From a virus: a stretch of DNA of 64,000 bases. The notes under the pieces were generated by a model. The model saw only the letters and a program-made list of their open reading frames with translations. It ran no database searches and was not told the origin of the DNA. Position numbers and translations under genes: made by a program. Location: IMG/VR virus record IMGVR_UViG_3300028581_000012; one strand, 5' to 3'. Numbering within the stretch: position 1 is the stretch's first letter; every line of letters begins with the position of its first letter. Positions 1-64,000 of the stretch are shown here, one piece after another.

Positions 1-839
1 CCACCACCTAATGTGGTCATACCTCCAATTGATGCCCCAAATCCATATCCATAGTAACTTCCAACACTCTGTACTTTATTATAATCAAATAGTGCGTAGT
101 ACCAAGTGTCATTAGTACCTGCTGATAGATTAGCCAAAGATAAATTCAAATTATCAACACCAAAAGTTTCAGTGTTGGTGGTTACGGTATTTACTGAAGA
201 GCCGGACACATATGTTAATGTATCAGCACTTAACGTACCCCAATAAATTGCAGTTGTCGCTGAAGTCGCAGCACTTGTACTAAACGCATTAACATTTGTA
301 GAAATATAATTTTGGAAGTCAGCGTTTAATGATGACGTACCACCATTAAATGTTGTGTAAGTATTGTAGAAATCTGCAGATAATTGAGCAGGTACCGATG
401 TGATTGTAATGTTACCACTTGTACCTGTTGTACCTGTAAAGTTAAGAGTAATACCTGTTGTGTTACCGGTAGCCGATATTGTTCCTGGGTCAGGATTAGC
501 AATTGTAACAACTGACCAAGACGGACCAGCGTCATACCCTGATAAACCAAGAACTCTTGTTACAAATAACTGATTTGATTGACTTAAATATGATTTTGCA
601 ATATATGACGTTTCATATTTTGGAATTTGTGTGTTTACAAATTTTTCAGGACTTGTTCCACCAAAATAAACTTGGTATTCATCAAAATTTGTGATGAATA
701 TCGGTTCGAATGCAGGTCCTTGTAGAGTTTCCCCAACAATACCTAAAGTTGTTACACCAACGCTTTGTGCTACAAATGTTAAATCTCTTTCTGAAGTATA
801 AACTCCCGGTGAGACGAAAACCTTATTACTAGATGCCAT
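1..839 (-). CDS. Tail sheath protein, N-terminal part (runs off the left edge)
   Basis: Not in ORF track. Manual translation from ATG at 839 gives MASSNKVFVSPGVYTSERDLTFVAQSVGVTTLGIVGETLQGPAFEPIFITNFDEY..., the classic sheath N-terminus (SPGVY..E.D; G...GP..P..I..). Open to the window edge. Confidence 0.9.
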   Translation of the reverse strand, partial: MASSNKVFVSPGVYTSERDLTFVAQSVGVTTLGIVGETLQGPAFEPIFITNFDEYQVYFGGTSPEKFVNTQIPKYETSYIAKSYLSQSNQLFVTRVLGLSGYDAGPSWSVVTIANPDPGTISATGNTTGITLNFTGTTGTSGNITITSVPAQLSADFYNTYTTFNGGTSSLNADFQNYISTNVNAFSTSAATSATTAIYWGTLSADTLTYVSGSSVNTVTTNTETFGVDNLNLSLANLSAGTNDTWYYALFDYNKVQSVGSYYGYGFGASIGGMTTLGG

Positions 840-871
840 TTTAATTATGTTTTAGCTTTTTATGTTTTATA

Positions 872-879
872 TATAAATA
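872..879 (-). promoter_or_regulatory. Putative late promoter TATTTATA upstream of tail sheath
   Basis: Same motif precedes about 17 mostly structural genes in sense orientation. Confidence 0.65.
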
Positions 880-888
880 CATTCAATT

Positions 889-920
889 TTTGCAAAAAAC
901 TATTGACTATAATATATTTA
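889..920 (+). promoter_or_regulatory. Bacteroidetes-type promoter TTTG-N20-TATATTTA
   Basis: Matches the Bacteroidetes -33 TTTG / -7 TAnnTTTG consensus except for the last base. Same spacing is seen at 10899-10930 and 47631-47662. Confidence 0.6.
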
Positions 921-926
921 TCTAAC

Positions 927-952
927 AAGGCAGACTAAATTCTGCCTTTTTT
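927..952 (+). promoter_or_regulatory. Hairpin/inverted repeat AAGGCAGA-N6-TCTGCCTT plus T-tract (attenuator/terminator or operator)
   Basis: 8-bp inverted repeat between the promoter and the RHH gene start. Confidence 0.5.
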
Positions 953-965
953 CTACCACATAATT

Positions 966-1127
966 ATGACAAAAACCAAAAAAATAAAAAACTTAAAAAT
1001 ATCTGAAGAGGTACACGATGTATTAAAAAAATACTGCGAAAAAAACGGATTAAAGATGTATAAGTTTTTAGAAAATTTAATAGTTAAAACTTGTGCAAAA
1101 CCTAAAGATATATACGGTGAAGATTAA
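966..1127 (+). CDS. Small ribbon-helix-helix (CopG/Arc-like) DNA-binding protein, 53 aa
   Basis: Manual ORF MTKTKKIKNLKISEEVHDVLKKYCEKNGLKMYKFLENLI...: alternating beta strand (KNLKIS) followed by helix-G-helix. Stop overlaps the convergent gene's stop (TTAA). Confidence 0.7.
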   Translation: MTKTKKIKNLKISEEVHDVLKKYCEKNGLKMYKFLENLIVKTCAKPKDIYGED

Positions 1128-2356
1128 ACTAGGTATGCAACAGTTTTAATCACTGATGTTTCACTAATTAGTTTTTTATAAACTTTAACCACTAAAGTAT
1201 CACCATCATTAACTTGTATTGTTTGTAAATCGTCACCCACATATAATCCGTTTATAAATACTGAAAACGCATTACCACAAGAAGTTGTTGAGTTTGTTGT
1301 GACACCAGTGGGGTTTGAAAATGTTGGTGTTGTCCCACCTTGTACACAATAAGATGATGAAGAACCACTTGTTATTCCCGATACCGTTGCCGGTCCACCA
1401 CCACAAGGGGTAAAAAATAAAGTGTTGGATGTATTAGACGTATATGAAAAATTATAACAATTTGTTAAATTTTCTAACTCAACAACTTTTAAATCCGCAG
1501 TATACCTAATTACCTCTGAAAGTTGGGTGACTCCTGGTAAGAAAGTAAAATCAAAATCAAAATTGTCAGGTCTTGGTGGTTCTATTTCAACTCTTTTACT
1601 TTTAACTTTAGTGTCAACTTCAAACATTGTCAAATATCTTGATATTGCTGGTGATACTTGAAAGTCTTTTTCATCTAATAAAAATCCTTGAAGTGTCATT
1701 TTATAATTTATAATATAATACTTTCTTTTTTCTAAATCTTTAACCGATTCATCAGATACCTCATCTAAAAGAATTGGCATGTAGTGACCGTTAATTTGAG
1801 TGTGAGCTTGAGCAGATGCAAACGTTTGTAAAACGATTTTATTAAACTCGTTGTTTTCTCTCATTCTATTACAAAATAATTTTACGTTAAAAACTAAATC
1901 AACAGCAATAGGTTGAGGTACTTTGTATACGTCGGCCCCTTTTCTTTGACCATCCCAAGTAGGTACGGTAAAATAATTTATTCTTAATTTTTCGGGAACA
2001 TTATACTTACCCCCAACTAATTTACCAAGTTTTACTTCAGGTGTTCTAACAATCGCAACAAATGGTAATGATATATTTTTATCTAAATCTTGAAAGTTCC
2101 AAGTTTGTGTAAATTGAGACCAATTTTGATTTGTAATGATTCTATCGATAGTTGGTACTTTTTTTCCATCAACAGTTAACATTAATCTTTCTTTAACAAA
2201 ATCTAAAAATCCTCTATCTAAATCTGCATGAAGAACTCCTTTTGGTAAATAAGTTCCGTGTCTTGTGACATCATCAAGCATTTCTTCCCTTCTTTCCACA
2301 CCAAATTTTTGTGGAATTAAAGGTAAATGTTTTTTTATTTGTTTAGGAAACGCCAT
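1124..2356 (-). CDS. Tail completion / sheath terminator-like protein (T4 gp15-like), with Ser/Thr/Gly-rich insert
   Basis: Position between neck gene and sheath; pattern P...DL.F.V...C..M...N.....L..F resembles tail terminators. Confidence 0.55.
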   Translation of the reverse strand: MAFPKQIKKHLPLIPQKFGVERREEMLDDVTRHGTYLPKGVLHADLDRGFLDFVKERLMLTVDGKKVPTIDRIITNQNWSQFTQTWNFQDLDKNISLPFVAIVRTPEVKLGKLVGGKYNVPEKLRINYFTVPTWDGQRKGADVYKVPQPIAVDLVFNVKLFCNRMRENNEFNKIVLQTFASAQAHTQINGHYMPILLDEVSDESVKDLEKRKYYIINYKMTLQGFLLDEKDFQVSPAISRYLTMFEVDTKVKSKRVEIEPPRPDNFDFDFTFLPGVTQLSEVIRYTADLKVVELENLTNCYNFSYTSNTSNTLFFTPCGGGPATVSGITSGSSSSYCVQGGTTPTFSNPTGVTTNSTTSCGNAFSVFINGLYVGDDLQTIQVNDGDTLVVKVYKKLISETSVIKTVAYLV

Positions 2357-2358
2357 AA

Positions 2359-2874
2359 TTATATACCTTCAAACTCATTATTTGTGACAGGTGTTGCAAG
2401 AATTGTTCTATAAAATCTTTTGTAACCACCATACGTGTGTTTATTATCGGTGAAAACTCTACCATCATTAACAACACTATAATACCTAACTCTTGTTTCA
2501 GTTTCGTAATAACCAATGTAATCACCAAACTCAATATCAATTTCTAAATCATCTAAATAATCTTGATAAACACTAACTGTTAAATTTCCAGGTTCAAGCT
2601 GTTCTAATTTTGTGGCACCGTAATCTGAATTTGATGGAGCGTCAATTTTTACTAAACCTTTAAACTCAATAGGTGGTAAAAATTGGATACCACCTTTTAG
2701 TGCTTCACCATAAACATCGTCATTATTTGTTTTTTGTCTGTCAATTTTATATAATACCAATGTGAAATTCATATCACCCTCTAACCATTCTCTACCCATT
2801 TTAATGTCTAAATTAAAATCATCTTCGGCAAAAAACTTATTTAATCTTGTAATTGGAACTTTAGGTTGTGTCAT
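2359..2874 (-). CDS. Neck / head-completion protein (T4 gp14-like)
   Basis: DDVYGEA motif, GDYI pattern, synteny with tail completion and sheath, late motif upstream. Confidence 0.55.
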   Translation of the reverse strand: MTQPKVPITRLNKFFAEDDFNLDIKMGREWLEGDMNFTLVLYKIDRQKTNNDDVYGEALKGGIQFLPPIEFKGLVKIDAPSNSDYGATKLEQLEPGNLTVSVYQDYLDDLEIDIEFGDYIGYYETETRVRYYSVVNDGRVFTDNKHTYGGYKRFYRTILATPVTNNEFEGI

Positions 2875-2927
2875 ACCTATAAATACTTTAATTGATTTTT
2901 TGTTTGTATTATACTATATTATAATAT

Positions 2928-5792
2928 ATGAGTGAAGATTTTGTGTCAAAAACACCAGAGTCAAAGGCCCTTTTAATATTAGAAGATTATGAAGGGTCAA
3001 ATAACTATATCCTAAATTTAAAACACAAAAAGGAAAATAGTAAATCTTTTACCCCAACAAGAAGTCAATCTGAATACATAATAAATTATAGGAACACAAA
3101 TCCAAAGGTTGCAAAAAAATGGGTTAAGTTAGACTCATATTTTGGTAAAAAACTTATGGAGGACAAAATGTATACAAAAGAACCTTCTGAAATTTATGTT
3201 GAAAAGTTATTAGTAGAAAAAGATAAAGCTTTTCATATTTGGGGTAAGATTTTTAGTGGTGAAACATTACACGATTTTTGGATACCAAAATCTGCAATCA
3301 TTAAAGACAACGAAGTAAAAAATATTGTTATTGATTATAGCAAGTATTACGTTAGACCACCAATGGAACATCAAAAGGTTGCTATTGAAAAATTGGTTGG
3401 TAATAAAAAGTTTATTTTAGCTGACGATATGGGACTTGCAAAAACGGGTTCGTCAGTAATCGCCGCGTTAGAATCTGATATTAAAAAAATACTAATAATA
3501 TGTCCCGCTTCGCTTAAAATAAATTGGCAAAGAGAGATTAATATATATAGTGACCGTAATGTTTATATTGCTGAAGGGAAGAAGTTTTCAACGAATCACG
3601 ACATTGTGATAATAAATTACGACATTTTAAAAAACTTTCACGACCCTAAAAATAAAGAAAATTCTGAAATATTAAAATCTAATTTTGACCTTTTAATTGC
3701 TGACGAATGTTTTACTTACGACACTAAAATAACAACAAATAAAGGTGAAATTAAAATTGGTGATATTGTTGAAAAAAATTTAGATGTAGATATTTTGTCT
3801 TATAATCACAACACAAAAAAAACCGAATACAAAAAAATATTTAGAAAATTATTTAAAAAAACAGACACTATACTTCAAATTAAATTACACAACGGAGTAT
3901 TTATAGAGTGTACACCAAATCATAAAATATATGTAAAAGATAAAGGATATGTTAGAGCCGATAAAATTAATACAAACGACTATGTGTTTGAATTGTCAAA
4001 AATTATTAACAAAAAAACAAATAATGAAGAAGAGTCAAACTTGTTCAAAATCTTGCAGCACGACATATCGTTACAAAAAAAATCCACCACAAAAAAAAGA
4101 AATAGAATTAAAACATCAAAAAAAATGTTTACATTGTGGAGAAATAATGAAATTTCAAACACAATCACAAATGAAAAAACAAATTTGTTGTTCAATAAGT
4201 TGCGCAAGCAAAATGAAATGGAAAAAAGAAGAAACAAGACAGAAGTGGAAAAACTCCATGAAAAAACACAATATGTCAGAAAAAATGAAAGAAGTTCACA
4301 GGAAAAATCCAAATATAAGGAAGGAATCGTCGGAAAGAATGAAAAAAAACAACCCAATGTTCAATTTGGAATCATTGGAAAAAATGAAAAAATCTTTGTC
4401 TGGAAAAACTTTTTTATCGAGAGGCGGAAACGGGACATTAACAAAACAACAAAAAAAATTATACAAAGTTTTAAGTCAAGAGTGGGAAATGGAATACACT
4501 ATTTTAACAAAAGATTATATTGGACATCAAAAAAGTTTACCAAATCATTACAATGTAGATATCGCCAATTTGAAACTGATGTTAATTATAGAAATAGATG
4601 GGAAAAGCCACAAACTAAAAAAATGGAAATTTATAGACAAAAGAAAAACAGAAATATTAACTTCATTGGGGTGGACAGTATTAAGATTTTGGAACGAAGA
4701 AATCGACAACAATATAATGGATTGTCTGAAAAAAATACAAGCGTATACGATTTAGAAGTTGTAGATAATCACAATTATTTTGCAAATAATATTTTAGTCA
4801 GTAATTGTCATGTTGTGAGTAACCCACAAGCTCAACGCACTAAAATAATAAATGACATAGCAACATCGATTGAAAGAGTTTGGTTATTAACTGGAACCCC
4901 TATAACCTCAAGACCTATGAATTATTATAACTTATTAAATTTAGTTGATAGTCCTGTGGCTGCGAATTGGATGGCATACGCTAAAAGATATTGTAATGGG
5001 TTTCAATTTAGTGTTGGTAAAAGAAAAGTTTGGAACGTAACAGGGGCATCAAATTTAGAAGAATTAAGAGAAAGAACTCAAACACATATTCTTAGAAGAT
5101 TAAAAGAAGAAGTGTTAGATTTACCTGAAAAAATTATAACTCCTGTTTATTTAAGACTAAAGTCAAAAGATTATGAAGAGTTAATGGGGGAATATTTTGA
5201 TTGGTACGATTCAAGACCTGAAGAGTCTTCATCGTTAACAATTCAGTTTTCAAAGTTAATGAAAGTTAGAAAAGTTATCGCTCAAGAAAAAATAAATAAT
5301 ACAATTGAGTTAGCTGAAAATATTATTGAGCAAGGTAAAAAGGTTATTATTTTTACAAATTTTACAGATACATTAAACATAATTTACAATCATTTTGGAA
5401 AACAAGCGGTCTATCTTGACGGTAGTTGTTCTAAGTTTCATAGACAAAACGCTGTGGATGAATTTCAAACAAACGACAAAATAAGAGTATTTGTTGGAAA
5501 CCTGAAAGCTGCAGGGGTTGGTATTACTTTAACGTCAGCTGAAGCCGTGATAATGAATGATTTATCATTTGTTCCTGCAGAACATTCACAAGCCGAAGAC
5601 AGGTCCCATAGAATAGGACAAAAAAATTCCACATCTGTTTATTATCCACTTTTTGAAAACACTATTGAAGGTGCGATATACGACATACTCAATAGGAAGA
5701 AAAAAATCATAGCAACAGTTATGGGTGACGATATGATGGATGACGCATCGACAATTGAAGAAATGTTAAATATGATTTCCTATAGGAGGTGA
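2928..5792 (+). CDS. SNF2/HARP(SMARCAL1)-like helicase precursor containing an intein (588 aa after splicing)
   Basis: LADDMGLAKT (motif I), CPASLK, DE|CH (motif II split by intein), LTGTP, AAGVGITL, QAEDRSHRIGQ. Confidence 0.92.
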   Translation: MSEDFVSKTPESKALLILEDYEGSNNYILNLKHKKENSKSFTPTRSQSEYIINYRNTNPKVAKKWVKLDSYFGKKLMEDKMYTKEPSEIYVEKLLVEKDKAFHIWGKIFSGETLHDFWIPKSAIIKDNEVKNIVIDYSKYYVRPPMEHQKVAIEKLVGNKKFILADDMGLAKTGSSVIAALESDIKKILIICPASLKINWQREINIYSDRNVYIAEGKKFSTNHDIVIINYDILKNFHDPKNKENSEILKSNFDLLIADECFTYDTKITTNKGEIKIGDIVEKNLDVDILSYNHNTKKTEYKKIFRKLFKKTDTILQIKLHNGVFIECTPNHKIYVKDKGYVRADKINTNDYVFELSKIINKKTNNEEESNLFKILQHDISLQKKSTTKKRNRIKTSKKMFTLWRNNEISNTITNEKTNLLFNKLRKQNEMEKRRNKTEVEKLHEKTQYVRKNERSSQEKSKYKEGIVGKNEKKQPNVQFGIIGKNEKIFVWKNFFIERRKRDINKTTKKIIQSFKSRVGNGIHYFNKRLYWTSKKFTKSLQCRYRQFETDVNYRNRWEKPQTKKMEIYRQKKNRNINFIGVDSIKILERRNRQQYNGLSEKNTSVYDLEVVDNHNYFANNILVSNCHVVSNPQAQRTKIINDIATSIERVWLLTGTPITSRPMNYYNLLNLVDSPVAANWMAYAKRYCNGFQFSVGKRKVWNVTGASNLEELRERTQTHILRRLKEEVLDLPEKIITPVYLRLKSKDYEELMGEYFDWYDSRPEESSSLTIQFSKLMKVRKVIAQEKINNTIELAENIIEQGKKVIIFTNFTDTLNIIYNHFGKQAVYLDGSCSKFHRQNAVDEFQTNDKIRVFVGNLKAAGVGITLTSAEAVIMNDLSFVPAEHSQAEDRSHRIGQKNSTSVYYPLFENTIEGAIYDILNRKKKIIATVMGDDMMDDASTIEEMLNMISYRR
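3708..4805 (+). mobile_element. Intein (366 aa) inserted in the helicase DECH motif
   Basis: Starts CFTYDTKITT, block B CTPNH, ends VYDLEVVDNHNYFANNILVSN followed by +1 Cys. Removal restores ADE-CH. Confidence 0.93.
3949..4755 (+). CDS. Homing endonuclease (Vsr/DUF559-like PD-(D/E)xK with two Cys4 Zn-binding repeats) nested in the +1 frame inside the intein
   Basis: CxxC...CSxSC twice, NNPMF, then DIANLKLMLIIEIDGKSH...D..K...L...GWTVLRFWN. Start could be 3949 or 3982. Confidence 0.85.
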   Translation: MLEPIKLIQTTMCLNCQKLLTKKQIMKKSQTCSKSCSTTYRYKKNPPQKKEIELKHQKKCLHCGEIMKFQTQSQMKKQICCSISCASKMKWKKEETRQKWKNSMKKHNMSEKMKEVHRKNPNIRKESSERMKKNNPMFNLESLEKMKKSLSGKTFLSRGGNGTLTKQQKKLYKVLSQEWEMEYTILTKDYIGHQKSLPNHYNVDIANLKLMLIIEIDGKSHKLKKWKFIDKRKTEILTSLGWTVLRFWNEEIDNNIMDCLKKIQAYTI

Positions 5793-5804
5793 TATTTATT
5801 CTAT

Positions 5805-6524
5805 ATGAAATCAAAAATTTTCGAAGGGTACTTAAAAACAATCAATCATATTGAATCATTATTAGAAATTGAATCATCTGAAAAAATCACCTTAATTAGT
5901 GAAATTAAAAAAATCAGTATAGATAAATTACCATATGATTATAATTCTTTAGAAGTTTTTATTGATAGTGAGACTATGAATACTCACTACAACAAACATT
6001 ACAAAGGTTATGTTGATAAGTTAAACAAAGAATTAGAAAAAGTTAAAGGGAAAGATTTAGATTTGGAACAAATAGTTTCAGACATATCAAAGTTTAATAC
6101 TGTTGTTAGAAATAATGGTGGCGGAGCATTTAATCATGCATTATTTTGGAAAATGCTTTCACCAAAAAAACAAAAACTTGAAGACCCAATAAAATCTAAA
6201 ATTGAAAAAACTTTTGGTTCTTTTGAAAAATTTAAAGAAAAGTTTGAAGAAGAGGCAAAATCAAGATTTGGTTCAGGGTGGGTTTGGTTAATATTAACTA
6301 AAACTAATAGACTAAAAATTGTTACAACCGCAAATCAAGATAACCCATTAATGGACAACCAAGAAGTTAGAGGATATCCTCTTTTGGGGTTAGATGTTTG
6401 GGAACATGCGTATTATTTAAAGTATAAAAATCAAAGGGATAAGTACGTTTCAAACTTTTGGAAGGTGGTTAATTGGGGGTTTGTAAATGATTTATATTCG
6501 ACGCAGTCAAAACTTAATGACTAA
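5805..6524 (+). CDS. sod: Fe/Mn superoxide dismutase with ~35-aa N-terminal extension
   Basis: LPYDYNSLE, H..KH..YV, NNGGG..NH..FW, FGSGWVWL, DVWEHAYY. Confidence 0.95.
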   Translation: MKSKIFEGYLKTINHIESLLEIESSEKITLISEIKKISIDKLPYDYNSLEVFIDSETMNTHYNKHYKGYVDKLNKELEKVKGKDLDLEQIVSDISKFNTVVRNNGGGAFNHALFWKMLSPKKQKLEDPIKSKIEKTFGSFEKFKEKFEEEAKSRFGSGWVWLILTKTNRLKIVTTANQDNPLMDNQEVRGYPLLGLDVWEHAYYLKYKNQRDKYVSNFWKVVNWGFVNDLYSTQSKLND

Positions 6525-6550
6525 AAGAATATTTATATATAAAATATATT

Positions 6551-7672
6551 ATGGCAACTACTGTAATAATTACTGAACCTGATAGAAGTAAACTTTATAA
6601 AAGAATAAAAAATCTTTTAGGAGCCCCTCTTCGTAGTGTCGAATTGGAAGATGAAATGATGGATTCATTATTAGAATTGTCAATTCAAGATTATGCCCAA
6701 CACGTTAATGATTGGTTAATTGAATCTCAATGGACATCTTTAGCGGGTCTTAACTTAGATGAACAATCACTTACAAGAGCATTTACAACAAGAAGTTTAG
6801 ATTATGAAACTCAGTTTACATATGCTTATTCTAAAATAGTGGGATTACAAGCTGGTGGAGATTGGGTGTTGAAAAAAGATTACATCGAATTAGTAGCCAA
6901 CCAACAAATATATGAAATTCCGGCAGGTCGTGAAATAAACGAAATTTTATGGTTCGCTAGGTCTGAATTAGATGCCGCTTACTTTGACCCATTTATGGGT
7001 GGATTTGGTGGATTTGGTGGTATCGGTCTTGGTGGTGGTGCCGGTTTTTCTCAGATGGGGACAACGGGCAATTATTTTATTACTCCAGCATTTGATATTC
7101 TTTTAAGAATGTCAGACATTCAAATGAAAAGAAGAATCATAACAGGAGATTTAACTTATAGAATTACAGCACTTCCTGAGGGTAAGAAGGCACTACATTT
7201 AATGAATGTTCCTGGAGGTAAATTTGATTTTGGAAATATTAACTACCAAAAGCATCGTGTGTGGTATTGGTATTATGATACATTTGATAGGGATGATTGT
7301 TTAGCTAAAAATCCTGATGTTGTAAGACTACCGTCTGATGTTCCAATAGATGAAATGAGGTGGGATGAATTAAACTCACCCGCACAAACATGGGTTAGAA
7401 GATGGTTTACCGCATATTGTAAAGAAACTTTGGCTAAAGTAAGAGGTAAGTATAGTGGAAGTTTGAAAACTCCTGATTCTGAATTGACGTTAGAATGGCA
7501 AAGTTTGAACACTGAAGCAAAAGACGAAAAAGCAACACTGTGGGAAGAATTGAAAACTAGACTTGAAAGATTAAGACCTGAAAAACAATTAGAAGTAAAG
7601 GCGGCTCAAGCTGAAAATATAAATAAAGCTTTAAAATTCAGACCATTTACAAGTCCTTATAATATTATATAA
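6551..7672 (+). CDS. Neck protein / head-tail adaptor (T4 gp13-like)
   Basis: N-terminal LLGAPLRSVEL..EM and C-terminal KETLAKVRGKY...LTL...L..EA resemble gp13. Confidence 0.75.
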   Translation: MATTVIITEPDRSKLYKRIKNLLGAPLRSVELEDEMMDSLLELSIQDYAQHVNDWLIESQWTSLAGLNLDEQSLTRAFTTRSLDYETQFTYAYSKIVGLQAGGDWVLKKDYIELVANQQIYEIPAGREINEILWFARSELDAAYFDPFMGGFGGFGGIGLGGGAGFSQMGTTGNYFITPAFDILLRMSDIQMKRRIITGDLTYRITALPEGKKALHLMNVPGGKFDFGNINYQKHRVWYWYYDTFDRDDCLAKNPDVVRLPSDVPIDEMRWDELNSPAQTWVRRWFTAYCKETLAKVRGKYSGSLKTPDSELTLEWQSLNTEAKDEKATLWEELKTRLERLRPEKQLEVKAAQAENINKALKFRPFTSPYNII

Positions 7673-7679
7673 TTTTTTT

Positions 7680-8012
7680 ATGGCAGTATTTAGGTCAGTT
7701 TCATCTACCAGAATAATTAATGGTAATAAAATAGAAACATCAGAATCGGCAGTTGTTTCAAATACAACTTACGAAACAAATGGTGAATATGTTATTGTTG
7801 TAACAGGTGTTGAAAATTGCGAACTTTTTTTAAATTCATCAAACACAGACCACGTAGTTGTTAAAGCTATGACAAATGTTTTAGTTAAGACGGACGCATT
7901 AATTGATGAACAGTTTGAAGAAGTTGAAATGGAAAAAGGAGCTTGTGTAGAATTCAAAAAAGTTAATAGGTTTTGGTATATTCTTTCTTCTGATGGACTT
8001 AAAAACTCTTAG
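7680..8012 (+). CDS. Hypothetical protein (beta-rich, probably virion-associated)
   Basis: ORF track; coupled to the neck gene. Confidence 0.6.
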   Translation: MAVFRSVSSTRIINGNKIETSESAVVSNTTYETNGEYVIVVTGVENCELFLNSSNTDHVVVKAMTNVLVKTDALIDEQFEEVEMEKGACVEFKKVNRFWYILSSDGLKNS

Positions 8013-10837
8013 TCAAAACTAAGAGCCATTAAATCACCTTCAGCATCAAACTCATAGTATTCATCTTGGTCTACTTTGTCGTTTTTACTAACAAACTCAT
8101 CCATCATTTTTCTATTTTTTGAAACCCATTGTGTATCAACTAAATCTAACGTGTTTTCAATATACATATAATACGGGTCAATCCCAACACTTTTCCAAAA
8201 AGTTAATTCCATATCGGATAGAGTCAAAACCTCCTCTAAAGTATCTTGATGAGCCTCTTTCATTGGGTAACCCCTTACAAGTTCTGTTTGTGTTTTTGTA
8301 AATATGGGTCTATCTTTAGGGTCCTCAATTAAAATGTCTTCTCTGATTTCAGGGTTATACACAACAAGTAATGGTTCAATTCTTTTATTGAATGCTGCCA
8401 TATATCTTGCAACATTATAATCTCCTAATAAATCAGGATTTTTTTCAATGTCCTCTTCATTAATTAAATAACAATTTAAAACAAGTTCATCTTTTTTCTT
8501 TTGAACATCACCGTGTGATTTTTTTTCACCATTATTAACATAATAGATAGTGTCACCAAGACCAGGACTTTTATTTTCTTTAATCAAAAGTTCCATATGA
8601 GCTTGTCTTGACATCATATTACCGGCCCTTGTAGTTTTTGTTATGTGAACTTTATAATCATCAATAGATTGTTTAACTCGAGCCTTGTTTGCAATTTTTG
8701 CTAAAGGAATTTGTTTGTTATACAACTTATCAACATACTCATAGTAGAAATCTAAAAACTCACCACCTTTACCATCTAATAACAATCGAAGTCCTTTATC
8801 CAAAAATTCAGCAACATATGTTTGAAGTTTTTTAGATTTAATTGTATTTCCTGTAAGTTTTACTTTTCCTTTATCAGTAAGAAGTGCGTAGTTTTTTCGA
8901 GCCACATTAATCGTTGAAGACCAAACCCCATCAATGTCTAATCCCATTTCACCTCGTAAGAATAAATCATTGTATTCTGCAACATCAGCTTCAGCGCCAA
9001 CATATTCTTTATTTTCTTTAACCAATCCGTTAAGACCTTTACCGATGTATTTGTATTCATCACGGTCTGATGGAGTTTCAAAGTTAACACCATCCGTATC
9101 CATTACAAGGGGAACATATCCTCTTTGCATAAAAAACATAATCATCTGACGAAGATATTGTCTTCCTGTACAAGTAATCTGTTCACCCATATCAATGTCA
9201 CCCCACGGAAATACTTGAGGTGCTGATAATGAACCAAAGAATGCGTTGATAAAGATTTTAATTGGTAATTGTTTTCTGTCGTATGAAATTGCTAACTTTG
9301 GGTCTATTGTTTTATATTCACTCGCCAAGTTCTTATATTTAATACGAGTATCACGAAAATACTTTAACATACTTTTCATCGCACCTGTAACATCACAAGC
9401 AGGAAACACGTCGTGAACCAACTGAATAGATGGGTATAGTGAAGAGTAGTCAAGTTTTAATACATTTTTAGAGAACCCAACTTGAACCAAACGAGAAAGA
9501 CCACCTGTAAACTTTCTTTTTTCTAACTTTTTTGGAAGTGCCAAATTATGTTTGTATGACCAAGAGGCCATAATCATTTTCCATAATGTTGCGGTCCCCA
9601 TAGTTGAAAGTCTTTCATATGTTGTTGGTACAAGTTTGGACAACAAAAAGTTTGCTTGATTAAACTGCTCATCAACAATCATTGTTTCATAAAGGTCATC
9701 ATCCAAGTAGTCTTCAATAATCTTTGAACCTGTAACTAATTTATAAACATCATCACGTCTACCGCATATTTCATCAATTTTAGAATCTAAACCAACTTTT
9801 TTGTATGCTCCATTTTCTTTATTCATCCAAAACTCTTCGTTTTCGAAATATATTTTACCAATCTTATCACCTTCCACATAAACACGATTTGGTTTTTCTG
9901 CTTCAATAAACTTTGTAATATACTTCAAAGACCAACTCTTAATGTCTGAGTTAATTGCTTGTGCTCTACGAACAGCATGTGCTATATCCACAATGTTATA
10001 TCCCCACATCTGAGTTTGAACATATGGTTCCATTTCGTTTGCTAACTTCAAGATACCATCTTTTTGTTTTAAACTATAATCGGGATGTAAGGTTTTACAT
10101 ATTTTTTTGATATTAACTTTTAAAATTTCTGCACGTTTTAAAATAAATGGGAAGTCAAAGAATGCCGAGTTGTAACCACCAACTAAAGATGGTTTTAAAT
10201 CGTCTATTGTTTTAAAAAAATCAATAATCATTTGTCTTTCTGCATCTTCATTTTGTGCCGATAATAGTTTTATAAAACCACGATTATCTTTCATTCCAAT
10301 CAAGAATATCTTACTTGTTTTGGGGTCAAGACCTGTGGTCTCAATATCGAATACAAATCTGTGAATTTCATCGTATTCTTCAAATCCTTTAAAAAGTCTT
10401 TTGTTTTTTTGAACCAAGTATTGTTCAACGGGTGAAAGTATTTGTATGGAGTCAGTATTATCTCTACCCCACGGGTCTAAACCTCCACCTTTAAAAAAGT
10501 TTACAAGGTTCGAATATGTTTTTGTTGTTTTAACAATATACTTGAGTCCGTTTTCTAAACGTTCATCTCCGTGAGTGTCTAATTTTTCAATGATAATACC
10601 ATTTTCACTCATTGCACGTTTTTGTGCATGTTTATCACTTTTATAAAAGTTTTTACCTTTCAAATCACCAACCCAAGCAAATGGAATGAATGTGTCAGGA
10701 CGTAACAATTTACCCTTTACAGGGTCCTGAATTATTTTATAAATTTTTGATGTTTTGTAATCGTATTCTAAAGATACTATATATTTTTCTTCGTCTTCGC
10801 CTAATAAAAAGCGTTCAATTTCTTCTTGTGGGACCAT
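8009..10837 (-). CDS. Family B DNA polymerase
   Basis: Exo I FDIETTG, Exo II YNSAFFD, motif A DYSSLYPSI, motif B K...NAFFG, motif C MDTDG. Confidence 0.96.
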   Translation of the reverse strand: MVPQEEIERFLLGEDEEKYIVSLEYDYKTSKIYKIIQDPVKGKLLRPDTFIPFAWVGDLKGKNFYKSDKHAQKRAMSENGIIIEKLDTHGDERLENGLKYIVKTTKTYSNLVNFFKGGGLDPWGRDNTDSIQILSPVEQYLVQKNKRLFKGFEEYDEIHRFVFDIETTGLDPKTSKIFLIGMKDNRGFIKLLSAQNEDAERQMIIDFFKTIDDLKPSLVGGYNSAFFDFPFILKRAEILKVNIKKICKTLHPDYSLKQKDGILKLANEMEPYVQTQMWGYNIVDIAHAVRRAQAINSDIKSWSLKYITKFIEAEKPNRVYVEGDKIGKIYFENEEFWMNKENGAYKKVGLDSKIDEICGRRDDVYKLVTGSKIIEDYLDDDLYETMIVDEQFNQANFLLSKLVPTTYERLSTMGTATLWKMIMASWSYKHNLALPKKLEKRKFTGGLSRLVQVGFSKNVLKLDYSSLYPSIQLVHDVFPACDVTGAMKSMLKYFRDTRIKYKNLASEYKTIDPKLAISYDRKQLPIKIFINAFFGSLSAPQVFPWGDIDMGEQITCTGRQYLRQMIMFFMQRGYVPLVMDTDGVNFETPSDRDEYKYIGKGLNGLVKENKEYVGAEADVAEYNDLFLRGEMGLDIDGVWSSTINVARKNYALLTDKGKVKLTGNTIKSKKLQTYVAEFLDKGLRLLLDGKGGEFLDFYYEYVDKLYNKQIPLAKIANKARVKQSIDDYKVHITKTTRAGNMMSRQAHMELLIKENKSPGLGDTIYYVNNGEKKSHGDVQKKKDELVLNCYLINEEDIEKNPDLLGDYNVARYMAAFNKRIEPLLVVYNPEIREDILIEDPKDRPIFTKTQTELVRGYPMKEAHQDTLEEVLTLSDMELTFWKSVGIDPYYMYIENTLDLVDTQWVSKNRKMMDEFVSKNDKVDQDEYYEFDAEGDLMALSFD

Positions 10838-10867
10838 AATGTTTATATTTAAGTTTGGTGTATTAGC

Positions 10868-10885
10868 TGTTACATAGGTGTAACA
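10868..10885 (-). promoter_or_regulatory. Hairpin TGTTACA-N4-TGTAACA in the polymerase 5' leader
   Basis: Perfect 7-bp inverted repeat between promoter and start codon. Confidence 0.45.
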
Positions 10886-10898
10886 TTTACCTTAGTCT

Positions 10899-10930
10899 TA
10901 AATATAAGTGTAAAATCTACTCTTGTCAAA
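10899..10930 (-). promoter_or_regulatory. Bacteroidetes-type promoter TTTG-N20-TATATTTA for DNA polymerase
   Basis: Minus strand reads TTTGACAAGAG...TATATTTA with a 20-nt spacer. Confidence 0.6.
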
Positions 10931-11279
10931 TAATATTGATGTAAAGATTTTCTCTAATTGGTGTGATTAATTCTCCATTTTCCAATACAATTGAAAATTC
11001 ACCTATGAACCTACCTTTAATTTTTGTATCATTTGCATTCCACTTGTAGTATAGATAATATTCCCAAGGGGTGTCAGGATTATTTTTAAATTTTTCTACA
11101 ATGTATGCTTGATTCATAAATATTTTTTGAATTCCGTTGCCTTCATTTTTCATAGAAAACCTAATAATCGCATTGTCTAATATTTCTATAATATTTTTAT
11201 ATGAGTCACTTTTCCCATCAATGACAGGTTCCATTTTTAAAATGGGTAGTGTTGAGTTTTGATTTATAAAAAATTCCAT
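10926..11279 (-). CDS. Hypothetical virion protein (BppU N-domain-like)
   Basis: FFI.Q..T.P.L ... Y.W...DT...G.F.GEF pattern. Confidence 0.45.
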   Translation of the reverse strand: MEFFINQNSTLPILKMEPVIDGKSDSYKNIIEILDNAIIRFSMKNEGNGIQKIFMNQAYIVEKFKNNPDTPWEYYLYYKWNANDTKIKGRFIGEFSIVLENGELITPIRENLYINII

Positions 11280-11299
11280 TTTCTATTTAAAAATATTTT

Positions 11300-14005
11300 T
11301 TATGGACAAGTGGTTAAAACCGTTGTCACAATTCCATTAGATAAACTAATTAACACATAACTTCCTGAGTTTTGTACAATATACCATCCACTAAATGTGT
11401 AGTAATTACAAGTGGTTGCGTTTCCATAAAATACTGTGCCAACTTGTACTAATGGTGTGTCTATGTAGTTTGGGGAAAAACCACCAGTCGGGGAGCATGT
11501 TGATGCCTGTAAACAAGCAAGACCATTACATGCTGCAGAGTAATCGTTGGTTATAGATACGAAGCTAACACCGAATATTATATTAGAAGATAAGTATGGG
11601 TGAGTTGTTAAACAAGGTACTGGTGTTGGTGGTGGAGGACATAAATTACAATCACCACCTTGACCATAAACTTGACCGTTCCATGTTATAGTTGAAGGAC
11701 TCGCGGTTGGTCCTCCGACAATATAACATTCCCCATTTGTTGCCCCAACAACGTAGTAGTTATCCAAATTCTGATATTGCGAAGGAATTGATATTACTTC
11801 TGCTGCAAATTCACCACCACAAGGAAACGCCATCGCCGTAATATATGCGGGTGTAGGGCTCGGTGTTGGTGTAGGTGTTGGTGTAGGTGTCGGAGTAGGT
11901 GTTGGTGTAGGGCTCGGTGTTGGTGTAGGTGTAGGTAAAGGTAAAGATAAACAATTCGGACACCAATAATCAAATAAATTAAATTGGTCTTTTAATATTC
12001 TAAAATTATGTTGGACTTGAGGGCTAGAAAAAGGTTCTGTATACATTCTAAATTGTGAAATACCACCCATAAAAGAGCCTCCAAAATTTTGTTCAACAAG
12101 TATATCGGTGGTCAATGAATTATAAGTTGACGCTGATAATATTTCGTTTGGAAACGCTTCGGGGTCTTGTTGGTAAGGTCCATTTAAAGGAATACTATTT
12201 CCACTAAAAGTTAAAGTATTAGCACTTGAAGAAATGTTAAAAGTTGGAGTAGTACCGGGTTGTGTACTTATAGTTCCAGATTGATTAGTCAGACCTGTTA
12301 AACTTACTGACGAACCATTACACGAAATATATGATAAAGTTGTAACTCCACTACCAACTGACCATCCCCAATCAGCGCATTCTTTGAAAATTAAATTATC
12401 GTGAAGACCCTGACTACCTCCACCCCAAGAAATGTTAAAAGGAACACCTATTTGTTTTTCTTTTTCACAGTTTAATTCACGAGGTATTATTTCTTCAAAA
12501 TTTTCAATTACCGTAAATAAGTAACCATTTATATATAATTTTAATCTACCGAGTCTATACCAAGTATCATCAAACCATTTACGGTCAAAAATAATTCTAT
12601 AAACTTTATTTTCTTTTGTATCTCCCGAATGAGTTTCAGGTGGCATTATTAAATTATATGAAGTTCCATTTAATATTGATTGATAAGTAACTTCTCTAAT
12701 ATCACCAAGACCTCCAAGATTCAATAAGTCGCATTCTTCTATTGTTGTATACCTTTCAAATACAGCAGTAACCATAACCCATCTATCTTCAGTGATTGTT
12801 CCACATACATAATCACATATATCATAAATTGGTGGTGTGCAAACTTCAGTTATCGTATAACCTGTTTGAAAAGTCACCCCTGTAGTTTCACATACTCCTG
12901 TGGTAACACAGTCTCCTGTGATTTTTATGTATTTTACACATAAACTTGGATTTAAAGGGCAACCGCTAAATCTCATAGAAAGTGCGTTTGATAATACATC
13001 AAATTTTGGGTCCAACGGAGGATTCGGTATTTCTTCGGTACAAGCTCCACCGCAATTACAACCAATATTATGGTAGGCAGTTGTAGAACTCATAGGGTAT
13101 AAATTTACACAGTTAGCGTTTGTATATCCGGTTTCGTAACAAGTACAACTACTTAAACTTGTAAATCCTGATGTTACACGAGTATATCCTGAATCTGATT
13201 CTGGACTTCCACCGGCATAATGATAATATTTGTTTTCTGCTCTTGTACCAAAGTAGAAAAAAGTACCGGCATTATTTGGATATTTAGTGTTTAAATATTC
13301 TTGAGTTGAAGTGTCAATAGAATAAAGGTCGATGTTTCTTGGTTTAATCAAAGTTTCCATTGTCCACCCTTTATTTAGTCTTTCTGGAAAAACTTCATAG
13401 TCATAACCGAATAATTTGTAAAAACCTTGATAAAATCCTCCATATAGTTGTTGGTGATATCCCGCAACCAAATCTACTACGGAAACTATATTATACATAG
13501 ATTGTTTTGGTCTACCATTAAATACAATATTTGGTGAGTTAGTGTAACCTGTGACCATATGCATTTTCATTCTTCTATCGTAGTAGTATGGGTTAAATTT
13601 AAAGTCGTTTCTTATACCCATTGTATAATTCAATGTTTGACCAGTTAAAAGGGTAAATAGTCCGTTGTCAGTTGCTGTCAAACCAACATCACAAGTACCT
13701 GTGAAAGCAGAAATACAATCCAAATCTACATTATTTGGGTTGTAATAATTTTTGGAAACTAATGTTGCACTACTATAAAAATTATTAAATAACATAGATA
13801 CTTGAGGACAGGTGTCGGGATTAGATAAATCATATATAATCGGTAACCTATTGCCGTCATTAATTGCTATCAAATCATCTGAAAAAACTACCTCCTCGTC
13901 GTAGTCTTTTTCATCCCCAACGAGAGTAAAATCAAAATAATTCCCAAAATTTAATTTTTGCGAATATTTTGGCGTAAAATATGAATTAATACTTTGACTT
14001 GGCAT
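11300..14005 (-). CDS. Large Cys-rich virion protein with LamG/concanavalin-like domain and Pro-Thr linker
   Basis: WTMETLIK...LKLYING...F.GGISQFRMY...V.HNF is LamG-like; PT repeat; late motif upstream. Confidence 0.6.
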   Translation of the reverse strand: MPSQSINSYFTPKYSQKLNFGNYFDFTLVGDEKDYDEEVVFSDDLIAINDGNRLPIIYDLSNPDTCPQVSMLFNNFYSSATLVSKNYYNPNNVDLDCISAFTGTCDVGLTATDNGLFTLLTGQTLNYTMGIRNDFKFNPYYYDRRMKMHMVTGYTNSPNIVFNGRPKQSMYNIVSVVDLVAGYHQQLYGGFYQGFYKLFGYDYEVFPERLNKGWTMETLIKPRNIDLYSIDTSTQEYLNTKYPNNAGTFFYFGTRAENKYYHYAGGSPESDSGYTRVTSGFTSLSSCTCYETGYTNANCVNLYPMSSTTAYHNIGCNCGGACTEEIPNPPLDPKFDVLSNALSMRFSGCPLNPSLCVKYIKITGDCVTTGVCETTGVTFQTGYTITEVCTPPIYDICDYVCGTITEDRWVMVTAVFERYTTIEECDLLNLGGLGDIREVTYQSILNGTSYNLIMPPETHSGDTKENKVYRIIFDRKWFDDTWYRLGRLKLYINGYLFTVIENFEEIIPRELNCEKEKQIGVPFNISWGGGSQGLHDNLIFKECADWGWSVGSGVTTLSYISCNGSSVSLTGLTNQSGTISTQPGTTPTFNISSSANTLTFSGNSIPLNGPYQQDPEAFPNEILSASTYNSLTTDILVEQNFGGSFMGGISQFRMYTEPFSSPQVQHNFRILKDQFNLFDYWCPNCLSLPLPTPTPTPSPTPTPTPTPTPTPTPTPSPTPAYITAMAFPCGGEFAAEVISIPSQYQNLDNYYVVGATNGECYIVGGPTASPSTITWNGQVYGQGGDCNLCPPPPTPVPCLTTHPYLSSNIIFGVSFVSITNDYSAACNGLACLQASTCSPTGGFSPNYIDTPLVQVGTVFYGNATTCNYYTFSGWYIVQNSGSYVLISLSNGIVTTVLTTCP
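11849..11935 (-). repeat. Pro-Thr/Ser hexanucleotide tandem repeat (mucin-like linker)
   Basis: Encodes PTPTPTPSPTPTPTPTPTPTPTPTPSPTP. Confidence 0.9.
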
Positions 14006-14012
14006 TTTTATT

Positions 14013-14041
14013 TATAAATACTTTAAACGAAGATATTTATA
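14013..14041. promoter_or_regulatory. Back-to-back late motifs TATTTATA (minus 14013-14020; plus 14034-14041)
   Basis: One copy oriented toward each divergent gene. Confidence 0.65.
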
Positions 14042-14054
14042 TAAAAAGTATTAA

Positions 14055-14780
14055 ATGAAGACCTATAAATATTCTACAAAAGAAAGAGCTGAAAGGGTTG
14101 CAAAAACAATTAATTGTACCGGCTCACACCAACATACTGAAAAAGGTAAGAAAATTTACATGCCGTGTAAGAGCCATGAAATATTTTTGAAAAAGACAAA
14201 AAACACCGAAGGTGAAGTGACCGAACTTGTAGATTATGATGGAACGTGGGAAACTTCTTCAGTTCCAATATTAAATCCTGCAACTACTGGAACTAAAAAT
14301 AATCCAACAATTACCGATAAAATTGTCTTTATGAGTAAAAACCCAAGAGACCCATTATTAAGAGGTTGGTATGGATACTATGGTGAAGGTCACGTTAAAG
14401 AAATTGATATGTCTAAAGCGTTTGGGTTTGAGGATACTAAATTTATGGATGCAGAAGAAACAGAAAAGTTTTATAAAAAAGAACTTAAGTTGAAACCTCA
14501 AAATGCAAAAATAAGAACACTAGACCAAGGTAAAAAGAAAGGTTTGGACAAAAAAACTCCACCTAGTATTAAAAAGAAAAAAGGATTTATTGATAGGGAA
14601 ATATTAAAAGAACTTGAAACCGATGAATTATATGAAGATATGTTGTTCAACAAAGACAAAAAAACGGATGATGGTGTTATTGGGGATTTAATTAAAAAAA
14701 ATGTTAGAGCGTTAAAAAAAATGGCGAGTGATAATAATGTATCCATTCAAGAATTAATTTATATGTTAAAAGATGAATAG
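14055..14780 (+). CDS. Hypothetical protein with N-terminal DUF3721-like Cys/His motif
   Basis: Y.T.E.AE..A....C.G.H.H......YMPC..H pattern recognised from memory. Confidence 0.5.
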   Translation: MKTYKYSTKERAERVAKTINCTGSHQHTEKGKKIYMPCKSHEIFLKKTKNTEGEVTELVDYDGTWETSSVPILNPATTGTKNNPTITDKIVFMSKNPRDPLLRGWYGYYGEGHVKEIDMSKAFGFEDTKFMDAEETEKFYKKELKLKPQNAKIRTLDQGKKKGLDKKTPPSIKKKKGFIDREILKELETDELYEDMLFNKDKKTDDGVIGDLIKKNVRALKKMASDNNVSIQELIYMLKDE

Positions 14781-15237
14781 TTCATTATACGATAGAAAAG
14801 CCGTTATACCCGACACATTATTGAAACATTTAGAACAATGTTTTAGTTCTTCTAATGGTAATGAAAACACTGAAGGGTATAAAAGAAATAAAGAATTAAG
14901 AGATTCAAAAGTTGCAACATACCAACAAATAAAAAGAATTAAAAGTTGGTTTGATAACTTTAATGGAAATAAAGAAGATGCACCATTCATTTTAAACGGG
15001 GGTGATAGAATGAAAAATTGGTGTGATGAGGTTTTAAATACTTGGAGAAATAATGTTGAGGGTGGAAAAAAAATAAAAAGTGATACAGGAATGCAAAATC
15101 AATTTTTAGATACTCACGAAAAAAATGGAGTTAATATTTCACCTAACAAAAGACACGAAAAAGGAATAAACAAATTTGACACCTCAATAAAAGAAGAAGT
15201 TGAAAAAATAAACTATTTAATTAAAAAAATATTATAA
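14773..15237 (+). CDS. Hypothetical protein
   Basis: ORF track; overlaps flanking genes in an operon. Confidence 0.7.
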   Translation: MNSSLYDRKAVIPDTLLKHLEQCFSSSNGNENTEGYKRNKELRDSKVATYQQIKRIKSWFDNFNGNKEDAPFILNGGDRMKNWCDEVLNTWRNNVEGGKKIKSDTGMQNQFLDTHEKNGVNISPNKRHEKGINKFDTSIKEEVEKINYLIKKIL

Positions 15238-15530
15238 TGGCAGTTCAATCAGATAAATTAGATTTTTCGCAACCAGACAATACATTGTCTAAAATTGCAG
15301 AAGAACAAAGAAAAAAGATGTTTGCAAGAAACGACTTTAAAGAAGTTAACCCGTATTCATCTGTAAATCCTGCAGCGTTGGCTGATGGTGATGGTAAAGG
15401 AAGAGGTACTGGTGGTGATTTAGATATATATAATCAAAACGCAGGAACAATTACCGACAGATTTGAAAGAAAAGATGATTTAAAAGTTAATAAATTTTCA
15501 CCACAAAATCCTTACTACACAGTAACATGA
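15237..15530 (+). CDS. Hypothetical protein
   Basis: ORF track; translational coupling. Confidence 0.7.
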   Translation: MAVQSDKLDFSQPDNTLSKIAEEQRKKMFARNDFKEVNPYSSVNPAALADGDGKGRGTGGDLDIYNQNAGTITDRFERKDDLKVNKFSPQNPYYTVT

Positions 15531-15916
15531 AACTAGTCAATAATCTTAGTCAATTGATTACAGAGATTGCGGCAATTTCTGATATGACGGATTCTATTAA
15601 AAAAAGAAACGTAGTATCAATTTATTACGACGGTAAAGACAATGGAGGTAAGGGATATAGAGTTATAGAACCCGTTTGTCTTGGGTTTTCAAAAAGAGAC
15701 AATATGGTATTAAGAGCGTGGGAAAGAGAAGGTTCATCCTATAGTGCGAAAAACGATGGTAATTTCTTACCAGGATGGAGGTTATTTAGAGTTGATAAAA
15801 TCTTTACATATAAACCAACCTTTGATAAGTTTGATACAGTAAGACCTAACTACAACCCAACAGGGGATAAATCAATGATTAGAGTTTTAGTTAACGCTAA
15901 ATTTGATAACGAATAA
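15527..15916 (+). CDS. Stand-alone WYL-domain protein
   Basis: V.I.Y......R.IEP..L.......L.AW.......WRLFRVDKI. Confidence 0.8.
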   Translation: MKLVNNLSQLITEIAAISDMTDSIKKRNVVSIYYDGKDNGGKGYRVIEPVCLGFSKRDNMVLRAWEREGSSYSAKNDGNFLPGWRLFRVDKIFTYKPTFDKFDTVRPNYNPTGDKSMIRVLVNAKFDNE

Positions 15917-15932
15917 AAAAAATTAAAATATT

Positions 15933-16574
15933 ATGTCAGCAGCTGAAGATTTAATGCAAAGATTGGCAGTATCCAAAAAAATTATGGATAGACAAAGCTC
16001 AATCAAAAGAGGTGATTTACCACAACATATTAATACAACACCGATGCTTGAAAGTTTTGAAACACCTCAAGCAACTTATAATTTACCACAAGAGTTTTTG
16101 TCTGAACAACCACAATCACAACCAAGGTCAAATTTTGACCCAACTAAACCAATTGAACAAACAAAAATTTTGAATTCAAAACTACCCGATGAAATTAAAA
16201 AATTAATGATTGAACAACCAATTGTTCAACCAAACTCAATGGGCAGTACCACAATTTCAAATGATATCATAGAAGGTGCCCAAAGACTTATGAAAATGGA
16301 TAAACCAAATATGGTACAAGATAATGTAACATCACAACCTAAAACACAACAAAAACAACAACAACAAACAACAAATACTTCATTCAATATGAATGAAATG
16401 AAAACAATGATTAGAGATGTTATTAGAGATACGGTTAGAGATGTTATTAGAGAAGAATTACAAGAGGCGGGTATTTTAAGTGAGTCAACTGAAAACGCAA
16501 ATGAAGTAATACAATTTAAAGTTGGTAAACATATTTTTATGGGTAGAGTTACCAAAATTCAAAAACTTAAATAA
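15933..16574 (+). CDS. Hypothetical protein (Gln/Pro-rich)
   Basis: ORF track. Confidence 0.7.
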   Translation: MSAAEDLMQRLAVSKKIMDRQSSIKRGDLPQHINTTPMLESFETPQATYNLPQEFLSEQPQSQPRSNFDPTKPIEQTKILNSKLPDEIKKLMIEQPIVQPNSMGSTTISNDIIEGAQRLMKMDKPNMVQDNVTSQPKTQQKQQQQTTNTSFNMNEMKTMIRDVIRDTVRDVIREELQEAGILSESTENANEVIQFKVGKHIFMGRVTKIQKLK

Positions 16575-16593
16575 TTTAAAAAGATTAATAATT

Positions 16594-16623
16594 AAATCCA
16601 CCTCAAAAGGGTGGATTTTTTAT
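16594..16623 (+). terminator. Intrinsic terminator
   Basis: AAATCCACC-N7-GGTGGATTT followed by a T-tract. Confidence 0.8.
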
Positions 16624-16701
16624 TGTAATAATTTACCATTTGATAGAACAGGACTATTTATGATTATTAAAGTGAAATAAAACATTCAAGAAAACAAAAG
16701 C

Positions 16702-17559
16702 ATGGGAAATAAAATAAATTTAGACGAAAAAAAAGTTTTACAAGAATATATTAGTGGAAAAAGCTCATTGGTGTTGTCATCAGAGTTTGGGGTTTCTAAA
16801 CCAACAATTTTAAAAATATTAAAAAAACACAATGTAACAAGAAAACGAGATAGGTGTAATAGTTTAAATATTATTAAAAAAGATGAGTTTTATATTGTTG
16901 AAAGAGTTTGTCCTAGTTGTAAGAAAACTATTTTAACTAAGTCAAAAAATAAAACAATCGCATGTAGAAATCATTTCAATAAAATTGAAAAAAATATAGA
17001 ATGTAAAAAATGTTCACTTGAATCCCAAATCGGAACAGGTAACCCGTTTTATGGAAAGAAACACACAAAAAAAACAAAAAAAGAAATTTCTAAAAGTAGA
17101 AAGGGTAAGGGAATGGGGAAAAACAATTCTATGGCAAAATTAGAAAACAGAGAAAAATTAAAAGAAATATTACTAAAAAGAATAGAAATTAATCCTATAA
17201 ATTTTAATAGTAGGTCAAAAAGTGAAATAGAAATATTTGAAAAAATAAAAAAACAATTTACTAATACAAAACATAGTAAAGTTTTAAGGCCATATATTTG
17301 TGATATTTTTATTCCTGAATTAAATTTAATTATAGAATATAATGGCGACTATTGGCATTGTAACCCTAATAAGTATAATTTTGATTATTATCATGAATTA
17401 AAAAAAATGTCCGCAGAAGAAATATGGAATTATGACAAAAAGAAAATTGATTTAATAAAAAGTAATGGTTATAATTTAGAAGTGATTTGGGAAACGGAAT
17501 ACAACAAAAACCCAAAATTAATAAATAAAATTATAAAAAAATATGTCAAAAAAAATTAA
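16702..17559 (+). CDS. Free-standing homing endonuclease (HTH + Zn motif + NUMOD3 + Vsr-like PD-(D/E)xK domain)
   Basis: GNPFYGKKHT.KTK..IS (NUMOD3); DIFIPELNLIIEYNGDYWH...D..K......GYNL.VIWE. Confidence 0.85.
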   Translation: MGNKINLDEKKVLQEYISGKSSLVLSSEFGVSKPTILKILKKHNVTRKRDRCNSLNIIKKDEFYIVERVCPSCKKTILTKSKNKTIACRNHFNKIEKNIECKKCSLESQIGTGNPFYGKKHTKKTKKEISKSRKGKGMGKNNSMAKLENREKLKEILLKRIEINPINFNSRSKSEIEIFEKIKKQFTNTKHSKVLRPYICDIFIPELNLIIEYNGDYWHCNPNKYNFDYYHELKKMSAEEIWNYDKKKIDLIKSNGYNLEVIWETEYNKNPKLINKIIKKYVKKN

Positions 17560-18760
17560 GGTTTTAGTCACCCCTAGCGACCGGACCGGAGTTGGAAAAT
17601 TCCGTTCAGTAGACCCCCACGTTTGTCTTCAAAATAATCACTCAGATGAGTTTCACGTAGATATTGACTACGACCCCAAAATCAATGACTATAACTATTG
17701 GAAACAATATGACATTGTACATTTTCATAGGTCTATAGGTCAAGATTTTGATATGGCGGTTGATTTAATTCAAAAATTAAACTCTATTGGTATTATTACA
17801 ATAATGGATTTAGATGATTATTGGTTACCAACAAAAGAACATCCTATCCATCAGTTAATTGTGCAAAATAAATTAAACCAAAAGATAGTTGCAAATTTAA
17901 AAGTTGCATCACATATAACAACAACTACATCTTTATTTGCTTCAGAAATTTCTAAAATAAATAAAAATGTTCACGTTTTACCAAATGCGATTAACCCAAA
18001 AGAACCTCAGTTTAATTACGAAACAAAACCATCAGAAAAACTTCGTTTTGGTTGGTTAGGGGGTTCTTCACACTTACACGATTTAAAGTTATTAGATGGT
18101 GTTGTAAATAAACTTAAAGACTCAAAAGATAAATATTCTTTACATTTATGTGGTTTTGATACTAGAGGAACTGTAACTGAAATTAACAAACAAACAGGAG
18201 AACAAAAACAAAGACCAATTAAACCTGAAGAAACTGTTTGGGCTCGTTATGAAGAAATTTTTACAGATAACTACAAAATGGTTTCACCACAACATTTAGA
18301 GTATTTAAAAAAGTTTGAAGACGTTGAGTACACCTTAGAACAAGAACCATTTTACAATCGTGTTTGGACCAAACCTGTAACATCTTACGCATCAAATTAT
18401 AGACTTTTTGATGTATCTTTATCCCCTATTAAAAATCATATTTTTAACAGAGTAAAATCACAATTAAAAGTAATTGAAGCTGGATTCTATAAAAAAGCGA
18501 TTATTGCATCAAATATAGGTCCTTATACAATTGATTTAAAACATTCATTAAAAAATGGTCAATTTACAGATGGAAATGCACTTTTAGTAGATGAATCAAG
18601 AAATCATAGTGATTGGGCAAAATATATGAAAAAGTTAATTGATAACCCTAACTTCGCATATGACTTAGGTCAAAAATTGTATGAAACTGTTAAAGACACG
18701 TACGACCTTAATATTGTCACAAAAAATAGAGCAGACCTATATAAATCCCTAATTAAATAA
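17543..18760 (+). CDS. GT-B glycosyltransferase (GT4-like)
   Basis: D.DDYW, LPNAI, GWLGGSSH..DL, FN..KS.LK..EAG, IIASN.GPY. Confidence 0.85.
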   Translation: MSKKIKVLVTPSDRTGVGKFRSVDPHVCLQNNHSDEFHVDIDYDPKINDYNYWKQYDIVHFHRSIGQDFDMAVDLIQKLNSIGIITIMDLDDYWLPTKEHPIHQLIVQNKLNQKIVANLKVASHITTTTSLFASEISKINKNVHVLPNAINPKEPQFNYETKPSEKLRFGWLGGSSHLHDLKLLDGVVNKLKDSKDKYSLHLCGFDTRGTVTEINKQTGEQKQRPIKPEETVWARYEEIFTDNYKMVSPQHLEYLKKFEDVEYTLEQEPFYNRVWTKPVTSYASNYRLFDVSLSPIKNHIFNRVKSQLKVIEAGFYKKAIIASNIGPYTIDLKHSLKNGQFTDGNALLVDESRNHSDWAKYMKKLIDNPNFAYDLGQKLYETVKDTYDLNIVTKNRADLYKSLIK

Positions 18761-18763
18761 AAT

Positions 18764-19006
18764 ATGAACACATTAACACAACAATTAACACCACAAGAAG
18801 TATACGATAACTATATCAATCATCCGTCAACAAACGAAAATTTTATGTTGTTTTATATTATCACTGATGACTCATCATATAAGTTTAAATCACATCAATT
18901 TAATTCAAAAGACGAAACCTATTGTATTTCACTTTTAGAGTCAATTATGGATTTAGAAGGGTTTGCTGGATTTCCTTTTGGTGGTAAAATAACATCAAAT
19001 AATTAA
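18764..19006 (+). CDS. Hypothetical protein
   Basis: ORF track. Confidence 0.55.
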   Translation: MNTLTQQLTPQEVYDNYINHPSTNENFMLFYIITDDSSYKFKSHQFNSKDETYCISLLESIMDLEGFAGFPFGGKITSNN

Positions 19007-19012
19007 ATAAAA

Positions 19013-19741
19013 ATGATTAATATTCCTATAACAAAAATTTTATTTTTAGATATCGAAACTGTAGGTATCTGTAAAGACTGGTCTACTTGTCAAAAAACAA
19101 ACCCAACTATTGCGGAACAATTTGTTAAATACTTTGATTGGTTTTTAAAAAGATTCCCTGAAGATGATGTTGAAACAAACGGGTTAGAAGATGAAATGCA
19201 AAAAATGAATGATGTCTATTCATTACGTACCGCGTTAGTGCCTGAGTTTGCAAAAATTGTTTGTGTGTCAATGGCATTTGTTTTAGAAAATGGTGAGGTT
19301 AAAAAACAAACATTTAAAAACGATGATGAAGAAAAACTTCTTTTGGAAGTGAGAAATCTTTTGGACCGTTGTCATAAATTGGATTTTTATCTTTGTGGTC
19401 ACAACCTTAAAAACTTTGACATACCGATGTTAGCTAAACGTATGATTGTAAATGGTATTATGCCATCTAAAATACTACCGTCTTACGATACTAAACCTTG
19501 GGAAGTTAAAGCCATTGACACTAAAGAAATATGGCAATACGGAGCGTACACCTCAATTGGTTCTTTAGATTTAATGTGCTCTTGTTTAGATATACCAACA
19601 CCTAAAGATGGCGAAATCAATGGAGGAATGGTTCATTCGGCTTATTGGGAGTCTAACAGATTAGATGAAATTGCAAAATATTGTGAAAAAGATGTTGATG
19701 TATTAATTTCAACAATAAAAAAATTAAAATCATTAAAATAA
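19013..19741 (+). CDS. Stand-alone PolB-type 3'-5' exonuclease (DEDD)
   Basis: FLDIET, GHNLKNFDIP, YCEKDV. Confidence 0.88.
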   Translation: MINIPITKILFLDIETVGICKDWSTCQKTNPTIAEQFVKYFDWFLKRFPEDDVETNGLEDEMQKMNDVYSLRTALVPEFAKIVCVSMAFVLENGEVKKQTFKNDDEEKLLLEVRNLLDRCHKLDFYLCGHNLKNFDIPMLAKRMIVNGIMPSKILPSYDTKPWEVKAIDTKEIWQYGAYTSIGSLDLMCSCLDIPTPKDGEINGGMVHSAYWESNRLDEIAKYCEKDVDVLISTIKKLKSLK

Positions 19742-20340
19742 TGTTTGATAAAATAAAAGATATTAAAAGTAGCGTGAAGGCACTTAAAGACCTTCAAACA
19801 CAGTTTGGTGATGTGGATATGTCAAACCCTGAAGCGATGTTAAAGTCTATGGGTGTTGATATGAATGACTTAAACCAACATTTTGAAAGTCAATTTACAA
19901 GTTCAGTTGAATTAAAATTTATTAATGAAAGTGAAAATGTTAATCCTGAATATGCTTACAAAAGTGATTCAGGTTTTGATTTAAGAGCGTCGGAAGATGT
20001 TTGGGTTTTTCCAAACTCAAGGTCATTAGTACCAACCGGTCTAAAATTCAATATTCCTGACGGATATGAAATCCAAGTTAGGTCAAAAAGTGGTTTGGCA
20101 TTAAACCAAGGACTATTCGTTTTAAATTCACCAGGAACCGTTGATAGTGGTTATTTAGGTGAAGTTAAAGTTATTATTTTTAATACAACAACAGAAAAAG
20201 TAAAAATAGTAAAAGGTCAGAAAATCGCACAAGCCGTTCTTTGTCCTGTGGTAAATGGTAAATGGGTTTCTTTAATTCAAACAAAAAGTATGGATGACAA
20301 AGACAGAAACGATAATGGATTTGGAAGTACTGGTCTATGA
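19741..20340 (+). CDS. dut: Trimeric dUTPase with N-terminal extension
   Basis: SGFDL, RSKSGLA, GTVDSGYLGE, IAQ, R..NGFGSTG. Confidence 0.95.
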   Translation: MFDKIKDIKSSVKALKDLQTQFGDVDMSNPEAMLKSMGVDMNDLNQHFESQFTSSVELKFINESENVNPEYAYKSDSGFDLRASEDVWVFPNSRSLVPTGLKFNIPDGYEIQVRSKSGLALNQGLFVLNSPGTVDSGYLGEVKVIIFNTTTEKVKIVKGQKIAQAVLCPVVNGKWVSLIQTKSMDDKDRNDNGFGSTGL

Positions 20341-20489
20341 AAGATAAAAAAAAACTGTGTGAAGAAATATATAAAACTAAAATCGAATTAGTGATGTCAA
20401 AAAAAAATGATGGGTGGTGGAATATTCACATGAAAGAAAAACTAAACCTTTTAGTAGAAGAATTGAAAAAATTAAATTTAGAATGTTAA
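20337..20489 (+). CDS. Small hypothetical protein, 50 aa
   Basis: Manual ORF MKDKKKLCEEIYKTKIELVMSKKNDGWWNIH...; ATGA overlap with the dut stop, and its end overlaps the next ATG (20483). Confidence 0.5.
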   Translation: MKDKKKLCEEIYKTKIELVMSKKNDGWWNIHMKEKLNLLVEELKKLNLEC

Positions 20490-22120
20490 CAGTAGGATTT
20501 TCAACAAGAAAAGTGGACGACAATTTTGTGTCCATGTTAAAAAAAACATCAGGAGTTTCTAAAATTGAAATATTACCTGTTGAAAACAATGGTGAATTTT
20601 CACTAAGTCAGGTTTACAACAAATTGATAGAGAAATCTGAAAATGACATTATTGTTCTATGTCACGATGATATATATTTTGATAGCAAAAATTGGGGTTC
20701 CAAAATATTAAATTATTTTAAAAGAAATTCTGATTATGGCATTCTTGGTGTTGCAGGGTCAACTTCACTTCCATCATCAGGCAAATGGTGGGAAGACTTT
20801 TCAAAATTAAAAGGAATTGTCAATCACGAACACGATGGAAAAAAATGGGAATCTAAATATTCTACAAGTCTTGGAAATCAATTAGACAACGTTTTACTTG
20901 TTGATGGTCTTTTTCTTGCAATAAATAAAAAAAATATCAAAAAGAATTTCAACGAAGACGTAAAAGGATTTCATTTTTATGATGTGGACTTTTCATTTAG
21001 AAACCATTTGGAAGGAGTTAAAATTGGTGTTATGTATGATGTAAGAATTACACATAAATCAATCGGGATGACAAATGAACAATGGGAAAAAAATAGAGAA
21101 GAATTTGCAGAAAAATTTAAAGATGTTTTACCATTAAAAATTAAAAGAAATTTAACTTTAGAATCACCATTGAAAGTTATGTTGTCATGTTTGTTTTTCA
21201 AAACTTTTACAGGTTCAGAAATGTATGTTTATGAATTGGCAAGAGGGTTAAAAAAATTAAATTGTGATGTTACGGTTGTGTCTGATATTAATGGACCTCT
21301 ATCACAATTGGCAAAACAACAAGGAATTAAAGTTTTACCTTTTCAACAATCGCCCGGATATAAGTTGGGTGATGGTAAATGGGGGTTTAACACACCAGAA
21401 GGGTTTAAACCAACACAACCAAATGTAATGTATAAAATATCTGATGTTAATTTTGATATTATACATACTCAACATACACCTGTATCAAATCAAATTTGTC
21501 AGATGTATCCAAATATTAATAAAATATCAACAATACATTCAGAAGTTATTGAGTTAGAAAATCCGATATTACACGAATCAATTAAAAAATATGTTTGCAT
21601 AAGACCTGAAATTCAAGAACATATTATAGAAAAATTTAATATTGATACAAGTAATACTGAAGTTGTTTATAATCCAATTGATTCAAAAAGATTTAATACC
21701 AATAATACAAAAGATGAAAACTACATTTTATTTGTTGGAACAATTGATTACTTAAGAGAAAACGCAATTAGAGATTTGGTTTCATATTCTAAAGAAGTGG
21801 GAAAAGAATTATGGTTGGTGGGAGAAAATAAATCAAACTACCTTGATGACTTGTTAACTAATCAACACGTAAAACATTCCAATGCAACAAGTAGAGTTGA
21901 AACGTTTGTTAAAAACTGTTCAGAAACTGCAGGAATACTTCTTGGAAGAACAACCATTGAAGGTTGGATGTGTGGAAAACCTGGATGGATTTACAATGTT
22001 GAAAGTAGTGGATATATTGTAGATAAAAAATTACACGAACCTCCAAGTGATATTGAAAAATTTGATTCATTGGAAGTAAGTAAAAAAATAAAAGAATTAT
22101 ATATTAAAATTTTAAATTAA
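20483..22120 (+). CDS. Bifunctional glycosyltransferase (GT-A/GT2-like + GT-B/GT4-like)
   Basis: CHDDI, VDGLF, FHFYDVD (GT-A); TGSEMY..ELA and later GT-B motifs. Start moved to ATG 20483 (MLTVGFST). Confidence 0.82.
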   Translation: MLTVGFSTRKVDDNFVSMLKKTSGVSKIEILPVENNGEFSLSQVYNKLIEKSENDIIVLCHDDIYFDSKNWGSKILNYFKRNSDYGILGVAGSTSLPSSGKWWEDFSKLKGIVNHEHDGKKWESKYSTSLGNQLDNVLLVDGLFLAINKKNIKKNFNEDVKGFHFYDVDFSFRNHLEGVKIGVMYDVRITHKSIGMTNEQWEKNREEFAEKFKDVLPLKIKRNLTLESPLKVMLSCLFFKTFTGSEMYVYELARGLKKLNCDVTVVSDINGPLSQLAKQQGIKVLPFQQSPGYKLGDGKWGFNTPEGFKPTQPNVMYKISDVNFDIIHTQHTPVSNQICQMYPNINKISTIHSEVIELENPILHESIKKYVCIRPEIQEHIIEKFNIDTSNTEVVYNPIDSKRFNTNNTKDENYILFVGTIDYLRENAIRDLVSYSKEVGKELWLVGENKSNYLDDLLTNQHVKHSNATSRVETFVKNCSETAGILLGRTTIEGWMCGKPGWIYNVESSGYIVDKKLHEPPSDIEKFDSLEVSKKIKELYIKILN

Positions 22121-22840
22121 ATGAGTTTAGTTATTTTAACAACAACATATAACTGTCAAGATTATATTGAAAAATGTTTGGCAACCATAATGACACAAAC
22201 ACATAAAGATTTTAGATGTTTTATTACCGATGACATGTCGACTGACCAAACCGTTAATAAAATAAAAAATTTTATAAAAGAGGATAATAGATTCATTTTA
22301 ATTGAAAACAAAAACAAAATGTACCAGCCGGGTAATTATGACCAAGTAATAAGAGGAAACTATGGGGTAGAAGATGATGATATTTGTATTGAGGTAGATG
22401 GTGATGATTGGTTACCCGATAGCAAAGTTTTTGAAAGAATAGTGAATCATTATAATAGTGGTGACATTTGGCTGGCAAATGGTTCTTTTAAATACCACGA
22501 TGGTAGAATGGGATTTGCTCAACCATATACAAGTTTTGATAATATTAGAAATGAGACGTTTACGTTAACACACCTTAGGACTTGGAAAGTTTTTTTATGG
22601 AGAAAAATAAATCAAGATGATTTGAAAAATCATGATGGGGAGTATTGGAGCGTTGCTGGGGATTTATCATTCATGTACCCGATGGCCGAAATGAGTGGTA
22701 TTGAGCATTATAAATTTATGTCTGAAATTAATTACATTTATAATGAAAGTAACCCAATTAATGACCACAAAGTTAATATGGAAAAAATTTTAAAAATTGT
22801 TAATATCATAAGAAATAAAAAACCATATACTAAGTTATGA
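22121..22840 (+). CDS. GT2 glycosyltransferase
   Basis: TTYN....I..CL, DDMSTD, VDGDDWL. Confidence 0.9.
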   Translation: MSLVILTTTYNCQDYIEKCLATIMTQTHKDFRCFITDDMSTDQTVNKIKNFIKEDNRFILIENKNKMYQPGNYDQVIRGNYGVEDDDICIEVDGDDWLPDSKVFERIVNHYNSGDIWLANGSFKYHDGRMGFAQPYTSFDNIRNETFTLTHLRTWKVFLWRKINQDDLKNHDGEYWSVAGDLSFMYPMAEMSGIEHYKFMSEINYIYNESNPINDHKVNMEKILKIVNIIRNKKPYTKL

Positions 22841-23640
22841 TATATTGTAATTTGAAAGGGGGTTTAGGAAATATGTTTTTTCAAATTGCAGCTACTAAAT
22901 CCTTATCAATCGATAATAACACCAATTGCTCATTTCCAAACTTACATCATCATTTATCTTATTTAGATTTAGAAAATACTCACAACCCAAAATTAAATCA
23001 TAGTAATGAGTATATAAAAATTTTTAAAAATTTAAAAACAGATAACGTAACAAACCCACAACCGCAAATAATTAAATATCCCTTTGAGTTTATTGAAACC
23101 GACCCAATCACACAAGATGTTTTCATAGATGGGTTTTTTCAGAGTGAAAAGTATTTTAAACACAATCGTACACATATAATAGATTTTATTGATTTTAGTT
23201 TTATTGATAAAGAATACCTTTTTGAAAAATACCCAATAATTTTTCAAAAAAATTGTACATCACTTCATATTAGGAGGGGAGATTATTTAAATTTCCCAAA
23301 CCATCACCCCACACAGAGCTTAGAATATTACCTTTGTGCGGTTGAAAAATTAAAAAATATTACTGATATGTTTGTAACATTTAGTGACGACATAGAATGG
23401 TGTAAGAAAAATTTAAATCTACCCAACTCACTTTACATTGAAAATGAAAAGGATTATATTGAAATGTATTTAATGAGTTTGTGTAGGAATAATATTATTT
23501 CTAACTCTTCATTTTCTTGGTGGGGAGCATGGTTAAATAATAACCCTTTTAAAAAAGTCATTGGACCTTTAAAATGGTTTGGAGAATCAATACATCATAA
23601 CACAGGGGATATATTACCCGAAAATTGGATTAGGTTTTAA
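22837..23640 (+). CDS. Alpha-1,2-fucosyltransferase-like (GT11)
   Basis: GGLGNMFFQ, GFFQSEKYF, HIRRGDY, FSDDIEWC, NSSFSWWGAWL. Confidence 0.92.
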   Translation: MIYCNLKGGLGNMFFQIAATKSLSIDNNTNCSFPNLHHHLSYLDLENTHNPKLNHSNEYIKIFKNLKTDNVTNPQPQIIKYPFEFIETDPITQDVFIDGFFQSEKYFKHNRTHIIDFIDFSFIDKEYLFEKYPIIFQKNCTSLHIRRGDYLNFPNHHPTQSLEYYLCAVEKLKNITDMFVTFSDDIEWCKKNLNLPNSLYIENEKDYIEMYLMSLCRNNIISNSSFSWWGAWLNNNPFKKVIGPLKWFGESIHHNTGDILPENWIRF

Positions 23641-23643
23641 AAA

Positions 23644-24063
23644 ATGGAAAAAATTTATTCAAAAATTGAAAAAGGAAAACTATTACATGTTATTAATAGA
23701 TTATCTGAAATACAAGGAAGAACTGAAATTGTCCCAGAAGATAATTTTATTCAGTGTGCCACATTAAGAATGGAAAGGAGAAAAACTTTCCCGCCACACA
23801 AACACATAACCAAAGATAGACACCACCCAAAACAAATTGCACAAGAATCTTGGGTGGTTATAAAAGGTCGTGTTAAATGTATATTATACGACATTGATGA
23901 TACAATAATATCAACGCCAATTTTAGGTGCTGGTGATGCCAGCTTCACACTATATGGTGGGCACACATACGAGATTTTAGAAGATGATACGATTGTTTAT
24001 GAGTATAAAACAGGACCTTATGAAGGTCAATCCTTAGATAAAACCTTCATTAAGAATGACTAA
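23644..24063 (+). CDS. Cupin-fold protein (WbuC-like / sugar isomerase-epimerase)
   Basis: PHKH...QE..V..KG, GGH...ILED...E.K.GPY. Confidence 0.75.
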   Translation: MEKIYSKIEKGKLLHVINRLSEIQGRTEIVPEDNFIQCATLRMERRKTFPPHKHITKDRHHPKQIAQESWVVIKGRVKCILYDIDDTIISTPILGAGDASFTLYGGHTYEILEDDTIVYEYKTGPYEGQSLDKTFIKND

Positions 24064-24913
24064 TTTTTATCGTATAGCACCTATCAATCATGGATGGGGA
24101 TTTGGGTATGGATTTTTTTCAAACTATAGAATTTGTTTGGAGCAATTAATCCATCATCACGAAACTGGAGGTAATGGTATACCATATATCGATTGGGGTC
24201 AAACAACTTGGGTTGAGGGATTTAATCCGTTTGAATCAACAACATTAGTCCCTAATGGCAATCCTTTTGATTTTTGGTTTGACCAAAAGATACCGAGTCC
24301 CGAAGATTCGGTTAACTTTTGTACCAACAAACCTAGACCAGATTTAATTGACCATAGTAAACATTACTTTGATGAGCCATCGGAATTAAACCGACAACAA
24401 ACAATTGATAAATTATATATTAAACCTAAACAATATATTTTAGATAAAATTGACAAAATATATGAACAAGAATTAAAAGGTCATGTGGTATTAGGTGTTA
24501 TGGCCAGAGGTACTGAATATAACCTACATCACCCAATGTACGGGGTGTTTGATGTAAATGATTACATTAAAGAAATCAGTAAGATACTGGATGAAAACCC
24601 AAAAATAACAAAACTTTTAATTGTCAGTGAAGACATGGAATATATTAATGAACTACATAAAAAATTTCCGTCATCTTATTTTATGCCTAACGTTTTTAGA
24701 AGAACAGATGAATCGATGGAGTATATTAACCAAGTTCATTGTTGGCCAAATGTTAGTACAAAAAGACCCGACCATTGTAAGTTATTAGGTGAAGAAACAA
24801 TAATACAAGCTAAATTATTAGGTAAATGTGATTATTTGTTTGGTCGACTATCAGGTGTTTTAGCGGGTGCTGTGATTTGGAATGAAAATATAAAACAAGT
24901 ATTCAAAATTTAA
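24056..24913 (+). CDS. NodZ/FUT8-like (GT23-type) fucosyltransferase
   Basis: GFFSN, LGV.ARGTE, LIVSED, LL.KCDYL...SGV. Confidence 0.65.
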   Translation: MTNFYRIAPINHGWGFGYGFFSNYRICLEQLIHHHETGGNGIPYIDWGQTTWVEGFNPFESTTLVPNGNPFDFWFDQKIPSPEDSVNFCTNKPRPDLIDHSKHYFDEPSELNRQQTIDKLYIKPKQYILDKIDKIYEQELKGHVVLGVMARGTEYNLHHPMYGVFDVNDYIKEISKILDENPKITKLLIVSEDMEYINELHKKFPSSYFMPNVFRRTDESMEYINQVHCWPNVSTKRPDHCKLLGEETIIQAKLLGKCDYLFGRLSGVLAGAVIWNENIKQVFKI

Positions 24914-24915
24914 TT

Positions 24916-25494
24916 ATGACAAGAACAGAAATTATCCAATTTTTAATAAATAAAACGAATGGAAAAAAATATCTAGAAATAGGTATGGGGCCAGGAATTA
25001 ATTTTAATAACATTCAATGTGAATATAAAATTTGTGTTGACCCAACACCTACTGTTCCTGTGACATTTAGATTAACTTCGGATGACTTTTTTGACCAAAA
25101 CAATGAAACTTTTGATATTATTTTTATTGATGGTTTACATTGGTCCGAGCAAGTTTATAAAGATATTAATAATTCGTTACGTGTTTTAAACGATGGTGGA
25201 TTTATTATTTGCCACGACATGAACCCACATTCAGAGTTTATTCAAAGATATCCCCAACCAAAGTTGGAATCTGAATGGACTGGTGATTGTTGGAAAGCTT
25301 GGGTCAAACTAAAAACAGAACGTGATGATTTGTATATGGTGGTAGTTGATACAGATTACGGATGTGGGATTATCAAAAAAGGTAAACAAAAAATCATAAC
25401 AATTGATTCAGAATTAACGTGGGAAATGTTAGAAAATGATAGAATTAGATTATTAAATTTGATTTCTGTTGAAGATTTTAAAAAAACGATATGA
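24916..25494 (+). CDS. Class I SAM-dependent methyltransferase (Methyltransf_24-like)
   Basis: YLEIG, VDP, TSDDFF, FDIIFIDGLH, GGFIICHD. Confidence 0.85.
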   Translation: MTRTEIIQFLINKTNGKKYLEIGMGPGINFNNIQCEYKICVDPTPTVPVTFRLTSDDFFDQNNETFDIIFIDGLHWSEQVYKDINNSLRVLNDGGFIICHDMNPHSEFIQRYPQPKLESEWTGDCWKAWVKLKTERDDLYMVVVDTDYGCGIIKKGKQKIITIDSELTWEMLENDRIRLLNLISVEDFKKTI

Positions 25495-26018
25495 TTAATA
25501 TAATTGGTGATGACGTGTTTATTGATAACGATGTATTATCTAAACAAAATTTAACTATAAGTGGTTCACATGTTGCAATAGATAAAGGTGTATATTGCTC
25601 AACAAACGTCACAATAGGTGATTATGTACATATTAGTCCATACGTTACAATTATAGGTGGAAAAAATAGTTCTTTTACGGCAAAAGGTTTTAATAACATA
25701 ATGGCAGGTGCTAGAATTATTTGTGGTTCAGATAGATTTGATGATAGTGGTTTATTTGGCGCTATGATTCCTGATGATTTAAAAGGTAGTCAAATAATCA
25801 AACCCGTTATTATGGAAAAGTTTTCTAATATTGGGACAAACGCGATTGTATTACCTGGGTCAATACTTAGACGTGGGGTACTTTTAACCGCAGGTAGCTT
25901 ACTTATTGGTGATACTGAAGAATGGGGGGTTTACAAAGGTAACCCCGCCGTATTAGTAAAAAAAATAAATTCAGAAAAGATAATTGAAAACTATAAAAAA
26001 TTAGGTTATGAAATATAA
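25491..26018 (+). CDS. Hexapeptide-repeat (LbH) sugar acyltransferase
   Basis: IGDYVHISPYV.I.G, IGTNAIVLPG, GNPA. Confidence 0.85.
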   Translation: MINIIGDDVFIDNDVLSKQNLTISGSHVAIDKGVYCSTNVTIGDYVHISPYVTIIGGKNSSFTAKGFNNIMAGARIICGSDRFDDSGLFGAMIPDDLKGSQIIKPVIMEKFSNIGTNAIVLPGSILRRGVLLTAGSLLIGDTEEWGVYKGNPAVLVKKINSEKIIENYKKLGYEI

Positions 26019-26835
26019 TTTACAATTTGTAAAAATATCACCATCACACCAGTTTGCTGGCGTTGGTTTTGCTGGTAACATATTTATTACGTTAAACGCT
26101 TTAACACATATAAATTTAGATGATAAGTTACACGTTGATATGGAAACAAATGAATGTGTTTGTACGGAAATTGGCTCAACTATTCACAACACAAATAATT
26201 GTTGGGAATATTACTTTGAGCAAACAAAAATAAATGAAGGTGAGGCATTCACCAACATGAATAGTCTGATTTCTGCTAAGATAAATTATGAGGACAGAGA
26301 AATGTTTATGTATCCGCAAAACTTCATTGAATTGAAAAATAAATTTTACAATTCGTTTCAATTAAAGACTTATTTGAAAGAAATGTTAGAAGACTTTTAT
26401 GTTAATAATATTGAGGGAAAGACTACTTTAGGTGTTCAAGTTAGATTAACAGACATGAAACATTATCATAATGTTTCAACTATTGACAAATACCTTGACA
26501 AAATAAATAATATTTTGGTTGAAAAACCAGAAATAAAACAGATTTTTTTAGCAACAGATGACGGTACGATAATAAAAAACATAAAAGAAAGTGTTAAAAT
26601 ACCCGTTATATATTATAAAGATATGTTCAGAGCAGATGAACAGAACCCTCACCTACACCCATATGATAGGTTTATTGGGAATAGAGAACAACACAAATAC
26701 AAACTAGGTATTGAGTGTATTCAAGAAATATTTACATTAGCAAAATGTGATTATATGTTAAAGGCAGATGTTTCTTCAGTATCTATTATTGCTAGTATTT
26801 TAGCAGAAAACATAAAACAAGTTTATAGAGTATGA
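26008..26835 (+). CDS. NodZ/FUT8-like (GT23-type) fucosyltransferase
   Basis: LGVQVRLTD, IFLATDD, LAKCDYML...SSVS. Confidence 0.7.
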   Translation: MKYNLQFVKISPSHQFAGVGFAGNIFITLNALTHINLDDKLHVDMETNECVCTEIGSTIHNTNNCWEYYFEQTKINEGEAFTNMNSLISAKINYEDREMFMYPQNFIELKNKFYNSFQLKTYLKEMLEDFYVNNIEGKTTLGVQVRLTDMKHYHNVSTIDKYLDKINNILVEKPEIKQIFLATDDGTIIKNIKESVKIPVIYYKDMFRADEQNPHLHPYDRFIGNREQHKYKLGIECIQEIFTLAKCDYMLKADVSSVSIIASILAENIKQVYRV

Positions 26836-27530
26836 TTTATATAATTGGTGATAGTCATGTTTCAGTTTTTTCGGGCACCGATAAGACACATGATGGGTTG
26901 AGGCACATTCAACCAGAATTTGGGACGTGTTACACACTGTCTTCGGGTCAATTAAGACCTTTAATTAATCGTTTTGAACAAAGAATACCGTATTTTTGTC
27001 CTATCAAAATTGGGTCAAATACTGCATATAATTCTTTTGATAAATTACCAAGAATAGAACAAGCAATATTAGAATATGGTGTTAGTGAAAAAGATTATGT
27101 TTTTACGTGTTTTGGTGAAATAGACATAAGAAACCACATTGGATTTAATGCTGATAGACAAGGTATTACTTTTGAAGAAGGTATTAAAATTTGTATTGAT
27201 AGGTATATGGAAACAGTTTTATATTTAAAAAACAAAGGTATTAATGTGGGTGTTTATGGGTCACCGGCATCATCTGTTGGTAGACAAACACCGATTGACT
27301 ATGGTGAAGTCGTTTTTAGAAATAATATGACGTTGATTTTTAATAGTTATCTAAATAATAAATGTATTGAAAACAATATACCTTTTGTAGATATATCAAA
27401 ATCTCTAATGTTACCGGATGGGACAACGGACCCAAAATTCATTATGGATGACATACACTTATCACAAGAGGCGATGCCACTATTGATTAAGGCCTTTTCA
27501 AAATATATAGATGAACAGACAAGAAATTAA
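26832..27530 (+). CDS. SGNH/GDSL-family hydrolase or O-acyltransferase
   Basis: IGDSH, FGEIDIR, DDIH. Confidence 0.75.
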   Translation: MIYIIGDSHVSVFSGTDKTHDGLRHIQPEFGTCYTLSSGQLRPLINRFEQRIPYFCPIKIGSNTAYNSFDKLPRIEQAILEYGVSEKDYVFTCFGEIDIRNHIGFNADRQGITFEEGIKICIDRYMETVLYLKNKGINVGVYGSPASSVGRQTPIDYGEVVFRNNMTLIFNSYLNNKCIENNIPFVDISKSLMLPDGTTDPKFIMDDIHLSQEAMPLLIKAFSKYIDEQTRN

Positions 27531-28317
27531 TTTAATAGGTGGTGGTTTCCAACACAGCCCATCAACATCAGGTTTTGACCCATTATACATAAAATGGGTC
27601 AAAGGTGTTCAAACGGCACCAATATCAATCTATGTTGACCAAGGGTTAACGTCACCAACTAATCCAAATACAAAAAATTATGGATGGTTATCTGAATCAA
27701 AAACAATAATTAACGATTTATATGAATGGGCTAAAAATAATGTTGATTATTTAAAACAAAACTTTATTTTGGTATTCACACACGATGTAGAGTTAGCCAA
27801 ATATTCTGATATTTTTGCATTAACTCAATGTAGCGGCAAATCATTTATTAATGAAGGTGAAATTTACAAAAAAACAAAAATAGTTTCAATGATTGCATCT
27901 AATAAAGTAATATGTAGTGAACACGTTTTTAGACAACAAATGATTAATAAATTTTCAAACCAATGTGACCATTATGGTAGAGGTTTTAGAGAATTATCAA
28001 ACAAAGAAGATGGTTTAAGAGATTATTGTTTTTCTATCACAATGGAAAATGGGACTTATTCGAATATGTTTACTGAAAAAATTACTGATTGTTTTATGAC
28101 TGGAACTATACCAGTTTATTACGGAATACCCAACATAGGTGATTTTTTCAACAAAGATGGTATTATTGTATTAAATGAAGAATTTAAAATTGAAGATTTA
28201 TCTTTTGATTTATATAATTCAAAAATAAATGCAGTCATAGACAACTTTAAAAGGGCGAAAGATTTATTGGTCGCCGAAGATTATATATATTTAAAATACA
28301 TTAAAAATGAAATTTAA
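27511..28317 (+). CDS. GT10 (alpha-1,3/4-fucosyltransferase)-like protein
   Basis: SMIASNK, Y.FSITMEN, FTEKI.DCF..GTIPVY.G. Confidence 0.8.
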   Translation: MNRQEINLIGGGFQHSPSTSGFDPLYIKWVKGVQTAPISIYVDQGLTSPTNPNTKNYGWLSESKTIINDLYEWAKNNVDYLKQNFILVFTHDVELAKYSDIFALTQCSGKSFINEGEIYKKTKIVSMIASNKVICSEHVFRQQMINKFSNQCDHYGRGFRELSNKEDGLRDYCFSITMENGTYSNMFTEKITDCFMTGTIPVYYGIPNIGDFFNKDGIIVLNEEFKIEDLSFDLYNSKINAVIDNFKRAKDLLVAEDYIYLKYIKNEI

Positions 28318-29749
28318 TACAATACACAGTTTAGGTAGTAGATGTCAAAATTCTGAAATTTTGAAACATTACAACTATAGAGAGTTTTCTGGATTTTTTG
28401 ATTTTATGAACACATCTAAAATTGAAATTATAAACCATATAATTGCCGATGATTTTAAAGAATTATTAAAACCTGAAAATAATGTGACCGTTGAATGTAA
28501 CGTATTGACAATCGACCCAGAAACCGGAGTTCGCTTACCAAACTCCTTAAGAACGGCAAATCGTTTTTATGATGAAACTGTAAGTATGGACAACGCATTA
28601 TTTCCGCACCACAACTTAAATAATGAAAAAGATAAAAGTCATTTTATTAAGTGCCACCAAAGATTTAAAAAATTAGTTAATTTTAATACATTATTCAATT
28701 ACACATACAATACTTGGGAAAATGCACCAACAATTCAACAACTAGAAAAAATGGTTGGGTTGTTACAAACTGTTCATAATTTCAAAAACTTTAAAGTTTG
28801 TTTTATTGCCATTAAGACTACCTATGATAAAGGTGCCACTTTGGTTAAAACAACTGAATTTTATGACATTTGGGAATTAAATATTCAACCAAATAGTTTT
28901 ACAGGGGGATTGTTTTTAAATGAAATAGATAACAACAACTACATAAACATCATCAAATCTTACGATATTGAAGATGTTAGAGTTTCTAAAGAAGTTATTG
29001 ACTCAATTCCAAATATATCAAATGAAGTCAAATATGATAGTTGGCCAATTGGTCGGGTACCAAAACACATGCAAAGACCGGAGTTAGACCAATTAAAAGA
29101 ATTAGGGTATAATTGGGCGGACCCTAGAGATGTGATTGACATTTTTGAAACTAAAGTCGCCAATTTTGCCGGTTGCAAATATGCGGTAACGGTTGATTGT
29201 TGTTCTCACGGATTATTTTTAGCTTTAAAATATTTACAATCGATTGGTGAGCTAGAAAAAGACTCTACCCTTACCATACCAAAAATGACATACATTTCCG
29301 CACCTATGCAAATCATACAAGCAGGAAATAAAGTAGAATTCGAAGACTTGGAGTGGTCCGGTGTTTACCAACTTAAAGGTTCTAGAGTTTGGGATGGTGC
29401 GGTTAGATGGACCAAAAATATGTATGTTGGGGGTAATGCATTACAAATAGTATCATTCCAATTAAAAAAAAGAGTACCAATAGGTAAAGGTGGTATTATT
29501 TTAACCGATAGTTTAGAGTCTTATAAATGGCTCAAATTGGCCTCATATGACGGTAGAGATTTAACAACACCATATACCGATGAAAACCATATTAAAATGC
29601 TTGGGTATCACATGTATATGACACCAGAAGATGCCGCTAGAGGTATTATTTTAATGGATAACGTTCCGAACGTTAATGAAGATACCGGAAATCACACAAC
29701 ATATGTTGATGCAAGTAAAGTGTTTTCCAAGCTTGACTTATTAAAATAA
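28307..29749 (+). CDS. Fusion: DUF1796-like N-domain + compact DegT/DnrJ/EryC1 PLP sugar aminotransferase
   Basis: SLGSRC...L....R..S..FD (N-domain); FE..VA...G.KYAV, TY.S, DGA, SFQLKK..P.G.GG.I.TD (C-domain). Confidence 0.75.
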   Translation: MKFNTIHSLGSRCQNSEILKHYNYREFSGFFDFMNTSKIEIINHIIADDFKELLKPENNVTVECNVLTIDPETGVRLPNSLRTANRFYDETVSMDNALFPHHNLNNEKDKSHFIKCHQRFKKLVNFNTLFNYTYNTWENAPTIQQLEKMVGLLQTVHNFKNFKVCFIAIKTTYDKGATLVKTTEFYDIWELNIQPNSFTGGLFLNEIDNNNYINIIKSYDIEDVRVSKEVIDSIPNISNEVKYDSWPIGRVPKHMQRPELDQLKELGYNWADPRDVIDIFETKVANFAGCKYAVTVDCCSHGLFLALKYLQSIGELEKDSTLTIPKMTYISAPMQIIQAGNKVEFEDLEWSGVYQLKGSRVWDGAVRWTKNMYVGGNALQIVSFQLKKRVPIGKGGIILTDSLESYKWLKLASYDGRDLTTPYTDENHIKMLGYHMYMTPEDAARGIILMDNVPNVNEDTGNHTTYVDASKVFSKLDLLK

Positions 29750-29781
29750 AAGAACTAAAAATATAAAAATAAAAACAAAAA

Positions 29782-30768
29782 ATGAAAAAAGCATTTATCA
29801 CAGGAATTAATGGACAAGATGGTTCATATTTAACTGAATATCTTTTAGAATTAGGATATGAAGTGCACGGAATTATAAGAAGAAATTCAAGTGTAGAATC
29901 ACAACAAAGTAGGTTTTCAGATGAGGTAAGAAACAAAGTCAATATTCACTACGGAGATTTATTAGACCAAGGCGGATTAGAAAAGTTATTAGACCAAATC
30001 CAACCAGATGAAATCTATAATCTTGCCGCTCAAAGCCATGTTAGAATTAGTTTTGATATCCCACAATTTACCGTTCAAACAAATGCGATTGGTATCTTAA
30101 ACATATTAGAAGCCTACAGACGTTCATGTCCAACTGCTAAATTCTATCAAGCCAGCTCTTCTGAAATGTTTGGAAATTCGGTTGACTCCGATGGGTTCCA
30201 AAGAGAAACAACACCAATGAATCCTGTATCCCCTTATGGTTGTTCTAAAGTATTTGGATATAATATTGTTAGGAACTATAGAAACGCATACAATCTACAC
30301 GCCTGTAACGGTATTCTTTTCAACCACGAATCCCCAAGACGTGGTTCTAATTTTGTTACAAATAAAGTTGTTAAAACTGCGGTAGAAATCAAATTAGGTT
30401 TAACTAACAAATTAGAATTAGGTAATATGGATTCATATAGAGATTGGGGTCACTCAAAAGATTATGTAAGGGCTATGCACATGATAGTCAACCACGAAAA
30501 TCCTGATGATTTTGTTGTTTCAACAATGACTACACACTCCGTAAGAGAAATGGTTGAATATGTATTTAAAAAACTTGATTTGGACTATACAAAATATGTA
30601 ACTCAAAATGAAAAGTTTTTAAGGTCAGAGGAGTTAAAATACTTAAAAGGAGACTCCACAAAAATTAGAACAGTTTTAGGATGGGAACCAGAATATAGTT
30701 TTGAATCATTAATGGATAACATGATTGATGGGTGGATGGAGAAACTATTGAACAAAAAAATATTATAA
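29782..30768 (+). CDS. gmd: GDP-mannose 4,6-dehydratase
   Basis: ITGINGQDGSYL, NLAAQSHV, YQASSSE, SPYG.SK, ILFNHESPRRG..FVT, RDWGH. Confidence 0.97.
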   Translation: MKKAFITGINGQDGSYLTEYLLELGYEVHGIIRRNSSVESQQSRFSDEVRNKVNIHYGDLLDQGGLEKLLDQIQPDEIYNLAAQSHVRISFDIPQFTVQTNAIGILNILEAYRRSCPTAKFYQASSSEMFGNSVDSDGFQRETTPMNPVSPYGCSKVFGYNIVRNYRNAYNLHACNGILFNHESPRRGSNFVTNKVVKTAVEIKLGLTNKLELGNMDSYRDWGHSKDYVRAMHMIVNHENPDDFVVSTMTTHSVREMVEYVFKKLDLDYTKYVTQNEKFLRSEELKYLKGDSTKIRTVLGWEPEYSFESLMDNMIDGWMEKLLNKKIL

Positions 30769-30769
30769 T

Positions 30770-31504
30770 ATGACAAGAAAAAAAACAACAACAGATGAAC
30801 CTGTTATACCGCAGTCTTTTACAAAAAAAGACTTTATTAATTCAGTAATAAAAAGAAAACAAAAAAGTAAATTTTTATCTGATAACCAAAAAGACTACTA
30901 CGACATATTAGTAAGTAGTCAAATTACAATTTGTTCAGGTCCTGCAGGTGTTGGTAAAAGTTACATAGCAATGAAAGCTGCTGTTGATTTACTTATGGAC
31001 CCAACTAACACTTACGAAAAAATTATAATTGTAAGGCCGGCGGTTGAAGCAGAAGAAAAGTTAGGTAGTTTACCTGGTAATTTGGAAGAAAAATTGGACC
31101 CATATATTTTTCCATCTTATTACCTATTAAATAAAATTATTGGGAAAGATACAAGAGAAAAACTAAAAGAGGCTGAAATTATTGAAGTGTTTGCATTGGC
31201 ATATATGCGAGGAATGAATATCGATAATTCTATTTTAATTTTTGAAGAAGCACAAAATGCAACCCCAAACCAAATTAAATTACTATTGACAAGGATTGGT
31301 TATAATAGTAAATTTTTTATATCGGGGGATTTAGAACAAACTGACCGATATAAAGATAAAAAACAATCAGGGTTATACGACGCACTTCAAAGGTTTCAAA
31401 ATGTTAATGACATTGGTATATATGACTTTAGAAATGCTAAAAACGTTAGAAATCCACTTATTGGTAAAATTCTAGAAAGGTATGACGAAGAAAATCGGGA
31501 TTGA
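30770..31504 (+). CDS. phoH: PhoH-family ATPase
   Basis: GPAGVGKS, RPAVE...LG.LPG...EK..PY, AYMRG, EEAQN, LTRIG, GD..Q.D. Confidence 0.95.
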   Translation: MTRKKTTTDEPVIPQSFTKKDFINSVIKRKQKSKFLSDNQKDYYDILVSSQITICSGPAGVGKSYIAMKAAVDLLMDPTNTYEKIIIVRPAVEAEEKLGSLPGNLEEKLDPYIFPSYYLLNKIIGKDTREKLKEAEIIEVFALAYMRGMNIDNSILIFEEAQNATPNQIKLLLTRIGYNSKFFISGDLEQTDRYKDKKQSGLYDALQRFQNVNDIGIYDFRNAKNVRNPLIGKILERYDEENRD

Positions 31505-32132
31505 AGTTAATGGTGTTTTAAGAAATACTTTAGGTAAAATACGCCAAACTTATGAAAAATTTATGATTGAAAATAATTCCGAAGAAAAAACATTTATGTT
31601 GGATTCATCGGGAAATACTGAATCTATTGTTGAAAATGAATCTTTTGAATATAAGTTATTAGAAAATGTGGACAGTTTAAATTTGATGTCCCATTTTGCC
31701 TTTAAATCAGAAGACGAATTATATGATTTTTTATATCAAGAGTTTGCAATGCAAATTTTTGGTCATGCTGAATCTACAGAGATGCATACTTTTCATACAC
31801 TAAATGATGTTTATATTAAATATAGAAACAGTAATGACTTTTTAATATTGTCAGATGAAATAGGTAAATCAAAACCGGCAACTCTTTTCTTTTTATCAAA
31901 GTTTGGATGTCAATTAGAAAAAGTAAAATTTTATTCAGATACAACTAAAAACTCCATATGGGATGAGGTTGATATTTTAATAACCGCAAACCCAAACTTA
32001 ATTGATGAACACCCATCAGATAAAGTTATAATTAAATTTAAAACTGATTATAACAAAAAAAATAAATCAAAACACGAAATCAGTTCACTTGGTGAGTTAG
32101 ATGAATGTTTACAAAAATTAGGAATATGTTAG
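31482..32132 (+). CDS. HAD-fold 5'(3')-nucleotidase-like protein, catalytic motif degenerate
   Basis: IGIEVNGVLRN resembles I.ID.DGVL.D; DILI and YN motifs later. Confidence 0.5.
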   Translation: MTKKIGIEVNGVLRNTLGKIRQTYEKFMIENNSEEKTFMLDSSGNTESIVENESFEYKLLENVDSLNLMSHFAFKSEDELYDFLYQEFAMQIFGHAESTEMHTFHTLNDVYIKYRNSNDFLILSDEIGKSKPATLFFLSKFGCQLEKVKFYSDTTKNSIWDEVDILITANPNLIDEHPSDKVIIKFKTDYNKKNKSKHEISSLGELDECLQKLGIC

Positions 32133-32407
32133 AATTTTTAGGAGAACAGTATTATATTGACGTACAAGAAATTGATAATAAAATAGCAATCCCATATACG
32201 TTAGAATCAATTGAGATTGATGGTCAAAATGAACCACATATAAGTGTTGCAAAGTGGGAAGTATATAAAAATTTAATAGATGTTATATTATCAGAAAGAG
32301 AAGAACTTGATGAAAATTTGGGTATTCACAGTGCTAAAAATTTATCAATCCCTTTTAAGTTTGCATTTAATACACTATTAATAAACAACATAATAAAAAA
32401 GTTATAA
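32126..32407 (+). CDS. Hypothetical protein
   Basis: ORF track; start more likely ATG 32126, coupled to the upstream stop. Confidence 0.65.
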   Translation: MLEFLGEQYYIDVQEIDNKIAIPYTLESIEIDGQNEPHISVAKWEVYKNLIDVILSEREELDENLGIHSAKNLSIPFKFAFNTLLINNIIKKL

Positions 32408-32410
32408 AAA

Positions 32411-33475
32411 ATGGAATTAGACAAAATCAAAAAAATCGAAACCTCGGTTGAAAAACTTGGGGACAAATCTGCTAGAATTTATTTTTTAGTACAGGATACT
32501 AAAGGAAATCCTAAAGCGGGTATTGCTTACATTTATCAAATGGCAATGTCATTAAGAAATAAAGGATTTAATGTGAAAATGATTCACGAAACAAAAGACT
32601 ACCAAGGAGTTGAAGAATGGTTAGGAAAAGAGTATATGGAAATTGAACATTTACCTATTGAAGGTCAGAACCTTCCAATTTCACCTGAAGACTTTGTTGT
32701 TATTCCTGAGCTATACGCTCACGTTATGGAACAATTAAAGAACTATCCTTGTGGTAAATTAGTATTATGTCAAGCTTATGATTATATGTTGGAAACATTA
32801 CCTCCTGGTATTTCTTGGGCTAATTATGGATTTATAAAATGTATTACAACATCTGAATTCCAAAAAGAATATATTCGTTCAGTATTTAAAAACGTTAGTG
32901 TTGATATTGTTGAACCTGTTGTTTCTGAAATTTTCACAAAAAAAGAAAAACCTTCTAAACCAATCGTTTCTATTCATTGTAGAGAACCAAGAGATACTGC
33001 AAAAATCATTAAAAGTTTCTATATGAAATATCCACAATATAGATGGTTTACTTTTCGTGATATGAAAAACATTAGTCAAACAGACTTTTCTAAATTTTTA
33101 AAAGAGTCTTTTGTATCTGTTTGGATTGATAGAGAATCTGGATTTGGTACTTTCCCAATTGAAAGTATGATTTCAAATACACCGGTAATTGGTGTGGTTC
33201 CAAACTTAAAACCTGATTGGATGAATGAAAATAATGGTGTTTGGACTTACTCTTTTAATGAGGTTATTGATATTTTGGCAAACTTTTCACAAAACTGGCT
33301 TGAAGATAATATTAGTGAAGATTTATACACTAATATGACTGAAACGGGAGAAAAGTTTCAAAACAAACCTTTGTTTGATGAAAAAGTGGAAACATTATTT
33401 AATGAATATTTTCAAGTAAGAAAAGAAATGTTTAGTCAACAATTGGAAAAATTAAAAATAACTGAAGAAAATTAA
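32411..33475 (+). CDS. GT-B glycosyltransferase-like protein
   Basis: P.AG...IY, DFVVIPE, ESGFGTFPIESM...TPVIG. Confidence 0.75.
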   Translation: MELDKIKKIETSVEKLGDKSARIYFLVQDTKGNPKAGIAYIYQMAMSLRNKGFNVKMIHETKDYQGVEEWLGKEYMEIEHLPIEGQNLPISPEDFVVIPELYAHVMEQLKNYPCGKLVLCQAYDYMLETLPPGISWANYGFIKCITTSEFQKEYIRSVFKNVSVDIVEPVVSEIFTKKEKPSKPIVSIHCREPRDTAKIIKSFYMKYPQYRWFTFRDMKNISQTDFSKFLKESFVSVWIDRESGFGTFPIESMISNTPVIGVVPNLKPDWMNENNGVWTYSFNEVIDILANFSQNWLEDNISEDLYTNMTETGEKFQNKPLFDEKVETLFNEYFQVRKEMFSQQLEKLKITEEN

Positions 33476-33479
33476 AAAT

Positions 33480-34292
33480 ATGGAAAACTTAGAAAAATTA
33501 GATGTATCGGTAATTTTACCAATAGATTCGGCAAAAAATGTAATGTTCAATGATTTATTTAATCGAGCAATCATTTCAATTCAATCACAAACTAAACCAA
33601 TTAATGAACTTGTAATTGTACATTCAGGAGAAGAGTTGTTGAAAAATACACTTGATAATTTTGATTTCAGTGGTCTTACTGTGACATTAGTTGAAAACGA
33701 AAATGAATTTGATTTTTGTTCACAGATTAATATTGGAGTAAAACACGCTAAAAGTAGTTGGATTTCCATTTTAGAATTTGACGACGAGTATTCAACAATT
33801 TGGTTTAAAAACTTTGATAGATATGAAAAGGCTTATCCTGAGGTAGATGCGTTTTTACCAATTGTAATTGACACAGACGAGAAAGGAGTATTTGTTGGGT
33901 TTACTAATGAAGCAACATTTGCAGTAAGTATGAATTCAGAAATTGGTTATTTAAATAATGACACATTATTAAATTATCAAAACTTCCAATCAAGTGGAAT
34001 GGTTATTAGAAAATCAGTATTTGAAGATAACGGAGGTTTTAAACCAAGTATGAAATTAACATTTGTTTATGAATACCTTTTAAGATTGACATATAATTCT
34101 GTTAAAATTATGACAATCCCAAGAATTGGGTACAAACATATGAACTTAAGACCAGGTTCAATATTTTGGAAATACAAAAACGGAGAAAATAAAATTACAG
34201 ATGATGAGGTATCTTTTTGGATTGAGTCGGCCAAAAAAGAACATTTCTTTACGACCGATAGAAACATAAAATTTGAACCGCAAAGTGTATAA
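33480..34292 (+). CDS. GT2-like glycosyltransferase
   Basis: VSVILP, N.GV..A...WISILEFDD, Y...LRL. Confidence 0.75.
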   Translation: MENLEKLDVSVILPIDSAKNVMFNDLFNRAIISIQSQTKPINELVIVHSGEELLKNTLDNFDFSGLTVTLVENENEFDFCSQINIGVKHAKSSWISILEFDDEYSTIWFKNFDRYEKAYPEVDAFLPIVIDTDEKGVFVGFTNEATFAVSMNSEIGYLNNDTLLNYQNFQSSGMVIRKSVFEDNGGFKPSMKLTFVYEYLLRLTYNSVKIMTIPRIGYKHMNLRPGSIFWKYKNGENKITDDEVSFWIESAKKEHFFTTDRNIKFEPQSV

Positions 34293-35035
34293 TGTTTTTG
34301 GAGGAGACAAACCCCAACAATTTAGAAGAAAAGCAAAAGACAGAAAAAAAAAGTAAAAATTATTTTGATGTTAGAGAGGAAGAGGCGGTGAAAAATTATA
34401 TCACCGCCGAAACCCAATTAGAAAAAGAAGAAATATATAATAAATTTCTTAAAGAACCGTTAGATAAAATGATTGAATCTATTATCAGACGTTATAAGTT
34501 ATATCGAAAAGATATGGAGTATAGGGATTTACACACTGATACGCATTCTTTTTTGATAACTAAAGTGGATAAGTTTAAACCTGCTAAAAACAAAAAAGCG
34601 TATTCATACTTTGGTACTATTTGTAAAAATTACCTTATGGGTCAAATACAAAAAGACCAAAAGGAAACAAATAGAAGGGTGTCTTACGAAGATATATCAG
34701 CAACATTAGAAAATAGACCAGATATGGTTTATTATTTAGAATTTGAGAAAATGGATGCTGAAAAAATTATTGATATATTTCTTAATGACCTGAAAGAACA
34801 TGTAAAAACAACTTCAATGCATGATGGTGAGTATAAGTTGGGAAGCGCACTCATTGAATTATTTGAAAATTATGGTAACATTTTTATAGGAAATGATAAT
34901 AATAAGTTCAATAAAAATATTGTTTTATTATCACTTCGTGAAATGACAAATCTTTCAACAAAAGAAATAAGAACATACTTAAAAAAATATAAAGTTTTAT
35001 ATTTAAGTACCATTAGAAGAATAAATAATAATTAA
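34292..35035 (+). CDS. Late-transcription sigma factor (T4 gp55-like)
   Basis: KNYF, KF.P....KAYSYFGTICKNYL (sigma region 2, gp55-like); no region 4 evident. Confidence 0.75.
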   Translation: MFLEETNPNNLEEKQKTEKKSKNYFDVREEEAVKNYITAETQLEKEEIYNKFLKEPLDKMIESIIRRYKLYRKDMEYRDLHTDTHSFLITKVDKFKPAKNKKAYSYFGTICKNYLMGQIQKDQKETNRRVSYEDISATLENRPDMVYYLEFEKMDAEKIIDIFLNDLKEHVKTTSMHDGEYKLGSALIELFENYGNIFIGNDNNKFNKNIVLLSLREMTNLSTKEIRTYLKKYKVLYLSTIRRINNN

Positions 35036-35055
35036 AATTTATCTATTTATTTAGT

Positions 35056-35424
35056 ATGGATAGAAAAAGAAAAAAAGAAATTGCACTTAATAAAGACTCC
35101 GTTTTAGGTCTTATGCAAGAAATATATAACGAACTCGTTGAGCAAAGGTCGACAGCCATACGAATTCAAAATAAAATGTTAGCTCTTCTAAAAGATGCCG
35201 AAGATATGACGGTTATTGGTCCTGTCATTAAAGAACAACAAAAAATTATTAACGACACTATTGAGAAAAAACTTAGTTTGTCAAAACTTCAATCAACTAT
35301 TTGGGAAAAATCAAACAACGCCAAAGAAGATAACTTTTCGTTGTCTGATATGGATGAAACCGTATTACAAAGTTTAATTCAAAAAGACGTTAGTCAAAAT
35401 AATAATAATGATTTTACACTCTAA
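35056..35424 (+). CDS. Hypothetical coiled-coil protein
   Basis: ORF track; late motif 4 nt upstream. Confidence 0.65.
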   Translation: MDRKRKKEIALNKDSVLGLMQEIYNELVEQRSTAIRIQNKMLALLKDAEDMTVIGPVIKEQQKIINDTIEKKLSLSKLQSTIWEKSNNAKEDNFSLSDMDETVLQSLIQKDVSQNNNNDFTL

Positions 35425-35427
35425 AAA

Positions 35428-37410
35428 ATGGCTAATTTAGATATTAATAAAGGTTACTCGGACGCTAAAAGTAAAATCAGTGCATACCAAACTGTAAAAC
35501 AAAGTAAGGAAGACGATAATAAACAACAGAAAGAAAAAACAAAAGCCAATACTGACAAAAAGAAAAGTGAGGTTCAAAAAAGTATCAACGATTTAAAGAA
35601 AGGGGCTAGCGACAAAAAAAAAGAAATTAAAAATGAAGTTAAAAATCAATTAGAACAACTTTTAGATTTATTTAAATCAACTCTACCAAGTGGTGGGGGT
35701 TCATCATTAAAAGTTTTAACTAATGTATTTCTTCAAGCAGCAAATAACACAAAACCTAGAATACAAGAAGCTCTTGTTAGTGAAATTGTAACAACTATTG
35801 GTTGTTCAGAAGAACAAGCGTACACTCCAAACCAACCAATATATATTAAAGTTAATCAGGTAGATTTATTTAAGATATTAAAATACTCTCCTGATGACGA
35901 AGATTACAAGTTTCAATACGAAAAAAATACAACAAACAATGGTTCAACACCTTATGCAATGAACCAACAATTATATAAAAGATTACAAAATCCTTCACAA
36001 TCGTTTTTACAAGATACTACGGGTGGTAATGGTCAAACATATAAAGGAGCATCGGCATCACAAATTTTTGATATACAATATGTACAAAATTATTTGGGTC
36101 CGAATAACCTTCAGGTTACTGGGGACTTTTTCAAAGTTACTCTTAATAATCAGGCAAATAATAGAACTACTGTTACAGATTTTTTACAAGATTATTACAC
36201 AAGTATTGATGTTATGCCTTTTGATAATTTAGCAGTTAATTTAAAAAATATGTTAAGTGGTTCATTTGATTTTTCGGCCGGATTATCAAGTGACCAATTA
36301 AGGGAAGAGTCTAAATTTGAAAAAGTTTTAAAAAGAATAATGGGGATTTGTGAAGACCCAAACAAAAAAATCGATGTTGCAGGGACTTCCAAACTAAGTG
36401 ATGTGGATGAAATTGATGATTCTTTCTTTGATGTTACAAATCAAGAATTGATGTCTATTGAACAAAAAATAAACAACACACTCAATGGTGTTGTTGAATA
36501 CGAAGGGTGTGAAGGTATTAAATTACCTATTAATGTTTTGGCAGATAGAAAATCACAAGAAGAAATTGTAAATGAAAACTCAGATAATGCAAAAATTGAA
36601 AAATTTGAAAAGTCTTTAGATAATATGGCAAATGACCCAAAATGGAAATCATTAGTTCCGGGTCTTGGTTTAGATTTAAATATAAAGTCACTTTTACAAA
36701 GTAATATAATTTTAGGACTACCTTTGATGGTTCTTAAAACCATTTTATCACCAAAAGTTATGTTAGGGTTTTTAATTATGGTTAAAGCAATTAAAAATGA
36801 AATATCAGAAAAGTTAGACGACGCATTTGATGACCTAACAAATTTTATGAAAACCTTTAAAAAGTTTATTTTAAACTTTATGAAAAAAATCACATCCATA
36901 TTTGTTGAAGAACTTTTTAAAATTTTAAAAAAACAAATTAAAGTGTTAGTAGAAACAATACTTTTAGAAATAATTAAAGAGGCTAAAAATAAACAAATTA
37001 GTATGTACGCAAATATTGTATATATACTTTTAGTGATTGGTCAGGGGGTTGTAGATTTTAGAAACTGTAAAAGTGTTATTGATGAAATATTAAAATTATT
37101 GAATCTTGGTCTTTCACAATTAAATTTGGGATTACCTCAGTTTATTTTAGCTGGGTCTTCTTTATTAGGTGGTGTATCTGATACAAGAGCATTTTCAAAT
37201 GTTGTTGAAAAACTACAGAGTCAAGGTCTACCAACCGGAGCGGCCCCTGACGGTGGTCCAAACTTTATGAATATGTCTATGATGTCTTTAATTAAAGGAA
37301 TGAATCAAGAACAGGCGGAAAATGGTAAAGCTGAAATTTTTATTCCACCATTGACTATGACACCGGCTGGTATAACTTTACCTTCAAAAGGATATGGAAA
37401 AGCACTCTAA
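35428..37410 (+). CDS. Hypothetical protein (probable virion/baseplate-associated)
   Basis: ORF track; late operon with the gp5-like gene. Confidence 0.65.
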   Translation: MANLDINKGYSDAKSKISAYQTVKQSKEDDNKQQKEKTKANTDKKKSEVQKSINDLKKGASDKKKEIKNEVKNQLEQLLDLFKSTLPSGGGSSLKVLTNVFLQAANNTKPRIQEALVSEIVTTIGCSEEQAYTPNQPIYIKVNQVDLFKILKYSPDDEDYKFQYEKNTTNNGSTPYAMNQQLYKRLQNPSQSFLQDTTGGNGQTYKGASASQIFDIQYVQNYLGPNNLQVTGDFFKVTLNNQANNRTTVTDFLQDYYTSIDVMPFDNLAVNLKNMLSGSFDFSAGLSSDQLREESKFEKVLKRIMGICEDPNKKIDVAGTSKLSDVDEIDDSFFDVTNQELMSIEQKINNTLNGVVEYEGCEGIKLPINVLADRKSQEEIVNENSDNAKIEKFEKSLDNMANDPKWKSLVPGLGLDLNIKSLLQSNIILGLPLMVLKTILSPKVMLGFLIMVKAIKNEISEKLDDAFDDLTNFMKTFKKFILNFMKKITSIFVEELFKILKKQIKVLVETILLEIIKEAKNKQISMYANIVYILLVIGQGVVDFRNCKSVIDEILKLLNLGLSQLNLGLPQFILAGSSLLGGVSDTRAFSNVVEKLQSQGLPTGAAPDGGPNFMNMSMMSLIKGMNQEQAENGKAEIFIPPLTMTPAGITLPSKGYGKAL

Positions 37411-37615
37411 ATTATCATCTGAAAAAGTATTGGAAATTTTATCAGAGTATAAAAAAACACCAAATAAAGATTTGATTGCGGTTTTAGATTTTCTATATGA
37501 AGATTTTGAAAAAACAAAAGACCTAATTATTAAATTAACCAATCATTTGGATACAACGGAAAATAGTTACAACAAAATTTTAGAAGAAATAAATAAAAGA
37601 ACAAATCAATTTTAA
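37394..37615 (+). CDS. Hypothetical protein
   Basis: ORF track. Confidence 0.6.
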   Translation: MEKHSKLSSEKVLEILSEYKKTPNKDLIAVLDFLYEDFEKTKDLIIKLTNHLDTTENSYNKILEEINKRTNQF

Positions 37616-39207
37616 TGTCAAACGAATTACCACTTCCCAATAGTCAAATAATTTTCTTTGGTGTTTGTGTAGACAATCAAGACCCATTGATGCTTGGAAG
37701 AATAAGATGTCATCCAATACAAGAAAACATCGAGGCGATGAAAGGCACCATTAAAGGGTTTAATGAAAAAAGTAAAAGTACTTTAAATGGTCCTTGGGGT
37801 GAAAAAGACCCATTTATATTTTTACCATTTTTACCATATTTTGTTAATCAAGTACCTAAAAAGGATGAAATGGTTATGATTATATACTTTAATAACCAAC
37901 TTACAAAGGGTAGAAATAGGTTTTATTTAATTGGACCATACTCATCCCCCACAACGATTGAAAATGAAGATAATAGGTCATCAAGGACTCATACAGATAT
38001 GGGGTATCAAAACTCAAGAGAAAAATTACCAAATATCAAAGACCCTTATTCAAAAGAATACCCAAATAACAAAAATGCGGGAGTTTTTCCAGAACCTGAT
38101 GACATATCAATTAATGGTAGAGGTACGGCAGATTTTATATTAAAAAATAATGATTTGTTATTAAGAGCAGGTAAACACAAACCTTTTAAAACAGGGGAAA
38201 TACCTGAATATGATGACAACAGAGCTTTTATTCAATTATCAAAATTTACAAACAAACTTTCATACGGTGCTCCTGAATCTTATGTCAGATTAGAAAGACA
38301 AGAACAACAATTAAAATACTTAATTGAATATGATGTCTATAACCCTGAAAGTGCTCCTCAAATTTTTCAAGGAGATGTAACAATTTATCAATTACCTGAT
38401 AAAGAATCGAGGTCAACTAAAACAAGTCAATTTGAGTGGGATACTGAAATCACCGGTTCAACTTTATCCAAAGTCAGAATTGTAAAAATAGACCAACCTT
38501 TGGGTATTGATGATTTTGCAAAATTTGTATCTGACCAAATAGTTGCACTTAAAGATACTCCTGAACTAATGATTTCTAATTTACCGGCAAATGGTACGGT
38601 AAATCAAAACAACAACTCGGCAAATGAGTTACAATTTCCTTTTTATTACAGACCGTCAAAAAGAATTAGAAATATAATAAAATCTTTACCAAGTCAAAAC
38701 ACAATTACTGATTTTACAAATATGAATCAGTTAATATCAAAAGTTTTAATTACAACAACCGATGTTAGCCCTGGTTATGGGTTAGTTTTGGATAGAAAAG
38801 TAAGCCCTGAGTTACCATTCTTACCAAAAAGAGAAGTTTTCACACCAATTAAAACAGAACAAATTGATAATACAGTAGGTCTTATTGGAGCGTCCCAACT
38901 TTATCTACTATCACACGACACATCAATACCCGGAAAAGGTAAAATATCTTTACCTGGTTCAGTTTCGGGAATCAGTCCAACACAAGTTTTTGATGAGGTG
39001 GAACCTAAAACGTCTTCTATGGTTAGAGGTGAAGAACTATTGGAACTATTAGAATCTATTGTTGGATTTTTAGTTAGTCACGTTCACCCATATCCATTAT
39101 TACCTCCGTCAGGGGTTGCTTATGATGGAACTAGTATTGACGATTTAACCAAAAAAATGTTAGAGGCATATCAAAAAGTTTTAAACAGTAATATTCGAAT
39201 TAACTAA
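37615..39207 (+). CDS. Baseplate hub/spike protein (T4 gp5/VgrG-like OB-fold; C-terminal HxH tip)
   Basis: GVCVDNQDPLMLGRIRC, VP...E.V, GRGTAD, V.GE.L...L, HVHP. Confidence 0.75.
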   Translation: MSNELPLPNSQIIFFGVCVDNQDPLMLGRIRCHPIQENIEAMKGTIKGFNEKSKSTLNGPWGEKDPFIFLPFLPYFVNQVPKKDEMVMIIYFNNQLTKGRNRFYLIGPYSSPTTIENEDNRSSRTHTDMGYQNSREKLPNIKDPYSKEYPNNKNAGVFPEPDDISINGRGTADFILKNNDLLLRAGKHKPFKTGEIPEYDDNRAFIQLSKFTNKLSYGAPESYVRLERQEQQLKYLIEYDVYNPESAPQIFQGDVTIYQLPDKESRSTKTSQFEWDTEITGSTLSKVRIVKIDQPLGIDDFAKFVSDQIVALKDTPELMISNLPANGTVNQNNNSANELQFPFYYRPSKRIRNIIKSLPSQNTITDFTNMNQLISKVLITTTDVSPGYGLVLDRKVSPELPFLPKREVFTPIKTEQIDNTVGLIGASQLYLLSHDTSIPGKGKISLPGSVSGISPTQVFDEVEPKTSSMVRGEELLELLESIVGFLVSHVHPYPLLPPSGVAYDGTSIDDLTKKMLEAYQKVLNSNIRIN

Positions 39208-39230
39208 CTATTTATATATAAAATAGTTTA

Positions 39231-40712
39231 ATGTCAATTTACAGGTCATACTTCGATAAAAGTGATACAATAATACAAAATAGTTACACAAACACGGGAA
39301 GAAACCCGATTGTGGAATTATTTTATGGTCGCGTAGATAATTTAAGTGCGCCAATAGGATTTAGTCGTTATATTTTTGATATAGATTTAACAGACCTCCA
39401 ATCAAGAATTTCAGATAAAATTATTACTTCTGGCTGTGGCACAAATTTTACACATACCCTTCGTATGACAAATACTTCGTACTTTGATGAAAGTTTAATT
39501 AACGATAAAACATCACAAGGTAGAAGAAGGGCCACGTCTTTTGATTTAGTGTTATTTAGAATACCCAAAACATCAGGAACCACAGGACTTGCTCAAAATT
39601 GGGATAGTGGTGTTGGTTATGACTATTATGATTATCAAGTAACAAATTTAAATGATAGGTCATTTTCACAAAGACCCTCAAATTGGTATGAAGCAACAAT
39701 TATAAGTGGGTGGAGTTTAAATGGGATTTATGATAATACAAATTCGCAAACGGGTGGATTTAGTGGATTAAATTATTCGGCATTGACTATTGTTGATACA
39801 CAACATTTTGAATTTGGTGATGAAGATATTGAATTTGATATGTCAAGTGAAATAAATAATATTTTGAATGGAACACTAACTGGGGTAACAGGATGGGGTG
39901 TTGCATTTTATCCTGATGTGGAAAATATTAGTGGTATGACTGAAAACTATTCCGTTGGATTCTTTTCACCACATACCCAAACATTTTACGAACCATTTTT
40001 AGAAACAAATTATGACGATTTAATACTTGATGATAGAAATAAATTTTATTCAGGAAATAATAATGAACTTTATTTATATGTTTATGAAAACGGTAATGCG
40101 GTTAATTTAGACGCACTTCCAACAGTAGACATATTGGATTTAAACCAAAACCCACTGACCGGATTTACAGGATTATCAACATGTCAAGTAACAAAGGGTG
40201 TTTATAAATGTGATATAAATAATTTAACAGCGTCTACCGTACCTTGTTTATACTACGACGTATGGAAAGGTTTATCTGCAAACACCGTATCCATATCAGA
40301 TGTGACTTTGGAATTTGCACTACTACCTAAAAATGGTAATTTTCAAATAGGTTCAGTCACCCAACAACCAAAAATATATGGTTTTGAATTTAACGGCATA
40401 AGACAAAATGAAAAAGTTTTAAATACGGATATTAGAAAAGTTAACGTAATAATAAAACAAGCATATTCTTCTAATACGCCACTCACAACTGTTGAGGCAT
40501 ACTATAGAATATATGTTAGAGAAGGGGCAAGTACTGAAGTACAAGTACAAGATTGGACAAGAATTAATGAAGTTCCTGATGGGTTTTATTTCATTTTTGA
40601 TACAACTGATAAAATTCCAAATGAATATTTTGTCGATATTAAAGTTGTTAGTGATAGAAATGTGGACACTTATAAAAGAGAATTACAATTTCAAATTGTA
40701 AATAAAAAATAA
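39231..40712 (+). CDS. Virion structural protein (unknown function)
   Basis: Late motif upstream; W..G.G.D and FFS..T...Y.P.LE patterns; S/T/G-rich. Confidence 0.6.
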   Translation: MSIYRSYFDKSDTIIQNSYTNTGRNPIVELFYGRVDNLSAPIGFSRYIFDIDLTDLQSRISDKIITSGCGTNFTHTLRMTNTSYFDESLINDKTSQGRRRATSFDLVLFRIPKTSGTTGLAQNWDSGVGYDYYDYQVTNLNDRSFSQRPSNWYEATIISGWSLNGIYDNTNSQTGGFSGLNYSALTIVDTQHFEFGDEDIEFDMSSEINNILNGTLTGVTGWGVAFYPDVENISGMTENYSVGFFSPHTQTFYEPFLETNYDDLILDDRNKFYSGNNNELYLYVYENGNAVNLDALPTVDILDLNQNPLTGFTGLSTCQVTKGVYKCDINNLTASTVPCLYYDVWKGLSANTVSISDVTLEFALLPKNGNFQIGSVTQQPKIYGFEFNGIRQNEKVLNTDIRKVNVIIKQAYSSNTPLTTVEAYYRIYVREGASTEVQVQDWTRINEVPDGFYFIFDTTDKIPNEYFVDIKVVSDRNVDTYKRELQFQIVNKK

Positions 40713-40737
40713 AGATATATTTATATTATAAAAGATT

Positions 40738-41361
40738 ATGGCAGATTATTTTTATACGGTTGAAAATTGTGTTGACCAAAACGATACAGGAGTTTTTAGT
40801 TCAACCACACTATACTCGGTTGGTCAAGTTGTATCATTATTTACCCCATCAATTGGGTGTTACACAATAACTGAGGTTAATTTGGTTGGGGTTGCAACTT
40901 TAAATTTTGTATCGGTATATACAACTTGTTTAGAATGTATACAAACTACTGGAGGGGTTTTTGAATTCGAAAATTGTGCAAATCCTTCCGACCAACCATC
41001 AATAGACGTTATTGAATTTCCAATAGTTCCACAACTCAATCAAGTTTATAGTATATTGACAAGCTCCGGCACTTTAAACTGTTTTACTTTTCTTAGTTAT
41101 GAATCAGTTGGTAGTGCGACAGAAGGATTAGTAAGTATAGAAGGACCATATGTTGATTGCCCCCAATGTACAGTTTTAAGTTTACCTCAATCAGCGAATA
41201 CTGAAGTATTTGTTTGTGAATATATATGTGTGACTGGAGGTACAGGAAGTTCTGTTGTTGTTGTAACACCTCCACACCCACAATATTCTAACACTCAAGG
41301 TAATTCTGTAACACAATTGAACATGATTACACTCGGAGGTTTTAACGGATTAAATTCTTAA
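40738..41361 (+). CDS. Cys-rich repeat protein, probably virion decoration
   Basis: Two ENC...C.T...C..C repeats; late motif upstream. Confidence 0.55.
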   Translation: MADYFYTVENCVDQNDTGVFSSTTLYSVGQVVSLFTPSIGCYTITEVNLVGVATLNFVSVYTTCLECIQTTGGVFEFENCANPSDQPSIDVIEFPIVPQLNQVYSILTSSGTLNCFTFLSYESVGSATEGLVSIEGPYVDCPQCTVLSLPQSANTEVFVCEYICVTGGTGSSVVVVTPPHPQYSNTQGNSVTQLNMITLGGFNGLNS

Positions 41362-41363
41362 AT

Positions 41364-41828
41364 ATGAAAAATTTATCACAAATAATTAATAAAGTTCTAA
41401 GAGAAGAACACGAAAATAAAAGTTCTAGATATATGTTCTTTTCAAATTTAGAACAGATGAGAAGACAATGTGATTTGTTACTTGATTTGGACCACTCTAT
41501 GATTGAAGAAATTCTTGAAAATGGCCACGATTGGGCTCAAGACCATATTTCTGAAGCTAAAAATAATATGGACCAAGTTTTTGATTTTTTAATGAATGAA
41601 GTTAACGCAGATTTCCAAAAAGACGATATGTACGACAACGAAGAAATGATGATGCAAGAAGGTCGTAAAAAAACAGGTACAAAACTTTGCGCTAGGGGAT
41701 TGGCGTCCGCCAAAGCAAAATATGAGGTTCACCCCTCAGCCTATAGTAATGGACACGCAATACAAGTATGTAAAGGAAAAATTAAAGGACTTGACGGAAA
41801 GAGAAGATGTTCTGGTGCTTTTTGTTAA
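41364..41828 (+). CDS. Hypothetical protein: acidic N-region plus basic Cys-containing PSAY domain
   Basis: KLCARG..SAKAKYEVHPSAYSNG.A.QVCKG. Confidence 0.65.
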   Translation: MKNLSQIINKVLREEHENKSSRYMFFSNLEQMRRQCDLLLDLDHSMIEEILENGHDWAQDHISEAKNNMDQVFDFLMNEVNADFQKDDMYDNEEMMMQEGRKKTGTKLCARGLASAKAKYEVHPSAYSNGHAIQVCKGKIKGLDGKRRCSGAFC

Positions 41829-42559
41829 ATAGACCTTAATATTTTATTTATAAGAATTTCTAAGGACTCATTTTGAGTCCTTTTCTTTTTTGGTTTGTAT
41901 GATGTCATTATTGGTTTTTGACCTTTACCTGTTTGTGTATCTTGTTTTTCAGCCCTTCTTTTTTGTTGACATGCAGCCCTTTTTTCAGATGTACTCATTT
42001 TACCTGCAACCCCAGCAGCTCTACATTTCGGATAAGAACCTTTAGATGTGTCACTTCGACCACAAGGAGGATGTTTACCATCTACTTTTCTACAAATATC
42101 AACCCAAGGACCTTTTGGTTGTGAAGAACCTTTAGGTTTCTTTTTTTTACCAAACCATACGGCTAAATCTTCATTCAATGGAATTTTGTTTAAATCATAC
42201 CATTCATTCATTTTTTTTCCGATTACTTCAATTGGGACTATTCTTAACTTACTGTCGGCATTTTGATTTATAATACCTCCATCCTCATCATTTTGTTTTT
42301 TGTGTTTTTTATTATAATGGGATATTTTTTTTGATTTTTGTTCAAGGTTTTTAACATTTTTTCTATTAGATTCCAATGAACCATCATAACTATCGTATTC
42401 TAAATCTGCATTAAAATATTTAGAAACTTTTGTTTTAAAAGGGCCTAATTCACTTTCTTCCCAATCAATTTCACCCATAGTTAAAGGACCATTATAATAT
42501 CCAGCATATCTACTTGAAGTTATTTCTTTTATGACTTTTTGAATAATATTTTCTATCAT
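41825..42559 (-). CDS. Hypothetical protein with basic C-terminal domain (L..WF...WVDI...CGR.....YPKC)
   Basis: ORF track; motif type recalled from large phages (DUF5872-like, unverified). Confidence 0.65.
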   Translation of the reverse strand: MIENIIQKVIKEITSSRYAGYYNGPLTMGEIDWEESELGPFKTKVSKYFNADLEYDSYDGSLESNRKNVKNLEQKSKKISHYNKKHKKQNDEDGGIINQNADSKLRIVPIEVIGKKMNEWYDLNKIPLNEDLAVWFGKKKKPKGSSQPKGPWVDICRKVDGKHPPCGRSDTSKGSYPKCRAAGVAGKMSTSEKRAACQQKRRAEKQDTQTGKGQKPIMTSYKPKKKRTQNESLEILINKILRSI

Positions 42560-42580
42560 AATTATAAATATTATATAAAT

Positions 42581-42609
42581 AAAAAAAGGTCAGATTTCTC
42601 TGACCTTTT
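42581..42609 (-). terminator. Intrinsic terminator after major capsid gene
   Basis: Minus strand AAAAGGTCAGA-GAAA-TCTGACCTTTTTTT. Confidence 0.9.
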
Positions 42610-42631
42610 CTTTTATTAACCTTTAAATTGA

Positions 42632-44518
42632 TTATCTCAATTCTTGTAAGTCGAATGAACGAACACCATCAACTGTGATACGTCCGTAGAAACGGTTGTT
42701 AACCATTTTCTTAGCGTATCTTGTCATTATACCTTTAATAGGTGTAAAGTTGAATGGGTTGTACATTGTAGGTGTTAATTGAAGTGGAACATATGGTGCA
42801 TATACGTAACCAGTATCAAGAAGTGATGTACCTTTGTGTCCTAACAATACTTGGTTTGCTGGGAAGTAAGGGTCACGATATACTTGGTAACGACCTGCTA
42901 ATGTACCAACTCTTTCAATACCCATGTTGTATTGGTCTTGCTCAGGAGATGCGTTTGATACGTGGAAGTACTCAAGGTCATCAAAGATTGCAGAAACCTC
43001 AGAAGAAACAACAATCCAGTTAGCTCCACCACGAAGTGTAGACTTGTGGATTTGTGCTGACAATTGGTTGATTGCTGTAATCAAAGTTTGGTTCCAGTCT
43101 TTTTGAGTGTAAGAAGTTGTGTTAGACAATCTTCTCCATCCGTTGTAATCCCAACGTAAGTTCCAAGCCGCTCCTTTACGAAGGTCACGAAGAATCTCAC
43201 GGTCAATTTCTGCAGCAACTTGCTCAGACAATAAAGCTGTTAATTCAGCTTCAGCGTCGATGTTGTGGAATGCAGAAACGTCTTGTGCCAATTCAGGAGA
43301 CCATTGTGCTCTTAGTTTTCTTTCTGTCACAGATACAGTAACTGACTCAAGGTCGAAAGAAACCTCACCAATTTGGTCTTCGAATTCAAGTTCTTTGTAA
43401 CGTCTGTAAGCCGCCTTGATAACTGTGTTAGCACCTGCTCCAGACCAAGCACTTGTAAGAGTTGCTCCTGAATAACCATCAATAGTTTGTGCGTTAGAAC
43501 AAGATACACATACTGGTACTTGTGCGTCGATTTCTAAATATATAAAACCTGTTTGAGAACAGATATTATCATAAGAACCTCCGTTACCTGCTGTAGAACT
43601 TGCAAATCCACTACCAAAAGGGGCTGAAGTACTTGTTGAAGTTGGTCCTACAATACCTTGACCATATTTTTGAGTAACCACTCTGAATAATAATGGTGTG
43701 TATGTAGATGTCCCAAGGTTAGCAGCTGCTGCTGAACTTTCAGTATACAATACCAAATTAGATAAAAACGCTTCGTTATCAATTTCTTGACCATCAGGTC
43801 CAATTAATTTACCAACACCCGCAGAAGAAAATCCTGACATAGCTACAAGGATTTTTCTATACTCAACACCCGCAATTGCACTTACAGCTGTTGTATATGC
43901 AGATGCGATAAGACTTCCATTTGACCAAGCAACTGTTGGTGTAGAACCTGTTACAGTTACAAACTGACCTTTTGAGTAATCGAATAAACCAGATGGATTC
44001 AATCCTGGTTCAGAACCTTCATAAAATAAATCATAAAGACTTCTAGTATAAGAAGGATTGTAATCACCATTTGTGTTATTATAACCATCGTTAGTTTGTC
44101 CTTGCATACTTGGTGAACCGATTGGTCCATAATGTGTTCCTGAAGTGATACCCAAATTATTTTGAACAGTACCACCAGAGTATCCTTGGATTTTAGGTAC
44201 AAAATAGAACAATTTACCAATAGGTAAGTTCATTGCTTGTACAGAAACTAAATCGTTAGCCAACAATTTAGAGAATACACGTCTTACGATAGGGAAAACT
44301 ACAGTTTCAAAAGAACCTGAGCTATCTGTAGACGCAGCTTCGTTAATTAGGTGAGACGCTTGGTTTTCATATAACTGTGCCATGTTCTCTTTGATGTGTC
44401 CTTTAAGACCGTCTAGGAATCCTAATCTATCCCATTTGTTAATTGTATCTTCTTTGATAACTTTAAGGTGTTTTAACCCGATGTTACCAACAAGACCTGA
44501 TTCTAATAATGCTCCCAT
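42632..44518 (-). CDS. Major capsid protein (T4 gp23-like) with large insertion
   Basis: P.VRRVF..L.AND.VSVQAM..P.G, RKLRAQWSPELAQD..A.H.IDAEAEL..LLSE..AAEIDREI, YAPYVPL, G.MTRY. Confidence 0.97.
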   Translation of the reverse strand: MGALLESGLVGNIGLKHLKVIKEDTINKWDRLGFLDGLKGHIKENMAQLYENQASHLINEAASTDSSGSFETVVFPIVRRVFSKLLANDLVSVQAMNLPIGKLFYFVPKIQGYSGGTVQNNLGITSGTHYGPIGSPSMQGQTNDGYNNTNGDYNPSYTRSLYDLFYEGSEPGLNPSGLFDYSKGQFVTVTGSTPTVAWSNGSLIASAYTTAVSAIAGVEYRKILVAMSGFSSAGVGKLIGPDGQEIDNEAFLSNLVLYTESSAAAANLGTSTYTPLLFRVVTQKYGQGIVGPTSTSTSAPFGSGFASSTAGNGGSYDNICSQTGFIYLEIDAQVPVCVSCSNAQTIDGYSGATLTSAWSGAGANTVIKAAYRRYKELEFEDQIGEVSFDLESVTVSVTERKLRAQWSPELAQDVSAFHNIDAEAELTALLSEQVAAEIDREILRDLRKGAAWNLRWDYNGWRRLSNTTSYTQKDWNQTLITAINQLSAQIHKSTLRGGANWIVVSSEVSAIFDDLEYFHVSNASPEQDQYNMGIERVGTLAGRYQVYRDPYFPANQVLLGHKGTSLLDTGYVYAPYVPLQLTPTMYNPFNFTPIKGIMTRYAKKMVNNRFYGRITVDGVRSFDLQELR

Positions 44519-44552
44519 TTTTAAATTTTTTTTAGAGTTTATTTTATTTTTT

Positions 44553-46043
44553 TTATTTTATTTTGGACATTAAATCCTTCATCCTCATAAATTGAGGATT
44601 TTCATAAGCTTTAGATTCAATCAAGTTAGAAGATGAACCATTACTTGGAGTTTTAATAACTTTTTGTGTAATTGATTCAGTTACTACTGAATTTGGTGTA
44701 TCACCTAATTCTTCCTTGATTGATTTATAAAGTGTTTTTGATTCTTTCAAAGAGTCTACATTATCGAATCTTCTAAGAATGTTGATTTTTTCTTGTTTTG
44801 TTGTTGAGTGTTCTGTAAACAAACGTGTAGCGTAAGCCAAGTTTGAATTGAAAATTGCAACTTCATTTAATTTATTTCTAAAAAAGTCTAATGCTTTTCT
44901 ATACTCTTCATTTTTTTCTTTTAAAGTTTCAAATTCGTGAGACTCAAAAGTTAAATTTCTGTTTGGAGTGATTGCCTTTCTTAAACCTCTACCTTTTTTA
45001 GAACCATTTCCATAAGTTCTAGCAGCTTCAGCAGTTTCTACATCATCATCATCATCTTCTTCTTCGTCCATCCAACCATCTGAGATTTCATCCTCATCAG
45101 TTTCAGTAACACCATGCTTTAATTTTGAAGGATAAATCTTAGTTTTAAGTTTTCCGATTTTTCCTTTCGCTTTAAAAGCTTCAACAACATTTTCCAATGA
45201 TTCTTGGTCGATTTCATAAACTTGGTCGTCCATTTCGTACATGTCTTCATCCATATCTTCATACATTTCATCCATATGACCCATACCTTCGTTGTAGTCC
45301 ATTTCGTACATGTCTTCATCCATATCTTCATACATTTCATCCATATGACCCATACCTTCGTTGTAGTCCATTTCGTACATGTCTTCATCCATATGACCCA
45401 TACCTTCGTTGTAGTCCATTTCGTACATGTCTTCGTCCATATGACCCATACCTTCTCTATAGTCAAGTTCTGACATACCTCCCATCATTGAATCATCTTC
45501 AAAAACCAACTCATATGTTGTGTTTTCAGCCATTTGTTCAATTGGTTGTTCCATTGGTTGTTCGGGTTCTTCTGCCGCTAAACTGATTAAATATTCAGTA
45601 TTTGCTTTACCATCTTTTAAATGAACATAATCACCATCTTTTTTGATAATAAAACCATCCTCATCACCCATAGCCTTGAAAACTTTCATTAACTCGGGCA
45701 TTGAAGCGTTTGACATATCAAGTGGAGGTAATTCTTCACCTGATGGTGGCATCGCACCTTTACCATTATCAGCACCTACTTCAGGTTGTTGTGTTACAAC
45801 TTCCTCTTCAGCAGACACATCTTCTTCGCCTTCTTGTTCTGGTTCTTGTGGTTCTTCACCACCTTGTGATTGTTCCCTTAAAGACCTTTTAGAACCTAAA
45901 ATAGATTCTCTTACTAATTCGCCGATTTCTTCCTTCATAGTTGAAGCAAGTATTCCTTTTGCATTTTCACTAATCGCTTCCTCAATAGACTTCATTTGTA
46001 ATAAAGCCTCTTCGACTAAGGATTCTGTTTTTCTGTTACTCAT
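44553..46043 (-). CDS. Prohead core/scaffold protein (gp22-like position)
   Basis: Highly acidic, directly upstream of MCP, C-terminal coiled coil, many hydrophobic-x-E sites. Confidence 0.75.
   Translation of the reverse strand: MSNRKTESLVEEALLQMKSIEEAISENAKGILASTMKEEIGELVRESILGSKRSLREQSQGGEEPQEPEQEGEEDVSAEEEVVTQQPEVGADNGKGAMPPSGEELPPLDMSNASMPELMKVFKAMGDEDGFIIKKDGDYVHLKDGKANTEYLISLAAEEPEQPMEQPIEQMAENTTYELVFEDDSMMGGMSELDYREGMGHMDEDMYEMDYNEGMGHMDEDMYEMDYNEGMGHMDEMYEDMDEDMYEMDYNEGMGHMDEMYEDMDEDMYEMDDQVYEIDQESLENVVEAFKAKGKIGKLKTKIYPSKLKHGVTETDEDEISDGWMDEEEDDDDDVETAEAARTYGNGSKKGRGLRKAITPNRNLTFESHEFETLKEKNEEYRKALDFFRNKLNEVAIFNSNLAYATRLFTEHSTTKQEKINILRRFDNVDSLKESKTLYKSIKEELGDTPNSVVTESITQKVIKTPSNGSSSNLIESKAYENPQFMRMKDLMSKIK
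45228..45461 (-). repeat. In-frame tandem repeat (2x48 nt + 2x69 nt) in scaffold
   Basis: Encodes Y(R/N)EGMGHMDEDMYEMD x2 and YNEGMGHMDEMYEDMDEDMYEMD x2. Confidence 0.9.
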
Positions 46044-46130
46044 TAAAAAGCATTAATATTTGCGTTTATTTTATAATAAATATATCTACATTCCAAAAAG
46101 TTTTATTTTAACACAAAAAACCCATAAAAT

Positions 46131-46154
46131 AAAAAAGGTCCCTTTTGGGGACCT
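46131..46154 (-). terminator. Intrinsic terminator
   Basis: Minus strand AGGTCCCC-AAAA-GGGACCTTTTTT. Confidence 0.75.
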
Positions 46155-46175
46155 CATCATTAGATAATAAAAAAA

Positions 46176-46385
46176 TTACTCAATCACTTCATCAATCTTA
46201 CTTTCAACAATAGCGGTTATACGCCAATCTAAAGTATAAGTTTCATAAACTTTTGTGACTTTCGCCTCAACATCCGTTGGTGAAAAACCTTTAACAAGTT
46301 TTTCTTCTCTCATTTTTTTAATTTTTCCTGTGTTATCATCAACCATATCAGTTGTGATTTTTGCTACAAAATACTTCTCATCCAT
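46176..46385 (-). CDS. DUF4494-like small protein
   Basis: F..KI......G..KK..E..LV...S.T..EA pattern of the Bacteroidetes family. Confidence 0.6.
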   Translation of the reverse strand: MDEKYFVAKITTDMVDDNTGKIKKMREEKLVKGFSPTDVEAKVTKVYETYTLDWRITAIVESKIDEVIE

Positions 46386-46395
46386 TTTATTAATA

Positions 46396-47109
46396 TTATT
46401 TACCTAAATAATCCGATAATCTTTTCATTAAGTCAACAGATTTATCTAAACCACTATTACCACCACCATATGTATTTTCGTGTTCAGCCAATTTTTCTTC
46501 ATATCTTGGTCTGTCTTCAGCATTTAAATATAGATAAGCTCCAGGTGTTGATGGTGAAGATACAAGGTCAAAACAAATTAACTCAAAATCATCTTGTACT
46601 TCGTTTTCGTCACCCTTTTTTACCAAAGACCCGACTCCACGAGAAGATACTCCCATGGTGACTCCTTGTCTCATAAGATTTGCGGCAACATCACCCTTTG
46701 ATGTTACTATTCCTCTTTCGTGAAAACCGGGGCTAGTTAATAATTTAATTTTACCCATTAAAATATTTCCTTCCCACCACGTTTCAGTAATGAGGTGAGA
46801 TACTCTATCTAAATCTACTAACGATGATTCAGGGTGATTAAGTTCTGATATAGACATTCCTCTTTTGATAACATCTTGGTATTTTTCAGATTCTCTTTTT
46901 AATATTTTTTCGGGATAAACTCTTCCGTTTCTATTTGGAACACCGTATTTCTGTAGTGTTGCATAAAAAACAAATGGTTTTGAATGGTCAAGTTGTCCGT
47001 ATGATTCTCTAATTATATTTTGGTTTCTTGGTTCGTTTGGATTTATAATTCCTGCATCCCATTCAACAAGAATTCCTTTACCCGTATCTTTTGGTCCTAA
47101 AATTTTCAT
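46396..47109 (-). CDS. Prohead protease (T4 gp21-like)
   Basis: NRNGRVY, ELNHP, VSH, GVSSRGVGS, FDLVSSPSTPGA. Confidence 0.95.
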   Translation of the reverse strand: MKILGPKDTGKGILVEWDAGIINPNEPRNQNIIRESYGQLDHSKPFVFYATLQKYGVPNRNGRVYPEKILKRESEKYQDVIKRGMSISELNHPESSLVDLDRVSHLITETWWEGNILMGKIKLLTSPGFHERGIVTSKGDVAANLMRQGVTMGVSSRGVGSLVKKGDENEVQDDFELICFDLVSSPSTPGAYLYLNAEDRPRYEEKLAEHENTYGGGNSGLDKSVDLMKRLSDYLGK

Positions 47110-47129
47110 AATATTTTTATTAATAAATA

Positions 47130-47579
47130 TTATATTTCTTGTGTTTCTGCCAATTTTGTCTTACTTAATGTGAAATAAAGTGAATTTTTTAAATCATCCT
47201 TATAAATTGCAGATAAAATATTTTTTATTTTTGACCTTAAAATTAAAGATTTAAAATCGTAAGTATCGTTGTGAATAAAAAGTGTTACTTCTAAATTTAA
47301 AAAACTTTTTTTGTTTTTTTGAAGTCCACTTGTTCTAAGGTCCAAGTCTACTATATATTTTTTTTCAAAAATTTTATGGTCTACAACTTCAAGTAATGTG
47401 TGTAATATTTGTCTTTTTATACTTCCTGTGATTGAAACCCAGTTTGTGTAATCATCTTTTGGTTCAACCCACGTTTGTAAAATTAAATAAATTGATTTAA
47501 AATTTTTGGAATCGACTGTTCCATATTGACATTTTGCATCATCAAAAATGTTTAGTTTTGATGTTTTTCCTTTCTTCAT
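47130..47579 (-). CDS. Hypothetical protein
   Basis: ORF track; host-type promoter upstream. Confidence 0.7.
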   Translation of the reverse strand: MKKGKTSKLNIFDDAKCQYGTVDSKNFKSIYLILQTWVEPKDDYTNWVSITGSIKRQILHTLLEVVDHKIFEKKYIVDLDLRTSGLQKNKKSFLNLEVTLFIHNDTYDFKSLILRSKIKNILSAIYKDDLKNSLYFTLSKTKLAETQEI

Positions 47580-47607
47580 TTTTCATATGTAAGAGGTTTA
47601 TTTTTAT

Positions 47608-47664
47608 AAAATATAACAATTATAAAAGAATTTGTCAAAACCTAAAAAAGTTCGTATATTTATA
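47608..47664. promoter_or_regulatory. Divergent promoters sharing TTTGTCAAA: TTTG-N20-TATATTTT (minus) and TTTG-N20-TATATTTA/TATTTATA (plus)
   Basis: Both -33 boxes lie in the near-palindrome 47631-47639; both spacers are 20 nt. Confidence 0.55.
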
Positions 47665-47684
47665 TCAAAAAGGGTAAAAAATTT

Positions 47685-47876
47685 ATGATTATTATTGAAG
47701 TTAAAAAAAACAATATTGAGCAAGCGTTAAAACAATATAAATTTAAAGTTTATAAAACAAAACAATTAGAATTTTTAAGAGATAGACAAGAGTTTGAAAA
47801 AAAATCTGTTAGAAATAGAAAACAAAAAATAAAGGCGGCTTACCTTCAAAAGAAAAGAAATCATTTATCTTCTTGA
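47685..47876 (+). CDS. rpsU: Phage-encoded ribosomal protein bS21
   Basis: I.V....IEQALK.YK.KV.....L..LR.RQEFEKKSV..R matches the bS21 signature. Confidence 0.9.
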   Translation: MIIIEVKKNNIEQALKQYKFKVYKTKQLEFLRDRQEFEKKSVRNRKQKIKAAYLQKKRNHLSS

Positions 47877-48112
47877 TTTTTATCTACCTTTTTTTTGTGG
47901 GTAAAAAAATCAACAGAAGTAAGACCTAAAGTTCCAAAGGCCAATAAACCGATAGTTTCTATTAAAATTTCAGGTGCCTCATATTTCCCACAACTGAACA
48001 AAGAAACAAATAAAGCGGCAATTAAAGAAATACTACACAAAAGACCAATAAATCTTTTTGAAGATATACCTCCGTTGGCACCTTCCATCATATTTTTAAA
48101 GAATTGAATCAT
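47861..48112 (-). CDS. Small two-TM membrane protein, holin-like
   Basis: SSKRF followed by two hydrophobic helices and a basic C-tail. Confidence 0.55.
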   Translation of the reverse strand: MIQFFKNMMEGANGGISSKRFIGLLCSISLIAALFVSLFSCGKYEAPEILIETIGLLAFGTLGLTSVDFFTHKKKVDKNQEDK

Positions 48113-48846
48113 AAACCTTCTTGAAGTTGCTTTAACTTGTAGTAGTTGTAAAAATCTACTGGTGAATTCTGTATTTTATCTACAGTTTTTTCTATTGTAT
48201 TTTTTAAATCATTTTCAGTTGATTCGTTTAACTTTACTTTCAAACTATCAACAATAGATTCTTTTAATCTTACCATTCTTAACTCTAACTCATCTTTTGA
48301 TAAAAAAACAATTTCTTTTATTTCATTTTTTTCACTTTCAGATAATGTAGAAATTTCTTCATTTAACTTTGAGTTTGCAACCTTTAACATTGTTTCTAAA
48401 GGTAAATTGATTGATTCAGAAATAGTTTTTTCTATTTTGTTTGTTGTTAAAACTTTAGATATTTGTTTTTTGGATTCTAAAATTGACTCTAAATTTTTAA
48501 TAGACTTATTATATATGACAGTATCAATTGTTTCGTATTTGTTACTTGAGTTGTTGTGTAAGTCAATTGCGTTAATCCAAGAACCAATTTTATTCAAAAC
48601 TCTTGTGTTATTTTCTACTAAAATTTGTGAATATTCAACAGATTCATTTACATAGTCATTTACCAAATCTGATGACATACCTTTGTTTTCAGTTAAATCA
48701 TCATATATGTAATACAATTCTGCAATATCCTTATTTTCTAATACAATAGTTCTAAATTGATTAGAAAAATATTTAAACTCATCTTTACCATATAAATTGA
48801 TAAAAGTTTCTTCTATTTTAGTTTTAATTTCACCAAAAGTTGCCAT
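48109..48846 (-). CDS. Hypothetical head-assembly protein
   Basis: Directly downstream of portal; late motif; hydrophobic-x-E sites. Confidence 0.6.
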   Translation of the reverse strand: MATFGEIKTKIEETFINLYGKDEFKYFSNQFRTIVLENKDIAELYYIYDDLTENKGMSSDLVNDYVNESVEYSQILVENNTRVLNKIGSWINAIDLHNNSSNKYETIDTVIYNKSIKNLESILESKKQISKVLTTNKIEKTISESINLPLETMLKVANSKLNEEISTLSESEKNEIKEIVFLSKDELELRMVRLKESIVDSLKVKLNESTENDLKNTIEKTVDKIQNSPVDFYNYYKLKQLQEGL

Positions 48847-48868
48847 AATAATTTTTTATAATAAATAC

Positions 48869-51640
48869 TTACTTATTCAATAAGTTTTTAATTTTATCAT
48901 CTATTTCATTTAGGGACATTCGTCCTTTTGATAAATCTAAAGTGTTGTCCTTATCAAAAAAAGTATTTTCTAAAATTAAATTTAAATCTTTTTTGTTAAA
49001 ACTTTCAGGAGTTACCCCTCCACCTTCAGGTGCTGGAGGAGCTTCAGGTGCAGGAGGTGCTCCTCCTCCTTCTTCAGGCGGCATTCCTCCTTCAGGTGCC
49101 GCCCCTCCGGCTTCACCACCAGCGGCTGGCACATCTTTTTTACCGTATAATGAATCAAGAGTATCAAATAATCCTGTTTTAGTTATTACCTCAGCAGTTT
49201 TACCTAACTCGGCAGATACCGCTCTTTCAATTCTTTGTTGTTGTAAATCAAGTCTAATTTCATCATCAGAAAATCCTAAAATATGTTTTTTGGCCCAAGA
49301 CGCAGATACAGGAGCAACACTATCTTGAATTGGTGCAACAGCATCTTTAAACAATGTGATTTTTTCTTTCCATAGTTCTATACCAAGAAGGTCAGATTGT
49401 TTTGACGGATTTGTAAGTCCAAGAGTAAAGTTTGTTAATTCATCTTCAAACCCTAATAAAAATAAATGAATGATTGCAATTTTGTTCATTTCTGCAATCA
49501 TAGATTTTTGAATTCGGTTGATTGTTCTTGCAAATCTAATGTCGAGAAGTGATAAGTTTTTACCATCACCAACAGCCTCTTCAAATCCTAAATACGCTTT
49601 TGGAATTCTTAATGCTGTAACTAATTTCTTTTGAATATATTCAATATCTGCAATTTCAGCCAAGTTTTGAGCTCCTGCTAATGTTGTTATTGGTTCAGGG
49701 GCTGCCATATCTCTTACAGGAATAAAGTAATCTTGGTCTACCGCCATTTGATTATATCTCATATCAACATTTCCTGTTTTTTGGTCAACAATTTGGTCTC
49801 TTTTAAATTTGTTTGCAACTCTTTGTACGTATGCATCAACATCTTTATCGTCCATATTACCAACAAAAACTTTAAATACACGTCTTTCAGGAGCTCTTGA
49901 TACACGATAAATCAACATAGCGTCTTCAGATAACAAAAGTTGTTTCCAAATACGACGTGCTTTTTCTAACATTGAAGTTCCGTATGGTAGTTTTCTGTCG
50001 TCGCCTAAAATTCTAAAGTGAGCAACTTCCCAAGTATTAAACTCCATATTTTTTTCCTTCCAAGTAAACTTCAACGCATCATTTTCAATTTCTGCAGAAT
50101 ATTTTTCAGGTTGGAATTTCATACCTTTTTCTAAACGTTCAATTTGAATGTTAGGTAATTGTTGACAACCAACAACACCTCGTTCTGGGTCCAATTTTAA
50201 ATACACAAAGTTGTCACCAAACTTACACGTATTTCTAATCCACATTGGTAAGTTTGTATTAATATCTAACTTATTGTTGAATAAGTCGGTTAAAACTGAT
50301 TTGATTCTTTTTGATTCTGAATAAATTTGAAGAATGTGTCCATCTTTATCAGGTGTTGTTGATTCTTCAGCATAAATGTCTAATGCTGCCGAAATTTCAG
50401 GAGTATTATGTGAAAAAATAGAATCTGTTGCAAAATTTTTATACCCTGGAACCGTTAAATCATAAACAGGAACAACACCATAAGGTTCAATTGATAATAT
50501 TTTGTGGTTTAGATTAATTACGTCATTTTTTGCCTTTGCGGTCGATAACGGTGATTTTTTAATACCATATGCCATCAAAAAAGTATTCCAATCTTTATAC
50601 CCATTTGATACAATTTCTCTTTGTAATTTTCGATAAGATATATTTAATTCTTTAGAGGTTCCTTTTAAAGTTTTTATTTTTCTTGCCGTTTCAATAATAT
50701 TATCCCAACCAATTTGTATATATGCAGGATTTTTGTCACCACTACGTCTTCCTCCCCAAACTAATTTACCTTTTCTTTTTGCAACTTCTGACATTTTTTT
50801 TCTATAATCAGGATTAGACCATAATTTTTCATTATTTATTTTTGCGTGATATGCTCTGTGTTCTGATATTTTCATTATTTGTAAATTTTCAGGTAAATTA
50901 TTTTTACCATCAAAATCTATATGATGAACTTCTTCATCCTTATTTATTTTTTTATCATAAAACCATTCAGCAATTAAATTATGTTCGGAAATCCATCCAT
51001 TATGACCCTCATTTGAATTACACGTATAAACCCAATTATATTTTTGATTATTAAAGAATGATTTACGATAAAACGGCATCATTGAATCCCCCAGTTTCAA
51101 GTTCATAACCCTTTCAAATGAACCATCTCTTTTCATAAACTGGTGTTCCCAAGTTGCAATAATAAAACTTTTGTCATCAAAGGTAATTTTATAAGTCATT
51201 TCATCTCTAGTGTAATGTGCATTTCTTGCAATTGCAGGTACCACTTTTTTAAGATTGTAATCGTACGCATAAGTAATAAATTCATAATCTCTACCTTTTT
51301 CCGCTAACTCTTTGATTGTTACAAAACCACTTGGAGTTGCAATTTTAGTGTCACCCGCTAAACAATATTCCATTGACTCATAATCATAATATGAAGCCAT
51401 TCTTGTTGGTTCATAATATACTGCCTGTTGATACAGGTTACTTTCAACTTTTTGCCATTGTTGACCAATGTACATTGTTTGTTGAGCCTGTAGTTTTTCT
51501 CTTTCGTAATCTTGTTTTATTGGTGTTTTTAAAAGTTCTTTTTTATCGAATTTAAAAACAGGGGACTGTTGGTCCATTGTTGAATTTGGTCCAAAAACTT
51601 TACCTAATCTTTGCCAAACTGTATATTTTTCTTCTGCCAT
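48869..51640 (-). CDS. Portal protein (T4 gp20-like) precursor containing an intein (603 aa after splicing)
   Basis: PEISAALDIYAEE, YGTSMLEKARRIWKQL.L.EDAMLIYR..RAPERRVF.V.VGN, DYFIP.R, AL.IPK. Confidence 0.95.
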   Translation of the reverse strand: MAEEKYTVWQRLGKVFGPNSTMDQQSPVFKFDKKELLKTPIKQDYEREKLQAQQTMYIGQQWQKVESNLYQQAVYYEPTRMASYYDYESMEYCLAGDTKIATPSGFVTIKELAEKGRDYEFITYAYDYNLKKVVPAIARNAHYTRDEMTYKITFDDKSFIIATWEHQFMKRDGSFERVMNLKLGDSMMPFYRKSFFNNQKYNWVYTCNSNEGHNGWISEHNLIAEWFYDKKINKDEEVHHIDFDGKNNLPENLQIMKISEHRAYHAKINNEKLWSNPDYRKKMSEVAKRKGKLVWGGRRSGDKNPAYIQIGWDNIIETARKIKTLKGTSKELNISYRKLQREIVSNGYKDWNTFLMAYGIKKSPLSTAKAKNDVINLNHKILSIEPYGVVPVYDLTVPGYKNFATDSIFSHNTPEISAALDIYAEESTTPDKDGHILQIYSESKRIKSVLTDLFNNKLDINTNLPMWIRNTCKFGDNFVYLKLDPERGVVGCQQLPNIQIERLEKGMKFQPEKYSAEIENDALKFTWKEKNMEFNTWEVAHFRILGDDRKLPYGTSMLEKARRIWKQLLLSEDAMLIYRVSRAPERRVFKVFVGNMDDKDVDAYVQRVANKFKRDQIVDQKTGNVDMRYNQMAVDQDYFIPVRDMAAPEPITTLAGAQNLAEIADIEYIQKKLVTALRIPKAYLGFEEAVGDGKNLSLLDIRFARTINRIQKSMIAEMNKIAIIHLFLLGFEDELTNFTLGLTNPSKQSDLLGIELWKEKITLFKDAVAPIQDSVAPVSASWAKKHILGFSDDEIRLDLQQQRIERAVSAELGKTAEVITKTGLFDTLDSLYGKKDVPAAGGEAGGAAPEGGMPPEEGGGAPPAPEAPPAPEGGGVTPESFNKKDLNLILENTFFDKDNTLDLSKGRMSLNEIDDKIKNLLNK
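50405..51364 (-). mobile_element. Intein (320 aa) with in-frame HNH endonuclease in the portal gene
   Basis: Starts CLAGDTKIAT, block B T.EH, HNH EH.LIAE...VHHID....NN.PENL, ends VYDLTV...NFA....FSHN with +1 Thr. Confidence 0.93.
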
Positions 51641-51673
51641 TTTATTTTTTAAAATAGTTGATTTTATAATATT

Positions 51674-53449
51674 TTAAACTCTTCTACCACCAAATAACCA
51701 AGAATAATTTTCATAATCACCTTTTGTTGGTCCCGAATACGTTCTACTATTATACATATCGGTTTGAGACGGAATTGAAGGGTTAAAATTTTGTGATGAT
51801 TCTCTAAATACATTTTTATCTGTCGTCCAAGAATCAATCATCGCTTTTGCCTGTTCTGTGGCCTTTTCAAGTTGAGCAAAAGAAGATTCCCCAACATAAA
51901 TGGCCATTGCCATTGCCATAATTAAGTCATCGTGTTGACCCTTTTGGTGGTCAGGTCGTCCATTCACATAAACAAAAGTATTAAGTTCATTAAACAACCT
52001 CTGAGACCTTACAGCAAACCCAAATCTTAAAGCTTCCTCAAACGCCTGAACAATAAGAACTCTTTTTGAGTTAAAATTAATTCCTGGTATTTTGTCATTT
52101 TGTTTTGGGTCCCACTTCCATTTATCTGCAGGATTTATTCCATCTATATATAAATTTTTATAACCTAACTCTTGTAACTTTCTTGATGTTGCAACACCCA
52201 TACCACCGGTAATATCCGTTACAATAAATGCATTATACATTGTTGCCCACTTATAGGCGATTTCAGCAACAATATCAGGTGGAACTTTTGCAATATATTC
52301 TAAAACTTGTTCTCTTTCATCAAAATCGATAATAATAAAAGTTGTAAAATCTTCACTATCACCTCTTGAAACATCCATTCCCATTATGTATCTGTGTCCT
52401 GCAACCGGTTCTTTCCATTGCCACAATACACCGCCCATAAATTTATTTTCAGGTTCTTTAATAAAATTGTCTTTTATTTTTTTCATTGTTTCAGGAGGTA
52501 TTACGTTATCCCCCGAACCTAAAAAGTTACACTCCAACTCTTGTGAAATTTTTCTTTTGTCAAACTTTAATTTTTTTGACATCGATTCAAACCAAGAAGA
52601 ATACGCTTTATACCCTTGATTTAGTTTTTCTTTTATTTCTTCAAAATCTCTATCGGATACTTTTATATTTGAATAATCTAATATTATTTCATCATCTTTA
52701 TATTCATTTCTATTTAACATATAGTGAATTATATCATCACACTTAATTAACTTAAAATCTTTAGAATATCTTGGGTCACGAAACCAAAACATTTCAGTAA
52801 TCTTAAAGTCATTCATTCCTTTGATTGCTTGTGAATAAATTGAATAATAAATTGGGTCAAATCCATTTGGTGTGGAAATTACAATTACTTTACCACCCGT
52901 AGATAAAGACGCCATACATGCAGACCAAAAGTCTTCATCAGCGTCAATATAAGCGGCCTCATCAAAAATAAGAATTGTTGGTGTATATCCACGTAAAGCA
53001 TCTTTTGATGTTGCAACGGCTTTTACTTCACAACCATTACTTAATTTAAAGTGTCTTGCCGCATTTTTTTCAGATGAAAATCCTACACCTAACCAAGAAG
53101 GCCATTGTTCAACAAAAGCCCTTACTTTATTTGCCATTTCAACAGCAGTATCCAATTTGTTTGCAATAATTAGGATTTTTTCTGGTTTTGATTTTTTAGC
53201 AAAAACCAATTTTTTAGATGCCCAAGCCGATGTAACGGTTGATACTCCAGCCTGACGATACTTTAATGCAATATTTTCTTCAGCCGTATCGTAGTCTTTT
53301 ACAAGAGTAACTTGGTCGTTAAATAATTCTAATGGAACGTATTTAGATTGTGTGTTGTCGTAAGTTTGCAAATATGTTTTAAGCGCATATGGTGTGTCAT
53401 TTACACACTTAGCATACTCTAATAATATTTGTTCTTTTGATAACGACAT
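51674..53449 (-). CDS. Terminase large subunit (T4 gp17-like)
   Basis: LKYRQAGVST, LIFDEAA, ISTPNG, QELEC.FLGS, GMDVSRG, HDDLIMA. Confidence 0.95.
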   Translation of the reverse strand: MSLSKEQILLEYAKCVNDTPYALKTYLQTYDNTQSKYVPLELFNDQVTLVKDYDTAEENIALKYRQAGVSTVTSAWASKKLVFAKKSKPEKILIIANKLDTAVEMANKVRAFVEQWPSWLGVGFSSEKNAARHFKLSNGCEVKAVATSKDALRGYTPTILIFDEAAYIDADEDFWSACMASLSTGGKVIVISTPNGFDPIYYSIYSQAIKGMNDFKITEMFWFRDPRYSKDFKLIKCDDIIHYMLNRNEYKDDEIILDYSNIKVSDRDFEEIKEKLNQGYKAYSSWFESMSKKLKFDKRKISQELECNFLGSGDNVIPPETMKKIKDNFIKEPENKFMGGVLWQWKEPVAGHRYIMGMDVSRGDSEDFTTFIIIDFDEREQVLEYIAKVPPDIVAEIAYKWATMYNAFIVTDITGGMGVATSRKLQELGYKNLYIDGINPADKWKWDPKQNDKIPGINFNSKRVLIVQAFEEALRFGFAVRSQRLFNELNTFVYVNGRPDHQKGQHDDLIMAMAMAIYVGESSFAQLEKATEQAKAMIDSWTTDKNVFRESSQNFNPSIPSQTDMYNSRTYSGPTKGDYENYSWLFGGRRV

Positions 53450-53455
53450 TCATTT

Positions 53456-54265
53456 TTAAATTCTATTTCTATAGTTTCTTAAAAGTTCTTTTTTTGTAAA
53501 GTGTGGAGGAATATGTTTTTGAATAATGTTTAAAATACTTTCTTCCAAATTACCTACTTCATCTTCACAAGTATCATATACTACTTTATCTTCGTTTTCT
53601 GTCATATCATCTGTAACATACATTCCATAGTTACCATCAACAACATAATGACAATTACCTGTTTCTTCATATTTGGCATCGGCATCCATCACCATACTTT
53701 CAAATTCTCTTTTTTGTTTTTTGAAAAAAATGTCTCCAAACCCTTCTTTTAGTTCATCATCGGATGTGCTTGCAAAATCTTTGATTTGTTTTTTTGTCAT
53801 AGACTTAACAACATCTTTAACTTTACCTCTATAACTTTTTGGTATATCGGACATTTTTTTATAACCTTTTTCAACTGAATAAGCAGCACCCATTAAACCT
53901 CTTTGTTTTTTTGATACGGCCTTTTCATACATTTCAGACTCTGTTGGCATTCCGTCACCATAACTATCTTGACCATCATCAGTTCCTGGTCCAACTTGTT
54001 TAGGGCTTTGTGTTCTTTTTCCCATTTCGAAGTCCATAGGGTCTTCCATATCTTCTTCAAGTTCTTCTTCATATGTAACAAACGCTTTTCCTGATGCCTT
54101 AGCTTTATTTTCATCATCAGAGCCTTTTTTCACATTTAATACTCCAGCCTGTTCCATAATCTTACCATATAGTAAGTTTAATTGTCCGTTTGATAACTTT
54201 TCTAAAGTTCCCATTGAAAACCCTTCGTGGAGTAATCTTTGAAGTTTATAATTCATATGTTTCAT
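53456..54265 (-). CDS. Hypothetical acidic protein with DUF3008-like basic module
   Basis: KAVSKKQRGLMG......KG...SM.KK..KDFAST. Confidence 0.55.
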   Translation of the reverse strand: MKHMNYKLQRLLHEGFSMGTLEKLSNGQLNLLYGKIMEQAGVLNVKKGSDDENKAKASGKAFVTYEEELEEDMEDPMDFEMGKRTQSPKQVGPGTDDGQDSYGDGMPTESEMYEKAVSKKQRGLMGAAYSVEKGYKKMSDIPKSYRGKVKDVVKSMTKKQIKDFASTSDDELKEGFGDIFFKKQKREFESMVMDADAKYEETGNCHYVVDGNYGMYVTDDMTENEDKVVYDTCEDEVGNLEESILNIIQKHIPPHFTKKELLRNYRNRI

Positions 54266-54665
54266 TTGATACTAAATTTTTTTCCCAATTTAATACGACA
54301 TCTCTTTCGTATAATTTATTTTCAACATTTTCAATACTTTCTCCAAATTGAAAAACTAATCGTTTCTTTTTGAAAACAGTTATTTCGTCTGAGTCTGATT
54401 TTTCCCACCCCAAAGAAATAACCCCATCAACCGCATCATACACACAAAAAAAGTCTGAATTTTGAACCAAATCCAATTGTATATCTGAATTTTTTAAAAT
54501 CCCAACTTTTTTTATAAAGTCAATTTTAGGAGGTGATGGTCTACCGGCAGCCGGCTCAACATCCCAATCTTCACCATACGCATCGTCAACATCAGAAAAA
54601 ATAAATTCATAAATGTTATCACCTCTAAAGTTTGGTCCTAATTCATTTATATAAATTAAATTCAT
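54246..54665 (-). CDS. Hypothetical protein
   Basis: ORF track; operon with terminase. Confidence 0.7.
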   Translation of the reverse strand: MNLIYINELGPNFRGDNIYEFIFSDVDDAYGEDWDVEPAAGRPSPPKIDFIKKVGILKNSDIQLDLVQNSDFFCVYDAVDGVISLGWEKSDSDEITVFKKKRLVFQFGESIENVENKLYERDVVLNWEKNLVSNETYEL

Positions 54666-55990
54666 ATAACGTTTCCTTTTCTATCGATTTTAATTTGTTG
54701 ACCTCTACGATTAAAAATTAAATTACTTAAATTAGTTTTACCAACAAACTGAGCCCCTTCATTTAAAAGTCTGTTTGCAGTTTCCAATTGGTATCTTGTT
54801 TCAGTTAATTCTTCTAATTCTTTTTTAGCCTTTAATTTTGTAAGTTTACTTTTGATATAATCTTTTTGTCTTTTTTCTTCCAAAATTGGTAACTCATCTT
54901 CAGTAACTCTAAAATATCCTTTCAAAACATTTTCAACTCTTGATTCACCAAATATATTTTCTTTTGGTTCTTGCGGCATTTCACCACCCATTGGTGGCAT
55001 TTCATCTCCCATTGGTGGCATTTCACCCCCCATCGGTGGTTCTTCACCAAATTCAATATCTTCATCACCACCAAAGTCTAAACTTTCAGGACCTTCATCA
55101 CCGTACATATCAACTTCTTCAAATTTTGATAAAATATCTTCTTTATCATCTTCATCCAATTTTTCTAAATCTAATGCTGATAATACCATATTGATAACAT
55201 ATTTAATGTCTTGGGAATCCAATCCATCCTCATCTTGGTTGTTATATGCTCTTAATTTTTGTGATAATTTACCCGTTAATCTTTGAATTGTTTTAAAAGA
55301 CCCTCCTTCTTCACCTTCACCACCCATATTAGGCATTCCACCCATTGGTTCTTCTTCACCTCCCATAGGTGGCATTCCACCCATTGTCTCTTCTTCACCT
55401 CCCATAGGTGGCATTCCACCTTCCATACCTGTAGGTTCTTCACCCATCGGTGGCATTTCGCCACCCATTTCAGGACCACCTTCCGCTGGTGGCATTTCTC
55501 CTTCCATACCTGTAGGTTCAGGAGCAGGAGGGGCTGACGCTTCAGGTGCAGGTGGAGCTGGCGCTGCAGGTTCTTCGGGTGCGGGTTCAGCCGCCGGTTT
55601 AGGAGATTTTAATACGAATTTTTTTTTTGGGGCGGTTTGCTCGCCAATTAAAGGAATTTCTTCTTCGTTTTCGTAAATGCGATTCATTTCTTTAGCGTGA
55701 AGATTTAATTTCTTCATTGCTTGTGAATAAGAATCAAAATATTTTCTTTGTCTTATTGGGTCAGAATAGTCAAGTAACGACTCATTAATTCCTTTTTTAA
55801 TAATATACCCCAATTTTTCTTTTACAATACCATAAGTATAACCATCGGCTAATGTAATAGTATAGTTTAAAGTTTCATTTTCGTTAATGTATTCTTTTGG
55901 TTTTTCATTATAATGCGCAATTTCTAAGATACGTCTAATTTTGTCCATACCTTGTAATTTTTCACTTCCAAGTGCTTTTAAATCTGCCAT
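54662..55990 (-). CDS. Acidic Pro/Met/Gly/Glu-rich protein (probable prohead core/internal protein)
   Basis: GG(E)MPPMG repeats, late motif upstream, hydrophobic-x-E sites. Confidence 0.65.
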   Translation of the reverse strand: MADLKALGSEKLQGMDKIRRILEIAHYNEKPKEYINENETLNYTITLADGYTYGIVKEKLGYIIKKGINESLLDYSDPIRQRKYFDSYSQAMKKLNLHAKEMNRIYENEEEIPLIGEQTAPKKKFVLKSPKPAAEPAPEEPAAPAPPAPEASAPPAPEPTGMEGEMPPAEGGPEMGGEMPPMGEEPTGMEGGMPPMGGEEETMGGMPPMGGEEEPMGGMPNMGGEGEEGGSFKTIQRLTGKLSQKLRAYNNQDEDGLDSQDIKYVINMVLSALDLEKLDEDDKEDILSKFEEVDMYGDEGPESLDFGGDEDIEFGEEPPMGGEMPPMGDEMPPMGGEMPQEPKENIFGESRVENVLKGYFRVTEDELPILEEKRQKDYIKSKLTKLKAKKELEELTETRYQLETANRLLNEGAQFVGKTNLSNLIFNRRGQQIKIDRKGNVI

Positions 55991-56083
55991 TTGTGTTTTT
56001 CTTAATAAGTTATTTTTGTATAAATATCCAAAAGGATAGTTTACCTCATTAATAAATATATTGTTAATATATAAATTGATAAA

Positions 56084-56842
56084 TTATTCTATATTTAAAT
56101 GTTCTAAAGAAAGTTTTTTGTCTGTAATTTTGTTTTTAAAGTCTTCTAATTTTTTAATATACCCCGACCTTCTTAAGAATTTGAACACCAAATTTTCATA
56201 TGAAAACTCACCTTCTTTTGATAAACCACATGTTCTATATTTTCTTAATTTCTCTTTGTATTTTTTAACCAAATTAATTGCCTCATCCAAATCTTCATCT
56301 TTTGCGTTTTCTAAAACACCATCAATAATATCCATCCATTGTTGAGCCTTTTGTTTAATCTTATTTTCGTCTATTTCAAATTTTTCTTTTTCAGGTACTC
56401 TAATCCACTTGTCAGATACCAAAGAATACGACCCCATACTCTTTTCTTTTTCATTTGAATCTTGAATAAAAACTTCAACCTCATACCCTTTGATTCTTAT
56501 GTCGTGAGATGCGTTAAATAAAGTTTTTTTAAGTCTGAATAACTCTTCATATAATTCTTTATTTTCACCGGCTTCATTAAAGTCATATAATAGATGAACA
56601 TCAAAGTCAGAAAACTCTGACCAATTGTAACCTGTTAGTGAGCCAATTAAAATTATATCTTGGATGAAAATATCTTGGTCGATTGTTTTTAAAAAAACAT
56701 CAGCAACTTGCAAAAGTTTTTTTCTTATTTCTGGTTTTAATTTGTAAGTTTGAACTTCATCTTTTTTATTTTTATCCCAAACATCTGAATTCAAATCATT
56801 TTGCAGATAAAAACTATCAATAATCTTATTATAACCTTTCAT
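56084..56842 (-). CDS. Pol-beta-superfamily nucleotidyltransferase
   Basis: GS...YNW...SDFD.H and third acidic residue in YEVEVF. Confidence 0.8.
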   Translation of the reverse strand: MKGYNKIIDSFYLQNDLNSDVWDKNKKDEVQTYKLKPEIRKKLLQVADVFLKTIDQDIFIQDIILIGSLTGYNWSEFSDFDVHLLYDFNEAGENKELYEELFRLKKTLFNASHDIRIKGYEVEVFIQDSNEKEKSMGSYSLVSDKWIRVPEKEKFEIDENKIKQKAQQWMDIIDGVLENAKDEDLDEAINLVKKYKEKLRKYRTCGLSKEGEFSYENLVFKFLRRSGYIKKLEDFKNKITDKKLSLEHLNIE

Positions 56843-56863
56843 ACCAATAAATAGTTTGGTATT

Positions 56864-57106
56864 TTATATTTTTTTGTATTTGAATTTTCTTGCGATATTT
56901 TGATTAAAATATTTTCCTTGTGATTCTGCAAGTCTAAATTGGGCATATATTGAATGTGGTACTTCCTCATACTCATAAATCATTTCATTATTGAAAGTTA
57001 CTTTAAGTGTTTTATCTTCTGAGTTATATTCACTTCTTTTTAAATTTGATGAGTTTATTTCACAAGTTATTTTGGTTCCGTCAATATCTGTTCTAGTAAT
57101 CGGCAT
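56864..57106 (-). CDS. KTSC-domain protein
   Basis: SSNL....Y......L.V.F.N...YEY..VP......F..A.S.GKYFN..I. Confidence 0.9.
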   Translation of the reverse strand: MPITRTDIDGTKITCEINSSNLKRSEYNSEDKTLKVTFNNEMIYEYEEVPHSIYAQFRLAESQGKYFNQNIARKFKYKKI

Positions 57107-57401
57107 CTTTTTTTCTCAAAGGGGTTATGTCATCTATGTGACTAAGTTTTTTTATAATATAATGGCTAACTTCTTGTCCGTCAACATCAAAGCCATAATC
57201 TCTTATTGTTCGGTCTGTTTCTCGAACCAATTGTTGGAATTTTGAATGTAAAACCATCAAGTCATTTGGATAATATGGAGGTCTTTCAACATCTTTTTGT
57301 GTCCAACCTTCTCTTTGAAAGATTTCTCTAATTTTGAAATACATATCTTCTAACTCTCTTGTTAATTCTAAAGTTTCCGCGAATTTTTTCCAACTTTCCA
57401 T
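57093..57401 (-). CDS. Hypothetical protein
   Basis: ORF track; late motif 3 nt upstream. Confidence 0.65.
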   Translation of the reverse strand: MESWKKFAETLELTRELEDMYFKIREIFQREGWTQKDVERPPYYPNDLMVLHSKFQQLVRETDRTIRDYGFDVDGQEVSHYIIKKLSHIDDITPLRKKDADY

Positions 57402-57416
57402 AACTATAAATATACG

Positions 57417-57445
57417 AAAAAAAAATCCACCGATGAGGTGGATTT
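57417..57445 (-). terminator. Intrinsic terminator
   Basis: AAATCCACC-N5-GGTGGATTT with A-run on plus strand; same stem as at 16594. Confidence 0.8.
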
Positions 57446-57464
57446 AATAATTTATAATTTTGTT

Positions 57465-57968
57465 TTAGTCTTTTTGTGTTGGTGAGTTAAAGTTTTGTAT
57501 GTAACGAAATAAATTATTATACGCAGTATTCATAGCAGCATATTTTGGGAAATTTGCTTTGTTAGTGTTTTGGAAGGCAAAACAAAAATTACCATCTAGA
57601 AATTGTTCATTACCTTTTGTAATTTTAGGAATACAAGCCGATTGGAGTTCTTTACCTCTTACCCCTTTTCCTATCACAAGACCTTGTATTTTACCTATAT
57701 TACTTAAAATTGTTTGTCTAGCTTTAGAAATTTCCATAGGTGTATTATAAAATGTTTGACCGAAAATAGTTGACCCGTTTGGTGTTTGTTTTTCACCCTC
57801 AGCATTAGAATAATTCGGCATTGCAGATTTAACAGCATTTACGTAAGCAGTTACGTATGGGGTGGGATTAAATCCGTTTTCTTCCATTAAATAATTTCTT
57901 GATGTCGCATTTTGGTGCATTTCCAAAATACGTTGTTTTTCTGATTCTGAGATTATAAACTTGTTCAT
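57465..57968 (-). CDS. Hypothetical protein with N-terminal ISESEKQRILEMH leader
   Basis: ORF track; late motif upstream. Confidence 0.65.
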   Translation of the reverse strand: MNKFIISESEKQRILEMHQNATSRNYLMEENGFNPTPYVTAYVNAVKSAMPNYSNAEGEKQTPNGSTIFGQTFYNTPMEISKARQTILSNIGKIQGLVIGKGVRGKELQSACIPKITKGNEQFLDGNFCFAFQNTNKANFPKYAAMNTAYNNLFRYIQNFNSPTQKD

Positions 57969-58000
57969 AATTTTTTTATTTAATAATAAATATACTAATA

Positions 58001-58030
58001 AAAAAAAATCACCAACTTCTTGGTGATTTT
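58001..58030 (-). terminator. Intrinsic terminator after dnaK
   Basis: Minus strand AAAATCACCAA-GAAG-TTGGTGATTTTTTTT. Confidence 0.85.
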
Positions 58031-58044
58031 CTAAATAGTAATTT

Positions 58045-59898
58045 TTATTTTACTTCTTCAAAGTCAACATTTGTAACTTCTTCGTCTGAACTTGTTTCAT
58101 TTGTGGATTCATATAACTTTTGACTAATTGATTGAAATTCATTGTTAATTTCATCCATAAGTTTTTTTACATCATCAATATTTTTTTCATTATGAGCATT
58201 TTTTAACTTATCAATTTTTGAAGTCAAATTTTGTTGTTCCTCTTCTGATATTTTATCTTTTAAATCATCCAAAGATTTTGAAACTTGAAAAATCATTGAG
58301 TCGGCAGAATTTAATGTGTCAACGTCTTCTTTTAGTTTTTTATCTGTTTCTGCGTTAATTTCAGCCTCTTGTTTCATTTTTTCAATTTCTTCTTTTGATA
58401 AACCTGATGATGCTTCAATACGAATTGTTTGTTGCTTGTTTGTACCTTTATCAACCGCAGATACATTAATAATACCATTCGCATCAATATCAAAAGTAAC
58501 TTCAATTTGTGGAACACCTCTCATAGCAGGAGGCAATCCATCAAGATGGAATTTACCAATAGTTTTATTATCTTTTGCCATCGCTCTTTCTCCTTGAACC
58601 ACATGAATTTCTACGGTTGGTTGATTATCAACCGCCGTTGAAAATATTTCAGATTTTTTTGTTGGTATTGTTGTATTCGCATTAATTAGTTTAGTGAATA
58701 CCCCACCCATAGTTTCAATACCTAATGAAAGTGGCGTAACGTCCAATAACAATACGTCTGTAACATCACCTCCTAAAACACCCCCTTGGATTGCAGCTCC
58801 TAAAGCAACAACCTCATCGGGGTTTACACCTTTTGATGGTTCTTTACCAAAGAATTTTTTAACAGCTTCTTGAATTGCTGGAATACGGGTTGACCCACCA
58901 ACTAAAATAATTTCATCAATATCTGAAGGTTTTAGTCCCGCATTTTTAAGTGCCGACTCACAAGGTTTAATTGTTCTTTTAACTAAATCTTCAGTTAATT
59001 GGTCAAACTTTGATTTTGTAATTTTAACAACCAAATGTTTTGGTCCTGTGGCATCTGCCGTTAAATATGGAAGATTAATTTCAGTTTGAGGTGAAGATGA
59101 TAATTCTACTTTAGCTCTTTCTGCAGACTCCTTTAATCTTTGAAGTGCCATTGGGTCTTTTGTAACATCAATTCCTGTATCGTTTTTAAATTCGCTTACA
59201 AGAAAATCAATAATTACTTGGTCGAAGTCGTCACCACCTAAATGAGTATCACCATCTGTAGATAATACTTCAAAAACTCCATCCCCAAGTTCCAATATAG
59301 AAACATCGTGAGTTCCACCACCACAGTCAAAAACAACAATTTTCATATCTTTAGACATCTTGTCTAATCCGTATGCCAATGCTGCCGCTGTTGGTTCATT
59401 GATAATTCTTTTAACATTTAGTCCCGCAATTTCACCAGCCTCTTTTGTTGCCTGTCTTTGAGCGTCATTAAAGTATGCAGGTACCGTAATTACAGCGTCT
59501 GTAACTTTTTCACCTAAGTAATCTTCAGCCGTTTGTTTCATTTTTTGTAAAATGGCTGCTGATATTTCTTGTGGGGAATAGGTTCTATTGTCAATTTCTA
59601 CTCTTGGGTTATTTTTTTCATTGACAATCTTATAAGGAACTTTAGAATGTTCACTTTTTGTATCATTAAACGCACTACCCATAAATCTTTTAATTGAGTA
59701 GATTGTTTTTTCTGGATTTGTAACCGCCTGACGTTTAGCAGGGTCTCCAATTTTTCTTTCACCATCTTTGACAAATCCAACAATAGATGGTGTTGTTCTT
59801 TTACCTTCGCTGTTTGTGATTACCACAGGTTCGAGACCCTCCATTACTGCAACGCATGAATTTGTAGTTCCCAAATCCACTCCAATAATTTTTCCCAT
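58045..59898 (-). CDS. dnaK: Hsp70 chaperone DnaK
   Basis: [43 protein letters not shown]-terminal VDFEEVK. Confidence 0.98.
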
Positions 59899-59927
59899 TT
59901 TTATTTAACATTATTTTTTAGTTTATT

Positions 59928-60060
59928 TTTGGTCCATTTTTGACCAAAGTTGTGCCAATATAAAAGATATGACAAAATGTCAGTATATCAAGTTAGTAGT
60001 ATGACAATATTACAAATAATTAAAAAATATTGATTTATATTTTTAGTTGGATTACTTTTA
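59928..60060. promoter_or_regulatory. Divergent dnaK/clp control region with TGACA-AAA-TGTCA palindrome, sigma54-like TTGGCAC (minus) and ATTG-N20-TACTTTTA (plus)
   Basis: Palindrome 59970-59982; minus strand TTGGCACAACTTTGG around 59944-59958; hairpin TTTGGTC/GACCAAA 59928-59948. Confidence 0.45.
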
Positions 60061-60074
60061 AAAAAAAACACAAT

Positions 60075-62111
60075 ATGATAGAATCTGCAGACAACAACGA
60101 AAAAGATAAAGCTAAAAAACCTGAAACAGGCTCTAAAACTCTCGTCCTTGATAATTTTTCAAGAGATTTGATTAAGGCGGCCGAAGAAGGTAAATTAGAC
60201 CCAATAATTGGTAGAGAGCAAGAAATAAATAGAATTGCCCAAATTCTATCAAGAAGAAAGAAAAATAACCCAATTATTATTGGTGAACCTGGTTGTGGAA
60301 AAACTGCAATTGTAGAAGGATTGGCTAAAAAAATATTTGAGGGGGATTGTCCTCAAAACCTTGTTGGTAAAAGAATTGTTTCTTTAGATTTAACTTCAGT
60401 AGTTGCAGGAACAAAATACAGAGGTCAGTTTGAGGAAAGAATGAAAGTGATAATTGAAGAATTGTACGCAAATCCTGATATTATTATCTTTATTGATGAA
60501 ATCCACACTATGATTGGAGCAGGTAACGCTTCAGGTTCTATGGATGCATCAAACATATTTAAACCCGCTCTTTCAAGAGGTGAAATACAATGCATTGGTG
60601 CAACGACCTTAGAAGAATATAGAAAAAATATTGAAAAAGATGGGGCATTAGAAAGAAGATTTCAAAAAGTAGTTGTTGACCCATCAACAAAAGAAGAAAC
60701 ATTAGAAATATTAAAACAATCAAAAGACCGATATGAAAAACATCATAAAGTAAAATATAGTGAAGACATTTTAAAACTTTGTGTTGAGTTGGCAGATAGA
60801 TACATCACAGACAGAGAATTTCCCGATAAGGCTTTTGATATTATTGATGAGGTTGGAGCAAGAAGTCAGGTTGAAATAAAACTTCCTGAAGTTATTGAAA
60901 AACTAAAAAAAGAAGCTCAAGAAATAAAATCTTTGAAAATTGAAGTAATCAATAAACAAAAATATGAAGAAGCCGCAGATTTAAGAGATAGGGAAAGAAG
61001 AGTTTTAGGTGAATTACAAAAAGAAAAAGAAAATTTTGAAAAAAATAGAGACCTATATAGAAAAGAAGTGACGGAAGATATTGTTTATGATGTTACATCT
61101 TTGATGACAAAAATTCCAATTAATAAAATAACAACAGATGAATCAATTCAATTGGCATCTTTAAATGAGGTTTTAAATTCAAAAGTAATTGGTCAAAATG
61201 AGGCTGTTTCAAAAATTGCAAGAGCAATTCAAAGAAACAAGGTTGGATTAAACGACCCTAAAAAACCAATATTTAGTGGACTTCTAATTGGAAATTCAGG
61301 TGTTGGTAAAACTGAATTGGCAAAACAATTAGCAAAACATATGTTTAATAGCGAAGATGCACTTATTAGATTAGATATGAGTGAATTTTCAGATAAGATT
61401 GCAACCTCAAAATTAACAGGAACATCACCAGGTTATGTGGGGTATGAGGACGGTTCACCATTTTTAAATAAAATTAAAAACAAACCTTACTCTGTTATTT
61501 TGTTAGACGAAATTGAAAAGGCACATCCTGAAATTTTTAACGTATTTTTACAAATGTTAGATGAAGGGTTTTTAACGGATGGTCACGGAAGAAAAATTAA
61601 CTTCAAAAATTGTATAATTCTAATGACATCTAATGTTGGGACTAGAGTTGTTCAACAGTTCGGTACAGGTGTTGGTTTTTCAACATCACATAAAGAAGAA
61701 ACAAAAGATGAAGAAATCAAATCTTTATTGGAAAAAGAATTATTCAAAAAGTTTGCTCCTGAGTTTATTAACAGATTTGATGACATCGTATATTTTAAAG
61801 ACCTTAACGATGATGATTTAATGAAAATCCTTAATTTGGAACTTGAAAAATTATACAGTAGAGTTTTGAATTTAGAATATAATGTTCAAGTTGAAGATTC
61901 TTTGAAAAATCATTTAATTAAAGTGGGAACCGATACAAGGTTTGGAGCTCGTATTTTAAAACGGACCGTTCAAAAATGGATTGACGATGCAATTACGGAA
62001 AAAATTCTTTCAGATAACCCAGAAAAAAATTCAACATTTGTGTTATCTTTTGATGAAAAAAATATTAAAACTGAAGTTAAAATTAAAAAACCAACAAAAA
62101 GAAAAAAATAA
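60075..62111 (+). CDS. Clp/Hsp100 AAA+ ATPase (ClpC/ClpE-like) lacking the N-terminal Clp-repeat domain
   Basis: LDPIIGR..EI, GEPGCGKT, FIDEIH, UVR-like YEEAA.LRD, GNSGVGKT, LLDEIEKAH, VGF loop. Start at ATG 60075 preferred over TTG 60030. Confidence 0.92.
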   Translation: MIESADNNEKDKAKKPETGSKTLVLDNFSRDLIKAAEEGKLDPIIGREQEINRIAQILSRRKKNNPIIIGEPGCGKTAIVEGLAKKIFEGDCPQNLVGKRIVSLDLTSVVAGTKYRGQFEERMKVIIEELYANPDIIIFIDEIHTMIGAGNASGSMDASNIFKPALSRGEIQCIGATTLEEYRKNIEKDGALERRFQKVVVDPSTKEETLEILKQSKDRYEKHHKVKYSEDILKLCVELADRYITDREFPDKAFDIIDEVGARSQVEIKLPEVIEKLKKEAQEIKSLKIEVINKQKYEEAADLRDRERRVLGELQKEKENFEKNRDLYRKEVTEDIVYDVTSLMTKIPINKITTDESIQLASLNEVLNSKVIGQNEAVSKIARAIQRNKVGLNDPKKPIFSGLLIGNSGVGKTELAKQLAKHMFNSEDALIRLDMSEFSDKIATSKLTGTSPGYVGYEDGSPFLNKIKNKPYSVILLDEIEKAHPEIFNVFLQMLDEGFLTDGHGRKINFKNCIILMTSNVGTRVVQQFGTGVGFSTSHKEETKDEEIKSLLEKELFKKFAPEFINRFDDIVYFKDLNDDDLMKILNLELEKLYSRVLNLEYNVQVEDSLKNHLIKVGTDTRFGARILKRTVQKWIDDAITEKILSDNPEKNSTFVLSFDEKNIKTEVKIKKPTKRKK

Positions 62112-62142
62112 TTTGTTAATGTGTTTTTTTAGTTTATATTTG
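62112..62142 (+). promoter_or_regulatory. Consensus Bacteroidetes sigma70 promoter TTTG-N19-TATATTTG
   Basis: Exact -33/-7 consensus 16 nt before the ATG at 62159. Confidence 0.75.
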
Positions 62143-62158
62143 TTAAAACAAACCAATA

Positions 62159-63193
62159 ATGAACATAGATAAATTTAAAGAACTTCTTTCCGTACCATCA
62201 AAAACATATCAAGAAGAAGATATGGTTGAATACATATGTGATGAGTTGGAAAAAATTCAAGGAGTTACATATTACCGTGATTCTATGATGAATATCTATG
62301 TTACAAAAGGTATTTTGGAAGAAGATGAATATTATCCAATGTTTATTGCTCACACCGATACCGTTCACACCAAAATTGATAAAATTGTTGTTAAAGAAGA
62401 AAAACTTCAAAGACCTTATACTTTTGGAAAAACTTTTGACAACACAGAAGTTGATGTATTAAAAGCATATGACAAATATGACAACCCAACAGGTATTGGT
62501 GGTGATGACAAATGTGGAATTTTTATTTGTTTGGAATTATTAAAACAATTAGATAAAGTTAAGGTTGGTTTATTTGTTTCAGAAGAAACAGGATGTCACG
62601 GCTCATCAAAATGTGATGAAAACTTTTTACAAGATGTTGGTTATATTACACAATACGATGCACCTGGAAATCACCTAATTTCCGAGATTTGCTCGGGAGT
62701 TCGTTTATTTGAAAGAGATAGTGAATTTTTTAATATTGTGATTCCAACAATTGAAGAGTCATTTAAAAATGAAATGTTAGTTCAATCTCACCCATATACC
62801 GATATATCACAACTTAAAAAGAAAATTGATGTTTGTTGTATTAATATGTCTTGTGGATATTACAATATGCATACCTCAAATGAGTTTATATCAATTGATG
62901 ATGTAATTTGTGCAATTGATGCAGGAAAAAATATGGTTGAAAAACTTGGATTAAAAAAATACAAATACGAATATAAACCAATTGTTTATACGCCAAATAC
63001 CGTTATGAATTCACTAATTGATTTTGATTATGATGAAGATGAGTTGGTCCATAATTTGGATTCAATTGAAGTGATTGAAGAAAGTGAAGGAATTTATATT
63101 ATGGATTCTTATCAAGGGGAATCTGTTTTTATTTCAGATGAAAATTTACCAGCACTTTATGAAATAATAAGAGAAAGACTTCTTGGATTATAA
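62159..63193 (+). CDS. M20/M28-family zinc peptidase
   Basis: AHTDTVH, GGDDKCG, EETGC.GS, GYY..H. Confidence 0.8.
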   Translation: MNIDKFKELLSVPSKTYQEEDMVEYICDELEKIQGVTYYRDSMMNIYVTKGILEEDEYYPMFIAHTDTVHTKIDKIVVKEEKLQRPYTFGKTFDNTEVDVLKAYDKYDNPTGIGGDDKCGIFICLELLKQLDKVKVGLFVSEETGCHGSSKCDENFLQDVGYITQYDAPGNHLISEICSGVRLFERDSEFFNIVIPTIEESFKNEMLVQSHPYTDISQLKKKIDVCCINMSCGYYNMHTSNEFISIDDVICAIDAGKNMVEKLGLKKYKYEYKPIVYTPNTVMNSLIDFDYDEDELVHNLDSIEVIEESEGIYIMDSYQGESVFISDENLPALYEIIRERLLGL

Positions 63194-64000
63194 ATCGTCT
63201 TTTGTTAAATCAAACAACGGTTCTGTATTCAACAAATTTAATAGATATTCAAAACTTGTTTTCATCATTTTGTAGTTGTAACCACCATCAAGTTTTCTAA
63301 ATTGATAAGTTATTTGCAAATTTTTGTTATCAACTTTATTAATCTTAATTGAATATTTTTTGTTTTTTGAATATATCCACGTTTCAAGACCTCCCAATTT
63401 TTGTATTTCATCTATTAATTTAAAAAACTTCAAGTTATACTGTTCGGTATTATCTTTAATGTTTTCTAGTTCATTTTCAAGAATACTTGTAACTTTGTTA
63501 TTCCAATATTCATTAAATGCTTGTCCGTCCCAAAAATTATGTTGCATTTCATAATATTCAGGAAGGTGGTTTACATTTGCCGTTTCTACGGCCTTAAATA
63601 ATAAATCCAATAATAAATCATCAGGTTCACCAAATCTTGCAAATAACATAATGGCAGACCCCCAACTTAACTCATACTTCCAAAAACAATATTTATCTGA
63701 ATATCTTTCAATACCAATTTCATCTAAACAATTACAATAAGCCTTTTCTATACCTTCTGGCACCTCATTTTCAACCGCAAGAACTGAAGCGTCAATATAA
63801 GCATCAGTAATTGCATCTTCTAAACCTAAAATTTCAAGTAAATTTGTGATTTTATCAGTATCTTTTGAAATAACTTTACCATTTTTCAATTCTATTGAAT
63901 TATATACTTCAGAAGAAAGGTATTTTGAAATTTCTTTAACTATAGATAACTGCTCATAAGTAAAATAATCAATAACATACCCCTCACGCCAATCATCATA
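63188..64000 (-). CDS. Hypothetical protein, C-terminal part (frame open to the right edge)
   Basis: No in-frame stop between 63889 and 64000, so the true start lies outside the window. Confidence 0.7.
   Translation of the reverse strand, partial: YDDWREGYVIDYFTYEQLSIVKEISKYLSSEVYNSIELKNGKVISKDTDKITNLLEILGLEDAITDAYIDASVLAVENEVPEGIEKAYCNCLDEIGIERYSDKYCFWKYELSWGSAIMLFARFGEPDDLLLDLLFKAVETANVNHLPEYYEMQHNFWDGQAFNEYWNNKVTSILENELENIKDNTEQYNLKFFKLIDEIQKLGGLETWIYSKNKKYSIKINKVDNKNLQITYQFRKLDGGYNYKMMKTSFEYLLNLLNTEPLFDLTKDDL

Follow-up and report, generated by a model that had tools for sequence, protein, structure and literature searches.

The window, the whole 64,000-nucleotide stretch of DNA analysed here, comes from an uncultured freshwater phage belonging to a clade of aquatic T4-like jumbo phages of roughly 290-345 kb. 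A gp23-type major capsid protein (MCP) is encoded on the minus strand at 42632..44518 (Pfam Gp23, E 1.8e-73, scoring 248.6 bits against a curated cut-off of 24.4), and at the window start the minus strand at 3..839 encodes the N-terminal 279 aa of a 1067-aa tail sheath protein, the rest of which lies before the window start. Upstream of the sheath gene is that of a 410-aa protein (1124..2356, minus strand), and the plus strand carries genes for a 530-aa protein (37615..39207), for a 493-aa protein of unknown fold that adjoins the head genes (39231..40712) and for a 207-aa protein (40738..41361). The 410-aa and 530-aa products, named as tail-completion and hub proteins in the original prediction, have no match in Pfam or PHROGs.

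The gene at 11300..14005 (minus strand) encodes a 901-aa protein of ConA/LamG fold, probably a fibre or receptor-binding protein, in which a conserved N-terminal 690 aa is followed by a Pro-Thr linker and a variable Cys-rich C-terminal domain. A Pfam search gives no LamG match above threshold, and the predicted model (pLDDT 83.8) superimposes on ConA-like lectin domains with Z 13-15 and rmsd 3.0-3.5 over 195-220 residues; the names first given to these proteins (MCP, sheath and LamG) are supported. Just downstream is the gene of a 117-aa protein (10926..11279, minus strand), a paralogue of the 118-aa protein that precedes a collagen-like fibre outside the window (BLASTP E 6e-16), and this gene is found in 57/57 LamG loci, with synteny extending to the distant loci L208 and L209.

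A four-residue motif in the putative virion proteins

It had been proposed that the tetrapeptide [ST]GxT is enriched in the virion proteins, and the per-protein counts given for it are reproduced exactly. The 901-aa protein has ten copies (TGQT, three of TGYT, SGYT, SGFT, TGVT, SGDT, SGVT and TGLT) together with three SAxT, the 493-aa protein four plus three [ST]AxT, the sheath fragment three plus four SAxT, and the 410-aa protein two, both within a Cys/Ser/Thr-rich C-terminal extension. The MCP has three at residues 114, 190 and 350, the motif being listed there at 114, 190, 206 and 350, and there is one each in the 530-aa and 207-aa proteins, the latter having SANT and TGGT near its C-terminus. 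Over ten putative virion proteins the total of 24 compares with 5.4 ± 2.3 expected from whole-protein shuffles and with 6.4, 7.0 and 7.7 when shuffling is confined to windows of 40, 20 and 10 residues, none of 1000 shuffles reaching 24, and so the enrichment withstands control for S/T/G composition as well as local shuffling. The 4.4-fold excess is order-specific, in that the reordered motifs TxG[ST], [ST]xGT, G[ST]xT and [ST]TxG occur in the same set at about 1x expectation. As had been noted, cytoplasmic enzymes have isolated copies (one in the 942-aa polymerase), and the 54 remaining proteins hold 5 against 5.5 expected. Taken singly, the 493-aa protein has a significant excess (p = 0.0016, whole-protein shuffle) and the 207-aa protein does not by the same shuffle. 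The gp19-like tail tube has no copies, and neither a 2186-aa outer protein (4 copies) nor the collagen-like fibre (3 against about 6.6 expected) shows an excess.

The motif as first written is enriched but too narrow. In an enumeration of 16,000 gapped triplets TGxT (15 against 2.9) and SAxT (11 against 1.35) both rank near the top, outranked by Pro-Thr linker artefacts, and for this reason [ST]-[GA]-x-T is taken to be the true motif; in the virion set it occurs 36 times against 8.4 expected, a stronger signal than that of [ST]GxT. No enrichment is seen there for the N-x-S/T sequon (46 observed, 46.6 expected), and the Bacteroidetes sequon D-(S/T)-(A/I/L/V/M/T), with which the motif had been contrasted as that of the host, is depleted (7 against 13.7). 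By position, the first residue (position 0) is enriched for S 4.5x and T 2.9x, position 1 for G 4.9x and A 3.8x, and position 3 for T 4.35x and C 2.3x with S at 1.07x and V/I depleted, position x being unconstrained and the flanks weak apart from a favoured hydrophobic residue at position −1. Such a compact signature resembles an enzyme recognition site. AGT makes up 26% of the codons of motif Ser against a background of 23%, and since this share is near background, it is the protein rather than the DNA that is under selection.

Given that the motif was picked by eye after reading the sequence, and in proteins rich in S, T and G, its excess might be a chance or composition artefact of post hoc choice, an explanation that we find scarcely credible. 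The local shuffles, the reordered controls and the look-elsewhere enumeration contradict it, as does the null result in T4, where virion proteins have 18 copies against 13.8 expected and the triplet enumeration on structural proteins yields nothing below p = 2e-4. The excess is moreover replicated in 150 distant LamG representatives (50%-identity clusters) at 4-10x expectation with controls at 1.0. The artefact is refuted by the reordered controls, this replication and the T4 enumeration.

Conservation and loss of the motif across the clade

Among putatively outward-facing capsid, sheath and lectin-like fibre proteins [ST]-[GA]-x-T occurs at 4-12x chance, and an excess recurs throughout the relatives of five unrelated families, namely the MCP insertion, the LamG protein, the 493-aa and 410-aa proteins and the N-terminal part of the sheath. 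In 74 MCP homologues a lineage-specific variable insertion at about residues 111-370 (by comparison with T4, immuto and Mel-JY01) has 335 copies against 77 expected, the conserved core having 23 against 21. The LamG family has 391 against 32, with the motif in 33 alignment columns where reordered controls give 7-12, and the 493-aa family (n=25) has 133 against 21 in 20 columns, controls giving 7-10. For the 410-aa family (n=17) the count is 36 against 7; for the 530-aa family the excess is weak, 17 against 7 with column numbers near those of controls. In the full 1067-aa sheath 9/10 copies fall within the first 360 residues, and its Pfam domains cover residues 787-1058 only. No excess was found in the MCP core, portal, protease, polymerase, helicase or the glycosyltransferases (GTs) themselves. 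The virion proteins of Microcystis phage Mel-JY01 also have none, and those of Flavobacterium phage immuto have at most a weak hint in two tail proteins; taken with T4, this means that T4-like virions do not share the excess in general.

The clustering of copies in insertions and loops, also part of the original prediction, is borne out by the MCP insertion, the non-core N-terminal part of the sheath and the mostly predicted coil at the sites of the LamG-like protein. In its model (pLDDT 84) the first motif residue lies in coil at 9/10 sites within confidently modelled regions, and at four of these sites the position-3 Thr opens a strand or bridge.

These features allow a structural reading, in which the motif would be a loop-to-strand cap or bulge of beta-rich outer domains with no modification involved, and which we hold to be unlikely while giving it some weight. 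Many sites are fixed across deep divergence, with residues 121, 152, 272, 375 and 381 of the 901-aa protein bearing the motif in 56-81 of about 100 representatives, and the frequent opening of a strand by the position-3 Thr and the hydrophobic preference at −1 also speak for it. One MCP site moreover has a G-S-T counterpart in T4 gp23, which reads NGST at site 350, and this site is partly ancestral. Yet five unrelated folds carry the motif and the virion proteins of T4, Mel-JY01 and immuto do not. V/I cannot replace T at position 3, nor S/T at position 0, not the behaviour one would expect of a simple cap, and acceptance of Ala as the second residue fits a Gly-dependent turn poorly.

The LamG family also tells against a structural need. 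The homologue P0019 (41% identity, E 1e-127) keeps all core blocks and has 0 motif copies, and since homologues without any copy keep the LamG fold, the fold does not need the motif. Same-fold homologues have lost every copy, motif-poor members requiring at least eight independent changes on the family tree. Loss is graded, with 0 to 8 of 8 conserved columns retained, and so is not strictly all-or-none. Motif-less homologues include P0122, P0144 and P0119 besides P0019. On the reading that we favour, this large clade positively maintains [ST]-[GA]-x-T, as a short linear signal, on virion parts predicted to be exposed. The choice of G or A at the second residue, the clade-wide spread, the dispensability for the fold and the co-occurrence with two core GTs described below all go beyond what was first proposed.

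Glycosyltransferases and candidate readers of the motif

About nine GTs had been counted in the genome. The window encodes eight GT-like proteins (some of their Pfam matches being under the curated cut-off), accompanied by sugar-nucleotide enzymes, and a further fusion protein is encoded beyond it. Two are clade core genes on the plus strand. The first, at 17543..18760, encodes a 405-aa GT-B enzyme (GT4/RfaG-like) with a weak Pfam GT1 match and an Atlas placement among viral RfaG-like GTs; the second, at 20414..22120, encodes a 568-aa fusion of GT2_5 (PF13712) and GT4 domains recognised by Pfam. The variable remainder of the 17-kb glycan island follows at 22121..34292 (plus strand; Pfam, NCBIfam), with a GT2, a GT11, two NodZ-like proteins, a GT10 and a second GT2, alongside a methyltransferase, a hexapeptide acyltransferase, a GDSL esterase, a DegT aminotransferase, a GDP-mannose 4,6-dehydratase and a WbuC cupin; PhoH is interspersed among them.

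The 405-aa GT-B is present in 49/57 loci around the LamG gene and in 7/7 motif-bearing records at 54-79% identity, the 568-aa fusion in 43/57 LamG loci and its GT2_5 domain in 8/8 motif-bearing records. Of the cultured outgroups the two nearest, Mel-JY01 and immuto, have neither the GT-B nor the GT2_5 domain. This co-occurrence of the motif with the two core GTs sets one clade against two outgroups, and any clade-core gene would display it equally. Most of the island is variable between relatives, its first two variable genes being found in only 12-14/57 of them at 38-66% identity. The GT-positive motif-bearing records include complete genomes of 297 and 345 kb. On these sequence comparisons the 405-aa GT-B is the leading candidate for the motif-reading enzyme and the GT2_5-GT4 fusion the second. 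The GT-B gene has exonuclease and dUTPase genes as neighbours, and given this neighbourhood the substrate of the enzyme could instead be DNA or a glycan of the host.

A third enzyme invites consideration. Six kb past the window end is the gene of a 711-aa BAHT heptosyltransferase-GT4 fusion, whose residues 379-702 match TibC (4rap) with E 2e-63 in an alignment that spans the four-Cys iron finger, the cysteines being aligned and apparently conserved. It is a true homologue of TibC and Aah, cytoplasmic protein O-glycosyltransferases that hyper-modify Ser followed by small residues in TibA and AIDA-I. In TibA peptides the Ser that TibC modifies stands before G-G or A-A (PMC4358343), which resembles S-[GA], and the motif could by this resemblance be the acceptor site of the fusion, a reading we consider very unlikely. 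TibC accepts Ser only, in beta-helix loops, and its sites lack Thr at +3, whereas the motif has S/T at position 0, G/A at position 1, a free position 2 and a required Thr at +3. Nor does the enzyme track the motif: two complete genomes that bear the motif, G005 (345 kb, terminal repeats, 100%) and G007 (297 kb, 99%), do not encode it, yet it is present in Mel-JY01, whose virion proteins have no motif excess. The TibC-like enzyme is neither necessary nor sufficient for the motif, its role as reader is largely refuted by this phyletic pattern, and the collagen-like fibre that its gene adjoins is more likely to be its substrate.

The motif might also be read by a factor other than a GT, such as a kinase, an acyl- or methyltransferase or an assembly chaperone, or might form low-affinity ligand-binding patches on the particle. 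The same statistics (compact motif, surface location, en bloc losses) would apply, the island has its methyltransferase, hexapeptide acyltransferase and GDSL esterase, and Cys is enriched at position 3 too. But no kinase or other protein-modifying enzyme was found among the clade-core genes examined, and two hydroxyl positions in a GT-rich genome point more simply to O-glycosylation, which leaves such a reader improbable in our estimation.

A proposed virion modification and known systems

That [ST]-[GA]-x-T is the acceptor site, or the recognition signal, of a modification encoded by the phage, with O-glycosylation the most probable kind, as was originally proposed for the capsid and tail, seems to us to have roughly equal chances of being right and wrong. 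We infer the existence of the modification, its sugar nature, its enzyme and the residue modified. The modification would be cytoplasmic and post-translational, with Ser/Thr O-glycosylation as the best candidate. A soluble GT would recognise a hydroxyl residue, then a small residue, with Thr three on, in a loop often leading into a beta-strand, and add the first sugar during or after folding. Either the GT-B (17543-18760) or the GT2_5 enzyme (20414-22120) could do this, and later extension of the glycan may fall to the variable fucosyl/perosamine-type island. The outcome would be a sugar coat over capsid, sheath and fibres. The fuller proposal, in which one of these clade-core soluble GTs reads an O-glycosylation sequon so as to coat capsid, sheath and lectin-like fibres, and the hypervariable island diversifies the glycan in the manner of O-antigen loci, is put forward more tentatively, as something we would somewhat sooner doubt than assert.

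If the sequon reading is true, the system would be the first known in tailed phages to direct protein glycosylation by a sequon, widespread in freshwater and marine jumbo phages, and the short sequon would allow glycosylated phage proteins to be predicted from sequence. Two uncharacterised viral GT families would then act as protein glycosyltransferases, and their portable tag would be of use in glyco-engineering. A sugar signal would also make virion glycosylation common in abundant aquatic jumbo phages, beyond the actinobacteriophages, and with such a coat host range, grazing, aggregation and the stability of particles in water could all be altered. Even without sugar, an explanation is needed for a four-residue pattern that unrelated outer virion proteins have kept and that some lineages have lost en bloc.

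In chloroviruses, which are eukaryotic viruses, the major capsid protein is N-glycosylated at atypical short sequons by virus-encoded enzymes, and the glycan machinery includes GDP-mannose 4,6-dehydratase and fucose chemistry. The phage likewise encodes glycan machinery with a GDP-mannose 4,6-dehydratase, but N-x-S/T is not enriched in its virion proteins. In the Bacteroidetes, the presumed host phylum, general O-glycosylation also follows a short sequon; that system is periplasmic, however, and its sequon is the depleted one. The nearest precedent is virion glycosylation by phage-encoded GTs in mycobacteriophages (Freeman et al. 2023, cited in PMC12619734), where the glycans, as summarised in PMC12619734, are at the C-termini of capsid and tail-tube subunits. 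Hosts and phage families are unrelated to those of that system and, set against that summary, the candidate sites here differ in lying in internal loops and insertions (MCP 114-350), in following a four-residue motif and in being absent from the tube. Common to both, so far as the same summary goes, are phage-encoded GTs, capsid and tail targets (here proposed ones) assembled in the cytoplasm and a presumed role as a surface coat.

Motif excess in the virion proteins

The original prediction had counted [ST]GxT by eye in virion proteins, and every one of those counts was reproduced exactly; the enrichment also outlasts a control for S/T/G composition. Ten putative virion proteins hold 24 copies against 5.4 ± 2.3 expected from whole-protein shuffles, a number reached in 0 of 1000 shuffles, and shuffling within windows of 40, 20 or 10 residues gives expectations of 6.4, 7.0 and 7.7. 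The remaining 54 proteins hold 5 copies (5.5 expected), and four reordered versions of the motif and the N-x-S/T sequon are at expectation. The Bacteroidetes sequon, from which the motif was said to differ, is depleted (7 against 13.7). When 16,000 gapped triplets were enumerated, TGxT (15 against 2.9) and SAxT (11 against 1.35) were outranked only by Pro-Thr linker artefacts, and so the true motif is [ST]-[GA]-x-T, with 36 copies against 8.4 expected. That such an excess is a chance artefact is barely conceivable and essentially excluded. Shared domains do not lie behind the motif in the motif-rich proteins, as an all-against-all BLASTP found none, and a DNA-level motif is ruled out by serine codon use: AGT encodes 26% of motif serines against 23% in the background, placing the constraint at the protein level.

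Bases 11269-75268 of a 91,387-bp viral record (about 30% GC), read on the reverse strand, make up the window. As its relatives show, that record is a piece of a T4-like jumbo phage of around 290 kb; four bases differ between window and genome sequence at 57537-57657. Close relatives are contigs of 272-297 kb (completeness 93-99%), and one distant relative reaches 345 kb with terminal repeats. The major capsid protein (MCP, 42632-44518) is of the gp23 type (Pfam, 248 bits). Its nearest annotated relatives, in Microcystis phage Mel-JY01, Flavobacterium immuto phages and Rhodothermus RM378, match at 36-42% identity in two pieces, exposing a lineage-specific insertion. Also in the window are a prohead protease, TerL, a B-family polymerase and the N-terminal 279 residues of a tail sheath 1067 aa long, whose Pfam sheath domains cover residues 787-1058 only. 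Inteins (Pfam Intein_splicing) occur in the SNF2-type helicase (2928-5792 (+)) and the T4-type portal (48869-51640 (-)), the latter additionally with an HNH domain, and an Fe/Mn superoxide dismutase (5805-6524 (+)), a full-length Hsp70 (865 bits, 58045-59898 (-)) and a ClpB-like double AAA+ chaperone (60030-62111 (+)) are encoded. The 496-aa neighbour of the MCP (44553-46043 (-)), with four to five tandem 16-residue Met/Asp/Glu-rich repeats (D-Y-N-E-G-M-G-H-M-D-E-D-M-Y-E-M), resembles a scaffold or prohead-core protein and has zero copies of [ST][GA]xT. Late-promoter-like sites (TATAAATA) were not significantly enriched (20 against 12.8), and so late expression of these genes is not argued from them.

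Between 17.5 and 34.3 kb lies a glycan island. Its GT-like products are a GT-B protein, a GT2_5+GT4 fusion, two GT2 proteins, GT11, GT10 and two NodZ-like proteins; alongside these it codes for a methyltransferase, an acyltransferase, a GDSL esterase, a DegT aminotransferase, a GDP-mannose 4,6-dehydratase and a WbuC cupin. The 901-aa (11300-14005 (-)), 530-aa (37615-39207 (+)), 493-aa (39231-40712 (+)), 410-aa (1124-2356 (-)) and 207-aa (40738-41361 (+)) proteins drew no match in PHROGs or Pfam, and a tblastn search of 50,697 phage records with the 901-aa protein was likewise empty.

Recurrence and loss of the motif across relatives

Many relatives are found in IMG/VR. Aligning 31 homologues of the 901-aa protein places the motif in shared columns, where S and T, and likewise G and A, replace each other and x is free; some conserved motif columns are missing from the query itself. 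The N-terminal part of this family carries 391 copies against 32 in shuffles, spread over 33 different columns (7-12 for the reordered controls); corresponding figures are 133 against 21 (20 columns against 7-10) for the 493-aa family and 36 against 7 copies for the 410-aa family. Copies had been said to cluster in insertions rather than conserved cores, and for the MCP this is borne out by family totals of 335 against 77 in the insertion and 23 against 21 in the core. Polymerase, helicase, portal, TerL and GT families have no motif excess.

Searching 1.84 billion representatives with a profile yielded 809 relatives of the 901-aa protein. Among the best 150, each of which represents a 50%-identity cluster, the motif stands at 4-10 times expectation in each rank bin, with a mean of 1.0 for four reordered controls on the same 150. 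Conditional preferences are S (4.5x) and T (2.9x) at position 0, all other residues being below 1; G (4.9x) and A (3.8x) at position 1, no other exceeding 1.1; and T (4.35x), C (2.3x) and S (1.07x) at position 3, all others again below 1. In the families within the lineage, the depletion of [ST][GA]xV and V[GA]xT indicates that beta-branched residues are no substitute for hydroxyl residues. Flanking preferences are weak (V/F/L at −1, L/I at +4, N at +5). On the 59.8-kb contig of a distant relative, a 1968-aa protein (L209:4091-9997 (+)) adjoining the LamG homologue has 68 [ST][GA]xT against 20.7 expected.

The motif can also be lost with the fold retained. The homologue P0019 (607 aa, 41% identity over 545 residues, E 1e-127, 4.9% Thr) keeps all core blocks and has zero copies, TGQT being replaced by VNSP, TGYT by NTFA and all other alignable sites lost too. 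About ten representatives have 0-2 copies, and in a FastTree phylogeny of 122 members the motif-poor state represents at least eight independent changes, with motif-poor members nested within motif-rich clades and often on longer branches. Median retention over the eight most conserved motif columns is 0.62, with P0019 and P0122 retaining 0/7; intermediate values are also seen, and so loss is not strictly all-or-none. The contigs carrying the motif-less P0019, P0046 and P0144 are short (4-8 kb); none of the three has a close relative in the viral collection, nor P0019 in the metagenome collection.

Fold of the 901-aa protein and reading of the motif

When the 901-aa protein was modelled with 31 close homologues, pLDDT reached only 35; a deeper alignment of 79 diverse sequences resolved the fold (residues 1-690, pLDDT 83.8, pTM 0.85). 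With Foldseek, no PDB entry matched at E ≤ 0.001. VIA-align returned a ConA-like fold (Z 13-15, rmsd 3.0-3.5 over about 200-220 residues), its matches including carbohydrate-binding modules, lectin-like halves of clostridial toxin binding domains and phage tailspikes. The core is thus predicted to be a ConA-like/LamG lectin jelly roll, broken up by large loop insertions. The first motif residue is predicted as coil at nine of ten sites within confidently modelled regions, and of the position-3 threonines T102, T124 and T295 each begin a strand or bridge, T378 coming second in its strand; three more sites lie in a low-confidence lineage-specific insertion. Between the conserved LamG part and a variable Cys-rich C-terminal domain runs a Pro-Thr/Pro-Ser linker (residues ~690-730). 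The 2186-aa tail protein encoded upstream of the window has a similar one, and in other systems linkers of this kind are classic regions of O-glycosylation. Two paralogues of about 117 aa (34% identity, E 6e-16), at 10926-11279 (-) and, beyond the window end, L140:523-879 (+), flank the LamG gene and a collagen-like fibre gene respectively. Both are kept in 57/57 related loci and also in L208 and L209, two distant ones, and may serve as adaptors or chaperones for fibres.

Three findings count against a purely structural loop element, which seems unlikely: the motif is spread over five unrelated folds, other T4-like virions have no excess and the motif can vanish while the fold stays. A site of some other modification, or a role in ligand binding, is doubtful as well, and a little more so. 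The data agree best with a short signal that is recognised by, or acts as acceptor for, a phage-encoded modification working in trans on exposed virion surfaces, O-glycosylation being the most economical candidate, and to this we give an even chance.

Candidate modifying enzymes and comparison with other phages

The genome encodes a true TibC/Aah-type heptosyltransferase (BAHT): in a 711-aa GT4 fusion 6 kb past the window end, residues 379-702 match TibC (E 2e-63), with the iron-finger cysteines seemingly conserved in the alignment. TibC targets Ser followed by G-G or A-A (PMC4358343). G005 and G007, both complete and motif-bearing, lack BAHT, and Mel-JY01 has it without motif excess; being neither necessary nor sufficient, BAHT is ruled out as the motif reader, and a motif serving as BAHT acceptor site is very improbable, essentially excluded. 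The fusion (L140:3141-5276 (-)) and a collagen-repeat fibre with CBM5/12 modules (L140:883-3024 (+)) stand tail-to-tail 6-10 kb beyond the window end, and the fibre is likely the true substrate. In relatives the BAHT domain lies within ORFs of 755-1535 aa.

The 405-aa GT-B (17543-18760) is present in 7/7 motif-bearing records at 54-79% identity and the GT2_5 domain of 20414-22120 in 8/8, both syntenic with the LamG gene even where the locus polymerase is only 43-46% identical; neither was found in the complete Mel-JY01 and immuto genomes. These two core enzymes co-occur with the motif, as BAHT does not, and the rest of the island is variable among relatives. The co-occurrence fits the modification model, yet phylogenetically it is one contrast.

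A generic T4-like virion trait is ruled out by counts outside the lineage. In 30 T4 structural proteins [ST]GxT numbers 18 against 13.8 and [ST][GA]xT 28 against 26.8, and gapped-triplet enumeration on T4 structural proteins (13,373 residues) gave nothing below p = 2e-4. Mel-JY01 has 4 against 1.4 in the MCP and 1 against 1.5 in the sheath, with its large tail proteins at or below expectation. For immuto the MCP has 1 against 1.2 and the sheath 3 against 2.7, a weak hint being confined to a tail fibre (10 against 4.0) and one small structural protein (5 against 1.35). Another gapped triplet, G-T-x-T, is over-represented in immuto structural proteins (33 against 11.4, p 1.6e-7), where [ST][GA]xT is not, and short Ser/Thr/Gly motifs peculiar to single lineages may be more widespread.
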